DNA of 64,000 nucleotides from Minutocellus sp. GHC0000111. Taxonomy: Eukaryota. The DNA lies in NCBI GenBank assembly GCA_977018835.1, contig OZ361260.1, forward strand, positions 558,001 through 622,000, in the 5' to 3' direction. The notes under the pieces were generated by a model. That model was not told where the DNA came from and searched no databases. It worked only from the letters and a program-made list of their open reading frames with translations. Position numbers and translations under genes: made by a program. The first letter of the stretch is position 1, and each line of letters starts with the position of its first letter. Below, one piece after another: positions 1 to 64,000 of this stretch.

Positions 1-112
1 CAGAGACGCCTTTAAATAGCAATACTAGACTAGCGAGTTTATATAACATGTGTCATATGTGGTCTTAATCGTTTATGTGCAATGTGTATAAAATAAGTGA
101 GTCAATGAAAGT

Positions 113-1234
113 TTATGCCATGCTCAACCTGCGAGTCTGCAGTTTGGCAAGGCGGGTCTTTGCGGCGCTTTTCAGATAGTCATTGAGATGCTGCACCGGG
201 CAAGTACCATCGGCCACCTTGCCATAGTAGTACATCGCCTTCTCCTTGTTCATATTTACAGTGACATGTCCAAAGTGATACCAGCAAGCTAAGTTCCAAT
301 TGGCGAGGTCGGAACCGAGGCCGGCGGCAAGGCCCGATAGCATGAAGCCCTCACAAACATTGCGGTCCGTCCCCCACCCCTCAACCAGACACGATCCTGC
401 ACTGGCCATGCCCTTGGCATCGTTCGCGTCGGCGGCTTTTTTAAAGTACTCGAAGCCCACCTTCTTGTCGACATCAAAACCGTGCCGACCATGAAAATGC
501 CACTGGCCGACTTCCCACATGACTGAAACATCCCCTTCATTGGCCCTCTTGACGTAGTCCTCGACCATCTGCTTGGTCTCCATTCCCTTCCTCCATGCAT
601 CGGCATAATCTCCGTGGATGACATCGTTCTCGATGAGGTGGCGAATCGTGTTGCGAACATGGATGGCAGGGAGGAGAGTCTGACCCATCAGGGCATTCGT
701 CATCGGACTTCGGACCTTGGGCAACTTTCTCTTGGGAACATCGGTTTCGCCGGCGACACGGCCACGCTGCAGACGCTCGCCGCCAACTCCCACGCTAAAC
801 CCACCGAGCCGAAAGCTGAAGCTACCAAGGACGTAGTCCAGAACGCCACGCCAATATTCATAAATGCCTCCTCCCCGACCAGCACCAGCACCAGCGCCAG
901 CGATTGGACTGCCGGGTTCGGCCACCGGATTTTCCCAGAAGTGCTTCTTGATGGCCGCCCGCTCGTAGGTGCACCCGTCCTCGGCGGTCACCGGGTCAAT
1001 GGGCAATTCACGGGTGATAGGGCACAACAATTCCTTGACAACAAAGTCGCCACCGACATGATGCTTGGCCCGCTTGGTGTGCTTGGATGGGTCAACAGCG
1101 TCGGCACCGGCGTCTTCGTCCCGTGGCCGTTTGTTGCTCGTTGAGTTAGACTCCATGTTCTCAGTTTTTGCCAAATCACTGCTGGGCATGTTCGAGTTGG
1201 ACTGTTCCACGGCCACGCTCTCACTTTGTGTCAT
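113..1234 (-). CDS. U-box E3 ubiquitin ligase with C-terminal Sel1-like repeats
   Basis: U-box motif LLCPITRELPIDPVTAEDGCTYERAAI...SPMTN..LLP...RNTI, followed by Sel1-like repeats (VGQWHFHGRHGFDVDKKVGFEYFKKAA; GSCLVEGWGTDRN; LACWYHFGH...KAMYYY). First ATG at 1234. Confidence 0.85.
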   Translation of the reverse strand: MTQSESVAVEQSNSNMPSSDLAKTENMESNSTSNKRPRDEDAGADAVDPSKHTKRAKHHVGGDFVVKELLCPITRELPIDPVTAEDGCTYERAAIKKHFWENPVAEPGSPIAGAGAGAGRGGGIYEYWRGVLDYVLGSFSFRLGGFSVGVGGERLQRGRVAGETDVPKRKLPKVRSPMTNALMGQTLLPAIHVRNTIRHLIENDVIHGDYADAWRKGMETKQMVEDYVKRANEGDVSVMWEVGQWHFHGRHGFDVDKKVGFEYFKKAADANDAKGMASAGSCLVEGWGTDRNVCEGFMLSGLAAGLGSDLANWNLACWYHFGHVTVNMNKEKAMYYYGKVADGTCPVQHLNDYLKSAAKTRLAKLQTRRLSMA

Positions 1235-1581
1235 TATTATCTCCCAAGGATACAACGATTTGGTAAATTAGCTGCGGTAATTCCTGATAAATGACACTGA
1301 TGAGCAGTCAAGGACCGCGACCGGCCGTTCGGAATTACTTGCGATCGTTTGCCGCCCCCCTCTTGCTTTGCGCTTCCGCGGCGTTGCTGTTTCGAGTTTC
1401 GACACTCCTCAACCAAATTTTCCCCTGTATTTAGCCTCAACTCTTAAAGTAGAGGAGTAATTATCATCAGCATAGCACCATGCATGATATCGGCAAATTA
1501 TCATGCCATTGTGGCTGACCTGTGGCATTGCTGCTGACTGTTCCTCTCTGAGTAAAAGAAACTTGGCCGTCCGATAGCATT

Positions 1582-2256
1582 ATGTCTGAAGTCGACAAGC
1601 CGGCAGAGAAGAAAGACGATGAAGCCGAGAGAGCCCCCAAAAGGAGCCGCTCTGATGCAGACACCAACGCCACCAACGCCAATCCGACAAAAGTGGACGA
1701 ATCATTTACATCTCTCAAGTCCAGAATGAAGGAAAGTATGTCTAAGGATGGCATAATCAACATGGTTCAGGAGATATGGGAGAGCGAACATGCCAGCAAA
1801 CAGACTCGCGAGCTCATATTCGACACGATCAAGTGCAAGCATGAGGAGAGAATGGCCAAGCTGAGGGACTCATGGATGCCCGCTAATGACCAGACCATCA
1901 TGCTAAATTACGACTGGAAGAGTGAGGATAGCCGGTTCATCTTCAAGGTCAAGAGTGTGATCGATAGCAAGTCCAAAACAATAATGTTGCAAGGCGAAGG
2001 AATGGAAACAGAGGTGACGGTTGAAGACCTGAAAGAAATGCTGGAAGAAGGTGGTGTGGAGGAGTTGGAAGACGAGGAATTTGGTTGCGAGGAATGCGGC
2101 GTCGGCGGATCGACGCTGTCTATATTTGTGGAGTACAAGGAAAGTGAAGACAAATATCGCCTATATACTGAGAGTGGTATTATGTGTGCCTGTATGAATG
2201 CCTATCCCGAGCGCAATGGTGGAGGGAAAGAATATTATTATGCGATTGAATCATAA
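1582..2256 (+). CDS. hypothetical protein (224 aa)
   Basis: ATG-initiated single-exon ORF with natural composition, divergent from the U-box gene; no recognisable domain. Confidence 0.6.
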   Translation: MSEVDKPAEKKDDEAERAPKRSRSDADTNATNANPTKVDESFTSLKSRMKESMSKDGIINMVQEIWESEHASKQTRELIFDTIKCKHEERMAKLRDSWMPANDQTIMLNYDWKSEDSRFIFKVKSVIDSKSKTIMLQGEGMETEVTVEDLKEMLEEGGVEELEDEEFGCEECGVGGSTLSIFVEYKESEDKYRLYTESGIMCACMNAYPERNGGGKEYYYAIES

Positions 2257-2414
2257 TTGATATTCATTTGAAGGATAAAACATGGAAGATTCTACATGGT
2301 TCCACCATGTCCTCTATCATTCTCTTCTACCAAATAAATTATTGTATTACATGCATGTAGAAATTTCTACCAATCTTCATTCCACCTCATACCTGTAGAT
2401 CCAGCTATGCAGCT

Positions 2415-5126
2415 CTAGATGTCAAAAGACATGTCCTCGGAACGCATTCCTGCATAATGCGGCGCTTCTTCGCCGTAGCCTCCACCGGCACCGCCATACT
2501 GATCCACATCGTCTCGGTAGTCATATCCATATCCACCTCCACCTCCACCGGTACCGCCGTAGTAATCCTCTCCTCCAGTCCCTGCGTACGCCCCCCCACC
2601 GCTATGATAACGGCTTGAATTTCTCTCCACAGACACACCGGGTCTTCTCCGGCTGGCGGATCGACGACCATCGTCTTGCCCGCCTTTGCTCATGGAATTT
2701 TTGAAGCTGAACATCTTGGACTTCTTCTTGAGGCCCTCCACCTTCATTGACATTTCCTGATTTTTTGTCACCTGCTTGGAATATCCCTTGAGGTTCTTCT
2801 TAAGCTCTCTCGTACTCTGCTTCTGCTGTTTCCTTTGCTTTACAAAAGCCTCTCGCTCCGCCTGTCGGGCCAATGTTGCCTTCTGCTGATCGGCATCGAG
2901 CTTGAGCAAATGCTCACGTTTTTGCTGTTCCGTCATAGCCCTGGCCTGTTCCGATGCAAACATGCGCTGAGCAACTTCCAATTCCTTAGCTTGCTTTTCC
3001 AAGGCAGCCTTCTGCGAAGCCTCGAACATTTGTAGTCGAATCCGCTCAGCCTCGATCTCCTTTTGCAAGCGCTTCTTGTCAGCTTCATTTTTCTTCACAG
3101 CATCAATCTGCAGCCTCTCAATTTCCTGCGAACGAAACAAAATGGGATGAATTACAAGGCAATATGGAGAATTGTCAACGGTAAGAGAGGGGAAAATACG
3201 AGGGATATTGCCCAGTGCGTGCGCAGCAAAGATTCCAAAATTAAATGAATCGATATCGAGCATCTCACCTTCATCTTCTCCTTGACGAGACGCTGGTGCT
3301 GCCTTTCGAGGTCAGAAAGATACTTTTCTTGCTCCTCCTTGGCTTGATTGAGCGCTCTGGCTTGAATCTTTTGTCTCTCATCAAGACGCTTCTGCTCCCG
3401 CTTCATCTTGGCTGAGAACTGTCTCTTCTGTTTGACTTCTGCCTTCAGAAGCGCTTCGACCTGCATCTTCTTTCGATGTTCCTGCTCCACATGCGCCTTT
3501 TCCAGACGTTTCTTCTCCATCACAAGCTTCTTTGCAGCCTTCTTCTCGTCCTTGGACTTGAATTTTGTTGGAGTGAAATTGTCCGTGGCGACCATCTTGT
3601 CAAACTCATGAGAACCAACGGCCATATCGTTGTCGCTGGTCAGGAAGCTGTTGGTGTTGGTAGGATTCCTCGGGCTTTCGCCTCCTTCTTCATCGCCAGC
3701 ATCTCTACTCATCATACCATTGCGCCCGTGTTTGACGGGGGACATTGGCCGGCTCCTTGATTTGCTCAAACCGGCAGGTCCACGCTTGAAGTTTTTGCCA
3801 TTCTTTGTCGGCTTACCTGTTGATTTCGAGGCATGAAGGACGGAATAGAAAAATTAGAAAGGACCGAAGGGAAAACACACTTACTTGCGATAGAAAGGAA
3901 ATGGCGAAACTCACTCTTATCGAACATTCCCTCAAAGCGACTGCCATCCGGTCGAATCAAAACGCCAAAGCCCTGTCGGAATCCATTTACCCATTCGCCT
4001 TCGTATTGCTCTCCGGTCACTGTCTGGACCCTACCCTTACCGTGCTTCTGCCAGTTGGAGAAGTTTCCCTCGTATAGATTTCCTTCGGCATCCTGTACGC
4101 ATGCGTGTCCTGGAGTCGAAACCAACAGAAAAAGAAAGGATAAAGATAAATGCCATGGTTAGAATTCGCATCCTTCGATTGCCAAAAGCTCAGTGCGCAT
4201 CATTCCCCGCCTAGCATAAACGTACCATTTTTGACCATCTGTAGTGTTCCATGGTGCCAGCGACCCTCGAACATACCCGTGCCATCTCTTCGGATGACTT
4301 TAGCATCTCCATGAGGCTGATGGTCTTGCCACATACCTTCGTAGCGGTCGCCACTTTTGGCATAGTGGATGGTACCGAGGCCATCGCGTTTGCCCCCGAG
4401 CATTTGGCCAGAATAGACGTTGCCGAAGGCATCAGCTTGGTTTTGCACCAGGACCCGTCCGGCATTGGTATTGGTATCATTGGCGCCAGCGTCACTGATC
4501 ATGGACAGGTTGCCCATAGTCTTTTCTTCGTCCTCGTCGTCACTTTCGGCTCCGCCGCAGCCGTTCGCAACGCAGGACTTGATCTGCCGGGAGATTCCTG
4601 TCATCACGAGATCGAAAATGGATGGGTCTTCATCGCCATCATCGCGCGCTTTTGAGTTTCTCGACCCTTTGCTACTGTTTCCAGATTGGCTACTTCGCCC
4701 TGTTTCGTTCCCGGCATTGTTGGGAATTGGAGCACCGCCACCCGGGAAGGCACCGAATGGAAGCGGCGGAAGAGCGGTAGGATGACCACCATAGTAGTTT
4801 GCAGCGCCGGGAGGAAGAGGAGGAGCGACACCCCTAGTAGGGCGGTGGGGAACAAATGCTGTGGTATCTCCCATTTCGGCAGATGCTCCGGGAGATCCTC
4901 CCATGGCACCAGCACCCCCAAAGTTGGGTATCGTCGTGGCGCCGGCATTACCTTGCGTATTGTAGTTTGTCATTGGAGCAGCCATTGCGCGACCGCCAAA
5001 GCCACCTCCGGCGGCAGCCATCTGAGGTGGATAGTGTTGAGGAGCGACGCCGCCACCGTAGCCGTAGCCACCTCCATATGGGGCACCGCCGGGTTGCGGT
5101 GGATATTGTTGCTGCTGCTGATCCAT
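2415..5126 (-). CDS. MORN-repeat protein with C-terminal coiled coil (4 exons)
   Basis: MORN repeats (YSGQMLGGKRDGLG, YEGMWQDHQPHG, YEGNFSNWQKHGKG, YEGEWVNGFRQGFG). GT-AG introns at 4225-4110, 3914-3817 and 3268-3126 join four ORF segments in frame. Confidence 0.8.
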
Positions 5127-5888
5127 CGTTATCAATCAAATCCTCAAAAGCTCAAATAATTGCTTTGGTTGGAAGATAAAACAAAGAAGCAGTGCCTCCC
5201 TTGGTCAGATCCAATCACAAAATAGATCGATTGCGCGATGCCCACTTGGTGATGAGATATCTGCACAAACTACCAGTATGAACAGTCGATGCCCGTCAAA
5301 TGAATCACGAGATCAGCGGCCAGCGGCGATTGTCCTGCGATTGCCCTGGTTCTTCATGTCGGTGCCTGCGATTTTGTATGGGCCGAAAAGAGCTTTCCAT
5401 CACAAGGGCTTTTCCCTCTCTTATGACGACGAAATGACATCACCGAAATGAATGGTCAGAAGAATTTGACTCGATCGACTGCAAGACCACCATAACAGCA
5501 AGGCTTGACCAAAAAGGCTGCGTGGCGGTGAGTGACCGTACAGTGTATTCCCATCGATACATGTAAGGCTTTAGATGTAGATCTAATTCCTACTAGTGAC
5601 ATCTAATTCACAACCCTACTTTAGCTGCACTCAAAATACCATGGTAATATTGTCAGCACCGGTTCCACTGACAAGAAGTCGTCAGTGGACCGACCGCCGA
5701 CAGACAAAACACAAACGAAGTGATCGCTTTTACGGAAACAAAAAAAGCGGCAAACTTTCCGCCCATGAAGTGAACTAGATCTAGGAATTCCTACCGGCAC
5801 ATGATCACAGTAGCTAATACCGGGAACTCTGCAACTCTTCCGGTAACTCTGCAACTCTTCAAGGCTCACGTGCGTCAAAATTCTCCAG

Positions 5889-7764
5889 CTAGTCGAGGCC
5901 AAACGCTTCAAGGGTTGCCACCAGTACCAGGGACAGCGGGAAGATTGACAAAACCAAAAGACCTTGAAAGCTTGACATTTTGTTTCGTTGAACCAAAATT
6001 CCCATGAGTACCTCTACCAGCACAATCGCAATCGTCTCTGCGGTATACTGCCATGCCAAACCCCGGAAGTATACCAGGCCCATGAAGATGGATAGACAAA
6101 AGGTGTTGTTCATGGATGCGGCACCCTCGAGCGCCGTCAAGCTGACAGTAATCGTCTTGCGCGTCTTCTTTGCAGCATAGTATTGCGACGCAATGACTTC
6201 TGAGGCGTTCGATGCCAGCGGTGCGAGTACAAATGCGACATAGAACGAATTCAGACCTGCACGGGAAGCGATCTCCTGCATCACATCAACCATCGGATCC
6301 GAGAAAATCAAGACCAGTGTGGTACCGATTGCCAGCATAATGAAGGCCCTTTGTTTGATGATGCGTTGCTGTTCATGAGGGGGCAGACTCGTGATGTCCT
6401 CAGGCACTTCTTCTTCCTCCTCCTCCTGATCACCACCATCACCTTCAAACATGTTGTTGAGCATCAAATCTCGTGATGATCCCGTTTCAGAACCATTTGC
6501 ACCACCAACAGCATGCTCGGAAAGCTGGCCTCCTCCCTGCTCCTTTCGATTTGCATGAGAATGATGCTATAGACCATGCCGATGAATTCTTCTTCATTGA
6601 TCGCCCCGCTATTGTCGACGTCGTAGCGGCTAAATATGGCATCGACATCGCGTTCGGAAATTTCTTCATGGAAGTCAGTCAGAAAGACACTGGCCTCCGA
6701 CTTTTCGAGGAGCGAGTTCTTATCCTTGTCATACTTCATGAACGATTCATTCAAAAGCTCCCTGAGATATTCCTTCGTCTCCGGTGGAGGGTACCACTTG
6801 GTATCATCGTTCGAATCTGTTAAGCTCTGGTAACCGCCCGATGTGGACGAGGAACCGCCAAATTCAGGGGCGCCGTGCGTCTTGATTGTGTCGGCGAGGG
6901 CACCGCTAAGACTAACCTTCCCATCGGTTAGCAACTTCTTCATGATGGCCACCCGCTTCAATTTGTCAGTCCCCTTCTTCGAGATGCGAAGCTGGAGAAG
7001 GAGGTAGCTGACAAAACCGATGAGACAAATGATCAGACCACTAAGTGCCCAGTACTTTTCTCCCTCGGCGACGTCTTCGGCCGGGCCGTGGAGGAACAGC
7101 GCGGGTACCTGGATCAGGAAATAGGGGATGGTGGTCATGACCATGATGATTCCGCCGTGCTGCACTTCCTTATTCAACGCAACGCCACTCATGAACAAGG
7201 TCTGGCGCATGTCCTGGTCCGGGTTGAGCTTGGGCTTGCCCATGTAGTTCAGCGTGCCGTCGGCGTTGATATCAACCCGGCCGCTCATCACCGAAAGGGC
7301 CCAGGGAACCGTCAGGAGCATGATGATACTACCCGCCAAAGCACCGACTCCGACCGATAGCGTCTCCTGGGCCTGTTCGATATCGCCTAGCCCAGAGAAG
7401 AGGATGATTGCACCATCGGGTACCGCGCCAAGAATCGGAAGGACGACCCCGCCGACGAGGCCAGCCATCGATGGGATCAGCAGGAGCAAGTCCGACCCCT
7501 CGGCAATCAAGTTGGAGGAATAAAAGAGGACATATCCATACGTGAGGAATAGCCAAAGCAGGCCCGTCAGGCCAACCTCACTCGGTTCCTGTTGTTCGTG
7601 GTAAGATGAGGAGGGTCGAAAGGAATTAGATACAGCCATGAACGGATAGAAAGGCCCGCACCATTCACGCAAAAGATACGGCCAGAAACCAATGAGTCAG
7701 TCGTCTATTTCCCCGAACGCTGACCGCCAGCCACCGGAAAACTCACAATGGCTGGAAATCCCAT
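5889..7764 (-). CDS. Na+/Ca2+ exchanger-like (NCL/EF-CAX type) protein with central EF-hands
   Basis: Alpha repeats LPILGAVPDG and LAPLASNASE; EF-hands DKDKNSLLEKSE and DVDNSGAINEEE. Short exon MGFPAI, then intron 7746-7589. A 1-nt frameshift near 6545 in an A-run is probably an assembly error. Confidence 0.85.
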
Positions 7765-8182
7765 GGCACAGAGAAGTATTGAAAGAGCTTGTGGTGTGCT
7801 ACGTGCAGATACTAGTAGCAGTAATGGCAAACAAGGAATGAATCGCAGCTCCAGGTCGGCAGGTGCAAGATTTAGGCACCGTGCTGGGCCGGTGCGGTGT
7901 TGTACTACGTAGCTACGTACGTACGGTTGTATCGGCTACGGCCTACGTACGGAAGCGAACCCAACCTGCACTTTCATGCCAGCACACCGAACCTTTGGTT
8001 CTGGTTGGCTTGACACCGACGCATCATCGCCGTGATGCCATCACGACGTATATCTTTCACCGCACGCGCGCCGAGCTCACAATAATCCAAAACTTTCCAA
8101 GCCAACAAGCAACATCCACAACCATCAATCACCTCAGGTTCCAGTAAAGCTGCAGCATATCAAAGAGAACTATTCTCCAACC

Positions 8183-8590
8183 ATGATCCATCGCCAAGTA
8201 CTCCTCGTCGCATTGCTCGCCACCTCCTCACAGGCATTCGTTGTCAGCAGGGCTCGTCCATTGCGTCAAGCAATCAGAACCTATGCCCTCTCCGATCATG
8301 GTCCCAACAAACCAGGCAAGCTCCCAATCCACCATCTCGACCCGCACCCAACCTCCTCGAGCGTCGAACATGGCGTAGTAGGAACGGCACCAGCACCGAC
8401 CGGAAAGCAAGATCCGGATGGCGTCGTCGAACATGGTGTCATCGGTGTCGACCATCCAATTCTGGGCGATTCACATGATCCCCATGGTCCTGTGGAGCAC
8501 GGTCTCATGGCCGAGAAGGCCGGCAGGAAGCCCAACCTCGACGCCCACCCGACTAGTGCCAGCGTCGAGCACACCCTGCTTCGCCCGTAG
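8183..8590 (+). CDS. small His/Pro-rich repeat protein, probably plastid-targeted
   Basis: Signal peptide ending SSQA-F, an Arg-rich transit-like segment, then four (D/H)P....VEH(G/T) repeats. Confidence 0.7.
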   Translation: MIHRQVLLVALLATSSQAFVVSRARPLRQAIRTYALSDHGPNKPGKLPIHHLDPHPTSSSVEHGVVGTAPAPTGKQDPDGVVEHGVIGVDHPILGDSHDPHGPVEHGLMAEKAGRKPNLDAHPTSASVEHTLLRP

Positions 8591-9338
8591 GTAAGCCAGT
8601 AGGCGCTACGTAGCTAAGTAGCTTGCAGGCGAAAAAGAATAAAAGACATCATGCTGAAAGATAATGAAAAAAGAAAACATACTGAAAATATATATGTGCC
8701 GGGGTAACTTCGAATATGCTACCAAGCCAAGGTACACACCTACATGCCAAAGAGTAATGTGTGTGTAATAGAAAATAAGTAAAGGTGAAGGGGAAACGGT
8801 CATCTCTTTGCCACTTGCAGAGGATAACCGAACCATGTACTCAATTGTATAAAGATTCACCAGCAATAGAGAAAAAAAGATAAAATAGAATCACATGCAT
8901 GTCGACCGTTTCTTTGATTTCCCTTTTGTTGCAGGTTCGGAGGGAGAGACGTTTCTGTACATTTTAGAAGACCAGCTCGTGCTGATCTACCCACAGGCAG
9001 CCACTGCTGGGAGATATCGATAGAAACTCAATCGTTTTGGATGGTAAGAGAAAGGAAATACTACAATGGCGACTTTTGCCACAGAGCCGATTCCCTATAA
9101 TATTATGCCTGCAGATTCACTTCGGATTTATCCCCGCAACATCACGTAAAGAATCTCGATGCCGGTATTCCAACGAAAAGGGACCAAAGAGAATTCAATT
9201 TCGACCCCAAAATAACTTGCAAACATTTTCCACCGCTTCACCGGTAGCCACCAATTCAAAATCGTCCGCGCGACCAACCTTCTGCATCAACTCCATTCAT
9301 TCAAATAACATTCCAAGTCATCATATCATATCAATTGT

Positions 9339-10421
9339 TTACGATCGCTTGCTCTTCTTGGGCTTGACGTAGGACTGAACATAGAACTGAGCGAAGAGGA
9401 AGAAGAGACTCAAGATGTAAACGAGGTAGACGAAGATAACACGGAGGCTGGTCTTCTCGCACTGAGTGGCGAGGAGGAAGGTGGCCTGGCTCATCATGGT
9501 GACGAACTGGATCATCTGCATGAGGGTGAGGTAGGACTTCCACCAGATGGGAAGGGACTTGCCGGTCTTGTAGTCCTTGGTGTGCATGCAGATGAAGTAG
9601 TAGGTGTACATGACGGTGTGGATAAAGCCGTTGAGGAAGATGGTGAGGTAGATGTCTCCGTCGTAGTTGACGTGGGAGTTGAGCCAGTAGAAGAGGAAGA
9701 TGGTGGTGTGGTGGTAAACATGGAGGAAGGAGAGCTGGCGCCACTTCTTGCCGATGACGATGAAGATGGTGTCCCAGAAGTCCCAGACCTGTACGTGGCA
9801 GAAAATAGTGATAGGTTCAAGGCGGCAGAAATTAATTGGGGTAGGGAAAAATGATGATATTTCGAGAGAGGCAACTCAACTAACAAGAGCAAGGGACTGG
9901 TCATTTGTGCTTCCTGCATGTCACGGCGTCATGGCGCCTCTTTTGTAACGCCCCCGCACAACGATCGTCCTAGCTAGATTCAACTTTTGCCCACAATCAC
10001 CGTTATTATAGCGAAACACAGCCACGCAGGTGCATAGTAAATCACATACCTTGGAAATGTAGAACAACCAGAGGAGGTTGGCAAGGGGGGGATTGGTGGT
10101 GTCGTAATCATTGCACGGGAGGACGGTGTAACCGTTGCGGTAGGCAAGGAGGAAGGCCTCGATGGTCATGTACGCGCACAGCATGATCTGCGAAACGTTG
10201 TAGATGAACTTGAGGGGGTAGGGGTCCATGGCGGGAAGGCCGGAGTACTTCATGACGGCCGAACCGATGATGACGAAGCCAACGTAGACGGAAGCGACGG
10301 TGGCGGCCGAGGTAAAGTCGGTGAGGAACCAGCCCTCGGTGTAGCCGCGGAACTGCTTCTCAGAGTCGGCCCATTCCAAGATGGAATCGCCGATGGGCTC
10401 CAGAGTGTCACTAAGGCTCAT
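9339..10421 (-). CDS. ELO/GNS1-family polyunsaturated fatty acid elongase (delta-6-elongase-like)
   Basis: Motifs KVWDFWDT, QLSFLHVYHH, HTVMYTYY, TLMQMIQF and a C-terminal Lys-rich tail. One intron at 10049-9789. Confidence 0.92.
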
Positions 10422-10744
10422 GGTTGCTGTATTCTCTTGCTTATTCCCAAGTAACCGGAGGGTAAAGGCGGCAAAACGAGTCGAGAGGTCGAGTCGATAC
10501 CGGGCAAAAAATTGAAGTCGTCCATGGCATGGCGGTTTCCGCCAGGAGTTGAAGGACAGACGAAGTACGTGGCGTCTCCGGGTTTCTTTCAGCATGCTCC
10601 TTTCTCTTTATGCCTCTCGCGCGCGCCGATGACGAGTGAGTGATGACGAAGCAAGGCGAGCGACGGTACGCAGGGGGAAGACCGCAACGGCATAATTTGG
10701 GATAATACGCATACTAATACACACTGATTCGCGCACATAATAAA

Positions 10745-11353
10745 ATGAAGGGCTCGATAGTTCTCAGCGCACTCTGCCTTGTAGCACAGGCCCATGTTGC
10801 GTCTGCTTTCGCCCCGATACAGCAGCTGGCTACAAGCAAATCTGATGGTGTTGCAGCATTCGCCACCCATCAGATGAAGAGTAGCAGAGCGGGAAGAGTG
10901 GTGCTCTCAATGTCGGATGGTGATGGGAATGATAGCATGTCCAGCGAAATGTCAGCGGCGGAGGTATCGGCTGCTGCCCCGTCCTCTCCTCCCGCCGCCT
11001 CGCCTATCGCCGAATCCAAGAGCGATGTGCCACTCGACGTGCCCAGTCCGATCCTACTTGCTGGATCGATGGTCCTGGCCATCGTATCGACCGGATCGAT
11101 CTTCGAGCTCCTCAGCGGAAGTCCTCAGTATGGCATGGTCCCGACTGCGCTGTTTGCTGTTGTTGGTACGCCCCTATGCTTCTTTTTGTTCTATGCGGCA
11201 ATCCTCAAGGGCAATGCTGAGACGGAAGCCGATGACCAACGGTTCATGGACAGCAGCAAGAATAGCAGTTCGGGATTCTTTAGAGATTCTCGGCGAGTTG
11301 GCAGTGCCTTTCTTTTGGTACATGCTGCGCTAGTATTGGTCAGACCTAAGTAA
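10745..11353 (+). CDS. plastid-targeted small two-TM membrane protein
   Basis: Canonical ASAFAP presequence (AHVASAFAP) and two hydrophobic helices. The true stop may be the TAG at ~11281-11283 if a T-run is miscalled. Confidence 0.75.
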   Translation: MKGSIVLSALCLVAQAHVASAFAPIQQLATSKSDGVAAFATHQMKSSRAGRVVLSMSDGDGNDSMSSEMSAAEVSAAAPSSPPAASPIAESKSDVPLDVPSPILLAGSMVLAIVSTGSIFELLSGSPQYGMVPTALFAVVGTPLCFFLFYAAILKGNAETEADDQRFMDSSKNSSSGFFRDSRRVGSAFLLVHAALVLVRPK

Positions 11354-11993
11354 CTTCATAGAGAAGAGTGCAAAGAGAACAAAAACATGAGAAGTTCTTC
11401 TTTCTTTTCACCATTTTTTTGCACATGAGTTCTGCCCTCCTCTTGGAACTCCATTGAGTCGCATGAACAGCTGAGTACCTACATTTTCCTGAAAGTATCG
11501 CAAATATGGAAGAAGGAAGGGACGATAACTGCAAAAAAGAAGGCGGCATAGCAAGATAATATGTTCCGGTATGCACCACGGCGTACTTTCTCTCCAGAGT
11601 GAGTGAGATCGAGAGCTGCTTGCATTGGATTATGGTGCGGCGCACATTTCTTTTTCTCCATTTTGCGCCAAGAATCAAAACTATGAGTGACGTGGTCACA
11701 CACGGCCGGCCCACCAAAAACGACGACACGCTCTCTCTCTCTCGAATGCGAAAGCAACGGTGAGAACAAATCGAGAAGCGGGGGCCGAAGCGAGAGAAGG
11801 ACGAGATACTACTCAGTATTCCGGCCCACCTCCCTTCATTCTGTTTCAACCGTTAGACCTGCAGTTCCCCACTCTTCGCCCGCCTACCTCCGCGGTCCAA
11901 TTGTGTACGCCGTATCTTGAGAATTCTTGTTCGGAGCACTGTCCTTCAATTTACCTGTTTTGTGCACATCCACCACCCCGACAAACCAAACAA

Positions 11994-13964
11994 ATGAGCA
12001 ATACCATGAGCAAGGGGGGGGACGAGGAGGCGGCCCTCGCCGGAGATATCGAGACGAGCGTTAGCTTCCACCAGCGCAGCGTGGCCAATGGCGATTCCAA
12101 TATTGCGAGCAACGACGCAGCAGACGACACGTTTGTCAATGACGAGAAGAAGAGCAAGGAGGCCCCTTCGTCCTCTAAGCCCAACGGCGGCGGCGGCGAT
12201 GACGACGATGACGAGCGACTGTTCCAGTTCATGACGGGAATCAAGGAGGACCTCAACGCCCGCGCTCCGCTGTACAAGGACGACTGGGGCAAACCCAGAT
12301 CGGTGTTTACCGTCATTAATGCCACCGTCTTTGCATTCATCATTCAGCTCATCCCGGCGCTGATTTTTGCCGAGCTCATGGCCCGAGAGACCCAGAACAA
12401 CCTCGCCGTGGCTGAGGTGGTCCTCTCCAGTGCCGTTATTGGTATCATCTACGCCATCTTTGCCGGTCAGCCCCTGGTGATTATGGGCATTACTGGTCCC
12501 GTCGCCATTCTTCTCGGTACGTCCTACCGACTCACCCAAACCTTCGAGGCGGAGTACTTCCCCTTCTTCTTTTGGGTGTGCATCTGGGCAGGTGCGATGC
12601 ACATTGTGTCTAGTATGATCGGACTGGTCAACCTGGTTTGGAAGGTCACGCCATTCACGTCGCAAATCTTTGAGTTCTTCATTGGCATCTCCTTCATTTA
12701 CCTGAGTGGTCGCGATCTGATTGAGCCACTTTATCTTGGCCAAAGCGACGTCGATCCGGCTGAACGGGCGGGACAGTATGCCACCCTGCTGCTGGGCATC
12801 TTGACGTGCTACATTTCCTACACCCTGCACTTTGCCGAGACCTGGACGCTCTTTACTCGACAGGTTCGCACCGTCTTGACGGCTTACAACACCTTGTTCG
12901 CGGTTGTCATCGTTACTGGCCTCAGTTATCTGCCAGGTGTGGATATGGGCACCCTGGATCGTGTGGATGTGTTGGCGCCCTGGGATTGGCAACCCACCGC
13001 CGACAGGCCCTGGGTAACAAATCCTCTCCAGGGGATGTCAGCGTCGGCAATCTTTGGTGCCATCATTCCCGGTCTCATGTTCTTCCTGCTGTTCATCATC
13101 GATCACAACGTATCGAGCATTTTGAGTCAAGTGCCCAAATACAACTTGAAGAAGCCCGCAGCGTATCATTGGGATTTCTTCGTGCTTGGTATCACCTTCA
13201 TTCCCTGTGCCATCCTTGGCCTGCCGCCGGGCAATGGTCTCATCCCACAGGCTCCGCTTCATGTCCGAGCTTTGTGCACTCGCAAGATTGAAACGGACAA
13301 ATACGGAGTGAAGCGGGAGGTGGTTACGTACGTCGAAGAGCAGCGGTGGTCCGGTCTCGGCCAGGCCCTTTTGATGTTTGTTGCTCTCGCGGCCTTCCGT
13401 GTCATTAGCTGGATCCCACGTGGCGCTCTCTTCGGTCTGCTCTTGTATCTTGGCATTGGCGCTTTGCACGGGAATGAAATTTGGGAGCGCACAATCTTTT
13501 GCCTCATGATTGCCAAGAAGCGCCCTCCCATTCCGGTCGTTACCGATGTGAAGTGGCGAACGGTTCAGTTCTTCACCCTGATTCAGCTGGTTTGTGCCTT
13601 TTCGGTCTTCATTGTGGCCAACTTTACATCTGTGGGGTACCTTTACCCGCTCCTTCTCGTGATTTTGGTTCCCATCCGTTCGTACATTCTGTCCCGCATC
13701 TTTTCGGAAGCAGATCTGAAGCGACTTGACCCGCATGGCAAGGAAGAGGAGAACGAAGATAACTACCACGAGGAGCAGCGCATCATTCATCAGCATCAGA
13801 GGAATGAATCGATCGATTCAGAAACAATGGAGTTCCCTCACTTTGGCGAGTTCCGAGGACAAGGTCATTCAGAACTGCATCATCGGACAACGTCGGCCCT
13901 CACTGAAGACAAGGATGGTGGCGGCGACGGTGACAATAATGATGCCAGCGCCAAGAATGTTTAG
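11994..13964 (+). CDS. SLC4/BOR-family anion transporter (bicarbonate or borate)
   Basis: GIKEDLNARAPLYKDDW, FAGQPLVIMGITGP, LKKPAAYHWD, NGLIPQAPLH and VEEQRWSGL motifs; multiple TM segments. Confidence 0.9.
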   Translation: MSNTMSKGGDEEAALAGDIETSVSFHQRSVANGDSNIASNDAADDTFVNDEKKSKEAPSSSKPNGGGGDDDDDERLFQFMTGIKEDLNARAPLYKDDWGKPRSVFTVINATVFAFIIQLIPALIFAELMARETQNNLAVAEVVLSSAVIGIIYAIFAGQPLVIMGITGPVAILLGTSYRLTQTFEAEYFPFFFWVCIWAGAMHIVSSMIGLVNLVWKVTPFTSQIFEFFIGISFIYLSGRDLIEPLYLGQSDVDPAERAGQYATLLLGILTCYISYTLHFAETWTLFTRQVRTVLTAYNTLFAVVIVTGLSYLPGVDMGTLDRVDVLAPWDWQPTADRPWVTNPLQGMSASAIFGAIIPGLMFFLLFIIDHNVSSILSQVPKYNLKKPAAYHWDFFVLGITFIPCAILGLPPGNGLIPQAPLHVRALCTRKIETDKYGVKREVVTYVEEQRWSGLGQALLMFVALAAFRVISWIPRGALFGLLLYLGIGALHGNEIWERTIFCLMIAKKRPPIPVVTDVKWRTVQFFTLIQLVCAFSVFIVANFTSVGYLYPLLLVILVPIRSYILSRIFSEADLKRLDPHGKEEENEDNYHEEQRIIHQHQRNESIDSETMEFPHFGEFRGQGHSELHHRTTSALTEDKDGGGDGDNNDASAKNV

Positions 13965-14165
13965 ATAGATCAGATATTGATTGCACATAACAAATTTATC
14001 TGAGTTCAAGACTAATGTTCACCACATCCTGGCCTTTTCTAAAGTCTAATCGCCTCTGCCTCTCTTCTGCGTGTTTCTGGGGGCCTCCTGGGAAGCCTCA
14101 GACTCCTATGTCGAATTTCAGAGTGTTGTTTGAGGCCCAGCGCCGCCGCGAGCGGTCATCACATC

Positions 14166-15786
14166 ATGTGTGGCTGTCATGTGTCGTCGGTCCGCGTATC
14201 TTACCACGCACTTGTAACCATGTTGATTCTGGTGTGCATCCTTCTCATTTTCAACCTCATACAATATGGTGCTGGCATCGAATTGGGCTCCTTTTTGGCT
14301 GACAACATGGTGCTGGCTCGGAAACCTCTCAACGCTCGACTCTGGGGATGGGGCGAGGCGGGTGACACCATTTCCATTGCAATAGATGGAGACGAGATTG
14401 GCGAGGCGTCAACCACAGTCCAAGATGATGGCTCATGGGTCATAAATTTGCCGCCCCGAGAGGCATCCGCTGGTCCCCATACAATCACACTCACAAGTAG
14501 CACGTCTACCGTATCAATAATGAACGTAGCATTCGGAGACGTCTTTCTTTGTTCTGGCCAATCCAACATGGAATTTGCCGTGGCCGGGGCGTTCAATAGT
14601 GATGCCGAGATTGCCGATTCCGTCAATTATCCAAATTTGCGTTTAGCCAATGTGAACAAAACGGTGGCGGATTCTCCTCAAGATAGAGTTGGGTCAAAAA
14701 CAGAAAATTACGTATGGGCAGTCTCGGCCCCAGATGCCTTCGGCGCGGCTTGGCAATGGCCATCGGCAGCATGCTATTTCTTTGGCAGAGATATTTATAG
14801 ATTCCTGGGTGGAAAGGTTCCCATTGGACTTGTATCGGCGCCATGGGGTGGCCAGTCAGTTACCGCCTTCTCGTCTCCCGATGCTATGACAGACGAAACA
14901 TGTGGAGGGACAGTCGATTCCTCTCAAGGTTTTACCAACAAGTACACCACGGAGTTAGAGAACATCGCTATCAAAATGAAGAGCGCGGTAGAAGAAGCGA
15001 CCAAAATGTTCCGGCACAGAAGACGTCGACTCCCAGAGACGTCGCAGCTTTGGTTTGCAATGATCCATCCTTTAATATATATGCGCTTTTCTGCCGCTTT
15101 GTGGTATCAAGGAGAGGCCGATGCAGGCGTTCCATCGTTTTATGCTTGTCACTTTCCTGCAATGATATCAGATTGGCGTCGTAAGTTTGATCTCCGCCTT
15201 CCCTTTTATTTCGTTCAATTGGCAGCTCATACAACCGATTTCTCTCTCATCCGGGAGGCTCAGATGGCAGCACTCAAGCTTGCCGATGTTTCTTATGCGG
15301 TTGCAATAGATATTGGCGACCCTGCATCACCATGGGGTGCCATACATCCAAGAAGGAAGCAAGAGGTTGGGAGGAGGCTTGCATTGGCCGTTTGGGGAGG
15401 CCCGTTGTATGGAAGAGACGTTGTAACCAGTGGGCCAATTGTCCGAGGCGCCATTGTGAATGAGGAAACTTCATCAATCACTGTTACTTTCGTGCCGGGG
15501 ACTGAACACCATCTTCATGCCAATGGTACCGCTGTGTGTGATGAATGTTGTGATATTAGTCCCTTTTGAAATACGAGGTTCGACGACAGGGAATTGGACA
15601 CGTGCTGATTTCACTGTGGTCGATAATCGTCGAGTTTTGCTCTCCATTCCAAAGGGAATGATTCCGACAGAGGTAAGGTATGATTGGGAGGGTTATCCTC
15701 AATGTGCCCTGTATAATGGTCTTGGCGGCCCCGATAATCACAAGGGCATCGCTGCGACACCATTTCATATTGACGTGGTTCGTTAG
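14166..15786 (+). CDS. sialate O-acetylesterase-like SGNH hydrolase (SASA domain)
   Basis: GDVFLCSGQSNM, WYQGEAD, IHPRRKQEVGRRLA and VRYDW motifs. Apparent +1 frameshift in the T-run at ~15563-15567. Confidence 0.88.
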
Positions 15787-16022
15787 AAATTTCTAGACCT
15801 TCAAGTGTACCGGCGGTAGCCTTTTTGCAAAGGACCTACAATCATGTAGATGTAGAATAATCTCTTGAATGGGACTCATACCAGTAGATCTATCGTACAT
15901 GTGACATTTATGGCTGCATCATGCTTGCCAACCGTTGGAGAAAAAGGCCAGGAGCCGGAGACACGAATCTCTCGACTCGCTCGATCGATTGGGCTGTGCG
16001 TCATTTTCGGCCATCCATTTCT

Positions 16023-17096
16023 ATGCAAGATACGACCCTAATCGCCGCGGCCATTATTGCCACTCCCGCTCTTGCATTCTCACCGTCTGCTCATAATGTA
16101 CGGCGACGAGATATCGCACTTTTAATGGCGGGTAAAGGAATGGGAGGAGGTGGAGGAGGAATGGGCATGGCCACCAAGTCCAAAGGCAAGAAGGGCAAAG
16201 GGAAAAGCAAGAAGGGATCTGGTGGTCCCAAGCAAGCCCCATTCGATGCAGCTGCATCTCTGCTGAGAATGGAAAGTGTTTATGATGAGATATGCAAAGA
16301 TGCCATAAAGCAAGAGGAATCAGAATACGAGAACTTTGATACAATCACCACTGAATATGTAGTTACCGCTCGATCAACATCAGCGAAAGCTCCCCCAGGC
16401 CTTTCCGACTGGATTCCCGTCTCACAAATTGTGCTTGTTCGACCCATATCCGAAGACGAACGCGGATCTGAACATGCCAAGGAAACCATTCGTGCAGCTG
16501 TATCTGAATATTGCAGAGAACCCTATTTTGCCGCCACTCTCAGTGCTCCTATTTTTCGCCGTTGCGCGGCCAATGATGTGGAATACGGCGTTGAACCTCT
16601 TGACTCGTTCCATCGATTTGTATACGACGACGTGATCGAAGGAAAGAGTTCGACCGGCACGAGCGGTGGAAAGGGCGAGGAAGCAATGAGTAAAGCCGAG
16701 GCAAGAAAAGTGCTTGACCTCGACGAAGGCGTGACAGATGCGAGAGATATCAAGTCGGCATATCGCAAGAAGACCTTCGCCCTCCACCCCGATCGATTTG
16801 TTGGAGTTGAACGTTCAGAAGAGGAAAAGATTCAAGCTGCAAAGGAGTTTGCCGATGTCAAAATAGCGTATGAAGTGCTATCATCGGGAGTGCGAGATAC
16901 GGCTTCAGGAGGAAAGTCATGGTACGAATCTCTTGGAGGTAAGCAACGGATGGAGTTCAATGGCCCTATCGACTTGCTTCCTATCAGCGCAGCCAAAAAG
17001 ACATTGGAGGGAATCGGCTGCCGCAGTGCCATTGTTGGTTTGGACCCCGACCTTGCAATCTCATTTGTTGCGAGGAATCAGGCAGCAGCGAAATAA
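16023..17096 (+). CDS. plastid-targeted DnaJ-domain protein
   Basis: ALA-FSP presequence; J-domain ARKVL...IKSAYRKKTFALHPDRF...AYEVLS with an HPD motif. Confidence 0.85.
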   Translation: MQDTTLIAAAIIATPALAFSPSAHNVRRRDIALLMAGKGMGGGGGGMGMATKSKGKKGKGKSKKGSGGPKQAPFDAAASLLRMESVYDEICKDAIKQEESEYENFDTITTEYVVTARSTSAKAPPGLSDWIPVSQIVLVRPISEDERGSEHAKETIRAAVSEYCREPYFAATLSAPIFRRCAANDVEYGVEPLDSFHRFVYDDVIEGKSSTGTSGGKGEEAMSKAEARKVLDLDEGVTDARDIKSAYRKKTFALHPDRFVGVERSEEEKIQAAKEFADVKIAYEVLSSGVRDTASGGKSWYESLGGKQRMEFNGPIDLLPISAAKKTLEGIGCRSAIVGLDPDLAISFVARNQAAAK

Positions 17097-17198
17097 GTAC
17101 TAGGCCTTCAATACATGTAGGAGGGTATCGCATAATTAGCTTTAATATACGTGAGAGGAAGTATGTACATAACGATTGTTTTGGGATTCCTTGCGAAT

Positions 17199-18215
17199 TC
17201 AGAGTTCGCTCTTATCTATCGCATATCCATGGGTATGGTCACCATGAGAATGTTGATGTTGATGATGATGATCACCTTCTTCCATGTCTTCCAGTATTGC
17301 GACAAGCTGCATGAAGCCAACGCCAGCACCGAACGCCACAACTTGGGCTGAACGGAGAACAACGCTCACGTCTCGCTCTTCCAATAGCTCTGGTAGAATG
17401 GAACATGCGGCCAAGTAAACGAAGCCACCTGATACGAATGGAAGTAGCACTTCATGGCCTAGTGTATCATCGAACGCAGATGCGAGCAGACCCACAATAG
17501 TCCCGACGAAAGCTGCTATGGCCGTTGAAAATTGTGCCGCGATAGCCTGCCTCTTGCTCATTCCATTTGCGACTAATATACTGAAATCTCCAAGCTCATG
17601 AGGCAGCTCGTGCATGAGTACCGATAAGGATGCCATGCCCCCTCTGGATTTCAACAGAGCTATCACTGATTCGTTATCATGATGACCCGCCGAAGCAGCA
17701 AACGACGCTCCGATGGCTAACCCATCGGTGAAATTATGTAAGGAATCAGCCGCCAAATTGAGAAGTATTGTTGAATTGAATATTCTGTTGGTTGCTGTCA
17801 GCTCGGTGTTTTTCTTTGCAGAAGCGTTGGAACTATGGTCATGACAGTGTCCATGATGATGATGAGCATCGCCACCAACTGACCGCACGAGTATGTCAAA
17901 AAGCAGAAAGACAGCGAAGCCAATCAGTACCATTAGCCCAATCGACGCCTGGGTATGTGGGTGATGATGATGATCAGCCATTTCATCGGCATATGCATGT
18001 GGTAGAGTATGAAGGAAAACATCTCCAAGCAACCCGCCTGCAGCAAGGGCCTGCCCTATCGATAGCACCGCGTTGTGGCGTTTGGCAGTACCATCACCGC
18101 TTCCAAAGTTTGGAGAAAGGAACAAAATGACATTGGGTGCGAGGGATATCAACAGTGTCGAAAGAAATGCGGCAATTATCGCCTCGTTCGATGGAAGAGC
18201 GCCGGCTCCGGCCAT
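17199..18215 (-). CDS. ZIP-family zinc transporter (ZIP7/KE4-like, LIV-1 subfamily)
   Basis: GGLLGDVFLHTLPHA, LNLAADSLHNFTDGLAIGASF and HELPHELGDF motifs; His-rich loops. Confidence 0.92.
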   Translation of the reverse strand: MAGAGALPSNEAIIAAFLSTLLISLAPNVILFLSPNFGSGDGTAKRHNAVLSIGQALAAGGLLGDVFLHTLPHAYADEMADHHHHPHTQASIGLMVLIGFAVFLLFDILVRSVGGDAHHHHGHCHDHSSNASAKKNTELTATNRIFNSTILLNLAADSLHNFTDGLAIGASFAASAGHHDNESVIALLKSRGGMASLSVLMHELPHELGDFSILVANGMSKRQAIAAQFSTAIAAFVGTIVGLLASAFDDTLGHEVLLPFVSGGFVYLAACSILPELLEERDVSVVLRSAQVVAFGAGVGFMQLVAILEDMEEGDHHHQHQHSHGDHTHGYAIDKSEL

Positions 18216-18408
18216 CTTGTCGGCTCCAAAATAAGCAGAATGAGATGAAGGATGAGCCGTGCCGTACCTAGGTACGTACGCAAACCAGGCTCTTTTTGGT
18301 CTGTCCTTCGCTCCACGCCTGCCTCGATGTCGATTGCACCGTGCGCTTCTTGCACATCAGCACAGCTACAGGCCACCTACTCAGCGCACGGACCATTAGG
18401 ACCACAAG

Positions 18409-19598
18409 ATGGCATCCGCTAAACTCCAAATAGCGTCGTCTTCCCATTCCACCGAGGAGTTGGCTTCGATCCTTGCAGATTTTGCCACCGTCAAGATCAA
18501 ATTGTCGAAGCAGTTGTTCGGTGGCTATTCTGGGTCGAGTTATGCTGTCGAGATCAACACGCCAGCCGGAGCCGACGGCAAAGCCACCCGATATGTTCTC
18601 AAAGTCAGCAATGGTTACACCTATGATGACGCGGAGTTCATGTGCCGGACGGCTAGGCATCTCAGTGCAGTTGGGTATCTCGAATGCTGCCTCCCGATGC
18701 CCAAGATGAAGCAGAAGAGAAACTCCAGTAACCCAGACGACCCCTATGTTTATGTATCAAAGCGAGAGAGCAATGGTATACCAGCATTCCTCCTCAATTA
18801 TGTAGAGGGCGAACAGGCCGACAAGGTGATGCGGGACAATCCCAAACTTGCGCCGACTGTGATGCGCGGCATCGGTGGGGGGTTGGGAAGGATGCATTCC
18901 GCTTCCTCTGGGATCGACAAGGCCAAGGCCAACAGCCTTGGTTTGCGATGGTATGAAACGGATGGTGGATGCTGCGATGTGGAAGATCAGATACAGGACA
19001 AAATTTTGGACAAAATCATGGCCGATCCAGATGCCAAAGAGCATGCGTTTGCGGCCTTTTACAGACGAGAGCTGGGTGACCTCAAAAAGGAGATGCAATT
19101 GGCCAAGGATGGGAAATTGGGCCTCGGCATCACACATGGTGACCCCTTTGCGGACAACATACTAAGCGATCCTGAAAGTGGCAAGCTGTCGGAATTTTTG
19201 ACATCGAAGATGTCTGTGTTGGCCCTTTACTTTTCGATCTAGCTTGCTGTGCGATTGGTTGTTGCTTCAAGGGAAACGACGACAACGACGATGAGTTCGG
19301 CGGCAAATACCCACAAGTTATTGACTTTACTCTCCTATCAGCCTTGTTGGAGGGATACTGCGCCGATCGCAAACTACCTGCGCTAGAGGTCGAACACTTT
19401 GTGGCATATATGCGTCTTACTCTGCTTTGCAATTGCTGCTGGAGGTTCGTGAAATTCAATATCGTCGAGAAACAAAACGACGTTCCGGAGCAAGCAAAAA
19501 AATCTTACCTGGAGCTACAGCAAAGAATTGTATACTTGCGCGAGAGTGTGATAGAATCAAAGGTTCAGGAGCTTTTAGGCAGTCTTCAAACAGAATGA
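18409..19598 (+). CDS. APH/choline-kinase-fold phosphotransferase, homoserine kinase type II-like
   Basis: GGYSGSSY loop, YVLKV, LGRMH, Brenner motif THGDPFADN. After a frameshift at ~19193 the frame continues as DIEDVC...FDLACCAIGCCF. Confidence 0.75.
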
Positions 19599-19629
19599 AA
19601 TTAGTTCTTATATATATTTTGGTACAAAG

Positions 19630-20685
19630 TCAATACTCAAACAACCGGAAAACACGAGAAGGACCTGGCTTAATGTCTCCGTTTGACTCGAATATCCCCC
19701 AGTGACTAGCGACGCTGCAGTACTCGTTGCCATTCTTCCACGGCTGTTCAAATGCATCGAACCACGACAGGACGATGCCCTCTGATCTGGTCCAATTCAT
19801 CACCTCGCGAAGAAAGCGCTCTTGGTTTTCTTTCGAGGGTTCGGCCATTCCGTTCCAGCACGTTCCTTCACTGGGCCATCCACTTTCGCTGATCCAAACA
19901 TCTTTGCCTTTGGCAATCCTTTTCATTTGATCGTGCTCGTACTGATGAACCAATAGAGCGTCGTCGATGTGAAAACCAGACCAATAGGGATGGAAATTAA
20001 TGTACAATAAATCAACTGCAGGAACAATGATCTTTTGATTCCACTCATCCGTCATGGACTCATACTTTACTGCCGTCGTGACTGCTACATTAGGGACCTC
20101 CATGCGAAATAATTCCATGTAAGCCACAATCTGCTCGGCGCTCAGTCCACCCCACGTCAATGCTTCGGATCCAATCGACGCCAGGTTCACCACCCCCTCC
20201 TTGGCGAGTGATATAATACAATCCATCTCCTTTTTGGCCTTTTCGGCGCGCGTATCGATCCACGCGCCGGCCACCGTGTACAGACCAATGCTGTGCGCAT
20301 ATCGGATGGATTCGGCACCATTGTAGCAGGCAAAGGTGCGCAAACCATTGGTGTAGTTGGCCACCATGTCGACGCGTCGGTGGACAACATGATCGGGCAG
20401 GACGGTATGTGGGTCGTCGTCGCCCAGATGCGGGGTAAAGTCGAGAATGTCGAGTCGATTCGGATTGTATTCGCGTTGACTTTGGCGTTGGGTGGGTGGA
20501 GAGGCAATGTCGCTATTAGAAGCTGCGGGCTGATCAGTGGGAGGGGAAAAGGGTGTTTTCATCTGTGGTGTCGGTCGACGACTGGGTGCGTTGATCACAA
20601 CTTTATTTGTAGGAGAATGGGACTGTCCATCGAGAGTCGAACGAAGGGAATAAATGGCCGAAATGGCCAGCTGAACGATCCTCAT
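19630..20685 (-). CDS. glycoside hydrolase family 17 (beta-1,3-glucanase/transglucosylase-like)
   Basis: LRTF, GAWI, SIGSEAL (acid/base E), INFHPYW, VWISESGWPSEG (nucleophile E), WFDAFEQPWK and HWGIF motifs. Start uncertain. Confidence 0.85.
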   Translation of the reverse strand: MRIVQLAISAIYSLRSTLDGQSHSPTNKVVINAPSRRPTPQMKTPFSPPTDQPAASNSDIASPPTQRQSQREYNPNRLDILDFTPHLGDDDPHTVLPDHVVHRRVDMVANYTNGLRTFACYNGAESIRYAHSIGLYTVAGAWIDTRAEKAKKEMDCIISLAKEGVVNLASIGSEALTWGGLSAEQIVAYMELFRMEVPNVAVTTAVKYESMTDEWNQKIIVPAVDLLYINFHPYWSGFHIDDALLVHQYEHDQMKRIAKGKDVWISESGWPSEGTCWNGMAEPSKENQERFLREVMNWTRSEGIVLSWFDAFEQPWKNGNEYCSVASHWGIFESNGDIKPGPSRVFRLFEY

Positions 20686-21151
20686 GTGCTATAATATGTG
20701 ATGTGATGTTTATTGTTGAGTGAGATTAGCATGTGATAATGCAAAGGTACCATGGTAGTATAAGTTGGCAGGCAGAAACCTGCACATCATGCATCGCCTA
20801 TCGCCGAGCGAGCACATTGATTTATTTGCAAATCGGCGATAAGACTTCTCCAAGGAGCTCATCATCGTGTCACAAGTCAAAGTGGGGTCGGTCTCTCCCT
20901 CTCTCTTTCTCTCTCTCTTTCTCTACTTTGACTTCCACGCCTTCAGATGCTTCCACTGTTGTGCTTCTGCCGTCTAAAAAATGTCACGGTCATTTTTGTT
21001 TTTGATCCCGCCACGACACGTGCCGAAAAACACACAAAATGACAACTGCCCCTCGCGACGCGACGTCGCGTCGCGTCGTGTCGCGTCGCGTCGTATCGTT
21101 GAACCACTTGCCATAAATCCACCACCACCATTGTGTAATTGCAACGGCACG

Positions 21152-22827
21152 ATGAAGCTCTCCGTCACCGCCCTCACGGGCGCGGTCGTGGGCACCGCTG
21201 CCCTCGTTACGTTCGCCGCCGTCCCCGTCGAGGCCGCCTCGTCCTGGTCCCTCTCTTCGCTCTGGAACTCCGCCTCCAACAACGGCGAGGCCGCCAGTAC
21301 GCAGAAGGGGTCATCTATGACCCCCAGCACCCGCCTGGGCCGTCGGGCCGAGATGGACATGGAGGACGGCTCCATGATGATGGATGGGGACGAGATCGAC
21401 TACTCCAGCCTGTCCGCCGAGGAAATCGCGATTCTGAACGGCGACGTCGATGACAACTCCGAGACCATGATGATGGAAGGTGGTGACATGATGGACGGCA
21501 GTATGTCCGACAGCATGGACGGTATGGATGACCCCAGCGCCTCCAACCCCGCCAACAAGTACGTGTACTACGACGAGCAGCCCGTGTACACCGGTCCGCA
21601 GGACGACGAGGACCAGGCGGATGGCCTGGTGGGACTGGAAACCAACGACGACCAAGGCGATGACCCCGTCGCCGCCGAGGAAGCCGAGAAGCAGGCCGCC
21701 CTCGTGGCCATGGACGAGCAGGAGGCGGCCGACCTCGAATTCGAGTCGGACGGCGAAGCCGATTGTGAGTTTGACCATATATATGTTTGCATGTGATGTA
21801 TGTATGGAGTGTATCTTTCGAGAGAGTCATTTTATACCTTCACACCTAATCACCGCCTTTCCTACTCCGCTCTTTTTTTCCTTGGGTCTTTAATCTATCT
21901 ACACATAACACACCAACAGTGCTTGAAGCCGAGGAAGAGGAGCAGGACCACCAGAACGACATCAACGCCGCCGACCCCTCCGCTGGTGCCATCAACCCGG
22001 ACGAAGTTGAGAAGACCGACCAGATCGCCAAGGAGGACGAGGAGTCCGAGGCACCCGCTCTCGAGGAGGGAGTCACCATCGAGGCCTTGGAATCCGGCGA
22101 AGTTTCCGAGGAGGTCCTCAACGTCCTTCTCGAGGATACCATCAAGGAGGAGGCCTTCCCAGAGCAGCTTCAGATGCTCGAAGAGGCTGCCTCCAAGGAT
22201 GAGATGCCGGCCGGTCCGGATGAGGAGGTCAAGACCAAGGAGGAGGTCGAGGCCGGAGTCCAGGCCGATGCCGACGACGAAGATGACGTTGCCGATGTCC
22301 CCGACGACGGTACGGTGCCCACCGCCGAAGAGCCCGTCCCTGAGGGCGACAATATCAAGGCTACCAAGAGCGTCGCCGACGAGGGTCTGGTTACTGACGG
22401 TAAGCCGGACGTCCTGGCTGATGCCGAGGAGGGCGGTACCGACCTTGAGGACCTCGTTGCCAACGCCAACGCCGCCACCGAAGAGGCCGAGGCCGAGGAG
22501 GCCCCCGAGGGAGAAGTCATCGACCACCTGCCCACCCCCGAGGCCGTCCAGGAGCTCATGGAAGAGCTTGGCACTCCCGTCGTCGACTTGTCCGTCACCG
22601 GGATGGAGTCCGAGTACGCCGAATCCTTCGGCCAGTGGGACGAGCAGGACGATCCCGACAACGAGCTCACCGACGAGGCCATGTACGAGCAGCAGCACAT
22701 GGACGAGATGGCAGATGGCACCGATCCCTCCATGTTCACCACTACTGAGGGTGATATCGACGACAGTGATACTGATGTTGCCCGCCGTCGCCGCCGTGCG
22801 GCCGAAACGACCTACACTCCGGTCTAA
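21152..22827 (+). CDS. secreted, extremely acidic (Asp/Glu-rich) low-complexity protein
   Basis: Signal peptide MKLSVTAL...VEA, in-frame intron 21765-21919, D/E-dominated body, strong GC3 codon bias. Confidence 0.8.
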
Positions 22828-23351
22828 ACATTGGATTGGAGTGAAGAACAACTGAGACAGAGACGTTTGAACTCGGGTTTTATTGTGTGTGTAGATCTAC
22901 TACATGTAGTAGATAGAAATCTACCGATAGCGTGTCAAAGCAGACGTTATACCGGCATCCTCTCCACACCTCAGGATCTCAGACTACTAATATTTAGAAG
23001 AATCCCGTTACCATCAAAATAAAGACTGAAACGATCTTACAGGGGACCGGTATTGCTTCTTGCTTGCCCGCCTTCGCTCTGCTCCAAATCGTCGCTTAGA
23101 TCTCCTGCAACCTTTCGGAATGAGATGGACCCACCATAGTACCACGTCAGGGATAGCTGGCCCACCGAAGAGCAAGCAACGAAATCCACTGGATGCCGCG
23201 CCAGCCGCGCCAACTGGCCCCAACGGGATCGGATGAGCCCCGACCTGCCACTGACGTTACCTCTCGTACTAACCCTGGTTCTTCTCCTCATCTCAGTTTT
23301 CGTTTGTTTCTATCGTTTTGAAGGATCTCAGTTCGAGATCGCTTTGAAGCT

Positions 23352-23430
23352 AAGCAGAAGCTACTCAGCGGCCTCGACTCTTGGCAACCTAGCAAGCAGA
23401 AGCTACTCAGCGCCTCGACTCTTGGCAACC
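23352..23430. repeat. tandem duplication of a ~38-bp unit
   Basis: AAGCAGAAGCTACTCAGCG(G)CCTCGACTCTTGGCAACC occurs twice, separated by TAGC and followed by an (AT)n run. Confidence 0.9.
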
Positions 23431-23575
23431 ATATATATATACAAATATATACTAAAGTAGATCGATCTATAGATGTAGATCAGACTTGTCTACGATTACT
23501 AACGGTGTTAGAACCTCCAAGTCGACAGAGCAAACACTACAGAAGTGAAGAAAGACAAGCAGAGACACACATGTA

Positions 23576-26500
23576 CCTTTCGAGTTCAGAGGAATTGAAA
23601 GTGACGTGATGATGACGTATTAGAAACACGACCACACCAGACCAAAAATCCAAGCTCACTTTTTCTAACTCCGAGGAATAAATGACGGCCAAGATGGAAG
23701 TCGGGGCAAGAACCAAGTTATGGTCACCAACTTCTACATATAGTCGAGAGATATTGTGCACCAGAACCAATAAATGTACATTATGTGATGATTTTTTTCG
23801 ACATTTGCATTCCTCACCCCCGGGAAAAAATGCATTTTTGGAAGCACCAAATCAAAATGTAATGAATAGAAATGGACATGCTATGATAAGTTATAGCAAA
23901 TCAATGACTCCATCGTCTTCATCATTTTCATCTATGTCGTCCTCAATGTCATCATCTTCGCCGGGAGCATCAATTGGCCAGAGTGGTTCACCATCCTCTT
24001 CAGCTTCTTCCTCGGCAATTTTTGCGAGACCAGCCTTTCCCCGTCTGGTCTCCACAAGATTGTTACCGCCACGACTTCTCTTGATGTTGTTATATATCAC
24101 TGGAAGTTTTCCAAATACATTGAGAAAGGCCTCTTTTGATGCGACATTGGCCCATACTTTCATCACAGTCTTGTCAAGAGCATTCGCATCATTCTTCTGA
24201 CCGCGATGCTCCTTTTCGACGGCCGACTGCAAAGACATCCAGATGCCGAGATCAAGAACATTTGTCTCGGGCGACCGAGGAACCTGCTGGATTATCTCAA
24301 TCTTATATTTGTTTTTGAGGTCCTCGGTGTACTTCTCAACTGCTTCATTGGACCCATGACCGCCGGCATTGTCCATCATAAGACACATAACATCAGACTC
24401 CTGAACATTTTGTGGATCCCACTTCACCCAATGATGTGCGTCTCGAATCGCCTTCCCGACCTCATTCATAGTCTCCAACATCCATTTGGAGTCGCAGCTA
24501 CAGTCCTTGGTAACCTTATCGCCCCGTTGATACCGCACCCCGAGCTCAAGGTCGTCGATCTCAACCATCACCTTCTCTCCATTGCTATCAGGAGTGTGTC
24601 GCTTGAGACTCGAGATCTTTTGATTGTAGCCAACAGCGGCATGCTTGCGACTTTTTGCCTGACCGTCGGATTTATAGTCCTCGTGTTGAAGTTCCAATCG
24701 CTCTGTAACAAACTCAGAAAGGCCGTAGATTTCGGCAATGTGGTCGCAAAGATGGCCGGCGGTCATGTCAGCATTCTCGTCGTAAATGTCGCGCCAATCT
24801 TTGTCATTTTTTAGCGCAACGTTGACCTTAGCATCTGGAGAGAAATTCTGATTACGCGTAAGCTTTTCCACCTTCTGCTCCCTGGCGACTCTCTTGATCA
24901 TGATGCGCCCATTGAAATCAACGTCTTTGGTTTCATCCTTCATTGGTCGGCCAACAACTCCAAGACACATAACTTTGACAGGGTGTCTTCTGGATCGAAT
25001 TTTCGGGCTTTCCTCGGAAGCATGGACAGACGCGAGGTTCGGACTGCTTAGTTCTTCGTCAGAAAGTGGCAACATCTTGATCTTTCGTCGCCGAGTAGCA
25101 GTGTAAAACCACTTTTCATCAAGACACGCTACAGGAATGTTGCGATCGGTCGCAATGTCCTCCCACTTTTCGATCCAATCAAGTCGCTTCCTGCAACATT
25201 CGGGGGAGAGCCTCGGCTTCTCGATCGACGACTTCTCCTCACCGCCTTGCTTTTTCCACCAGCGAAAAAGCTGAAGACGATGGAGACTAATTGTCAGCCT
25301 ATCTTCATCTGGAGTAGCTGATTTTGCGCTCATGCAGTCAGCTAGCTCCTTAAAGGTTGCCATCGCACCCTCCATCCGAGCAGCATGCCGATGCAGCTCG
25401 CGGAGATGTCCTGGCTCCTTCTCCTCGATCATGTCCGTGCATGCCTTCCTTCCACGAACCTCCTTTCTGCCGATGGGATTGCTGATGCCATCAGCAAGGC
25501 TTTTTTGTAGAGCTGGTCTCTCCACTTGTAAAGCTGAGAACCACCGGTTGACTTGGCACAACCGTGATCGCACGCAACTTGCCGACACGCGGCAGTTGCA
25601 ATTTGTTGCCGGTCTTCATGCGTGCGAGTTGGGTCGCCGTGTCCCCACCAATCCGCGAGAGCCACGGCGCTGAACCGCATTCTTTCATTCGCCTGCTTTT
25701 CTTTTCTGATTGGTGTTGGTTCGGTGACGGTTGCATTGGGACGAGGAGGACGGAGCATGTCATCGTTGGCCATCCGAACAACAAAGTCGAGGCAGAGAGC
25801 GACCTTTACCTGTTCATCAATGTCACTGGAGGTGGCACAGACAACGGAAGCATCGGCTCCTCCTAAACCTTCATCATTGGGGGAGGCTGCAGCTGCTTCA
25901 GTGGCGGAAGTGTCACCAGTTCCCTTCAGCATGCTGAGGAGACTTGCTGGCATCCAACCCAGTTTCTTGGCCTCGTCGACTGCTAGTGATTTTGCTCTTG
26001 CTTCGCAATGCGCTGACTGTGCCTCCTTTCTGTGAGCTGACAACCTCTCACCTAGCTTAGTAGCTAAGACAGTCGAGCGCCCAGAGAACAGAGCTTCATC
26101 GGGATTTCTTTTCTCGTGCACCTTCTGTCCCTCCGGTCCAGAGAATTTCGGGTGGTTGTCCTCCTTCTTTTTACGCAACCTGTGAGCACAAACACAAAGC
26201 GCCCTGCGTCTTGTCTTCCCTCTCGGCCGACACGTCGACAAGTGCAACTTCAAACTACAATGCTCCTTGAGATGTTGCTGCACATCCTTCCATTTTTCCT
26301 CGTTGTACTGTAGCTCATGCCTTCCTCCACCGACGGACTTGGAACGCAACAAGTCGGCCTCGATGAAAGCAGGGAGGACGTCTTCCCATTTCTGCCGAGA
26401 ACCAACACAAATGTCATCTTTGCCGCAGGAATCGGGGGTCACTCTCCACCACAGATCCTTACCAGCCCTTCGAATGACATCTGCTGCAAGGAGAAAGGCC

Positions 26501-27026
26501 ATGGGGATGGGAGGAGGGGCCGTCCTCTTCTTCGCCGACGACGGTGACGGTTTGGCGGGGGCGAACTTGACCGTGGCCGCTTCTTCGACGTGTTTGCGCT
26601 CGGCGATGGTGTTTTCGGCTCAGCTGCCGCCTTTGCCGCCTTCCTGGATGCCTTGGTGTTGCCTCTCTTGCTCCCTGAGAACGAAGTTCTGCTGCGTTTG
26701 TATTTTTTGGGCGTGGTCTGGTTGGTCGTCGTCATCGTCACAAAATTTGCGGGTTGCGGTGAGAGAGGGTGTGTGCGGGGGACCAAAAAATGTGTGTGTT
26801 CCTGCCAGAATCTACTGGACCTGCGAATTCAGTGGATACTACTGGTCGGTGGCAACCTACTGAACGAGCAGGTCCAGTAGATATCCACGAGTTGAGGAGT
26901 ATTTGCGTTCCTCCCGAAGAGAACATCGACTAACGAAACACGTGGTGGGAAATGAGAAATGGGTGCAAGAATGACCTTTTTAGGGGTTATTGGTATACCC
27001 TCTACAAATCCTCTGAAACCGAAAGG
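23576..27026 (-). mobile_element. Tc1/mariner DNA transposon, DD39D (plant-mariner-like) group, copy 1
   Basis: TA flanks at 23574-75 and 27027-28; imperfect ~22-bp TIRs CCTTTCGAGTTCAGAGGAATTG / CCTTTCGGTTTCAGAGGATTTG; near-identical to 44177-47606. Confidence 0.92.
23891..26735 (-). pseudogene. disrupted DD39D transposase (copy 1)
   Basis: LDEKWFY, KVM.LGVVGRP, MDNAGGH and QVPRSPETNVLDLG motifs, with exactly 39 residues between the 2nd and 3rd Asp. Frameshifts at ~25500 and ~26505. Confidence 0.88.
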
Positions 27027-27172
27027 TAGAGCGGGTTATGGGAACCATAACATTGGGTTCGCTCGCTCGCGTGACTTGTGCGAACCTTTCGTGCGTCAGT
27101 CGACCGACCGACCGCCTCCTCACTTTTCTTCGGAACTTGTCAGTTCGAATTCGGCAAATTGCATCAAGTCAG

Positions 27173-28135
27173 ATGGACTCCACCCCCGACGCCGTGCTGC
27201 GCCATGCGTTTGACTATGTGCCGTCAAAAGCTTTCTTGCCAGTAGCGAATGTCTCGAAGCGTTTTCGATTCGTCTGGTTGGCGGATGATGCGTCAGCGCT
27301 GAGCTCATCACCGGCCTCAGATGCAGAAGGAAAAGTACCGGCAGATGATGATGAACGAAAAATGCCGGCCCGAACTGATAATGAGACCGATGACGAGCAC
27401 AAAATGCCTGCCATGGAGATGGATGATTCCGAACAGCCAACAACGACGTCAGCCGCAGAACTGAGGGCGGTATGGTCGAGCGGCGATAACGGCAACCATG
27501 CCGATGATGCCAACAAGGAGAAAGCCAAGGCAGGCCAAAAAGCCCCAACTACTCCACGCGATAGAAGGCTCACAAACCCGCTACAAATTGGAAATCTATT
27601 TAGTGTCCCATGGAACAAGCCCGCGAGAAAATCTCTAAATACACAACTACTCGCATATTTTATCGAGCAGGGATGGAAAGGAAAATGCAAAATGCGAAGT
27701 GTCCTGACTGGAGCAGCTGCACGAGGGGATGTTGAGGGCATGGAGTACATATTCGATAACGATTTGTATCCGGAAGATGATATCGAGATTTGCACTATTG
27801 CTGCAGCGGCTGGACAGCTGGACGCACTGGTTTGGCTTCGAGAAGTCAGGAAGCTGCCATGGGACCCGACTGAGATCCACCGCGAATCAAGCGAGAATTT
27901 ACACGAGGATGTGATGGAGTACGTGGAAAAGAATAATATCAAAAGACAATTCCTTCAAATATTTGTAGCGATCACTGGCAGAGAAATGCCCTGCCGTCAT
28001 ATCAATCTTGAGGCATGTCGGGCCGGATTCAGGGCTTGCTTGGTGGCGCAGCTCAGCGGCATGCTTGGCGGGCTCTGTGGGAAGGTGGAAGGTAGGAGCA
28101 TAAGTGAAAGGAAATTAGTGACAAGACAAAAATAA
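27173..28135 (+). CDS. ankyrin-like repeat protein (native 3' end apparently lost near 27940)
   Basis: N-terminal FLPVANVSKRFR; degenerate ankyrin repeats AAARGDVEGMEY and AAAAGQLDALVWLRE...PWD. The tail after 27940 is antisense of the neighbouring gene's last exon. Confidence 0.7.
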   Translation: MDSTPDAVLRHAFDYVPSKAFLPVANVSKRFRFVWLADDASALSSSPASDAEGKVPADDDERKMPARTDNETDDEHKMPAMEMDDSEQPTTTSAAELRAVWSSGDNGNHADDANKEKAKAGQKAPTTPRDRRLTNPLQIGNLFSVPWNKPARKSLNTQLLAYFIEQGWKGKCKMRSVLTGAAARGDVEGMEYIFDNDLYPEDDIEICTIAAAAGQLDALVWLREVRKLPWDPTEIHRESSENLHEDVMEYVEKNNIKRQFLQIFVAITGREMPCRHINLEACRAGFRACLVAQLSGMLGGLCGKVEGRSISERKLVTRQK

Positions 28136-30652
28136 TAATTTTCATCATGTCTTGTACACACAAAAAACAAATCACTTACCCCAATACTGGACACGAGGGT
28201 CGTGAAGGCCGCCAGTAAGGAGGCAAGAAGGATACTTCAAACCTTCTCTGACGTTGTTGATTGGGGAGTATTCCATCATGTATTCGTGGTACTTGACCTC
28301 GTTGGGGTTTCCCCACTCCTTCCATTCCACAACGGTCAACGGAATACTTGCGTCAATCATCGTGCAAACAACATCGACGAAGGGGACGCCCATGAGGGCA
28401 AATTTAAAGAGCTCCGGAGCTTCATTGATTGCAGCTCCGATCAACAAGCCGCCGGCAGACCTACCCTCGCAGCTGAGCTGATCAGGCGTGGTAATCTTGC
28501 GGTCAGAAATGAGATTCTTGGCCACTGTGGGCACGGCGATGGGATAGCATATCGGTGAAGGAAATTCGTAGATTGAATAATGCCAAAACAATAATAATCC
28601 TTTCATCAAGTTTTGTACACATGCAATTCACTTACCATCGACAAAATCATACCATGTATTCTTCTTGCAGAGGTATTTTGCCCCGTTAGGTTCCTCATAC
28701 CACTGTCGCCCCATCTCGCCGCCTCCACGGACGTGCGCAATCACGTAGACCATGCCTCTATCCAGGAGGGTTCTGCGAGTAGTGCGGAAGCTGGCTTCCA
28801 TGCAAGCACCGTACGATCCATAACCATAGAGGTGTGTTGGGACAGTCTCGCCAGCCTTGACCTTCTCCATGACATCTGCTCGAGCAACAATGCTTACTGG
28901 GATTTCCGTGGAACCATCGCGAGACAATACAGTGGTGCGCTCCGAAACATAGTCAGACTTCTCGTATCCGGGAACCTCCTGTTCCTTCAATGTCGTGCGA
29001 ACGGAAAGGTCGGAAGGTGAAGCGAGTGGGATGCTGATGGAGCTCAGTGGTGTGACGAGGGAATCGTAGGCAATAACAACCTCATCGGCAGTGCACTCCA
29101 GGTTGGATCCCAGGCCAACGTCGTACGCATCCTCGGTGAATTGAAGCTGGACAAAATCCTTGACATCAGAACTTTCAGCGCCTTCGTAGGCAATGACCCA
29201 AACCTGGGGCAAGCCACCCTCACGTCCAGTGGCAACGGAATGTGACTCAAAGGAAGTCACGCCGGAGATTGATCGGTCGTATCCGCCGTCAAACATGACG
29301 TTGCCGTTCTGATCCTTCATGTCGGTCCACAGCTCCTCAGAGTTGGCAACGGCCTTGCTCATCATCAGTCGCATGTTGGGAGTACCACCGACGTTGGTGG
29401 TAATGTACCAGTACCCAGCTCGGTGACGGACCGAATACAGAACCTTATCGCGCCTCTTGGCAACGCACTGCAGGGTGGCATTTTTATCGGCGAGGTCCAA
29501 GTAATGCACCTCACTGGTTTCCTTGGATCGCGAGGACACAAAGATGTATTTGCTGTCGAATGACTTGCTTAGACCGACCCAATACAGCTCATCGTCGTCC
29601 TGGTACAGCAATTCGTCGGGCTCACCGCTACCAATGATTCGACGGTAGAGCTGGAAAGGACGCTTCTATTCGTCGAATTTGAGGTAAAACAAGGTCTCAT
29701 CATCTGATCCCCATTGCAGAGCACCGTAGCACTCGAGCTTGTCGTCGTGATCAACAATCTCACCGCTTGCAATGTCCTTGACATAAAGAGAGCAAACTTC
29801 ATCCCCCGAGAAGTCAACTGTGTAGCCGACGACGTTGCCACTGGGACTGGTGCGGACCTGGCCTGTGGAACAGTACGGCTTGCCCTCGGCCAACGCATTG
29901 ATGTCGAGGTAGGCCCATTCATCCTCCAAGATGGGCGATTCCTTCGCACCATCCCACGCCTTGGCCTGCTCAATCCACGCATGTCTATCGCCCTTGGGAA
30001 GAGGAGCACGGCACAGCGACTTGTAACTCTTTCCTTCAAAGGTTCGACTGTAGTAAAGGAATTCACCCTTGGGAGTTGGTACCGTGTGATCGGTCTCCTT
30101 GATGCCCGAAAGCATCTCCTTGTACAGATCGTCCCGCAGTCCGTCCAGATGGGACGTCAGAGCCTCCGTGTAGGCATTCTCGGCCCGCAGATGGTCCAGC
30201 ACTTCCTCCACCTCGCGCTTTTCGTCGCGGAGCCACCCGTACGGATCTGGGACCTGGATCGGTGGGTCCAACAGCGCTTCGGCGGAGGATTCGGACTGGC
30301 GGATGAGCGGCTTGCCCTTGGAATCGGCATATCCGACGTCGCCCTCGCGGAGCAGGCCGGCGAGGACGTATCGGTCCTCCTCGCGGCGGGCCACTGGCGG
30401 TTGGGGCGTGCTGTTATCGGCCGAGGTCGTCATTGCCGATGAAACTACTGATGCGAAGCGATGACGTGGGTACTTGTTGCCGAGGATGCCGCTGCGAGTA
30501 TGGAATGCCGATGTGCTTCGGGTCAGGGTGAGAGCAAGGGCGAGTGATGCGAAGCGATGACGTTGGTACTTGTTGCTGAGAATGCTGCGAGTATGAAATG
30601 CTGACGTGCTTCGGGTCAGAGTGAGAGCAAGAGCAAAGCTTCGACTCTTCAT
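27899..30652 (-). CDS. oligopeptidase B (protease II, S9A); in-frame TAG at 29666-29668, possible pseudogene
   Basis: DPYGWLRD, LYGYGSYG, HVRGGGEMGRQWY, catalytic GRSAGG, GLHDPRVQYWEPAK and AGH motifs. Introns at 28635-28525 and 28179-28075. Confidence 0.9.
30449..30634 (-). repeat. in-frame tandem duplication (~96-nt period) within the oligopeptidase presequence
   Basis: ALALTLTRSTSAFHTRS(G)IL(S/G)NKY(Q/P)RHRFAS occurs twice. Confidence 0.9.
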
Positions 30653-31112
30653 TACTCCGGTACAAGGCGACAGGATCGATTGGTATCTTCGACGAATGCT
30701 GCTGATGCCGAAGCCATGGAGCGGCGTAAATGAGGCATTTTGCTGGTCAAGGACCTCGCAAAATATTTAATTTACAGTGACGGTTTGCGCGAGGTCTTTT
30801 TACTCTAAATATGTATGTGTTGGAACGCACCCAACCGCAGCCACCAGCACCGCAGAATAACGTTTGCCCGCCCGCCCGCCTGCCGTTTGTGCTCGATCCG
30901 ATTCATCAGTTTCTTTGGAAGGCAAATTGACCTGGCTTTTCAGCATTGGAGTCCATTTACTACTTACTTGGACCCAAGGCATCGGCAGTGCATCAGTATA
31001 CTTTCTATTTGGAGCGCCCCTTCTTCTGTGCGTGCGTGGCCTTACCGCCAATCAATTCCATCAGAGTACAGGCAATACAGGGAAACACAAAAATAAACAC
31101 CACCAACCAAAA

Positions 31113-32738
31113 ATGTCCGGTAACGGCACTCTGCCAGCGACGTCGTCGTATTCGAGCTTTGGAGGGGATTCCACCTCGTCGGTCCAGGCCATCACCACCG
31201 AGGGTTGGCTCGAATTGTTCCTCACGCCGTCTCAAAAGCGCACCTTCTCCAAGTGGCAGGAGGATGTGGCCGACAAGTCCCTGACGCACCGGGCCACCCG
31301 CACGTCGTTCGACGCCCTGGCCACGTACATTCCCGACTCCGTCGCGCCCAACGTCGTTACCGCCGCGGGATTCATGGCCCTGTCGCAATCGTGGTACCTC
31401 ATCAACAAGTACGGAGAGGAGTACCCCACGGCCTGCACGTGGTTTGCCGTGGCCAACATTCTGCTCTTCTTTGTGTTCAACAGCGTCGATCTCAAGCATG
31501 CCGATCGGATCCGACAGCGCACGGCCTTGGGTGATCTGTTCAAGTATTGCTGCGATTGCTGTTCGACGGTGTTCTTGGCCGTCCTGACGACGTACTGCAT
31601 GGGCGGAGTCGATCCTGTTACCCAATGGTATGCGGTCCAAATTGCCCAGCTGGTCCTGTTTACCAAGCATTTGAGCGCGTTCCATCGCAATGCCGGTCTG
31701 CGGTACAATGTGTTGACTGGACCTGGCGAAGTGATCCTCAGTGCCGTCATCCTCCTGGCCGTCCGTGCCACGTTGGGTTTGGATTGGCTCTGCAGTTTCT
31801 ACGAGAGCACCATCCACAAGGTCGTCGAGGCCCTCACGAGCAAGTACAATGTATCGATCCGTGACGATCACATGGACATTATCACCGATTCCGAGACCAT
31901 GGGCTTCGAGATGCTCCGATTGGGATATTACTGCATGTTCTACACGGCCGTCATCAAGGTGATGTTGCTGCAGAAGCCGCACGGGTGGACGAGGTTTGGC
32001 CTGAGTACCAGTCTGCTGATGCGATTTTTGCCGGCCATCCTTCTCCATTTGGGCATCGGTGCGTTCGACATCAAGACGGCCGATGTCATTTGCGATGGTT
32101 TGTTCATGGCCGTGTTGACGTCGGACGTTACGCTGGCCAAGATGGCGGGACGTGAGATCCACCCCTGGATTGTCCTCATGTCCATGTTTGCCGTGATGAG
32201 TCATCCCTTCATTCTGGTCCTGGTGATTATTTACTACATTGCCATCTTTGGTGATCTGTGCAGCTACCTCAACATGCCTCTGATGACGGTATGCCGCAAC
32301 GTCTATTGCGATGGTGTGTATGATCTCTGCCACATTGGTCACAAGACCTTGTTCAAGAATGCGCTTGCCTTCGGCAATCGTTTGTTTGTGGGCGTCGTTG
32401 GAGATGAGGATGCCTCGCAGTACAAGCGACCGCCAATTATGACCGGCGCCGAGAGATGTGCCGAGGTTGAGGCCTGCAAGTCAGTGACAAAGGTCATTCC
32501 TAATGCGCCTTGTTTTGGTTTGACCAAGGAGTTCTTGGACGAGCACCAAATTCACGTCGTTGCGTTCGGGGAGGAGTACCTCGACCGGTGGCCTGATCCA
32601 AAGGATGACATTTACTATGGATATGCTCGTCAGATTGGCATTGCTCGGCCGCTCCCCAGGACCAAAGGTTTGAGCACAAGTGACTTGATTCGAAGGATAC
32701 AAGCAGCAAGGCCTGCCGACGATAGGAATGATTCTTAG
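31113..32738 (+). CDS. CDP-alcohol phosphatidyltransferase-like domain fused to a C-terminal CTP:phospho-base cytidylyltransferase domain
   Basis: N-terminal IPDSVAPNVVT plus TM helices (CEPT/EPT-like). C-terminal VYCDGVYDLCHIGH (HxGH), YKRPPIM...ER and PRTKGLSTSDLIRRI. Confidence 0.88.
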   Translation: MSGNGTLPATSSYSSFGGDSTSSVQAITTEGWLELFLTPSQKRTFSKWQEDVADKSLTHRATRTSFDALATYIPDSVAPNVVTAAGFMALSQSWYLINKYGEEYPTACTWFAVANILLFFVFNSVDLKHADRIRQRTALGDLFKYCCDCCSTVFLAVLTTYCMGGVDPVTQWYAVQIAQLVLFTKHLSAFHRNAGLRYNVLTGPGEVILSAVILLAVRATLGLDWLCSFYESTIHKVVEALTSKYNVSIRDDHMDIITDSETMGFEMLRLGYYCMFYTAVIKVMLLQKPHGWTRFGLSTSLLMRFLPAILLHLGIGAFDIKTADVICDGLFMAVLTSDVTLAKMAGREIHPWIVLMSMFAVMSHPFILVLVIIYYIAIFGDLCSYLNMPLMTVCRNVYCDGVYDLCHIGHKTLFKNALAFGNRLFVGVVGDEDASQYKRPPIMTGAERCAEVEACKSVTKVIPNAPCFGLTKEFLDEHQIHVVAFGEEYLDRWPDPKDDIYYGYARQIGIARPLPRTKGLSTSDLIRRIQAARPADDRNDS

Positions 32739-32960
32739 ACTCCAGGCAGGTAACATTTCGTTTTGGTCGTCCTCATTCTTCAGATTTTGCGTTCACTGAA
32801 GAAGAAAGAAAGGCGGTCAGTTTTCATTTTTAGAGATACGATGCCACCAAATAAACTTAATAGACCTTTGCTAATGCCGATCGAGCTACTATACGTAGTC
32901 AGTGCCGGTACATTGCAGCTGCCGGTTGGGAGAGGTACAGGGCCTGTAGACTCTAAACAA

Positions 32961-33160
32961 NNNNNNNNNNNNNNNNNNNNNNNNNNNNNNNNNNNNNNNN
33001 NNNNNNNNNNNNNNNNNNNNNNNNNNNNNNNNNNNNNNNNNNNNNNNNNNNNNNNNNNNNNNNNNNNNNNNNNNNNNNNNNNNNNNNNNNNNNNNNNNNN
33101 NNNNNNNNNNNNNNNNNNNNNNNNNNNNNNNNNNNNNNNNNNNNNNNNNNNNNNNNNNNN
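32961..33160. other. assembly gap (200 N)
   Basis: Run of N. Confidence 1.
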
Positions 33161-34522
33161 GGCATGTGCTTTTGCCCTGTTCTCGTCAATGATTTCATCA
33201 GCTGCTTCAACAGCCGCTGCTCTGCATTTCTTTTCCACCTGTCGGGCATTCTTTTCGGTCGGATGGACGATGTCGGCCTTCGTGCAGAAATTCATGAAGC
33301 GACTTGCGTGCATGGCCTCATCTTCCGCTGCCTCCATCAGCTCCAAGTTCATTCCAGCCTGACTTCTAGAATGCTTTCTGCCGGGGCACACAACTTCTGA
33401 CCTCTGGCCGATCCAAGTGCAAAAAGAAAAAGGTTGGTTGCATCTATCGCATCGCCATTCAAATGTGACGCCGAATCCACGCCGAACTGGCTCGGCCGAG
33501 AGACACAGATTGCCGCACGATCGGTGGAGATTCTGCACGAAATCATGCAGCTGCTTCATCTCAACCACAACTCTTTTGCCGTTGAGCTGCACGCCGGTGA
33601 TGTTGGGACGATCGGTAGCGTTGGCGGTGGGAGTAGATGACCGACCGCCCGAAGAATTCTTGTCGGAATAATGTTTCAGTGTCGCGTTGAGATGGGGCCC
33701 ATGCTTTTCATCGTCCTGGAAGTAATTTTCAGGTGTGGTCGGCAGTGATCGCTTGCCATTGCGTTGAGAGCGTGGGCTGGCGTTATCGGCTATTCTGGAG
33801 AAGCGGTAGAAGGGCTTTGCAACGTCAAGGCCTGATATTTTCTCTGGACGTCGTCGTTGGATGTTGACCTCGTGTCGTGTTGGGACGTGTTGAAGAGATG
33901 ATCGAACAAGAGAGATCTCTAAGCTCGGCGACACGCCACCGCGCATCAAGACACGGACAAGCTCATCAATAGTGTAGTAAGTACATCTGACGTCGTCTGG
34001 GAATGAGAGCAAGAGTGAGAGGATTGCCTCCTTGGCGTTAGCACGTGATGTTTCCATGGTTGTTTTTTTGTTTTGCATCGGTTCTGGCGCAAGATGCGCT
34101 TTTCGATGAGAACCTTACAAAAAGAACCCCAAATGAGGGAGACGTGCAAAAATACCCCAAACAAATATCCCCTTACCTCCCAACAGCAAAACTTCAAGAT
34201 GTCTTCCCACCAGCACCACCAATGCTGGTTATGCGTCGGCCGAGACTAATTTCGGTCGATCCGACGATGATGTGTGCGTCGACTGTTGCATTTCTGAGGG
34301 AGAGTTGATTCATCGAAGTTCCTCTGAACCAAGTGTTCCTGGAGGGATTTCCGACTTAATGCTGAAAGGAACGTCGATGACTCTTCGCCACTGTGGAGAG
34401 CGGCGGCCTTCGATGAGGAGCCCATTGTCACGTTGGAGTGCTAACTTTGGCGATGGTGCGAAGAAAAAACGGCACAAAACACGCTTTTTGGGGGCTTCCT
34501 AAAAGTTATGGACAGCGCCCTC
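33161..34522 (-). mobile_element. 5' part of a DNA transposon (Kolobok-/Mutator-like transposase N-terminus), truncated by the gap
   Basis: ORF with C..C-type pattern HRSCGNL...RGFGVTFEWRCDRC followed by MNLELM...FMNFC, resembling the N-terminal half of PF20700-like transposases. Candidate terminus TTAA|GAGGGCGCTGTCCATAACTTTT at 34526-34501. Family call is from memory of motifs. Confidence 0.55.
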
Positions 34523-34630
34523 TTAAGGATCAAGCAAGGCAGTGGGGCAAGAAATCTGAGAAATACCAGGGCGTTCAGCAAGCCTACAGCCTACCGCTCA
34601 AATCATTGCCACGTTGCGATCTTGATACTG

Positions 34631-37300
34631 ATGGGCAGTACACACAGCTCCGAGATGATGGCGAACAACGGAAACGACGCGAGTGCCAGCGGCAACGGAG
34701 GCGGCGACGAGGAGGCCGTCATGGCGGCGGTGGTGGGCCAACCGGCCGCGGAGGAGGATCAGCAGCACCAGGATCAGCAACTGACAATTTCGGCCGTTGA
34801 TGATGGCAACCAAAACGAAACAGCCAACAACGATGATGAAGAGATGGTGGATGCCGAACCGGCAGAGGAGACGGAGGAAGAGAACGGCCCATCCTCCTCC
34901 TCGTCCTCGAGGTACTCCCTCCGCAAGCGTTCGCGCCAGCCCCTCCTGTCCATCCAGGATGGCAGCAACGCAGCCACGTTGACCACCACTGGCGGCCGCA
35001 GCAGCCGCAAGAAGAAGCAGCAGCAGCAGTCCTACGATCCTAACGCCGCCGGCTACGTCAACGCCGCCAACCTGACCGATCGGCAGTTCGAGAAGCTCCT
35101 CCAAGAGTAAGAAGAAAAGGGGGAACGGCAGCGTTTGCAGAAGAAGCAGCGGCTGGAACGGGGATATGCCGACGACGATTATCCCTACGAGCCACCGGCC
35201 GAGGGATGTCCGGCCTTCGATACGCTGCCCAAGGAGGCCATCCAGCTCGTATTCGAGCTGCTGCCGAGTGTCCGGTCGGTGTTCAATCTGGCGTACCAGT
35301 CCAAGTACATGCTGTCCTTTGTGGAGAAGAGGGTGAGTGGTGGAAATAAATAATGAATGAATGGATGTTGTTAGAGTAGTGTGTGCAGATTCGTTGATAA
35401 TATTTCCCATCTCACCACACTTTCCTTGCCGTCGCCATGCAATCATTCTAATTTGTTCCACACAACAGATGGATATTGTCATCCGTGCCACAGTACTCGA
35501 GGACGCCCACCAGCACGGTTCTACTCCAACGAGATCTATCCTCTCCGGTATTGTGCAGCTCGTTCGCAAGCGGTCCATCCATGTGCCATCACCTCTTCGT
35601 CTTCTCAAACAGGTCAATGCCAAGCGCTGCGAACGTGGTGCCAACTGCTTTGGCTTTGATCTCAAGAAGGACCTTGCATCCAACAAGAATATGAGCTCCG
35701 GTTATCACAAACCTTTCGGCTTTGCCATCTGCAGCGCTTGCGCCAAGGATTGCTGTACTAAATTGCCCCGACAATGGAGTTGGAATCATTGGACACGCCA
35801 GGAGCGGATTGACGGAAAGATCGTCTTCTACGGATGGCGGGGTGCATTTGATCCAGACAAGGGGTCGGACCTTTGTATCGGGCCCAATGGAGAGCGCATT
35901 GGCCCAATCATCAACGGAAGGCATCTGCAGCAGATCGCGAATACGCATCCGTATGACATCGAGAAGCAGAAGAATTCATTTGCTGCCTTCGTTAACCAAG
36001 AATATGGTGAGGAGGGTAGCGAGATGATGGAGTCGTTCGAAAAGGCATGTGCCGATCTAGTCCAGATCCATGAGGAGGTCGAGAAAGAGCGAGAGGAAAA
36101 GAAAAAGGCCTTCTGGGAAAAGTGGACGGAGGATAACAAGGCAAAGGATGACGCCGTTGTGGCTAGCAAGAAGGCGAAGCTCCAGCCTATTATTGCTGCT
36201 CTGGAAGAAGCTGTTGCCGATGCCCCTCTCAATGGCGCTTGACTTTGAGTGGAAGGACAGCCGTTGGGACCCAATCAAATTTCGATATCATTTTGTCAAG
36301 GATAGTCTCGGTAAGCTCCTTTCAGCTCCATCCAGTGCTTCTCAAAAGAAGATCAAGTCCGCCTGTGCCAATATCTGTCGCAAGTTGGAAATTCTCTCGA
36401 CCATGTCCCAAGCGGAGGGGGATGACGACGATTTCTTCTCCTTCGATTTTCTCGCCGCCGCACACCAAGAATGCTCGCTACCTCTCAGGAAGAAGGCCCT
36501 TCAGAAGATATCAGAGTATTGCGAGGCAGAGCTCACCGGGGGCATGAAGGGTATCATCGGTGGTGAGCATGGGTGGTACGCCGATTCAAAAGACTCGAAC
36601 AATACGAACGATCGATGGTTTGATCTTCTCGAGGGCGGTCCCGAGAAGTATCTCGATGCGGGTAAGTTGTTCAGGTGTTTTCACCGCCGCTCGGCTCCTT
36701 ATTATGATTGATATTTTGATAACGTGTTCTAATGCCATTCTTCTTTTTTGTCCTTGAAATTGCTCTGTACGTTTACACAGTCCTTCACATCCTCTCAGCA
36801 CGAAGGTACTTGTGCCAACTACAACCAGCAGCAATTCAGTCAATCATCGACATCTAGCAAAGGCTGTATGGAAGAAGTTAGAGAGCGAAATGGAGGAGGA
36901 GGGATTCACCCAATCTTCCTTCTACGAGGCCCTATCCCAGTGTAAGACCGAGTTCCAGACCATGAAGACAAATGCCAAGGATTATCTCGACGAGGATGAT
37001 GTCAAGAACTTTCGCAACTCGAATGCATGGGACTCGCACAAAAATCGCGACGCAGTCGACCAGGTTTGGGATCCTCAGGATGCCGTTATCAACGTCCGAT
37101 CCTGGCAGAGTGTGGTTATCCCTGCCAACGTTCAGAATATCAAGCCGTACCGCCTGCTTTTGGATCGTGACTTTGAGAACCTCCTTCGCATTCATCGATT
37201 TTACAGGGACAACCTTTATCGGTGGAGACACAGCACCTTTGGCGCAGTCTCACACCTTCACCAAACCATTGTCACCACCAACAATAACAGCAGCAGCTGA
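34631..37300 (+). pseudogene. unknown-family protein (F-box-like N-terminus, Cys cluster), disrupted paralog of 40869-43532
   Basis: Shares YSLRKR, YQSKY.LSFVE.R, HVPSPLRLL, CERG..C, PFG.A.C..C, GP.GE.IGP and KPY.LLL.R.F with the paralog. In-frame TAA at 35108; frameshifts at ~36232 and ~36810; introns 35333-35468 and 36662-36780. Confidence 0.7.
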
Positions 37301-37572
37301 AAGATTCCAATCCAACGGCGGCAGGTACCAATGGAAAAAGCTTTGCCACGAGAACGACGGGCTTCATTATATATGTACGGATAGAATTGGATCCATCCGG
37401 AAGCGGTGCAAGCATTAGAGATTCTTGTTGTACTGTTTGCAAACGTCCAATTTATATTACGTTCGTATAGCCAAAAAATCAAATCTAACTGACTAACCAA
37501 AAGAAAAAAAACAGTACTCCAAAAAAATCAGTACCGGAGCTCACAAGCCCCTCTCGTCAACACTTCTTAACG

Positions 37573-39189
37573 CTAATACTCGTAATTCTCGTAGTTCTGC
37601 TGACAGTGGACCGGGTGGATGAGCTCCCCGCTGACGCTGCACCGGTACATGCCCTCGTCCTCGGTGACCGTCCTCCAATCCCACCCCTCGCTGGCAAACT
37701 CCAGGGCGTTGCGCTGGGCGTTCTCGTGCAGCTCGATGCGGTTGGTCCACAACCGATCGCGGATGCGGTGGGAGTATTCCGACCGCATCGGTATCGGCGT
37801 CACGCGGACCTGCTCCCGGAACGTGATGCGCTTCTTCTCCTTGCGGGTGGTCGGAACGCTGTGGGTGGAGGATGGGTCCAGCTGACCATCGGCGGTATTT
37901 TCCTTCTCTTCTTCGGCTGTACTTGCTGCTGGTGCTGCTGCAGCTGTACCTTCTTGTTGTTGTGCATCGTTGCTACCTCCATCTTCTTGCTTGTCGCTGC
38001 TGCCCGTCGCACCATCGTCACCGCTTGTTGGATTCGGCTCCATATCCATTTCCAGCTTTTGTTCCTCTTGCTTGTTTCCATCTTCAGCCAAAGTTGCGGT
38101 ATTGGTATTGACCCCCTCTTCACCCTCCTGTGCATTGCTACCATCCTCGTTATTAATATCATCGTTGTTATTGTCATTGTTGTTCCCCAACCCAAAGAAT
38201 CGCTTCCATGCATTCCTCTCCAATCCATCGGCCACCCGATCCTCCCGGAATTTCAGGGGTTCGTCATGACTGGCCACCCCCCCCAAAAGGCTGGTCCGGC
38301 CCGTCTGACTGCTCCCCCCGACCGCACCCGGTGGCAGGTTGCCCCTGCGCATCATCATGTCCGACGGGGCGTGCGGCATCCCCCCCACCCCCCCGGCCGC
38401 CATGGCCTTGGAATTGTCAATCCCCAGCTTGTGCAGGAGGTCGGACCGGAGGCGGCGGGAATCGGCCAGGTTGGGCAGGGACGGATGACGCCGGTGCGAC
38501 ATGCCCTTGCCGGTGCTCGTGGAGGTGGTGGTCTTGGCCGTGGCGATGCTTTTCGAGTCTCCACCACCGGCCTTGCCACCCTTCCCGTCCTTGCCCAGAC
38601 TCGGCCGGCGGGTCTTCTTGGGCTTGAAGATCATGGCCTCACCCTCCATGGTGCGGCGGGTGTGCTCGTCGGGGAGGGGTATGTGCTTGGCGCTGGAATC
38701 CAGCTCGGGCGGCGGCGGGGGGACGTTGGGATTCTTCGGATTGGTGCCGTCGGGGGACGGTCCGAAGGAATCCTGCCGCCGGAGGGCGTTGGGCGGCGGG
38801 CCGGATCGGCCCTCGGGCGACGAGGGCTGCGACGTGGAAGGCGAGGCGGTCGTCGGTCTCGGCGGAAGGCCACCCCCAGGACTCGCCGGACTTGCCGATG
38901 CCGCCGCCGGTCCCAGATCCAGACCGCTCACCCCCCCGGCGATGGCGGCCATTTCCGCCAATGCGTCGGCGGCGGCACTCGCCGGATGCGCCCGGGGGCT
39001 GCTCTGCGGGGTGGTCGCGGGAGATGTCGAGGCCGAGGCCGAGGCCGAGGAAGCGACGGCCCCGAATCCCGGCGAAGGGGGCTGGGCGGCATGAGGGATG
39101 TGCCGCGGAGATGCCGGCGGGGTGCTGGCGCTTGCCTGTGCGGCCGACGTCGTCGCCGGTGACCGCGGCCGAGGAGGAAGGCCGGGCAT
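37573..39189 (-). CDS. low-complexity protein with conserved-looking C-terminal domain (RVxF-like motif)
   Basis: Pro/Ser/Ala-rich N-terminus; C-terminal [22 protein letters not shown]...[14 protein letters not shown]...GELIHPVH. Confidence 0.75.
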
Positions 39190-39485
39190 AGTATCAACTA
39201 TGTTATGGCGTGTTATTGGATGCGCGTTGCTTTGTACGCGACCGGCCGTGGTATGGCGTACCTAGGTATGCATGCATCAATGTCCGCCGGCGGAGGCCGG
39301 CCGGATCATCCTCATGGTTCCGAGAAAAGGCCTTACAGAAAAATCTGACGTCATTCAAGCATCATAAAGAAATGCGACAAACCGCCGCAGTCGCCTTCAT
39401 TTTTTCATCTGCTTACCACCTTCCAGTCCAGAGCCAGGTGCTCAGGAGCCACCGACTGCACACACAGCCCAAGCGTACAGGCATC

Positions 39486-40586
39486 ATGAGCAAGAGAAAG
39501 TTCGACGAGGTATCTGGCACCGATGTGACAAGCGCCGGCGGCGAAGCCAGTCCCAAATGTGTCGCCCCAGTTATGAGCGGCTGGGCCGCCCTCCCACCCG
39601 AGCTCATCCGAGGCATCGGCCAACTGCAGTCCGACGCTCGCGGTCTGGCGGCGATGGAACGCACGTGCCGTCCCTGGCGCAGAGTTGTGATGGAGGGGAA
39701 TGATGATCCCGAACTGCCAGGTGGGGTTTGCGGTGGTGGTGATGATGATGACGATGATGACGAAAATAAGAAGGCCAAGGAAAAGGTCAAGGCCAAGCCT
39801 TCTTGTCTTTGGCGTGACCTGGCCCTGACTCAGTTTCCTCGGTTGGCCTCAATCTCGAAGCTTGTAGGTGATGGTTCGGACCCTACTTGTAGAAGGGGTG
39901 GCGATAAGAAGTTCTCCTGGAAGATGCTCTATCGCGAGCAGTTTCGGGTATCATCTAGAATACAGCCTGTTGGACGATACCAGCCTACAACCGAGTTGAG
40001 CGACTATATTTTCTCATTTGAGTTCCGCGGCATCAGGGATGATGAACTGCTCTTTGTTACCTCATGCCGAGGCGATGAAAGAACCCCCAAGCTTTGGGAT
40101 CAAAACATTGAATATCACGACGGCTCAGATATTCCTATCTGCCAGAACCCAGTCGATCCGAGGCTCGTTTCTCGTCTGGGAAACAATCCTTTTGCCGAAG
40201 AAACTCTTGTTAATCAAATTACTGCCAATGTGATAGTTACTCGTTTGTCGGACATGAAAGCTGTTAAAGTGGCGACAAAATATTTCGACCCAAGAGATGG
40301 CGAGTACACGGATGATGATGGCGACTTAGTCTGGAAGAACGACGTGGGAGGGAATACTTTCATGCCCGTTAAAGCCTCTTCCTCTCCTGTTTATGTGCAC
40401 CTTACGTTTTATCTCAGTTGCGAAAGCGGTCGCATTCTTTTTGAAATAAATCAAGCTGAACTTGAATGGGGCTTTATCGTGGAAGGTAGCATGGAAAGGG
40501 AAAATTTGCGCGTAGAGACTTCGTATTGCAGAACCCATGCTATACTCAGGTATCTGGAATGTCAATGTCCTTGGCCAGATAACTAA
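39486..40586 (+). CDS. F-box-like protein
   Basis: WAALPPELIRGI...LAAMERTCRPWR...LWRDLA...SWKMLYR pattern. Confidence 0.65.
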   Translation: MSKRKFDEVSGTDVTSAGGEASPKCVAPVMSGWAALPPELIRGIGQLQSDARGLAAMERTCRPWRRVVMEGNDDPELPGGVCGGGDDDDDDDENKKAKEKVKAKPSCLWRDLALTQFPRLASISKLVGDGSDPTCRRGGDKKFSWKMLYREQFRVSSRIQPVGRYQPTTELSDYIFSFEFRGIRDDELLFVTSCRGDERTPKLWDQNIEYHDGSDIPICQNPVDPRLVSRLGNNPFAEETLVNQITANVIVTRLSDMKAVKVATKYFDPRDGEYTDDDGDLVWKNDVGGNTFMPVKASSSPVYVHLTFYLSCESGRILFEINQAELEWGFIVEGSMERENLRVETSYCRTHAILRYLECQCPWPDN

Positions 40587-40868
40587 TTCTACTTTGGCAA
40601 TTTTATCGCTGGAAAAAAAAACTAGCAGTCTACACACTCATTCACTTGATTGAACTGTCTATCTTACAGCTCTAGTTTCAATATCTGACAGGCATACTCC
40701 ATCACAACCAAGTCGCTACGCATATAACATGCTGATATTTTTTGCTCTGTCTGCTTCGTGCACTGTGCGAAATATAAATCTCGTCAATGGCAAATAAACG
40801 AGTCAGATGCAGTGAGATATGGCACCAGGACAACTAGCGTCTTCTAGTCTAGCTACGTAGTAGGCTAG

Positions 40869-43532
40869 CTAATGCACTCCGTTGGCCGTTCCGCATCGGT
40901 GATAGTATTTGTGAACCTCCAACAGCTTATCGAACTTCCTCTCCAAGAGGAGCTGATAAGGCTTGACATCTTCAAGACCTTCCGGAACACTTCCGCCACC
41001 CCCCCAATGATAATGTCGCCCCCTCAAGACGCGATTCTCGGGCATCCACACCTGGCCAATGGCTCTCTGCCGGGTGAACCCGCCCTGCCATCCCGGGGCA
41101 CCAGCCAAATACTCAATAACGGGCGTGGTTTGAAGATAATCGCGCGCAGCACGGGACAGCTTGGTATATTCCGTCTTGCAGAGCTTGAGGACATCGACGA
41201 AGTCACCGAACGAGGAAGTGACCACGTTGTACTGCTCCTCGCTCTTGATCTTCTCGAAGATCGTCTCAGTCAGGTTGCGGTGGTCGATGGGATCTCCGGC
41301 CTCGAGAGCTTCGCCATCCACCACAAGCGTTGCCGATATAATACCGCTGAGCTCATTCCTACTCGATAGGAGATTGAGAAGGGCCGCCTTGTACGATCTC
41401 CTGCTCAGTAGGTCATAGAATTGCGGGGTGAACTCGTCCTGGGCATGGTAAAACCAGCGGCTCGTGGGATCCTCGTGCTTGTTCAGCAGGGTCGCGAGGT
41501 TGGTGAGATCCTTCTGTTGGATGTGGTTCAGAAGTTTCTGCTTCAGACGAAGTTTCAGCTGACGATCCGCTGCAGAGCAACCCTGCTGCTCGGCAGCTTG
41601 AGCCGTGAGGAAGCTGAAGGACGCAAACTCCGGATGAGATGCAAACGTATTGAGATTCTCACGGATACTGGCCACCGCATTATCCACACGCTTCTGAGCG
41701 TAGGAGGGACCTCGAATGAAGGTAACAAGCTTCTGATGAACCTGGGGGAGGGAGAAACGAAGGGGCAGATTCGTATCGTCATCACACCAGTGATAATCCA
41801 TAGCCAGCGCCTTGATATCGTCGGGCAGTTCCTCGACGGCTTCCTCCAAGATGGGTAGGATTTGGACCAGAGTCTCCTTCTTGCGGGCGATGATGGCCTT
41901 GCGGTTGTCTTCCTTGCCATCGTCCTGTTTGGCGTAGAACACCTCGAGCGCCTCCACGGCCTCGTCGTAGTACTGAACGAACTGGGTGGCGGCCTTCTCA
42001 TACTCATCGTACCGTTCCTCGCCCTCCTTGCCGTATACTTCCTCGCACAGCTCGCCAAAGGCCTCCTTCTGAGCATCGACGCCATCGTTTCGATACGAGT
42101 GGCATAGCTGCATGATGTGACGGGCGTTGAGGAATGGTCCGATTTTCTCTCCGTCGGGTCCCTCCATCAGGTCGGCAACTGCCAAAGGATGGAAGAGCTT
42201 GGAACTTCCAATCTTGAGGATCTTCTCTTCGGTGCGCCCCCAACTGTAAATGTAAGCGAATGAAATAAAAATGGCAAGGTGAGATGAACAATAGTACGTA
42301 GTAAATACCAGTAAAGTGAATATATAAACGGTAGTGCACGTGTTCTTCGAGCACGGCTCCCTAAGCTAAGCCCACTCTTTTGCTGACTTTGTAATATATC
42401 CTTTAAAGGATAACAAATAACACGCAACACACACACAATTTAGCTACAATGCATACAATAGAGACAATATGCAAAATACTCACTGGTTCCACCACCGAGG
42501 AATCGTGCGGCAGGCATCGTTGCTGCACTTGTGGCACAGAGCCATCCCAAACGGACGGGCCGCCCCATCGACGCCAAGACGCGTACTGGCCGTCTCCTTC
42601 TCGGTGTTGTAGTCCCAGCACTGCTCGCCCCGCTCGCAGCTCTGGGCACAGAGCAGCCGTAGAAGCCGGAGGGGACTGGGTACGTGCATGGCCCTGCAAC
42701 GGACGTCCTCGGCGAGCTGCGTCATGATCTTCCGGCAGCCGTCCACCTTCTTGTTGCCGCTCCACCCGATGGCACCGGAGGATTGTAGCTGCTGCTGCTG
42801 ATCAGCAGCGTTGGCGTCCGTTCCATCACCATCGCCGTTGTTACTACCGGTGTTACTGTTACCACCCCTCTTCTTCTTTGGTGCAATCTTGGCCATGGCA
42901 TTCTCGTGGACGGCAGCCCTCACGATCAGATCATGCCGCCGCTCCACGAAGGAAAGCAGATACTTGGACTGGTACCCGAGGTTCAAAATGTCGCGGCAGC
43001 GTGGGAGCATCTCGAAAATGATCGTAATGACCGGACCGGGAAGCTGATCGAGAGCGACGGTGAGGTTGCCGTTGCCGATGGTCCCGTCGGGGTTGGGACG
43101 GTACGGGTACGGCCCCTCGAGCTTGCGGCGCTTGTCTTCTCGCTGCCGCTGTCCCTGCTCCTCGTGATGGCGGAGGAGGGCCTCAAAGTCCTTGTCGGAA
43201 TAGAGGGCACCGTGGTTGACCATCGCGAGGGCCGAGTTGGTGCTGTTGGCGTTGTCATCATCGTCAGTCTCGTTGGTAGTGAAGGTGGAGGCGGCTCTCT
43301 TTCGAAGGGAGTAGCTGGACGAGATGGTAGCGGAACTCTTGGCGGGTGACTTTGACGTTTTGTTCTTTGCCGATGCCTTTTTCGTGGCCGTCTTGCTGGA
43401 GGTGTTGTTGGTCGCCACGGGTTGAAGGGCGGATGACGACGACGCCGAGGCCGAGGCCAAGGCCGAAGTGGCTACGCCACGGGTCCGGGTGGATCGCCTG
43501 GTGGTGGTGCCGCTGGTATTGCTGCTGCTCAT
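40869..43532 (-). CDS. unknown-family protein (F-box-like N-terminus, Cys cluster), intact paralog
   Basis: Two exons joined by intron 42483-42244, giving WWNHWGRTEE, which matches the paralog's WSWNHWTRQE; LDQLPGPVITIIFEML F-box-like segment. Confidence 0.78.
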
Positions 43533-44176
43533 GGTGGAGAATGGCATGAAGTGCAGTGCTGAAAGATCCGCCGTATCCATCCACGTTGGATTTTCCCCAG
43601 TTTTTCTGATGTCATCATGAGGTCATTGTTCCCGCCTACCCAGCCCGCCAACTCTGCTCGGCTGAAGCCGCCGACTCACATGCATGCTGCCGCCTGATGC
43701 CCACCCATGAATGATTAAGTATATTATATCCTTATAGGTGGGGACTGACTGCATGGCACGCGTGTTGCAGCATGCGCATCCGGTGGCGTGCGACAGCGCC
43801 GTCAGCGAGACGAAGACCGTCAGTCTTGGCTTGAAAAACACATGCAAATCTCCATTTCGTAAGCCATCCCTGTCCTCAGTGCCTGACCTCAGGTAGCCCT
43901 ACATGTGCTGATCCTCACCTCACCCTCACACAACCTTATCCTACAGTATTTTAATTTGCGCTCTTGTTTATGTTATCGATATTCGCTCTTGCTGATGCAA
44001 GTGCGGCTGCCGCTACATGCATTCAATTGAATTGGATCTGGTTCTAACCTTTTTCATTACGATCGACACATGTAGATACGTGTAGATTTAAGTTGTACTT
44101 AGCGGGGGGACACCACCACAAAAATGTCGAAAAGCACGATGAAAAAAATACCAACACTCTCTATGGCGTACTCGTG

Positions 44177-47100
44177 CCTTTCGAGTTCAGAGGATTTGAA
44201 AGTGACGTGATGATGACGTATTAGAAACACGACCACACCAGACCAAAAATCCAAGCTCACTTTTTCTAACTCCGAGGAATAAATGACGGCCAAGATGGAA
44301 GTCGGGGCAAGAACCAAGTTATGGTCACCAACTTCTACATATAGTCGAGAGATATTGTGCACCAGAACCAATAAATGTACATTATGTGATGATTTTTTTC
44401 GACATTTGCATTCCTCACCCCGGGAAAAAATGATGCATTTTTGGAAGAGCACCAAATCAAAATGTAATGAATAGAAATGGACATGCTATGATAAGTTATA
44501 GCAAATCAATGACTCCATCGTCTTCATCTATGTCGTCCTCAATGTCATCATCTTCGCCGGGAGCATCAATTGGCCAGAGTGGTTCACCATCCTCTTCAGC
44601 TTCTTCCTCGGCAATTTTTGCGAGACCAGCCTTTCCCCGTCTGGTCTCCACAAGATTGTTACCGCCACGACTTCTCTTGATGTTGTTATGTATCACTGGA
44701 AGTTTTCCAAATACATTGAGAAAGGCCTCTTTTGATGCGACATTGGCCCATACTTTCATCACAGTCTTGTCAAGAGCATTCGCATCATTCTTCTGACCGC
44801 GATGCTCCTTTTCGACGGCCGACTGCAAAGACATCCAGATGCCGAGATCAAGAACATTTGTCTCGGGCGACCGAGGAACCTGCTGGATTATCTCAATCTT
44901 CTATTTGCTTTTGAGGTCCTCGGTGTACTTCTCAACTGCTTCATTGGACCCATGACCGCCGGCATTGTCCATCATAAGATGCATGACATCAGACTCCTGA
45001 ATGTTTTGTGGATCCCACTTCACCCAATGATGTGCGTCTCGAATCGCCTTCCCGACCTCATTCATAGTCTCCAACATCCATTTGGAGTCGCAGCTACAGT
45101 CCTTGGTAACCTTATCACCCCGTTGACACCACACCCCGAGCTCAAGGTCGTCGATCTCAACCTTCACCTTCTCTCCATTGCTATCAGGAGTGTGTCGCTT
45201 GAGACTCGAGATCTTTTGATTGTAGCCAACAGCGGCATGCTTGCGACTTTTTGCCTGACCGTCGGATTTATAGTCCTCGTGTTGAAGTTCCAATCGCTCT
45301 GTAACAAACTCAGAAAGGCCGTAGATTTCGGCAATGTGGTCGCAAAGATGGCCGGCGGTCATGTCAGTGTTCTCGTCGTAAATGTCGCGCCAATCTTTGT
45401 CATTTTTTAGCGCATCGTTGACCTTAGCATCTGGAGAGAAATTCTGATTACGCGTAAGCTTTTCCACCTTCTGCTCCCTGGCGACTCTCTTGATCATGAT
45501 GCGCCCATTGAAATCAACGTCTTTGGTTTCATCCTTCATTGGTCGGCCAACAACTCCAAGACACATAACTTTGACAGGGTGTCTTCTGGATCGAATTTTC
45601 GGGCTTGCCTCGGAAGCATGGATGGACGCGAGGTTCGGACTGCTTAGTTCTTCGTCAGAAAGTGGCAACATCTTGATCTTTCGTCGCCGAGTAGCAGTGT
45701 AAAACCACTTTTCATCAAGACACGCTACAGGAATGTTGGGATCGGTCGTAATGTCCTCCCACTTTTCGATCCAATCAAGTCACTTCCTGCAATGTTCGGG
45801 GGTGAGCCTCGGCTTCTCGATCGACGACTTCTCCTTACCGCCTTGCTTTTTCCACCAGCGAAAAAGCTGAAGACGATGGAGACTAATTGTCAGCCCATCT
45901 TCATCTGGAGTAGCTGATTTTGCGCTCATGCAGTCAGCTAGCTCCTTGAAGGTTGCCATCGCACCCTTCATCCGAGCAGCATGCTGACACAGCTCGCGGA
46001 GACATCCTGGCTCCTTCTCCTCGATCATGTCCGTGTGTGCCTTCCTTCCACGAACCTCCTTTCTGCCGATGGGATTGCTGATGCCATCAGTAAGGCTTTT
46101 GTAGAGCTGGTCTCTCCACTTGTAAAGCTGAGAACACCGGTTGACTTGGCATGGCCGTGATCGTGCGCAACTTGCCGACACGCGGCAGTTGCAATTTGTT
46201 GCCGGTCTTCATGCGTGCGAGTTGGGTCGCCGCATCCCCACCAATCCGCGAGAGCCACGGCGCTGAACCGCATTCTTTCATTCGCCTGCTTTTCTTTTCT
46301 GATTGGTGTTGGTTCGGTGACGGTTGCATTGGGACGAGGAGGACGGAGCATGTCATCGTTGGCCATCCGAACAACAAAGTCGAGGCCGAGAGCGACCTTT
46401 ACCTGTTCATCAATGTCACTGGAGGTGGCACAGACAACGGAAGTGTCGGCGGCTCCTCCTAAACCTTCATCATTGGGGGAGGCTGCAGCTGCTTCAGTGG
46501 CGGAAGCATCACCAGTTCCCTTCAGCATGCTGAGGAGACTTGCTGGCATCCAACCCAGTTTCTTGGCCTCGTCGACTAGTGATTTTACTCTTGCTTCGCA
46601 ATGCGCTGACTGTGCCTCCTTTCTGTGAGCTGACAACCTCTCACCTAGCTTAGTAGCTAAGACAGTCGAGCGCCCAGAGAACAGAACTTCATCGGGATTT
46701 CTTTTCTCGTGCACCTTCTGTCCCTCCGGTCCAGAGAATTTCGGGTGGTTGTCCTCCTTCTTTTTGCGCAACCTGTGAGCACAAACATGAAGCGCCCTGC
46801 GTCTTGTCTTCCCTCTCGGCCGATGCGTCGACAAGTGCAACTTCAAACTACAATGCTCCTTGAGATGTTGCTGCACATCCTTACATTTTTCCTCGTTGTA
46901 CTGTAGCTCATACTTTCCTCCACCGACGGACTTGGAACGCAACAAGTCGGCCTCGATGAAAGCAGGGAGGACGTCTTCCCATTTCTGCCGAGAACCAACA
47001 CAAATGTCATCTTTGCCGCAGGAATCGGGGGTTACTCTCCACCACAGATCCTTACCAGCCCTTCGAATGACATCTGCTGCAAGGAGAAAGGCCATGGGGA

Positions 47101-47606
47101 TAGATAGGAGGAGGGGCCGTCCTCTTCTTCGCCGACGACGGTGACGGTTTGGCGGCCGCTTCTTCGACGTGTTTGCGCTCGGCGATGGTGTTTTCGGCTC
47201 AGCTGCCGCCTTTGCCGCCTTCCTGGATGCCTTGGTGTTGCCTCTCTTGCTCCCTGAGAACGAAGTTCTGCTGCGTTTGTATTTTTTGGGCGTGGTCTGG
47301 TTGGTCGTCGTCATCGTCACAAAATTTGCGCGGGTTGCGGTGAGAGGGGGTGTGCGGGGGACCAAAAAATATATGTGTTCCTGCCAGAATCTACTGGACC
47401 TGCGAATTCAGTGGATACTAATGGTCGGTGGCAACCTACTGAATGAGCAGGTCCAGTAGATATCCACGAGTTGAGGAGTATTTGCGTTCCTCCCGAAGAG
47501 AACATCGACTAACAAAACACGTGGTGGGAAATGAGAAATGGGTGCAAGAATGACCTTTTTTAGGGGTTATTGGTATACCCTCTACAAATCCTCTGAAACC
47601 GAAAGG
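44177..47606 (-). mobile_element. Tc1/mariner DNA transposon, DD39D group, copy 2
   Basis: Same TIRs and orientation as copy 1. Right flank TA (47607-08), left flank TG (44175-76). Similarity to copy 1 stops exactly at the TIR ends. Confidence 0.92.
44496..47314 (-). pseudogene. disrupted DD39D transposase (copy 2)
   Basis: Same motifs as copy 1. Stops at ~44901 (TAG) and ~45780 (CGA>TGA); frameshift at ~46135. Confidence 0.88.
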
Positions 47607-47643
47607 TACCGGCACATTCCAGAACCCGTGGTAATAATGGCGC

Positions 47644-48300
47644 TCAATCATCCTCCTCCTTCTTCTTGAAGATGCCTGACCAGGCCACGGGCTGCATTCC
47701 CGGCTGGAGCAGCGTAACGTAGATCTTCTTCCCCTGTTTCAATGTCTTGCCGCTCATTGTGCCAGATTCATCCATCTCGACGAGGGAGAAGGTGCACTCA
47801 TCTTCATTGATAAATCCAATCAATGGCTCCTTGTCAGAAAACACGGTCTTCTCGTCCTTGTCGTTCCCTCCTCTGTCAGACGTTGCCTTCCACTGTGTAC
47901 ATCATGTGTGTGTGTGCATGCAAATGATGGAATAGAATAAAAAGTATAAGTAAATTCTTGCTCATGAACATCCTCGCACTCACGTCGTCGCCACACAACA
48001 CACAAAAAGTCGACGCACCTGCGAGAACGCCTCCAGAGTTCCATCGTCGTTCGGGTAGAGCTTCAACTTCCGATTGCGGCCACAACCATGCCCAATCTCT
48101 TCCCTGTTGAGAAAGTTGATGCTACAGATGCCTTCACCGAGCCAGGTTCCCTTGAAGCCGCAGGGATCGTCGCCACCACCGTCGCCGGAGCCACCACCTT
48201 CGCCCAGGCCGCGAAGGTGCTGCTGCTGCTGCTCATCAGCCGCGGCGTTCGTTCCCTGCACAAACGGCAGAAAGAAGAGGGTGATAGGAACAATCTTCAT
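47644..48300 (-). CDS. small secreted protein with LRG-type propeptide motif
   Basis: Signal peptide MKIVPITLFFLPFVQG, QQQQHLRGL, in-frame intron 48018-47893. Confidence 0.65.
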
Positions 48301-48894
48301 CGTAAGATATGAAGTGGATACAAGTTTCTTTTGACACCGGAGAAAAATCGTATCTTTTTGGTAAGATGAAATGTGTGCGAAAAAAGGGATTTTCATCTTC
48401 CACCGTTCTCATTGCCCTTTTGTTATTTTTTTCTCTACTCTATTCGCACCGGTAGGTTTCGATATTCAGATTACCGGCTATGGTCTATCAAAAACGCACC
48501 ACGCTGATAACGAGTATGCCCTCCTCTCAGACATGCAGGATGCTATGCAGATTCTACTTCGAATCATTTCCATCAATGACGAGAGAGATTAACTTTTCCC
48601 ACGAGACGAGAGGTGGGACGAGCAGCAGCAGCATCATGTCTCACCTTATGCAGATGTGAAATAAGTATGTGCGATATCCGGATCGCCAAGAACCACTAAC
48701 TTTAGACACTCCTTTGCGATACCCTCCTATTGTCAATACGTAACATATAAATGGTTCTTGATGTATTATGTAGATCTACCGTTTTGAGTTTTGTTGTAGT
48801 TGAATCGACCACGGCCTTTGCATTCTGTTCTGCTAGCTAGAAGCTAGGCCTAGCTAGCTACGTAGCTAGTTAGTCTACGTAGTTGGCAGTGGGG

Positions 48895-50175
48895 TCAAAT
48901 TGTAGCCCATAAGTCACTGACAATACGAGACAGAAAATCAAGGATGTCGCCGTCGAAGTTGGTATTGTCCATAACGCCGCCGGTGCCGGTCAAACTGAAA
49001 GCGGCACCACCGATGCTACCATTGCTGACAACACGAGGAGTCTTCATAGAGACTTTGGAAGAGCAGTTGGACGCGGCATTCCACGAGTGCTGCTGATACT
49101 GGGTCGTGGGCAGCTGGTGGTGACGATGGTTGGTCTTGGGAGCAATAGCACCATCGTGTGAATTATATCCTTCACGCGGATACGTGTTGGGAGCAACGTT
49201 GGTGTGCTGAGGATGAGGGAGGCCGGCAGAAGTGATAGTGCTGGTCGGTGGGGCGAAGGCAGCAATTTGATGTTGATGCTGGTGAGTGTTGTGACCATAC
49301 GTGTTGGTGCCGTGAGCAACATTAGAAGGGGCACCGATTGTGTAGCTGATACCGCATCCCGATTGCTGCCCCATGTCGCTGGTGGGTTGAGCGGATGCTG
49401 CGTATATCCCTTTTTCAGCAATCTCGCAAGCTCGGTTGAGCATATCGTAAACCTCACTCTGCTGGACGGCAGAAGAATGATGAGCCTCTCCTGGGCAATT
49501 GAAGGACTGGGCAGGAACTTCTGGAATTGGAGGCAAGACGTCGTCTTCCAAGGGGAGTTTCATGGAGTGTTCAGCCAACATACGTACAGCAGCGATTTCG
49601 ATGTCAGTACAAGTAGTGCCAGTCTTGTTTGATTGTTTCTGGACTTTCTTGGGTTTGGCGGCGGTCTCCTTGGCCATGATGTCAGTAGATGTAGTAGGGA
49701 CTGCCGTCTCGCCTTCGAGCTGCTTCTTGCGGTCCATGCGTTCCTTCCATTCTTTGCACTCCTTGACGTAGCGTTTCTTCTCGACGGCGGCAAGATCTTG
49801 AAAGTGCTTCCTTGCAGGATCATCGAGTGACTTCCACTTGGCACCAATGATCTTTGCAAGCTCAGCAAATCCAATCTTGCCGTGGGGAGGTGGACGAACA
49901 GTCTTCGATCGATTGCGACGCTCGGAGGGGTCGTTGTGGATCGTCATGTGCATCGATTCATGAGACTGGCCTTCCTTCGACGGTTTGCTTCTCAAGAGCA
50001 TGTCGCGTTCGTATTGGAAGAATAGGTTGTATGCCGATAGCGGTCGCTTGGGCTTGGCATCTGGATCGCGAATAGTAGCCGCTCCCTTCTTCTTGTTCTT
50101 CTTCGCGGTTGAACTCTTGGCCTTGGTGACCAACGATGTCTTGTTCGTCAGTTGCTTTTTCGTTGATGGCGCCAT
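48895..50175 (-). CDS. HMG-box DNA-binding protein
   Basis: KPKRPLSAYNLFFQYER...PPHGKIGFAELAKIIGAKWKSLD...FQDLAAVEKKRY. Confidence 0.92.
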   Translation of the reverse strand: MAPSTKKQLTNKTSLVTKAKSSTAKKNKKKGAATIRDPDAKPKRPLSAYNLFFQYERDMLLRSKPSKEGQSHESMHMTIHNDPSERRNRSKTVRPPPHGKIGFAELAKIIGAKWKSLDDPARKHFQDLAAVEKKRYVKECKEWKERMDRKKQLEGETAVPTTSTDIMAKETAAKPKKVQKQSNKTGTTCTDIEIAAVRMLAEHSMKLPLEDDVLPPIPEVPAQSFNCPGEAHHSSAVQQSEVYDMLNRACEIAEKGIYAASAQPTSDMGQQSGCGISYTIGAPSNVAHGTNTYGHNTHQHQHQIAAFAPPTSTITSAGLPHPQHTNVAPNTYPREGYNSHDGAIAPKTNHRHHQLPTTQYQQHSWNAASNCSSKVSMKTPRVVSNGSIGGAAFSLTGTGGVMDNTNFDGDILDFLSRIVSDLWATI

Positions 50176-50783
50176 CGCTACGTAGAATATGCCTTGAGTA
50201 ACGTGGAGGATTGTTATACCTAGGTACTACGTAATATACGGTATCGATAAATAAAGGATAAATGGGTAATGCAAGAAGTGCGATTTGCGTGAGAGAAAGT
50301 GGTTGATGATATCGAAGCGACGGTGAGGGGAGGGGGGGGAGGATGCCAGATGATGAACGCGTAGTAGATCGAATTAACAATCCTGGAAGGGAAGGAATAC
50401 TATCTCAAAATCAACAACATACCTGATTTGGTGGCGAGGAACAAGTGAATTGTATGAGCTCCTTAAGCAACAAAAAGTGGACACTTGAATCTGCTCCCGT
50501 ACTCGATTCTATATTCGTCGTGATGGCAGTGTTCGCTTTTCCCGGCCTGTCTGGTGAAAAATAGATGGGTCTGGATTATTAATGATGAGAGCTGAAAGCA
50601 GGAATTACATGACATGAAAGGTCTTGTCGTTTCGTTGCCGTTTCTTCCGGGAGCCATCTTTGGCCGCCCAAAAAGTTGTTCGAGGAGCTTCGCAGGAGGT
50701 GATTATTGTCAATTTGTGACATCTTGCTTTCGAGGCCGATACCGGCTTTTTGATATCCCGCAAAAAAGTTTCTGAATTACATA

Positions 50784-50986
50784 AGTATTGTTACTTTTTA
50801 GGCCTCGTTCCCGCGTGTCTCAATTCTTCGGTTCTCCAAGGCGCAAAAAAATGTTTCATTATGTGACTTTCTGTTGATATATTGGCCTGTGAATGACATT
50901 TCTGAACAGAGCAGTCGCGAAAAGCTCCGGCACTTTTATTCATAGTATTGTTACTTTTTAGGCCTCGTTCCCGCGTGTCTCAATTC
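50784..50986. repeat. exact 43-bp direct repeat, 160-bp period
   Basis: AGTATTGTTACTTTTTAGGCCTCGTTCCCGCGTGTCTCAATTC at 50784-50826 and 50944-50986. Confidence 0.92.
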
Positions 50987-51160
50987 GGATCATGGCCTGT
51001 TTCTGGTTTGATCGCGCAAGACGAACTTTTTCATCTTTGACGCCTGCCTGACTTTTGGCATGAGCTACAAACACTTCATCATTCAACAAGCACCGCCGAC
51101 ATATCCGGATCTCCCAACACACCCAAAAGGAGACCAAGACCCAAGACCAGCAGAGCACCC

Positions 51161-52006
51161 ATGACGACCGCCTCGTCTCCCTACGGCCAAAAGCATCCGG
51201 TGGAGACGGAGGAAAAGATATCGGATGCCCTCCAACAACTGAAGGATGAGATCGATGGCATGCCGGAGGAGACCAAGCAGAACTGGCTAAAGGCCAAGGA
51301 ACGTTGCACGCCCAAGCTGGTCGATTATCGACATCTCCTCCTCTTTCTGCGGTGCGATGTGTTCAACGTCGATCTAGCCGCGGGTCGGCTCATCCGGTAC
51401 TGGGACAAACGCGTTCTGGTGTTTGGAGAAGACAGGGCCTTTCTACCCCTCACCCTCGACGGTGCCCTCAAGGGCGACGAAACCTCCCTGGAGATGGCCT
51501 TCATCCAGAGCACCGAGCATACCGACACGGAAGGCTGTCGACTCATCTTAGGCGACCCATCCAAGCTCGATAAGACCAAATACACCCGCGAGTCCATGGT
51601 GCGTGCCTTCTGGTACACCATGCACGCCGCCCTGGAGGATGAGGCGACGCAAAAGCGGGGCATCATCCTTCTGCTGTTCCCCCATCACGCTCAATTTTCG
51701 CAGTTCGACAGGAAGCTGGTTGCTGCCAACGCCGAGAGTATGAAGGGCTGTCTGCCGGTGCGGATTGGGGCGTTCCACATATGTCACCCACCGACGTTTT
51801 TCACCGTTGTCTTTCCCATCATCAAATTGTTGCTGGGAAAGAGATTGAGGGAACGAATCAAGGTCCACACCGGATCGGAGGAACATGTTTTGGAACGACT
51901 CGCTGGCTTTGGCATTCCCAAGGAGAGCATTCCCTCGGATTTGGGCGGAGCCGTGGTGCTGAATCAAAAGGCGTGGCTGGAGAATCGGAGGGAAAGCGGT
52001 CTGTAA
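51161..52006 (+). CDS. CRAL-TRIO (Sec14-like) lipid-binding protein
   Basis: LLFLRCDVFNVDLAAGRL..YW, TQKRGI, LPVRIGAFHICHPP, LRERIKVH and IPSDLGG motifs. Confidence 0.9.
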   Translation: MTTASSPYGQKHPVETEEKISDALQQLKDEIDGMPEETKQNWLKAKERCTPKLVDYRHLLLFLRCDVFNVDLAAGRLIRYWDKRVLVFGEDRAFLPLTLDGALKGDETSLEMAFIQSTEHTDTEGCRLILGDPSKLDKTKYTRESMVRAFWYTMHAALEDEATQKRGIILLLFPHHAQFSQFDRKLVAANAESMKGCLPVRIGAFHICHPPTFFTVVFPIIKLLLGKRLRERIKVHTGSEEHVLERLAGFGIPKESIPSDLGGAVVLNQKAWLENRRESGL

Positions 52007-52173
52007 GCGATACATGTATGGTGATAACACCAACGTTTGCAGCAAGAAACATTTCCGATAGAAATTTCTACAAAAGTATATCTTATCTCATGAGAATTCG
52101 ATTGTACTGTGCGGTAGAAATAAGATAAACATCACTTTGTTTGTACTATGGAACTCTCATCCATTATCTGCTC

Positions 52174-53283
52174 TCATTGCCCGCTCAGTTTTATTCTATA
52201 CATCGACGGCCAATTCTTACCCGTCACCAGCAGTTCATCCTTCTTGTCGCTCACGCTGATACCATTGAAGCAGTCGGCATCCGGGCTTCGCTTCGTGTAC
52301 AATCTGGAAAAGTCGTATACTTTGGCAACCTGTCCATCGACGGGATCAATAGCCACCAATACATCCTGATACCAAATGTTGGCAAAAATAAGACCATCCA
52401 CCATTTCCAACTCATTGATATGCTGTACTGGCCTCTTTGTTATTTGTGGCTCTTCGTCATCGTCACCATTGCTGTTGAGAAGTTGCCGCAAAGTTACCTG
52501 GACTCGTCGTTTCTCTTGAAGTGTATCTCGATCCCAGAAGAAGATGTAGTCGGATCCATCGCTCACGATGAATTCACGCTTGGAAGCATCGTAGGTAATG
52601 CCCCACCCCTCATTGGTCTTGGTCTCGTAGCGAAATTCTTTCTCAACTAACTTGTCGAATGTTGTGGCATCATAAATAAAACCAGTCTGTTCCTGCCACG
52701 TAATTTGTATTATCCTCTCGTTACCGCCGGCGTCATGATAATGTGCAATGCCCTCCCCAAAGTATTTTTCATCCAATTTGGTTGACTGAAGGATGTTTCC
52801 CGTAACATCAGCTTGGGGTGTCATTTCCAGCTCCCGAAGTTCGGATGCGCCGTTCAGCCCCGTTCCCTCGTAGAGCCTACCACCGAAATATGTCAATCCC
52901 TGCGTAAATGCATTTGGATCATGCGGGTAAGTTGCCAAAACGTCGTAGGCATCGCCGACATAAATTGCTTCCACAATTTCCCTTGGACTTTTCGGCCCGG
53001 CGGCGCTGGTACCCGCACTTGTACCATCACTCGATATTATGCCCTTGACGCCCTCACTGCTACCAACATTCCCACTTATGCGAAAATCACCTCTAAGCAG
53101 TAAGACGGATAAGACAGGGAACAGAATGGCAGCAAAGAGCATTGGATATCGGCGCAGGTAAAAAGGTGGGTCGGTGGTCGAGGTCGGTTGTAATTGTTGT
53201 GCTCCTTGCTTGTTCATTGTGCTCGTGGCGTCACCTTTGCTACCGCCCGATCCCTTGGCAGCCTTGCGCCGTCGGACCGCCAT
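52174..53283 (-). CDS. glutaminyl-peptide cyclotransferase (plant/bacterial-type QC), membrane-anchored
   Basis: YPHDPNAFTQGL, LYEGTGLNG, YFGEGI, QITWQE, EGWGIT, INELE, FNGI and VTGKNWP motifs; N-terminal TM helix. Confidence 0.92.
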   Translation of the reverse strand: MAVRRRKAAKGSGGSKGDATSTMNKQGAQQLQPTSTTDPPFYLRRYPMLFAAILFPVLSVLLLRGDFRISGNVGSSEGVKGIISSDGTSAGTSAAGPKSPREIVEAIYVGDAYDVLATYPHDPNAFTQGLTYFGGRLYEGTGLNGASELRELEMTPQADVTGNILQSTKLDEKYFGEGIAHYHDAGGNERIIQITWQEQTGFIYDATTFDKLVEKEFRYETKTNEGWGITYDASKREFIVSDGSDYIFFWDRDTLQEKRRVQVTLRQLLNSNGDDDEEPQITKRPVQHINELEMVDGLIFANIWYQDVLVAIDPVDGQVAKVYDFSRLYTKRSPDADCFNGISVSDKKDELLVTGKNWPSMYRIKLSGQ

Positions 53284-53595
53284 GTAGGCTAACCTGTACG
53301 GCTATTGCTGGTACAGCTGTCTGTACAGCACTGGGATGGCCGAGGGTATTATGGCAGCCGGCATCGTCAACGTGCGGGTGCGCCAAAGGATTGATTTGGC
53401 AATAAAATCGCATGCTAAAAAGTGAAGGGGAAAGGGGGAGGGGGGATAAGGGGTCTCGTCTAGCTAGTAGTAGGCTACATGTCATGTACGAGGGAGGAGC
53501 GGTGCCACGGTGGCGCCGCCAGTCGCCATCGTCATCAGACCTATCGCACAGAGCGCTAAATATCGATAGCTACTACTACTGATGGCCATAGCGGA

Positions 53596-54670
53596 ATGAT
53601 ACTCTACTTCTCCTGCCTTTCCACTGCGCTCGTTCTACTGTTTTTGACCCCGCCATCGTACGCTGCCATGCCAGCCGGCGCAAGGCCGCTCATCCTTCGG
53701 CTGCACATGGTCCGCCATGGAGAGACCGAGGCCAACAAGGCCAACTATGTGCTGGGTCAGCGCGAATCGCCCCTGACTACCAAGGGCATAAATCAGGCGG
53801 CTGCACTGGGGACATTCCTGGGAGGGGATGGCCGGCGCCGACGCCAAACCTTTTGGAAAGCCTATGCGTCGGATTACGACCGCACGTTGAAAACTGCTAG
53901 ACTGATCCTTGGCGAGGAAGGAGAGGGCGAGCCAAGTTGTAGTAGTGGTAGCGATGACAGATATAGAAAGTCTCAGGAGCAGGGCGATGACAACGTCAAT
54001 GGCACCGCTGAGAGCAGCGCTGAAGTGGCTACAATGGTTTCTGACCGACATGAAGCGCCGGTACCACCTGTAATCCAAGACAAGAGATTGAGAGAACGCG
54101 CCAAGGGAGTGAGTGAGGTTCGGCCCAAGACGGTGACATATGAAGAGGCCGTGAAGCTACATCACTCGGAGAATGGGCAAGATGCACCCCTGCCCTTGCT
54201 GGAGAGCGACGATGATGTTTGGTCACGCGTCAAGGACTGGATTGACGAGGTTGCTTCCGAAGCTCCAGGAGTTATTGGACAGCGGAGAAATGCCCACGAC
54301 AACCACCATCACTGATTCGAAAGGAAATGAATACCAACGCTCTGCCGATGCAATGGATACAGAGGCGTTGGGGTCGGCAGTTGATCCAAGGAATCAAATC
54401 CGAAGGAGAGATGTGCTGGTAGTATCTCACAGTGCCACAATCCGTACCGCTGTCAACCGGCTCGTTGGTGATCAACTACCGTCGAACATTGTGAGGGGAA
54501 GCGGTGGAGATGATGGCGCCGCCAAGGGTATGCTAGTGGTACCGAACACATCTCGAACGATCGTCGATATCGCAGTGACACCTCCAGGAACAGAAGATAC
54601 CGGTGACGCACCAAAGTGGAGTGCAGAGCTCGTTGATCTCACCAACACAGATCACCTCAAAGAGATGTAG
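53596..54670 (+). CDS. histidine phosphatase (phosphoglycerate-mutase family)
   Basis: VRHGETEAN, ASDYDRTLKTA, LRER, VLVVSHSATIR and VPNTS motifs. Frameshift near ~54270; signal-like N-terminus. Confidence 0.85.
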
Positions 54671-54809
54671 AGTAGCTATTGTGAAATTGATAGTGTTTAT
54701 AGAGCTACAATTATACAGCCACTTAAAAAAATTGTGCAACAAATTGTATGCAGCCAAATGCAAGAAATGATGAAGGTCAAAAGTGAAATAAAAGAGATGA
54801 TAAGGAGCT

Positions 54810-56602
54810 TCAGGGAGAGGGTGTAGCAGGAGGCGTTTTGATGACCTCAAAGTCAGCATCGGGCAACACGTCATAATCCTTGCGCTGTCCCCGAGGTCGC
54901 TGGCGGTGCCTTCTCCTTAAAGCAGCAAATATCAGTGTTGCAAGGCCGAGAATAATGAGGCCACACCGAATCTGATGAGCTCGGTAGCGCCTCTCCAAGG
55001 AGAGTCCATGGGTAGCCACAACGTCGTCATCAAAGTACCGATCTTCAATGAGATCGTCGGGTAAGTCTTTTGGATCAGGAAATTCATGAATTACAGATGG
55101 ATCGTCTTTGGTCCTAAGAATAATGTCGTCGCAGCCTCCAAATCGCTCTCGAGCAGGTGTGGCACTGTCGACCTTTGGGAAACAACCGTCTTCGAAAGCA
55201 CGCAAAATATCCCACTCGGCAAAGACTCCTCCTTCGACCTTGAAGTTCCAGTAAAACCAACCATTCGTCTCTCCAGCAACTTTGCCCTCGTACACCACCA
55301 TTTGAGCCTCTACATAATTTCGAAGCATATTCTTCTCTTGTGGAGATATTTTTCTATCAAACCTGGGTGCAACGCCAGTTTGAGCAATCTCCTCAAAAAC
55401 GACATTGATCATCGCGGCTACATCCATATCATAGCTTGCCGTCCACTCTCCAATGACACGGCCCAAGCCTTGTGAGCGTCCTTCGTCGTCCCAACAACAA
55501 TTCACCATTTCAATGTTGTAGTGATTGCCACAGACAAAGGCTACATGCTGCTTGGGCGACATGGAACGGAGTTTTTCGGAAAAGACGGTGTATAGATGCG
55601 TGTCGAGAAGGGTGTTGGAATAATTCGAGTCGGTCCAGTAGCCATTGAATTGTCCGGCATCAAAATTGTCAGATATAACCACTGTAGCGTTCGGAAGATG
55701 ACGACGGATGGCACTGAAAGACTTTTCGTAGAAACCCTTCACAATTGTATTGTTGGCGTCACTGTATATCTCGTTGAGGATTTCGACACCAGTAACGACG
55801 TCATCCAATCATTCCTCCTTGACTGCCTGGGCGACGTCTTCCACAGCCTTGATTGATCGAGCTACTCGGTCCGGGTAGTCAGACCAATGACGCGCAGTAC
55901 GCTGGCTCAATAGTTTTCCTGAATTGTCGAACCCATTTTGACTCCCGGGAGCTGTATGGATGTCGGCTAGAACCTTCAGTCCGTGCTTGCGACACAACTT
56001 GACAGCACGGACAAAGTATTCCCAGTCGCCATCAACCCATGGTTCGCCTTGACGGATATCTCCTCTGATCCAATGTCCAATTGGAATTTTAACGTGCGTC
56101 AGACCTGCGGATGCGATCTTGGCAATATCATTTTCAGTGACCCACGTCTCCCAATGGCGCTTGAGATATGCCCTCGCCATGTCCTTGGTTGGAAATGCAC
56201 TCGTCAACGTCCATGTGTCGACGGGATAGGTATCTAGCGGCGTGCAAACCTTGGTCTCACCATTGTCCGTTTCGATCATATTTCGGTTCATCAATGAGGA
56301 AGTGACATTGCCTTGACGATCGCCGATCGCCACGTCGTAGAAGTTGCCATTAATATCGCAATCTGTCAATGTAAAGAGATATGGCTGTGCGTGGATTATT
56401 ATGAAGAAAGGCAACGGAGGAAAGTAAGAAAGCAAAGATCAAATCAGGTCATCAGGTCAAGTGAGAACATGCAAATCTTGCTGTCTTGCTGATCGAATGA
56501 GACATATGATGAAATGACCAGGTCAACACTTACCGTCAGAAAGCTCTCGAAGACCAACCAGCCACCAAGAGAGACGCCGCGGAACTGCTCGACTGGTGGC
56601 AT
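54810..56602 (-). CDS. glycoside hydrolase family 5 exo-1,3-beta-glucanase-like, C-terminal TM; in-frame TGA at 55809-55811
   Basis: FRGVSLGGWLVFE, HWETWVTE, DIHTAPGSQNGFDNSG, ILNE (acid/base), DTHLY, IGEW (nucleophile) and GWFYWNFK motifs. Intron 56533-56385. Confidence 0.88.
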
Positions 56603-57032
56603 CGTCGTCGCAAAGGATGGCAGGATCGTGGGATTGCTACTAGTACTTTGGTACCGGTAGAGTTGTTTCTCGCAGCGGGGGATAAATGGAATTTTTGTGG
56701 CAGGGAATGACGCTTCGATTCCGAGGAACTCTCTCTCTCTCTCTCAACCTAGTAGCAGGTCTCTTGCTTGTGAATTCACAAGGCACCCTCACATTCATTT
56801 TTGTGAGAGAAAACGTTCGGTATCTTTCCAACAACAACAACTCCGTCTCATCTTCGAAGGTCGCCAAAGAATGAGCGTCACAGTTCTTGTGCTGCTTCAG
56901 CCCTCATTCTTTCCTGCAACGCTTCGAACCTCTCGAGGAACCATGACGAACTCGGCCGCCGCTCGCGACCTACGCCGGCAGATTCTTCTTCATCATAAGT
57001 ACTAAACAACTACTAGCTACGTAGCACTTTGC

Positions 57033-59507
57033 ATGATGAAGCCTTCCGCGTGCATAATTTGCTGCACAGTGCTGCAATTTACGGCCAAATCGTCGGCATT
57101 TGTTCCAGCTCCGGCATCATCATTCGTCAATACACCATCCACTCCTTCGCACAGACGACGGTCGTCGTCTCTTTCTCTGCTCTTTGATGGAGAATGGCAG
57201 AAGCGAAAATACGGCCAAAACTCATCGGGCAAAAACAGCAGTGCAAAAAGTGGGGCATCGGGTCGAGTCGACACCCTCCGTGACGAGGCCACAACCAACG
57301 CGCTTCTCGAGCGGGTGCTGCTCGTTAGCACTCCATCATTCGCTCCCGACGAGAAAGTTCGCCGACGCCTTTCCCGACTCCAGCTTATTGGGAGAGGGCC
57401 CCTTTCATTGCCAACAAGAGGCGGAAAGGACGAAGAGGGTGTAGATGTTCAATGTCTATTCTTGACAGACGCCTCGCAAACCGCTGTATCTGTTGATGGT
57501 ACCGTGAAATGCCTACCAGTGCCTCTATCGGACAACGCATCATCGGCCAACAGACAGCTCAAGCTGTTATCGTTCGCTCATTCTGGCAAACCAATCTCCA
57601 AATCTCTCTTCTTGACTATATCGCCGCTGCTCACTGGGCGGGATGGGTCGCTATGGGACAATCTCCCGTGGACAACATGGACCATCGACCCTACACGAGA
57701 GAGACTCGTTGATGCCGCAAAAAATCCCGTGGCTTCAAAATTTCACCCCGGAAAGAGAGACGCCTTCGAGAGGATGAACGGCAAGGACTGGTACGGTCGA
57801 AGTTTGAGCGGCGGGAATTTGAAAGCCAGGCTGGAGTACTGGTTGGATGGGCTTGATGATATTAGCTTGTATATCGAGAATGCAAATGATGATGGGGGCG
57901 AGAAGCATGACAATGACACTGGAAATAATAGTGTCGGTGAAGCCAATGATTCTTCTTTGGAAACGACTCCAAAATTTGACGATGCGGCAGCGTCTATTTT
58001 GGCACGGCGAATTCTAGAGGTGGAAATGGCAGAGGCGACAATGGCGGTCGCTGAAGCGGAGCAAAACTTGGCCATTCTCCGCGGCCAGGATCAACAAGAC
58101 GGCGAGGATGACGTTGCTTCATCGCTCAATGAGATTGAAGCCCGAAGGAACGACCTTGCCGAAGTTGAGACTGCATTAGCCGACATTCAAATCATAGAGC
58201 AGCAGCTCCAGAGTGGCGAGAGTGGGGATGCCCGATCTATCCTTCGCGACTTTCTGGCAGCGCTCACCAACAAAGGCGGCGATGATGCCGAAACCAAGGC
58301 GTCGAGTGCCCCGTATCGAGGGGCCTATGGATACTCTGCCGTTGTCGACACTCCCGAGGAAATGTTTTGGAAGTCGGTGCTGCCCTATCGAAGTCCGTAT
58401 GATTTACTTTTGGAGATTATTTCGGAACAGCTTAATGCCGATGTGATCGGGGCAGCTCTTGAGGATACTTCCATTTTCGACAACGAGGTCATATTGGGTG
58501 GCGCTGTCGTGCTAAGGAGACGGGGGCGACCAAAATCTGTCACAGTCGGTGGAGAAACCATTGAAATATCAGGCGAAGACGACGACTTTGGAAGCTTTGG
58601 AGTGAAAGAGGGCGAATTATTTGTTGTGGAATGCGATGCTGATGAGGCTATTGGATTGGCACGGGCGGCCGATCTCGATGTTGTCATTGAAGACGACATC
58701 CTTCAGACTTCTAGGGTTGATGCTGTTTTCTCAGAAGATGGCAGTATGGGGGATGGTGAGGTAGATGTCGCTACTGTTGATTCTATTCCGCTCATGGCAT
58801 CATCTGGGTACAGCTCTGAAGGTGGGGCAGAAGAAGATGCGGTGTCAACCCGAAGCAGCAGTAGCAGCCGATCGGTACCGCAATCGCCCAAAACTACAAA
58901 TGCCTTCCTCGAGTTTTTCGCTCCAAAATCAAGCGGATATGTATACAATACCGACAATCCAATTCAATCTCTGGGTGAGTATGATTCTCTTTCCATCCAA
59001 GACAAGGGCCGGTTGCTGCTTTCTCTTCCAAGCTTTGACGGCCAACTACCGAGACCACGAGTTCTTCGCGAATATGAGAACCGAAAAGGCAATCGCAACA
59101 GCATAGGAAAGAAGAGCAAGGGTTCGGAAGCAACTTTAGCTCCTAATCCAATCGATGACCTTCTCGTCCCCTTTATTGACGAGAGTGTGCGAAGAGAATA
59201 TTTGATACGAGATGCAGATAATAGAGGCGACATCGACGAAGCCAACCGCCTGCGAGAGGAAAAGAGCACACGGTTGGTTGCCAGGGAAAGGGCCGCCATG
59301 GCGAGGGAGAATGGCCAAGAGGAGGAAGCAGATCGTTGGGAGGAAGAAGCCGACCTGCAAGCAAATTTGAGGGCCGATGTCACGCAAGATGAGGGAGAGT
59401 ACTCTCGGTTCCTCGACAGAGATGATTGGTACGAAAGAGAGCGAGTGGCCAGGGCCAAGAGAATCGATAAGAAGAAATTTGGGACCCTCTTGGATGGAAT
59501 CGAATAA
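57033..59507 (+). CDS. plastid-targeted protein of unknown function (824 aa)
   Basis: SSA-FVP bipartite presequence; long uninterrupted ORF; C-terminal ADVTQDEGEYSRFLDRDDWYERER. Confidence 0.8.
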   Translation: MMKPSACIICCTVLQFTAKSSAFVPAPASSFVNTPSTPSHRRRSSSLSLLFDGEWQKRKYGQNSSGKNSSAKSGASGRVDTLRDEATTNALLERVLLVSTPSFAPDEKVRRRLSRLQLIGRGPLSLPTRGGKDEEGVDVQCLFLTDASQTAVSVDGTVKCLPVPLSDNASSANRQLKLLSFAHSGKPISKSLFLTISPLLTGRDGSLWDNLPWTTWTIDPTRERLVDAAKNPVASKFHPGKRDAFERMNGKDWYGRSLSGGNLKARLEYWLDGLDDISLYIENANDDGGEKHDNDTGNNSVGEANDSSLETTPKFDDAAASILARRILEVEMAEATMAVAEAEQNLAILRGQDQQDGEDDVASSLNEIEARRNDLAEVETALADIQIIEQQLQSGESGDARSILRDFLAALTNKGGDDAETKASSAPYRGAYGYSAVVDTPEEMFWKSVLPYRSPYDLLLEIISEQLNADVIGAALEDTSIFDNEVILGGAVVLRRRGRPKSVTVGGETIEISGEDDDFGSFGVKEGELFVVECDADEAIGLARAADLDVVIEDDILQTSRVDAVFSEDGSMGDGEVDVATVDSIPLMASSGYSSEGGAEEDAVSTRSSSSSRSVPQSPKTTNAFLEFFAPKSSGYVYNTDNPIQSLGEYDSLSIQDKGRLLLSLPSFDGQLPRPRVLREYENRKGNRNSIGKKSKGSEATLAPNPIDDLLVPFIDESVRREYLIRDADNRGDIDEANRLREEKSTRLVARERAAMARENGQEEEADRWEEEADLQANLRADVTQDEGEYSRFLDRDDWYERERVARAKRIDKKKFGTLLDGIE

Positions 59508-59727
59508 TCTAATGTTATAGGTGCTATAGTCTCTATATTTTAATTAACTAGATCTTTGCAATCATCACCTGCTTCAATCATCCCTTTCGTCGTCATTGGC
59601 ACTTTCTTCTTTGTCACCGCCACCTCCTCCTCCTTGCTTCTATGACACGTCAGAGAAACTTTTCACGGGTGCGCGAGGTCATGACATTGCGTTGCATTGC
59701 CAAGTGCATTTTGCTGCTCGCGATGCC

Positions 59728-62700
59728 ATGATGGCGACCGACCAGCATGGTAGCGAGGACTATGTGTGGGTCCGAACCCGTCTCCTGACAGGAGGTGCTC
59801 GGACGTCTGCTGCTGCGACAACTCCTCGACGTGCAAAATCATCGGTCGTAGCAGACGACGACAAGGCCTGCAATGATTGGGGATGGGTCCGGTCCCGTCT
59901 CCTGTCCGATGGTGCCCTGGAGGCTCTGGCGCTGCAAAGCAAAGTCGGCGCAACGAGCGCAGCTCCAAAAAAGAGGCTGGTTGTTCTCATTTCCAAGGGT
60001 GTGAGCGATCGGGCGCAAAAGACAAACCAGCAGCGGGCATTGTCGATATTGGCTGCCCGCAAAACTCCGTACGAGGAAGTTGATGGAATGGACCCGACAC
60101 AAAAGGAGCGAAGAGAGATGCTCTTTGGCGTGAGCAAAATCAGGGGCAACTACCCGCAGTTTTTCCTTGCCCATGCGGCTGGTCGAGGAAGCATCAACGA
60201 GACCACCACGTATCTCGGCAATTATCAGTGGATTCACGAGCTGAATGATACAGTCGACCTGCCGCAGGACATACTGGCGGCAAACCCAGATTTGGAAACG
60301 TGGGACCGTGTTATGGGTGATTGCGAACCGTTTGAGGGTGATGCTGGCGGCGGCGATAAGGACAGTGGTGTTGATATGCAGATGTGCGTCGACGATGAGC
60401 AATCTCCTCATCACAATATCGAGGTGAAAATTTCTTCCGCTGAAATTGCCAGGGGCAACATTGTCATGTCGAACCCTGACCCACCAGACGAGATCGACAG
60501 CTCTAACAGTGAACACTTTGCGGACGACGATGAGTATGTGAGCGCAGGTGCACAGTCACGCAAGCGAAAATTGGCGAGATACTATCCTGACGATTTGATA
60601 AAATCTGCACGAACCTGCCGTGGTTCACTGTCTTCTGAAAAGATACCAGATGAACCAAATCTACACGGCCACTGGACCAATCTTGTTGGCAATCAATCCC
60701 TTCAAGAGCCTTCGGGGTGTGTATTCGGAAGAAACAATGCAGCGGTACTTCGAACGCGGAGAGAAGGGTGCATCTGGTGGAGTTGGAGGTGATGACAATG
60801 AAGATGACGGCCACAATTACCTTTCACCTCATGTTTACGGTCTCGCTGATAGGACCTACCGGGACATGATGGTGTCTTTAGAGCTTGCTGGTAGTGGTCA
60901 GAGGTCGGCAATCAACTCTGATCTCAAGGTAGATCAAAGCATCTTGGTTAGTGGTGAATCAGGAGCTGGCAAAACCGTGAGTAGCAAAATCATAATGCAA
61001 TATCTTGCCGCTCTCAGCAAACGTTCATCAGGCGAAAGTTCCATCAGTGGTGACTCCACTGATGCCAGTGGTAATTCTGACATTGAGCAGCAGGTGCTGC
61101 AGTCCAATCCCATACTGGAATCATTTGGTAATGCTCGAACCATTCGGAACGACAACTCTTCTCGCTTTGGCAAGTATATTCAGATTCAATTCTCAAATAG
61201 AGGGGCGCTCGTCGGGGCCAGCATCGAGACCTATTTGTTAGAGAAGGTTCGAATTATTACGCAATCTGAAGGCGAGCGCAATTATCACATATTCTACGAG
61301 CTACTGCAGGGCGGTCTTGATGACAATGAACTGGAAAAATATCTTTTGTCCGATTTTTCCGCCGAAGACTTTCGTATTACGTCATTTTCTGGAACTTATG
61401 ATAGAAGAGATGGTATCCTTGACGAGGAGACATTCGCAGATTTGATTGGTGCGTTTGACGTGATGGGCTTCAGTACCGATGAACGTGCCGATGTGATGAC
61501 TGCTACGTGTGCTCTACTTCACCTTTCCAACCTATCACTTCTAGCAGTGAGCGCAGATGAGAGCGCGATAGACGAAGCGAATGTCCATCTTGGGCCAGCC
61601 CTGTCTCTGCTTGGACTTACGGTTGAGAATCTCAACAGAGGACTGTGTTATTTTGCGATCCAGGCTGGCAAGGAGCACCACACAAGGTCCTTATCAAAGG
61701 AGAAATCAGAGAAAGGGTTGGAGGCTCTCGTCAAGGCTCTGTACGCGGCAGTTTTTGACTTTCTAGTTGCCAGGATCAACTCATCGATTGCCGTCGATGC
61801 CGGCAACCGCGCCAAGCGAGGCCGTGGTGGAAACAAGTCGTCTGTGGCAGCTGCTGCGATTGGCGTTTTAGATATTTTTTGGCTTCGAATCGTTCGACAC
61901 TAACAGTTTTGAGCAGTTATGGTAAGTGGTAACCTTTGTCGAGCTAGAAGAAGACGGCATTTATTTTCCACAACCGATCACCACTCAGTCTAACTCCTCT
62001 TCCCGTCTTTTTGTTCCAAACCAAATGGTAGCATCAACTACACCAACGAGGCCTTGCAGCAGCAATTCAATAATTTTGTCCTAAAAGTCGAACAAGAGGA
62101 GTACAAGCGCGAGGGAATAGAATGGGCTTTCGTCGACTTTCCCGACAATCAAGACTGTCTGGAACTGATTGGAAAGAAGGGGAGTGGCATTATCCCCATT
62201 CTTGACGACATGTGTAAGGCCGTCGGTATGACAGATAGTACATTCTGCCATGCTATCTACCAAAAGTGCGAATCTCATCCTCGCTTTGAGGTTAGTCTCT
62301 TGCAGAAAGGATCCAAATGCTTTGCTATCCGACATTACGCCGGGGCTGTTGAATATGATACGCAAACTGGCTGGGTAGAAAAGGATCGAGACGAAGTGCC
62401 AAAATTCACCCTCAAGTTGATGAAAGGTTCCTCAAATACATTTGTCAAGAGGTTGGGTGATATCATCGGCGGCGCGGACGTTGCCTCTGTAATAGGTGGC
62501 GCAGGAAAGTCTCGCCGAGCCCCTCCCAAAAGCGGCAACAATGGTTCTTCAGCCGGGAAAAGACTGACAGTCGGTGCTCAATTTTCCCAACAACTTGCAG
62601 AGCTGCGAGCAAAGATTGATCTTACCTCACCGCATTATGCTCGCTGTATCAAGCCAAATGATGCGCTTATGCCCGATCATTTTGACCCAGTTCCAGTCGT

Positions 62701-64000
62701 CGATCAATTGCGGTGCAACGGTGTCATAGAAGCTATAAGGGTCTCGCGCTTGGGATACCCACAGCGGTTTTCTCATGCACTCTTTGCCAGCCGTTATCGT
62801 ATCTTGGGAATCAAGACGATGAAAGATGCGCAACGGAGCTCACGGAAGCAGAGACCCGTTGACCTTATAGTTCAGGCCGTGGCTGCCGAGGTCAAAGACG
62901 AAGAAATCGAGGGAATTCAAGTTGGCCGCAGCAAAGTGTTTCTGAGACAAGCAGCATACGATACCATGGAAAGATTGCGCAGTATCAAAATCCGCCTTGC
63001 CGCCATTATGATCCAAAAGGAGGCCCGGAGATATGTGGCCGAAAGAGACTATCACATTATTCACTTTCTTGCTGTCAAGCTGGAATGTCTTGTCCGTCGA
63101 TATCTTGCCATTGCTAAGTTCGGCAGGATGCTGCAAGCTCGCAAGGCTCGTTGTGCGACATTGATTCAGGCCTGTTGGCGGAAACATGCTGGCCGCAGAA
63201 AGTTTCAGAGGACCGTCACGTCCATTGTGCTAATTCAGAGCATGATGCGAAAACACAAAGCTCGCAGGTCCTTTGTCGCTCAAAAACAACATGCAACGGC
63301 AATTCAGGCAATAGTACGGAGGACTATAGCTTCTCAACGAGTTGATAACATGCGCCAAATCAGAGAACATGACAAGAAGGCTAATGCCGAAGCCAAGGCA
63401 GCCGCCACTGATGGAGTACAACGAGAATCGAAGGATTCCAATGAATTAACAGCGCCAAGCAAGATTTCTTCGGCGCCGTTGACGCAGGTGGTTGAGATTG
63501 GCGTTGAAGAATCCAATTTGTCTGCAATTGTTCCGGCCGAAAGGGCGTCCATATCATTGGTGCGCGATCTTACTTCTCATCCTCCAAAAGCCCCTCCAAT
63601 TCCTGTCGCCGATTCCGCCGAGCTAGTTAGTATGCGAAAAGAGCTTGAGCAGTTGAGAACGGAACTCAATGAGAAGAAAAGTGTCGAGAAGAATATTATG
63701 GTTCAACTTGATAAAATCTCGAGAGAGAACTCTGAGCTCAAAGCACAGGCTGACCTGGCAGTATCATTGCGAGGCGATAACATGGAAGTGTCGAAGACCA
63801 TATCTTCCCTCAAGTCCTCTTTGGCCGAGAAGGATGCAGCTCTAAACGAAGCGAGAGTTGAATTAAAGGTAGCTGAGCGCGACCTTGCATCAGCAAACAA
63901 GGCCCTCTCTGAGAGCAAGGCGGAATGTCAGCAGCTTAAGCTCGACATTAGCAAGGCACGAGAGAAGGGTGACAAGTCCGCGGAAGACTTGTCTGAGCGG
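59728..64000 (+). CDS. myosin heavy chain with N-terminal SH3BGR/glutaredoxin-like insert, IQ motifs and coiled coil; runs off the window
   Basis: IYTATGPILLAINPF, SGESGAGKT, LESFGNARTIRNDNSSRFGK, LDIFGFESF, EQLCINYTNE, RCIKPN and IQ-like repeats. Intron 61922-62031; frameshifts at ~60600 and ~61878. Confidence 0.93.

Follow-up and report, generated by a model that had tools for sequence, protein, structure and literature searches.

TpA-directed hypermutation of DNA transposons in a diatom and its possible enzymatic origin

The window analysed here, a 64,000-nucleotide stretch of Minutocellus sp. GHC0000111 (contig OZ361260.1, positions 558,001 to 622,000), contains two copies of one DNA transposon that repeatedly carry CA in one copy where the other has TG. 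The original prediction, made from the sequence alone, was that both states descend from TpA through A>G changes on either strand. This locus thus raises the question of which way these sites changed, whether host DNA changed with them, and what kind of process could be responsible. Nearly all known mutational genome defences of eukaryotes act through cytosine chemistry (RIP, APOBEC and 5mC decay).

Two copies of a DD39D transposon and their differences

Copies A and B (Table 1) represent a TA-flanked element of 3.45 kb and are 96.6% identical. The element shares with IS630-Tc1-mariner transposons of the DD39D type a TA duplication, short terminal inverted repeats and a DDD triad with 39-residue spacing. 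This spacing had been proposed earlier and is present in an intact homolog, P0001, as D444, D693 and D733, which we take to be the catalytic motifs by analogy with the family. Unlike typical members, the element has a long transposase (852 aa) that matches nothing in Pfam or PDB above threshold. In the Pfam search, P0001 had no DDE_3 or Tc3 HTH match above threshold, and the PDB search with the transposase gave no relevant match; relatives gave sub-cut-off profile matches (P0017 to HTH_Tnp_Tc3_2, E 7e-6; P0002 and P0007 to DDE_3, E 0.04-0.07). The transposon belongs to a diatom family with marine relatives. The insertion of copy A is polymorphic, as empty-site joints are present in sequencing runs X1, X5 and X6. 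Frameshifts or stops that do not stem from TpA changes disrupt both copies, and thus the TpA process need not have killed them.

Table 1. Positions of the features discussed, in window coordinates
Feature	Position	Strand	Remarks
Left flank of A	23566..23575	.	CA CA CA TG TA; empty-site alleles TA TA or TG TA
Copy A, Tc1/mariner-like (DD39D) DNA transposon	23574..27028	-	TA target duplication at both ends
TA + left terminal inverted repeat of A, 22 bp	23574..23597	.	24-nt arm, 88% complementary to 27005-27028
Transposase of A	23891..26619	-	two frames, split near 25500 by 2-bp duplication
RTAY-free core of copy A, 1775 bp	24530..26305	.	RTAY scan
Right terminal inverted repeat of A + TA	27005..27028	.	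pairs with left arm
Mutator-like transposon, part	33161..34500	-	Pfam Mutator PF20700; cut by N gap, right end approximate; RTAY o/e 0.20
Copy B, same transposon as A	44175..47608	-	stops and frameshift in transposase
RTAY-free core of copy B, 1973 bp	44925..46898	.	RTAY scan

Global alignment of A with B gave 70 substituted bases and 12 gaps. An earlier hand count of about 15 reciprocal CA/TG sites, about 15 sites with TA against TG or CA and about 6 CG-class changes agrees well with the 14 doublets (the fifteenth, at 25851-2, adjoins a 3-bp indel), 16 sites and 7 changes found here, one of the last being an alignment artefact. The remaining substitutions are 6 other transitions and 13 transversions, the latter including a few alignment artefacts. 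All 14 doublets have a 5' purine and 11 of 14 a 3' pyrimidine. The copies have 79 TA and 186 CG dinucleotides in common, and CpG transitions (6 of ~190 CG sites) are about 8-fold more frequent than other transitions. On the translations, Cys and His swap between the copies at the same positions, as had been noted; in the transposases of A and of B alike, Cys or His occupies 19 of the 20 hot Tyr sites. A duplicated CTA in A reads CTG CTA, so that here the TpA change came after a copy-specific duplication.

CA/TG doublets, and sites with three states (TA, CA and TG), also occur in Illumina contigs of three other studies (RNA runs X6 and X9, DNA run X5), for example at 25407-8, 24386-7 and 26924-5. 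Runs with small shares were set aside. Contigs of RNA runs retain TA at more sites than those of DNA runs, but contigs drop rare variants, so no conclusion is drawn from this difference. Among the run variants listed, A>G changes at 25572 and 26232 lack a partner C>T, and the protein copies have no Arg there.

Direction, motif and distribution of the change

Other copies of the family were analysed not as DNA but as protein fragments from a protein collection, and the substitution spectrum was derived from amino-acid changes in ORF fragments after assigning codons by inference; in some cases the ancestral state is wrong, so that the background rate is inflated. At the swapped sites, the predicted ancestral Tyr is indeed present in P0001 (852 aa, 88% identical) and in distant relatives. 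Over 42 copies, 31 Tyr sites yielded 149 Cys, 178 His and no Arg in 667 observations, and Arg was kept in 812 of 825 CGN codon observations. A>G followed T at 457 of 2241 opportunities (0.20), against 0.003 after A, 0.006 after C and 0.001 after G; AA>AG is thus about 70-fold rarer than TA>TG, and A>T after T stands at 0.001. C>T rates are 0.005 before G and 0.0065 before A. Outgroup Tyr and copy spectrum together establish the polarity as TA to TG or CA on either strand, and the missing Arg and low C>T rates bear out the view that neither CpG decay nor RIP is at work.

The preferred motif is (R)TAY, changed on both strands. At interior sites, rates are 0.29 and 0.38 with C and T at +1 but 0.06 and 0.015 with A and G, and 0.28-0.36 with a purine at -2 versus 0.12-0.14 with a pyrimidine. 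The coding and template strands are changed at 0.23 and 0.25, GTAC as often as ATAT (0.34 vs 0.26), and no strand runs were significant (151/286 vs 139.6 ± 7.8, p = 0.08). Loss of R-TAY Tyr codons reaches 85% at the element centre versus 28% near the ends. The four-gamete test is failed by 47 of 55 site pairs, and thus the changes are recurrent. Mutation load over 36 copies varies beyond chance (0 of 3000 shuffles) and does not follow that of other changes (rho 0.13, p = 0.46). Two copies, P0040 and P0098, are mutated at only 20-28%, and P0007, a 58%-identical relative whose contig equals in length that of a mutated copy, keeps its Tyr; targeting is therefore not universal.

In base composition, RTAY is the most informative count. 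Nowhere in the window does DNA without RTAY extend further than in the cores of A and B; the next such stretch, of 900 bp, spans the N gap and the Mutator-like element, and elsewhere they are at most 523 bp. Positions 23801-26700 of copy A contain 8 RTAY versus 37 expected (Poisson p = 9e-9). The segment 25531-25806, originally singled out as TA-free, does have 0 TA and 26 CG, but it is only the fifth-longest TA-free gap in the window; because longer ones occur in GC-rich DNA, we do not count it as strong evidence. The expected excess of TpA depletion in transposons over host DNA is clear: RTAY o/e is 0.20-0.34 in transposons versus 0.84 in host coding and 0.89 in other host DNA. CG o/e is 0.9-1.0, so CpG depletion is absent.

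The same TpA loss is seen in two unrelated transposon families, as copies of the Mutator-like family also swap Tyr, Cys and His at matching sites. A host bicarbonate transporter has kept its Tyr (20/20 against three of its four closest orthologs, 20/21 against the fourth). Composition and protein controls thus uphold the claim that the process is confined to transposon DNA and spares host genes. P0276, a piece of host gene fused to a Mutator ORF, has 7 private changes versus 0-3 in 12 cluster mates, and 6 of the 7 are T>A, V>A, M>V or Y>C. The suggestion that TA target sites are destroyed does not hold as a general effect, since host DNA retains TA; only flanking target duplications are changed, that of B reading TG on the left and TA on the right. 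Judging from the empty-site allele TG TA in X5, transposon-free DNA may have changed too.

Known systems

No named system had been recognised for this signature, but the same one was already measured in Bigelowiella natans (Mettrop et al. 2026, bioRxiv 10.64898/2026.01.13.699255). In the portions available, that preprint describes TpA>TpG/CpA hypermutation of a giant-virus insert, present in one copy, and of a virophage region, a de novo rate of ~6e-7, raised ~1000-fold in some lines, an ADAT2 candidate, and enrichment of DDE and RT domains among TpA-poor ORFs. Both cases show A>G / T>C restricted to TpA, on both strands and in foreign or mobile DNA only, and both vary, among lines in B. natans and among copies in the diatom. 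However, B. natans is a rhizarian alga whose viral DNA still has plentiful TpA, and those portions only hint at transposons and give no flanking motif. Here, a diatom shows near saturation of multi-copy DNA transposons of two superfamilies, with an (R)TAY motif and a centre-to-end gradient. A trigger by sequence duplication, as in RIP, would suit the two affected families, both multi-copy, and the sparing of P0007, a relative with one member; it would not suit B. natans, where the insert exists in one copy. The overdispersed load among copies is at most a hint of an ongoing process.

RIP in Neurospora and other ascomycetes is similar in riddling transposons on both strands with dinucleotide-specific transitions, which can extend to adjacent host-derived sequence. 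It is triggered by sequence duplication through homology sensing, depends on RID and acts premeiotically. Its direction is the opposite: RIP makes TpA from CpA, whereas the process here removes TpA by A:T>G:C changes and creates no stop codons. RIP was rejected on that polarity and on the low C>T rate before A. According to the source excerpts consulted, diatoms possess a RID-related DNMT4; as a cytosine methyltransferase, it does not explain changes at A:T pairs.

Two further systems act on the A:T pair. Dinoflagellate 5hmU, made by TET/JBP enzymes, is a transposon-directed chemistry with an old report of TA preference, but the accessible parts of the sources do not report it as mutagenic, find no motif in Breviolum and do not show it in diatoms. 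AMT1-dependent 6mA is a symmetric adenine modification in an A/T dinucleotide, but it lies at ApT rather than TpA, at the starts of active genes, without transposon enrichment and with little mutagenic trace. It was rejected, since GTAC, which lacks ApT, is changed at 0.34 and the changes are restricted to transposons.

New here are DNA transposons as a target, a stramenopile host, the motif, the gradient and the near saturation. A strong, motif-specific A:T>G:C process on diatom transposons would carry the B. natans finding, so far reported once, into a second branch of the supergroup and to DNA transposons of the ordinary kind. The motif and positional gradient help to discriminate between candidate enzymes and, since diatoms are genetically tractable, the enzyme can be found. 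If it is a natural DNA adenine deaminase, it would be relevant to base editing as a natural adenine base editor. There are also practical effects: in diatom genomes, stop codons and Tyr are removed, spurious ORFs are inflated, and transposon ages and GC content are distorted.

Proposed adenine deamination and its rivals

The best explanation, to which we give a probability of roughly 0.55, is TpA hypermutation of diatom transposons, likely by a host enzyme that deaminates adenine in silenced chromatin. Such an enzyme, for which an ADAT2/TadA-type protein is the lead candidate, would convert adenine to inosine and turn TpA into TpG or CpA on both strands, mostly at (R)TAY and mid-element. Copies would gain changes singly after insertion, over many divisions. 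The first change on either strand would abolish the palindromic target, so that CA and TG would alternate and CG would not be reached. The transposase would be disabled by the loss of conserved residues, Tyr among them. Guidance could come from silent chromatin or small RNA, and the process could have been selected as a defence or arise as a side effect of silencing. Passages of a review state that engineered TadA variants favour YAC and that DNA adenine deaminases are not known from nature, yet the B. natans preprint, as excerpted, cites amphioxus ADAT2. Against deamination, a processive enzyme working on single strands might be expected to leave runs of changes on one strand; no run was significant.

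A more ambitious form of this reading, which we put forward only tentatively, is a dedicated diatom defence: a natural, double-strand-acting DNA adenine deaminase with (R)TAY preference would be directed to silenced transposons, whatever their class, and to adjoining host sequence and would erase Tyr codons, as a mirror image of RIP. Being shared with Rhizaria, it would possibly be old in the SAR lineage.

A>G in TAY is also T>C in RTA on the opposite strand, and sequence cannot separate the two. The main rival is therefore that the thymine is the modified base, although we consider this doubtful: a TET/JBP-type dioxygenase would place 5hmU at RTA of silenced transposons, and oxidation to 5-formyluracil, which mispairs with G, would give T>C as a by-product of an epigenetic mark. 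The sequence outcome would be identical, and the centre-weighted gradient suits a chromatin mark. In the parts of the sources seen, TET/JBP 5hmU marks dinoflagellate transposons and helps to silence them (PMC11572971), and work of the 1980s placed 5hmU at TA and TC (as cited in PMC11071213). However, the excerpted base-resolution map of Breviolum has no sequence preference, TC sites are unaffected here (GA>GG 0.001), and a literature search yielded no diatom 5hmU or TET/JBP data.

Less likely still is an error-prone Y-family polymerase of the eta or iota type, inserting G opposite T in repair patches of methylated or heterochromatic transposons. Pol eta targets WA (AA as well as TA) and produces transversions, whereas here AA>AG (0.003) is rare relative to TA>TG and A>T after T is negligible. 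Both strands are changed without runs, as such repair would have it, and the protein copies have 22 one-residue insertions versus 2 deletions, that is, many short tandem duplications, which suggests frequent patch repair. The excess of CpG transitions is consistent with CG methylation as described for Phaeodactylum in the portion seen of PMC9998398.

We regard as improbable a genome-wide TpA mutation bias that appears in transposons only since selection purges genes. Host TpA o/e is also low (0.53-0.66), an empty-site allele with TG exists, and the host test consists of composition and proteins. However, host DNA outside called ORFs is hardly depleted in RTAY, TATATA runs are intact 120 bp from A, the host depletion falls in YTAR, a class unaffected in transposons, and the rate drops toward the element ends. 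Phaeodactylum mutation lines, moreover, are biased GC>AT in the accessible part of PMC6604790.

CpG decay from ancestral CG, or RIP read backwards, is refuted by the outgroup: 5mC decay classically leaves CA/TG pairs and some six CpG changes are present, but homologs have Tyr rather than Arg, CGN codons are kept and CpG is undepleted. Assembly or base-calling error is equally negligible, for although assembled contigs rather than raw reads were compared and X1 is possibly the source sample, the variants recur in runs of other studies (X5, X6, X9) with a strict motif and positional gradient.

Relatives outside the set of copies were also compared. Among 24 metagenome loci of relatives there was no clear Tyr>Cys/His excess, most being too distant and several CpG-depleted instead. 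Among 67 other homologs, selected for open frames, each of 13 conserved Tyr columns has 0-2 Cys/His. In the P0001 and P0004 clusters, Y>H/C makes up 3 of 6 distinct changes, and the P0002 cluster contains Y644C and Y676H, which is no more than a hint.

Polarity and host contrast

The TpA hypermutation in these sequences is real, well polarised and transposon-directed. The original prediction was that the Cys/His exchanges between A and B, the two copies of one Tc1/mariner-like transposon, mark ancestral tyrosines. Indeed, the intact 852-aa homolog P0001 has Tyr at these positions, as do most distant homologs. Fragments of 78–95% identity on megabase contigs are numerous in the protein collection (cluster n = 275); we infer that they are further copies, from this genome or one very close to it. 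The copy set comprised 43 fragments plus A and B, leaving out P0114, a duplicate of P0005; for the Tyr-site and strand-site tallies, the set was reduced to 42 by also dropping P0120, itself nearly a duplicate, together with two pieces of 60 aa. Across these 42 copies Arg was found at the 31 Tyr sites in 0 of 667 observations, while CGN codons still encoded Arg in 812 of 825. The doublets therefore cannot stem from CpG decay. RIP, or repeat-induced point mutation, is likewise excluded, because it would make TA, the opposite polarity.

Alignment of A with B gave 70 substituted bases. These comprise 14 CA/TG doublets, every one with a 5′ purine, 16 TA/TG or TA/CA changes, 7 CG-class changes and 13 transversions, besides 6 transitions of other kinds; one of the CG-class changes is an artefact beside an indel. 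Counted by site, ∼46 changes fall on ∼110 visible TA, 6 on ∼190 CG and 6 elsewhere; by arithmetic from this alignment, relative change per base at TA, CG and the rest is ∼100:8:1. The hot motif RTAY occurs 8 times in 23801–26700 versus 37 expected (p = 9e-9), and the longest RTAY-free stretches within the window are the cores of A and B. As predicted, TA loss in transposons exceeds that in host genes: observed/expected RTAY is 0.34 in A and B and 0.20 in a Mutator-like element, versus 0.84 over 19 ORFs of the host and 0.89 for all other window DNA. CG observed/expected is 0.9–1.0 in all of these classes. A genome-wide TpA bias is improbable, judged by the composition of host versus transposon DNA.

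The window is ∼50% GC and gene-dense, with a single 200-N gap. The relatives of its bicarbonate transporter (similarity search: Epithemia 71%, Seminavis 67%, Odontella 64%; other relatives at up to 86%) identify the host as a diatom. Compared with each of three close orthologs, the transporter keeps 20 of 20 Tyr, and compared with a fourth it keeps 20 of 21; host ORFs contain 3.4% Tyr. Two 500-bp TA-free gaps lie in a GC-rich stretch whose open frames of 557–562 aa, present on both strands, have no Pfam match.

Features of the window
Feature	Position	Remark
Bicarbonate transporter gene	11691–13961	best named relatives are diatoms
Copy A	23574–27028	transposase on minus strand, broken
Subterminal hairpin, A	26810–26882	upstream of transposase
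Mutator-like element	33161–34500	interrupted by N gap 32961–33160 (200 N)
GC-rich stretch	37489–39261	
Copy B	44175–47608	transposase on minus strand, broken
Subterminal hairpin, B	47389–47461	upstream of transposase
Doublet/three-state sites, among rows listed	25407–8, 24386–7, 25851–2, 26924–5, 25240–1, 25300–1	

Motif, gradient and mechanism

The process changes A:T to G:C with dinucleotide and motif specificity; it is cumulative, affects either strand of transposon DNA and is weighted towards the centre of the element. When amino-acid changes are projected onto inferred codons, a procedure in which a few mis-assigned ancestral states inflate the background, A>G after T took 457 of 2241 opportunities (0.20), and A>G after A, C and G stood at 0.003, 0.006 and 0.001; C>T before G stood at 0.005. 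Over 88 interior strand-sites, the strongest determinant is the base 3′ of A (0.29 for C and 0.38 for T, versus 0.06 for A and 0.015 for G), followed by the base 5′ of T (purine 0.28–0.36, pyrimidine 0.12–0.14). Among pyrimidine-preceded contexts, YTACT was mutated at 0.35 and YTACA at 0.02. The strands behave alike (coding 0.23, template 0.25). R-TAY Tyr codons >800 bp from an end were lost in 327 of 383 cases (16 sites), those nearer the ends in 17 of 60 (6 sites) and Y-TAY codons in 33 of 203. Three of the 16 interior R-TAY sites are His in all copies, a state that the founder probably already had. Most mutations are recurrent rather than inherited, since 47 of 55 site pairs show four gametes, to which gene conversion could contribute. 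Same-strand runs of mutations were not significant (151 of 286 versus a null of 139.6 ± 7.8, p = 0.08). Per-copy load ranges from 0.2 to 1.0, varies more than expected by chance (0 of 3000 shuffles) and shows no correlation with other changes.

We favor adenine deamination, although the attacked base is not readable from sequence, and give the explanation as a whole a probability of roughly 0.55. This preference draws on the TadA-like 5′ T and 3′ Y context, which resembles the YAC described for TadA-derived editors (PMC13109818), on the sparing of AA and TC, and on the ADAT2 candidate identified in Bigelowiella natans (10.64898/2026.01.13.699255). Thymine oxidation by TET/JBP, with the attack on T, is a less likely source of the same changes, and an error-prone polymerase is less likely still. 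The process would act on chromosomal DNA after insertion, because elements of this kind do not pass through an RNA intermediate and one mutation postdates a copy-specific CTA duplication. The first mutation would abolish the target on both strands at once.

For two viral inserts, Mettrop et al. (bioRxiv 10.64898/2026.01.13.699255) report 231 mutations that arose de novo, nearly all A>G/T>C at TpA. They occurred in 11 of 15 lines, at ∼6e-7 per site and generation, and the authors hint at transposon domains as targets. The process has thus already been reported once, in B. natans; new here are the host group, substrate class, motif and gradient. A literature search covering few subscription journals found no published account of TpA hypermutation in diatoms. 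The proposed role in genome defence may still hold, but unrelated frameshifts or stops have disrupted A and B too. The accompanying idea that TA target sites are lost is not supported, as those in host DNA show no depletion.

Reach across elements

Among eight relatives of the Mutator-like ORF, together with their cluster mates, Tyr, Cys and His interchange at matching sites (ENYF, KYYS, QLYD, NLYL, KAYA), with a single Arg, in one copy. Outside the window, the protein P0276 runs from 176 aa of host-type sequence into Mutator transposase sequence. Six of its 7 private changes fit A>G/T>C, and 12 cluster mates have 0–3 private changes each; this pattern suggests that mutation spread into adjacent or captured host-derived sequence. 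Targeting is not universal, since P0007, a one-member 58% relative whose contig is equal in length to that of mutated copies, retains its Tyr. Two of the copies, P0040 and P0098, are mutated at only 20–28%. Six metagenomic loci with transposase relatives (L010, L013, L016, L019, L023 and L024) have CG observed/expected of 0.05–0.38, stops and Arg>Gln/Cys changes. These represent classic CpG decay in other hosts, unlike the Minutocellus genome.

Element anatomy and independent runs

Assembled contigs from 20 of 23 listed sequencing runs (8 studies) contain the stretch 21000–30000 or part of it; besides the run that covers it best, there are sponge metagenomes and marine metatranscriptomes from several studies. 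Runs were aligned to copy A as contigs, and variant sites were drawn from the rows listed (40 of 48). CA/TG doublets and TA/CA/TG three-state sites relative to A occur in X1 (possibly the source run), X5, X6 and X9. Because X6 and X9 are Illumina RNA runs from other studies, this contig-level comparison makes an assembly artefact very unlikely. Joints in X1, X5 and X6 bypass A, which is therefore a polymorphic insertion. At the empty site X1 and X6 have TA TA and X5 has TG TA; the filled site (23566–23575) reads CA CA CA TG TA. The TG in the X5 allele may have been left by excision or may reflect a mutation of transposon-free DNA.

A and B, 96.6% identical, are the single long repeat pair found by self-comparison of the window. 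Both end in 22-bp terminal inverted repeats enclosed by TA, the left TA of B being TG. P0001 shows 88% identity over the query, and its D444, D693 and D733 give DD39D spacing. Anatomy and motifs are the basis for assigning the element to Tc1/mariner, since Pfam matches lay below cut-off and a PDB search gave no relevant match. The subterminal hairpins have 24-nt arms, 25-nt spacers and 88–92% complementarity. A and B differ by 12 gaps, mostly 1–4 bp duplications; relative to P0001, the protein copies carry 22 one-residue insertions, 14 of them repeating a neighbour, and 2 deletions. Short tandem duplications are the dominant indel type in both comparisons.

Follow-up and report, generated by a model that had tools for sequence, protein, structure and literature searches.

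The window, a 64,000-nt stretch of the diatom Minutocellus sp. GHC0000111 (contig OZ361260.1, positions 558,001 to 622,000), has a GC content of about 50% and carries two types of DNA transposon, here called elements A and B, next to host genes. The features used below are as follows.

23576..27026, minus strand: element A, copy 1, a DNA transposon that is flanked by TA at each end and has short TIRs
31113..32738, plus strand: host cytidylyltransferase gene (PF01467 on homologs), the unmutated control
32961..33160: assembly gap of 200 N that truncates element B; the remainder of the element is lost there
33161..34522, minus strand: element B, a Kolobok-like DNA transposon (PF20700) with many copies, of which the 5′ part is visible
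33161..34057, minus strand: first 299 codons of the element B transposase ORF (P0001 = 33164-34057; PF20700, Pfam E=2.6e-6)
33161..33615: TpA-poor segment; TA kept at 33367 (CTAG) and 33445 (CTAT)
33165, 33211, 33309, 33466, 33504, 33536, 33546: the seven TA lost from that segment, from column and contig evidence
33616..34057: outer ORF segment of element B; 14 TA kept, 12 of them outside RTAY, and 8 lost, every one at RTAY
34058..34522, minus strand: 5′ non-coding part and terminus of element B; the minus strand begins GAGGGCGC
34523..34526: TTAA adjoining the element B end, a candidate target site seen on one side only, with the other end in the gap
44177..47606, minus strand: element A, copy 2

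Element B belongs to a large family. Past ~34530, the summed depth of contigs drops from thousands to 12.7 (run X4) and 166 (run X5), loose ends behind 34527-34530 show other copies running into unlike flanks beyond the TTAA, and a contig piece from X5 terminates at 34526. The protein cluster has 170 members; full-length relatives are ~840 aa long and match the PF20700 'Mutator-like transposase' domain (Pfam) at E=1e-20 to 1e-22 (P0022: 3e-20). Contigs of RNA run X6 also contain element B, although contigs cannot show transcription. A metagenome scan gave a single weak locus (L001, 41% over 48 aa), which was unused in the analysis, and a viral scan gave none. Two members, P0002 and P0031, have kept most Tyr and represent related copies or subfamilies; the N-terminal part of P0031 differs and is common to P0010 and P0011, which suggests a mosaic element.

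Mutator/MuDR elements have a variable 8-10 bp target duplication and long TIRs. Four other element B flanks (one contig piece and three loose ends) match through the TTAA, which fits a fixed site better than a variable one, as judged at one end only. Kolobok elements, known from the diatom Fragilariopsis, are described as having a TTAA target, a 5′-RR terminus and a DxxH motif that follows the second Asp and precedes the Glu, the C/DxxH motif being common to Kolobok, hAT, P, MuDR and Dada (PMC9587614). Element B resembles them in the TTAA by its end, in its 5′-RR terminus (GA on the minus strand) and in DxxH: the family member P0022 has AQDGS, VADGD, DFNH and VEQL motifs that make up a DDE with DxxH, with catalytic roles assigned by inspection and the corresponding region of the window copy hidden by the gap. 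The second end, the duplication and the accessory gene (KolX) are out of view, and Pfam names the domain 'Mutator-like'; because the second end is missing, we call element B Kolobok-like only.

An earlier note on this DNA had drawn attention to a loss of TpA in 33161-33615, and counting bears this out: the segment has two TpA steps, at 33367 and 33445, against ~25 expected. The observed/expected ratio (o/e) is 0.08 for TpA, 1.45 for CpA, 1.35 for TpG and 0.95 for CpG, and TpA o/e for the whole window is 0.58. Of 119 non-overlapping 455-bp blocks of non-transposon DNA, one has a TpA o/e ≤0.1, a host gene with 68% GC, and none combines this with CpA+TpG ≥1.39; the minimum among the 85 blocks at 48-60% GC is 0.24. 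Note that the interval was picked post hoc and that its left edge is the 200-N gap. The minus-strand ORF likewise has no Tyr past residue 130 and has CTYYT, PFYRF, NYFQ and KHYS nearer the terminus, as had been described. Restoring the seven lost sites, of which 33466 was called from a T/A column at aa198 and 33165 from a contig loose end together with aa298, yields only nine TA (o/e 0.34), indicating that the family founder was already TA-poor there. A second candidate, a ~1-kb stretch with a single TA at 38158-39192, was rejected as a product of the same process; it is low-complexity host coding sequence with 66-74% GC.

The His and Cys residues of the segment had been proposed to be former Tyr, and comparison with other copies shows that some of them are. 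P0002, a less-mutated homolog (91% identity over residues 150-298), has Tyr at 12/12 scored sites, and in 27 close family proteins, those listed from clusters with up to 170 members, the same columns read Tyr, His or Cys (aa171, H4 C10 Y1; aa185, C10 H5; aa250, H11 C9 Y1; aa298, H5 C9 Y2). Homologs thus carry Tyr where the earlier note had allowed that they might share the His and Cys of the window copy. Tyr-holding columns contain 114 His/Cys cells and 2 other non-Tyr cells, and Ile columns divide into Met and Thr, as predicted by ATA>ATG/ACA. Altogether, of 238 minority cells, 117 fall in these strict classes; a further 82 could have arisen from TA, and 39 could not. Within 33161-33615, however, only 4, perhaps 5, of 14 His/Cys were Tyr (171, 185, 250, 298; H229 possibly), and the remaining 9-10 are ancestral: either the homologs with less mutation that were compared have the identical residue, or the close copies do not vary there. 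Among the peptides named in the earlier note, LHDF, MHASRF and AKAHA come from Tyr, as does NLCLS, which it did not list; RKHSR has Tyr in P0008 alone (74% identical); and LHRSC, IVHPT and KKCR, polarised on just 2-4 homologs, are identical in P0002 and P0031.

Tyr to His and Tyr to Cys are each one transition at TA, and His to Cys or the reverse needs more than one step. All four combinations of states occur at 25/28 site pairs, 0/28 pairs are linked at p<0.05, and 13/13 element B haplotypes are distinct. We conclude that each copy underwent its own changes from TA to CA or TG. The lack of linkage implies either mutation after insertion or heavy gene conversion; gene conversion among copies could be another source of the random assortment. 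Loss among 14 copies is overdispersed (p=0.002), mainly due to P0028, in which 21/21 scored sites have changed, including sites spared in other copies. The same pattern is seen in DNA. From contigs of four runs in three studies, 40 of 90 variant rows were taken in, with depth shares used roughly only, and 13 rows from one low-depth divergent contig (34259-34350) were dropped. From a separate contig table, two sets of rows were left out, 33991-34007 as belonging to a divergent contig and 34485 as a homopolymer. Of the 27 family-depth rows among the 40, 25 are interchanges between TA, TG and CA, one probably is, and one is not (33571, AA>AG).

The earlier note had held that the loss is not family-specific. 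Element A supports this, since it is a different transposon, without PF20700, that shows the same spectrum. Its two copies have 70 differences over 3421 positions, of which 44 are TA-type: 16 single differences of TA vs TG/CA, and 28 positions that form 14 CA/TG doublets. Thirty of ~110 TA-derived sites differ, compared with ~4 among 503 AA/TT steps; transversions at TA occur at 2 sites only; and CG differs at 7/193 sites, the other 186 being shared. These allele counts are non-independent, and double losses in the same direction are invisible in them. In the core of copy 1 (24600-26200), RTAY is absent. The element A protein has no transposase match in Pfam or PDB, and none to PF20700. Tc1/mariner-like elements have a TA target-site duplication, TIRs and DDD motifs; element A has TA flanks and short TIRs, and its motifs may be similar to theirs. 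Close to the right end, both copies also have an inverted repeat of 24 bp whose spacer is 25 bp long (47389-47461 and 26810-26882).

Loss depends strongly on the flanking bases. In the window copy of element B, 16/20 RTAY sites were lost, as against 2/24 other TA (p=1.5e-6). Two of the eight RTAY lost in 33616-34057 are fixed across all 16 close copies scored, and in 34058-34522 three RTAY were lost (34076, 34095, 34289) and 10 TA kept. In element A, 11/14 doublets are at RTAY, and YTAR is shared at 14/15 sites. At RTAY, Tyr codons changed to Cys and His at a ratio of 44:32, compared with 29 to Cys and 6 to His for Tyr codons after a pyrimidine, a bias that drops to 29:11 when aa484 is included. 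At asymmetric sites, therefore, the changed strand is the one reading TAY. Context is not the whole story, since the GTAC at 33536 is apparently kept in most copies and the one at 33309, with an identical 6-mer, is lost in 20/21; site rates vary beyond the 4-mer.

We considered whether loss also depends on distance from the element end, as the earlier note had proposed in describing a gradient from the terminus of this copy and stronger loss inside elements. In the window copy of element B, 7/9 sites were lost in 33161-33615 vs 11/35 nearer the end (p=0.02). RTAY sites alone show little difference (5/5 lost inside vs 11/15 outside; p=0.53), with a residue at non-RTAY sites (2/4 vs 0/20; p=0.02), and every Tyr retained near the element B N-terminus is non-RTAY. 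The step at 33615 in this copy is thus mostly a matter of flanking-base context. When 11 non-RTAY sites are scored over the whole family, changes on the TAY strand number 9/68 at less than 750 bp from the 5′ end and 42/93 at 750-1311 bp, and increase with distance (Spearman 0.72, p=0.012). This increase is not monotonic: farther in, four pyrimidine-preceded Tyr at aa332-408 became Cys in just 9/64 cells, as judged from protein with codons unseen. RTAY alleles of element A, which are non-independent, are kept and lost at 37:7 within 800 bp of the ends and at 1:21 in the interior. What stands of the proposed gradient is therefore a residual sparing of ends, at non-RTAY sites in the element B family and strongly in element A, and lower rates within ~0.5-0.8 kb of element ends are partly demonstrated by these counts. 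This sparing is likely to be real, yet secondary and patchy, given that an RTAY was lost 233 bp from the element B end, that element A copy 2 has TG in place of its left target-site TA (44175-44176), so that the very edge can change, and that P0028 has changed at 21/21 sites.

Host DNA is spared. Homologs of the cytidylyltransferase gene at 31113-32738, whose best named matches (68-70%), to Cyclotella cryptica, Eucampia antarctica and Thalassiosira pseudonana, place the host among the diatoms, retain Tyr in 321/326 cells, although this control is under selection and not neutral. In a second host protein cluster Tyr is kept at 24/24, and 0/5 differences in the X5 flank of element B are TA-type. 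TpA loss is thus limited to foreign or mobile DNA, with one possible exception, P0034, a host protein of 176 aa from the P0013 cluster that is joined to an element B copy. It departs from 12 host sequences at 7 positions, 6 of which are TA-compatible (three V>A and one each of T>A, M>V and Y>C) as read from protein with DNA unseen, and may reflect mutational spill-over into an adjoining host gene. Related host ORFs at 34660-36700, 40869-42365 and 42480-43622 adjoin the 5′ end of element B and element A copy 2, a stretch like HVPSPLRLL is common to the first and third of these, and an identical 43-bp direct repeat lies 160 bp apart in AT-rich intergenic DNA (50784-50826 and 50944-50986).

A process that erases TpA was otherwise found reported in one unrelated alga only, Bigelowiella natans. 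As described in a 2026 preprint, integrated NCLDV and virophage DNA undergoes TpA hypermutation in that species, with a measured A>G-at-TpA spectrum and a de novo rate raised about 1000-fold in viral inserts; its authors also note that transposon domains are enriched among coding sequences poor in TpA, and put forward a deaminase like ADAT2 (bioRxiv 10.64898/2026.01.13.699255). The two cases are alike in the change of TpA to TpG/CpA, in its occurrence on both strands and in its restriction to foreign or mobile DNA. Both may also be uneven, between lineages there and between copies here, in the latter case mainly through P0028. They differ in host (a diatom, hence a stramenopile, vs a rhizarian), in targets (multi-copy DNA transposons vs integrated NCLDV/virophage DNA) and in evidence (standing variation vs measured de novo mutation), and the RTAY/TAY preference and spared ends seen here are not described in the parts of the preprint consulted. 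The words diatom and stramenopile are absent from the preprint text (bioRxiv 10.64898/2026.01.13.699255), and a literature search, with subscription journals outside its coverage, found no report of TpA hypermutation in diatoms. An engineered enzyme shares the preference for TA with the putative natural diatom activity: off-target DNA edits by TadA8e/ABE8e are reported as A>G and T>C, favouring TA (PMC13225742).

TA is ancestral, both strands are hit and RTAY and the TAY strand are preferred; sites are unlinked, CpG is largely untouched and the host gene is unaffected. On balance, and with slightly better than even confidence, we favour a host adenine-deaminating activity that would act on silenced mobile DNA after insertion, changing TpA to TpG/CpA copy by copy, on both strands and in both transposon types. 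Adenine in TA would be converted to inosine and fixed as A>G at replication, with the presumed effect of inactivating transposons. The A>G changes at TA, biased to TAY, are in keeping with a deaminase of TadA/ADAT type, and the acting enzyme would be TadA/ADAT-like; a literature search for diatom deaminase candidates gave no match mentioning diatoms. That both strands are hit in DNA-only elements would argue against RNA editing followed by reverse transcription. The activity may be targeted by chromatin region, and silenced chromatin is a plausible guide because DNMT5 is reported to silence young transposons in Phaeodactylum (PMC9998398).

Two other readings start from the sequence itself. Ordinary composition, that is, a transposase natively poor in TA and rich in His and Cys with a chance or context-dependent step at 33615, explains part of the low TA count and most of the window-copy gradient: only nine TA are reached by back-counting (o/e 0.34), 9-10 of 14 His/Cys are ancestral, and RTAY sites show no gradient in this copy. 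It does not explain the loss itself, since homologs have Tyr and copies differ mainly at TA; the three-state Tyr/His/Cys columns rule it out as a full explanation, and we consider it very improbable. The CA/TG doublets might instead stem from methyl-CpG decay (CG>TG/CA) or forward RIP (CA>TA), as DNMT5 methylation is reported on diatom transposons (PMC9998398), 7 CG sites differ in element A and Arg occurs at aa129 in 2 copies. However, aa171, 250 and 298 have Tyr (TA) as their third state instead of Arg (CG), Tyr is also the outgroup residue, CpG is at a normal level (o/e 0.95), and TpA is depleted rather than enriched. With TA ancestral, both are excluded for most sites, and this is the least probable reading of all.

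The other rivals accept the change from TA to TG/CA and differ in its cause. RIP of ascomycetes is a dinucleotide-specific C>T change that creates TpA and strikes repeat copies one by one. The diatom process is like it in being a transition at one dinucleotide in repeats, copy by copy, and unlike it in destroying TpA and raising GC (TpA o/e 0.08, TA ancestral). Repeat pairing could be the trigger here too, in place of chromatin state: both affected elements are multi-copy, and recognition by pairing should likewise lower the rates towards repeat borders, by analogy with RIP, so that the spared ends do not separate the two forms of targeting. Against pairing, the 6/7 TA-compatible departures of P0034 lie in host sequence beside element B (DNA unseen), a 93-bp tandem duplication at 30491/30584 keeps GTAT in both units (a weak test, as it is short), and the hypermutated virus region of B. 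natans is described as single-copy (bioRxiv 10.64898/2026.01.13.699255); we regard this trigger as unlikely. About as unlikely is an error-prone polymerase working in repair patches of silenced repeats, which would yield A>G without deamination. Pol eta-like polymerases have a WA motif, and there are a few AA>AG changes, at 33571 and in the N>S columns aa176 and aa270 of element B, and about 3-4 in element A. In contrast, the excess of TA-derived over AA/TT sites in element A (30/~110 vs ~4/503), the rarity of TA transversions and the near-saturation of RTAY speak for TA as the target. Less probable still is an adenine mark at TpA in silenced DNA (e.g. methylated adenine) that would either mutate passively or be turned by an enzyme into a G-pairing base. 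By analogy with 5mC decay, it would predict the same targeting and strand symmetry, but the saturated copy P0028, with its overdispersion, and the line-to-line bursts described in the preprint on B. natans better fit an episodic enzyme.

Host adenine deamination of silenced transposons remains our preferred explanation. A wider version, which we put forward tentatively and at rather less than even confidence, is a diatom defence that would deaminate adenine in double-stranded DNA at RTAY/TAY in all transposon types, guided by silent chromatin, fading near element ends and spilling into host genes, and thus a natural editor shared with, or parallel to, the chlorarachniophyte one. TpA hypermutation, measured in one rhizarian alga, would then extend to diatoms and to ordinary DNA transposons. 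Fungal RIP would be joined by another broad defence that mutates repeats, one that shifts base composition the opposite way. Site-by-site rates from a family with many copies offer both a motif (RTAY, TAY strand) and a scale of distance by which the enzyme and its targeting rule can be singled out, and CRISPR tools exist for diatoms. The same loss of TpA is a warning that consensus sequences and age estimates of diatom transposases are distorted by it.

What the first reader, a model, noticed from the sequence alone, without database searches (positions are those of the whole stretch)
44175..44176. Mutated target-site duplication polarises the change as TA>TG and places it outside the element
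Seen: copy 2 is flanked by TG on the left and TA on the right; copy 1 has TA on both sides. Established: Tc1/mariner elements duplicate a TA, so both flanks were TA at insertion. Inference: the A>G change happened in situ after insertion and reaches at least the flank. This favours a chromosomal DNA-level process over transposition-intermediate errors. It is a single site, so weak alone.
Basis: partly seen in the sequence, partly recalled or inferred. Interest (0 to 1): 0.7.

Follow-up and report, generated by a model that had tools for sequence, protein, structure and literature searches.

The report
TpA hypermutation hits diatom transposon footprint
One of the two TA letters that a jumping gene duplicated when it landed in this diatom genome now reads TG, and the site without the insertion still reads TA; this is likely one hit of a mutation process that has rewritten most TA steps in the middle of this genome's jumping genes while sparing host genes, a process so far in print only for one unrelated alga.

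Summary
Confirmed. Copy 2 (44177-47606) of a DD39D mariner has TG left and TA right; copy 1 has TA/TA. Stronger evidence fixes the direction family-wide: in 40 genomic copies, conserved Tyr codons in RTAY context became His or Cys in 330 of 418 cells, in YTAC context 4 of 132, background 37 of 5558. A Mutator family shows the same spectrum; a host gene keeps 16 of 16 Tyr. At least two other copies carry TG target sites. But 'reaches the flank' is overstated: 14 of 14 flank RTAY sites match the empty allele, and the rate falls from 90% mid-element to about 10% near that end. The window's own junction was not seen in listed contigs. Enzyme unknown; adenine deamination is inferred. Closest known: TpA hypermutation in Bigelowiella (bioRxiv 2026). 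This scan noted the same process before in other diatom genomes; added here are the empty-site test, the RTAY preference and the boundary. By analogy with Hsmar1, this TG would slow excision.

The parts
44175..44176 (+). Left target-site duplication of copy 2, TG, derived from TA (context G-TA-C)
   Evidence: Sequence; empty site TA in X1 and X2
44177..47606 (-). Copy 2 of a Tc1/mariner (DD39D) transposon, 3430 bp; 22-bp terminal inverted repeats at 44177-44198 and 47585-47606 (20 of 22 match)
   Evidence: skipped exactly by the empty-site contig
47607..47608 (+). Right target-site duplication of copy 2, TA, intact (context G-TA-C)
   Evidence: Sequence
44559..47047 (-). Broken transposase of copy 2 (frame break near 46134, stops near 45782 and 44903); most conserved Tyr in the middle are His or Cys
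   Evidence: tblastn with P0004; codon table
44930..46895 (.). Core of copy 2 without any RTAY (0 seen, 28.8 expected from composition)
43637..44174 (.). Left flank, identical to the empty allele over 43637-44173; 9 RTAY intact, nearest at 44168-44171
47609..48371 (.). Right flank, identical to the empty allele of X1; 5 RTAY intact
23574..27028 (-). Copy 1 (23576-27026) with TA on both sides; core 24540-26300 has 0 RTAY (25.6 expected)
32780..34114 (-). Mutator-like transposase fragment of a second family with the same signature (2 RTAY, 14.8 expected, in 32940-34150 without its N run)

Best explanation
The TG is a TA target-site duplication changed at or after insertion, most likely by a mutation process of this diatom that turns TpA into TpG or CpA in transposon DNA. 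Shown: the empty site has TA; copies of two unrelated DNA-transposon families have lost TA steps on both strands; RTAY is the preferred context; the rate peaks mid-element and falls towards the ends; host genes and the flanks are spared. Inferred: the process acts on integrated chromosomal copies, repeatedly and independently (His and Cys both arise from one Tyr codon), at a few hundred times the background rate. Inferred and untested: the chemistry is adenine deamination to inosine on either strand, aimed by chromatin or RNA marks laid on the element, whose reach ends about at the TSD. Predicted by analogy: besides wrecking the transposase, a TG at this position would slow excision of the copy by any intact transposase.
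For: Empty site TA. Other copies with G-TG-C at the TSD: a right end in X7 (1 of 6 contigs in the shown rows at 47607-47609), a left end in X2 (row 44192), and a third in X5 and X2 inferred from where the aligner clipped (row 44174). 44 of 70 substituted bases between the two window copies are TA/TG/CA changes, 14 of them CA/TG pairs. Tyr sites: RTAY 330 of 418 cells changed, YTAC 4 of 132, YTAT 26 of 54; His 208, Cys 148, Arg 4; site-level test p=2e-4; residues W,K,E,Q,F,P,D,L 37 of 5558. Outgroup transposases keep Tyr. Read depth shows TA, TG and CA states side by side, e.g. 44981-44985 and 46036-37. Mutator family: commonest exchanges C/Y, C/H, A/T, I/V, A/V. Host: 264 RTAY against 310 expected in 14 host stretches; SLC4 transporter 16 of 16 invariant Tyr kept. 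Both TSD orientations are seen, so not only the gap-filled strand is hit. Hsmar1 flanked by 5'-TG is slowed at second-strand cleavage (PMC2800235).
Against: The window's own left junction was not found among listed contigs. The TSD lies at the end where interior RTAY sites are least hit (3 of 29 cells at 513-750 bp from it). TSD counts are few, cut by table limits, and on the left biased towards TG by the reference. The empty allele could be a precise excision through a 2-base overlap ('both'=2), in which case it is no independent pre-insertion witness; X5 holds the filled right junction with at least 2 flank differences from the window, so the insertion may be older than flank identity with X1 suggests. 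One of the 14 CA/TG pairs (45368-69) has the non-TA state in 17 of 17 copies, so it needs two steps. Copies share descent, so cells overstate independence. No enzyme was identified and no genome was held.
Confidence: 0.8

Rival explanations
1. This one TG is an ordinary point mutation or an assembly error, unrelated to the family-wide process.
For: Single site; own junction not seen in listed contigs; copy 2 carries 19 differences from copy 1 outside TA/CG steps.
Against: About 0.7% expected from background transitions; exact class and favoured context (G-TA-C); other copies show the same TSD change.
Confidence: 0.1
2. The TG arose once, during repair of the 2-base gap at integration (G put opposite the template T), not later in place.
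For: At a left end the + strand TA is the newly filled strand (established mariner mechanism); two of the three other TG cases are also left ends.
Against: The X7 right-end TG changes the old strand (one contig, and a 1-base deletion would read alike); left-end counts are biased by the TG reference; interior sites need the general process anyway.
Confidence: 0.07
3. CpG methylation decay (CG to TG or CA) explains the CA/TG pairs and the TG.
For: 7 CG-versus-TG/CA differences between the copies, 6 derived in copy 2; diatoms methylate transposons (PMC9998398, search listing only).
Against: The empty site is TA, not CG; ancestral residue is Tyr, not Arg (4 Arg against 356 His/Cys); 186 CG steps are shared and RCGY is not depleted in the cores (20 each) while RTAY is absent.
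Confidence: 0.02
4. Same targeting but another chemistry: an error-prone polymerase (Pol eta-like A-to-G at WA, recalled) or a modified T or A that miscodes, not an adenine deaminase.
For: Sequence alone cannot tell an A lesion from a T lesion in a palindromic step; no enzyme found.
Against: Sharp four-base preference (YTAC 3%, RTAY 79%) with background under 1% fits a motif-reading enzyme better than a sloppy polymerase (inference).
Confidence: 0.35

Closest known systems
TpA-specific hypermutation of integrated NCLDV and virophage DNA in Bigelowiella natans (bioRxiv 10.64898/2026.01.13.699255; parts 1-4 of 5 of the text read, supplements not seen)
   Same: TpA to TpG and CpA on both strands, confined to foreign or selfish DNA, far above background; the paper also finds DDE and reverse-transcriptase domains among TpA-poor genes and proposes an ADAT2-like DNA deaminase.
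   Different: Here a diatom (stramenopile), multicopy cut-and-paste transposons, near saturation mid-element, a four-base preference (RTAY over YTAC), a fall towards the ends and a hit on the TSD. The preprint's main text has no 'diatom', 'flank', 'target site' or 'context'. Its rate was measured in mutation-accumulation lines; mine is inferred from copies.
Repeat-induced point mutation (RIP) of ascomycetes (recalled)
   Same: Context-specific transitions that riddle repeats and spare unique genes.
   Different: Opposite direction: RIP makes TpA from CpA/TpG; here TpA is consumed. Dependence on pairing or sex is untested here.
Tc1/mariner DD39D transposons; flanking-TA need of Hsmar1 and Mos1 (PMC2800235, passages and section 20; PMC4344528, abstract and introduction)
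   Same: Inverted repeats, TA duplication, DDD triad with 39 residues between the last two; 5'-TG is the tested change that delays second-strand cleavage, and it alters the T next to the transferred-strand end that is called critical.
   Different: Those tests changed both ends of animal mariners in vitro; here one end, in a divergent diatom family, untested.

Membership tests
Tc1/mariner, DD39D type (clade name recalled) | Terminal inverted repeats | tested here: met
   22 bp, 20 matching
Tc1/mariner, DD39D type (clade name recalled) | TA duplicated on insertion | tested here: met
   One TA at the empty site; TA at 3 of 4 window ends
Tc1/mariner, DD39D type (clade name recalled) | DDD catalytic triad, 39-residue spacing | tested here: met
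   P0001, P0004, P0005 all 39; no Pfam hit for the window protein, some relatives carry PF01498
Bigelowiella-type TpA hypermutation | A-to-G and T-to-C transitions at TpA on both strands | tested here: met
   His 208, Cys 148 at Tyr codons
Bigelowiella-type TpA hypermutation | Confined to foreign or selfish DNA | tested here: met
   Two transposon families hit; 14 host stretches and SLC4 spared; one window only
Bigelowiella-type TpA hypermutation | Rate about 1000-fold above background per generation | not testable with these tools
   Only a copy-based ratio of a few hundred-fold (255 of 284 against 37 of 5558)
Bigelowiella-type TpA hypermutation | Acts on single-copy DNA, no repeat needed | not testable with these tools
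   No genome held; both families here are multicopy
Bigelowiella-type TpA hypermutation | TpA without wider context, as reported | tested here: inconclusive
   Here RTAY 79%, YTAT 48%, YTAC 3%; the preprint's mutation table (supplement) was not seen
Bigelowiella-type TpA hypermutation | ADAT2-like candidate deaminase | not testable with these tools
   No genome held
Fungal RIP | C-to-T at CpA, gaining TpA | tested here: not met
   TpA is ancestral and lost
CpG methylation decay | CG ancestral at the changed sites, CpG depleted | tested here: not met
   Tyr not Arg ancestral; CG observed/expected 0.9 in both copies

The most novel reading that the evidence does not exclude
Diatoms run a motif-reading DNA adenine mutator (RTAY) that marks each transposon as a unit, strongest in its middle and ending at the target-site duplication; it kills the transposase through its tyrosines and, for TA-inserting elements, also jams the excision signal, so it both disarms and pins them. 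It would be a natural double-strand A-to-G editor shared by stramenopiles and rhizarians or evolved twice.
Probability: 0.45. Interest if true: 0.88.

Novelty: new variant of a known kind. Interest (0 to 1): 0.7.

Why it matters
A targeted A-to-G DNA mutator is the mirror image of RIP and is in print, as far as six searches show, only for viral inserts of one rhizarian alga. A diatom case on a young, still polymorphic family of about a hundred or more copies makes it testable: every TSD is a site of known ancestral state (TA) and known start time, so TSDs and empty alleles give a clock, a strand test and a boundary map. It also warns that Tyr-to-His/Cys changes and GC gain in diatom repeats are mutational, and it points to a natural DNA adenine deaminase, an activity mostly known from engineered editors.

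Tried and rejected
No whole genome is held, so TSDs could not be scored genome-wide and no enzyme could be sought. A metagenome scan with the inverted-repeat pattern gave 2 loci, neither with transposase: L001 matches only the pattern, L002 about 50 bases of an end. X16 held only one short piece of the stretch laid. The protein atlas did not answer; the host group came instead. Look-ups of earlier findings by place, by sequence and for TSD/RTAY words were empty. Rejected: CpG decay and RIP as drivers (above); selection by the element against internal TA, because the changes destroy invariant Tyr and differ between copies; 2-base micro-inversions for the CA/TG pairs, because TA intermediates are seen in depth tables and proteins; spreading into flanks at 20% or more per site (0 of 14, P=0.044; 10% is not excluded, P=0.23). 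Rows dropped: P0149 (same contig, length and counts as P0010) and P0012 (57% identity) are not among the 40 copies; Tyr site 715 (0 of 10 changed) was missed by the script's context filter because copy 2 has a stop there, and is added by hand (330 of 408 becomes 330 of 418; end bin 3 of 19 becomes 3 of 29).

Full report
Observation. The window holds two copies of one 3.4-kb element, 23576-27026 and 44177-47606, with 22-bp inverted repeats. Copy 1 is flanked by TA and TA, copy 2 by TG (44175-76) and TA (47607-08). The minus-strand transposase has a DDD triad with 39 residues between the last two aspartates; I file it under Tc1/mariner DD39D (clade name recalled). The host is a diatom: the named relatives of a host bicarbonate transporter are diatom proteins. 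No whole genome is held. Depth of single family contigs is 10,000-13,000 against about 90-110 in the flanks, which suggests on the order of a hundred copies (the tool warns that depth is no copy number); one protein cluster has 275 members.

In run X1 a 1303-base contig of depth 87 covers 43637-44173 and 47606-48371 with no other letter and skips the element. In X2, the same sample, a contig matches to 44175 and continues with the letters that follow the right TA. The empty site therefore has one TA, and the TG is derived. Two cautions: two bases fit either side of the joint, so a precise excision would give the same allele; and no listed contig spans the window's own left junction, while X5, another sample, holds the filled right junction with 3 other letters and 3 gap letters in 526. 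Background makes a chance hit unlikely: 6 transitions outside TA/CG steps in 3420 columns between the copies give about 0.7% for the 8 TSD bases (my arithmetic).

Other TSDs. In the shown loose-end rows, 1 of 6 right-end contigs of X7 continues G after the T (187 rows not shown). At the left end (8 rows not shown) one X2 contig reads TG, two read TA, and four X5 contigs have a consensus ending in TA. A further contig present in X5 and X2 aligns exactly to 44174, which the aligner does only if 44176 matches, so it is probably TG (inference). All TG cases sit in G-TA-C. The left sample is biased to TG by the reference, and CA-type sites would be clipped elsewhere, so no rate is given. TG at a left end changes the strand filled in at integration, TG at a right end the old strand; both occur, which argues against fill-in error alone.

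The process behind it. Of 70 substituted bases between the copies, 44 are TA/TG/CA changes (14 CA/TG pairs, 16 single), 7 are CG-type, 19 other. Intact relatives keep Tyr where the genomic copies have His or Cys: 240 of 411 conserved-Tyr cells changed in 44 proteins. With 40 copy proteins from long contigs (a sample of the clusters; their origin in this genome is inferred from identity and shared contig lengths), RTAY-context Tyr changed in 330 of 418 cells at 23 sites, YTAT in 26 of 54, YTAC in 4 of 132; His 208, Cys 148, Arg 4; control residues 37 of 5558 (one site added by hand). His and Cys can both come only from TAY, so hits are independent and on both strands. Read depth shows the same three states. 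Most CA/TG pairs trace to TA by codon; one is ambiguous (45002) and one (45368-69) has the non-TA state in 17 of 17 copies and needs two steps. The cores have 0 RTAY against 25.6 and 28.8 expected, with RCGY undepleted; 14 host stretches have 264 against 310. A Mutator family in the same assembly (16 proteins of clusters with 170 and 1 members) shows the same exchanges; the host transporter keeps 16 of 16 invariant Tyr.

Where it stops. Among sites still polymorphic, the changed share is 3 of 29 at 513-750 bp from the left end, 17 of 40 at 800-1200, 255 of 284 at 1200-2100 and 9 of 19 at 2600-3000. Outside, 14 of 14 RTAY sites in 1300 flank bases equal the empty allele, one only 3 bases from the TSD, and an AT run 123 bases left of copy 1 is intact. 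Spreading at 20% per site is unlikely (P=0.044), at 10% not excluded. So the TSD marks the edge of the affected block, not a reach into the flank; and because every copy carries TA there, it is part of the shared repeat.

Mechanism. Shown: direction, both strands, context, restriction to transposons, gradient. Inferred: action on integrated chromosomal DNA, since cut-and-paste elements have no copied intermediate. Untested: adenine deamination (about 55-60% of my weight on chemistry) against a miscoding modified base or an error-prone polymerase; guidance by chromatin or RNA. Consequence by analogy: Hsmar1 flanked by 5'-TG is delayed at second-strand cleavage (PMC2800235), and the T next to the transferred-strand end is called critical while the A is not (PMC4344528 introduction); the TG here changes that T, whereas the X7 right-end TG changes the A.

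What is known. Six searches found no paper on this signature in diatoms or at TSDs; the library lacks most subscription journals, and the preprint's supplements may hold context data. This scan has noted the process in other diatom genomes (37 notes hold my search words); these are unchecked notes and no support. Verdict: real, correctly polarised, weak alone but backed by family-wide evidence; a new variant of a kind described once.

Noticed in passing
window 47609-47896 and 27029-27334: Both copies have no RTAY in the first 288 and 306 bases of their right flank (each seen from 3-4% of non-transposon start points). For copy 2 the empty allele is identical, so this is not spreading unless that allele is an excision.
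   Followed up: partly
left end, rows 44189, 44192, 44196 of X2: Three other copies appear to have 2-17 base deletions inside the left inverted repeat just behind its first bases.
   Followed up: no
loose ends; L002 2010-2034: Target sites are often G-TA-C, and several flanks are rich in short palindromes with TAGGCCTA or GTAC; the element tends to land in the context the mutator prefers.
   Followed up: no
window 45116, 45130, 45781, 45985, 47444, 47513: CpG-decay-type changes are lopsided: 6 of 7 are derived in copy 2, suggesting it was methylated longer or more than copy 1.
   Followed up: partly
window 45368-45369: A CA/TG pair whose family state is not TA; needs an ordinary change to TA followed by fast removal, or a route through CG.
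   Followed up: partly
transposase residues 113, 603, 618, 672 (P0004 numbering): His in every copy and never Cys: probably hits fixed in the master element before it spread, so a partly edited element was still active.
   Followed up: no
window 32961-33160: A run of 200 N inside the Mutator-like reading frame; counts there leave it out.
   Followed up: yes
window 44332-47608, runs X7 and X6: Contigs of RNA libraries cover the element and carry mostly the family's majority letters; transcription is not shown, as DNA can be in such libraries.
   Followed up: no
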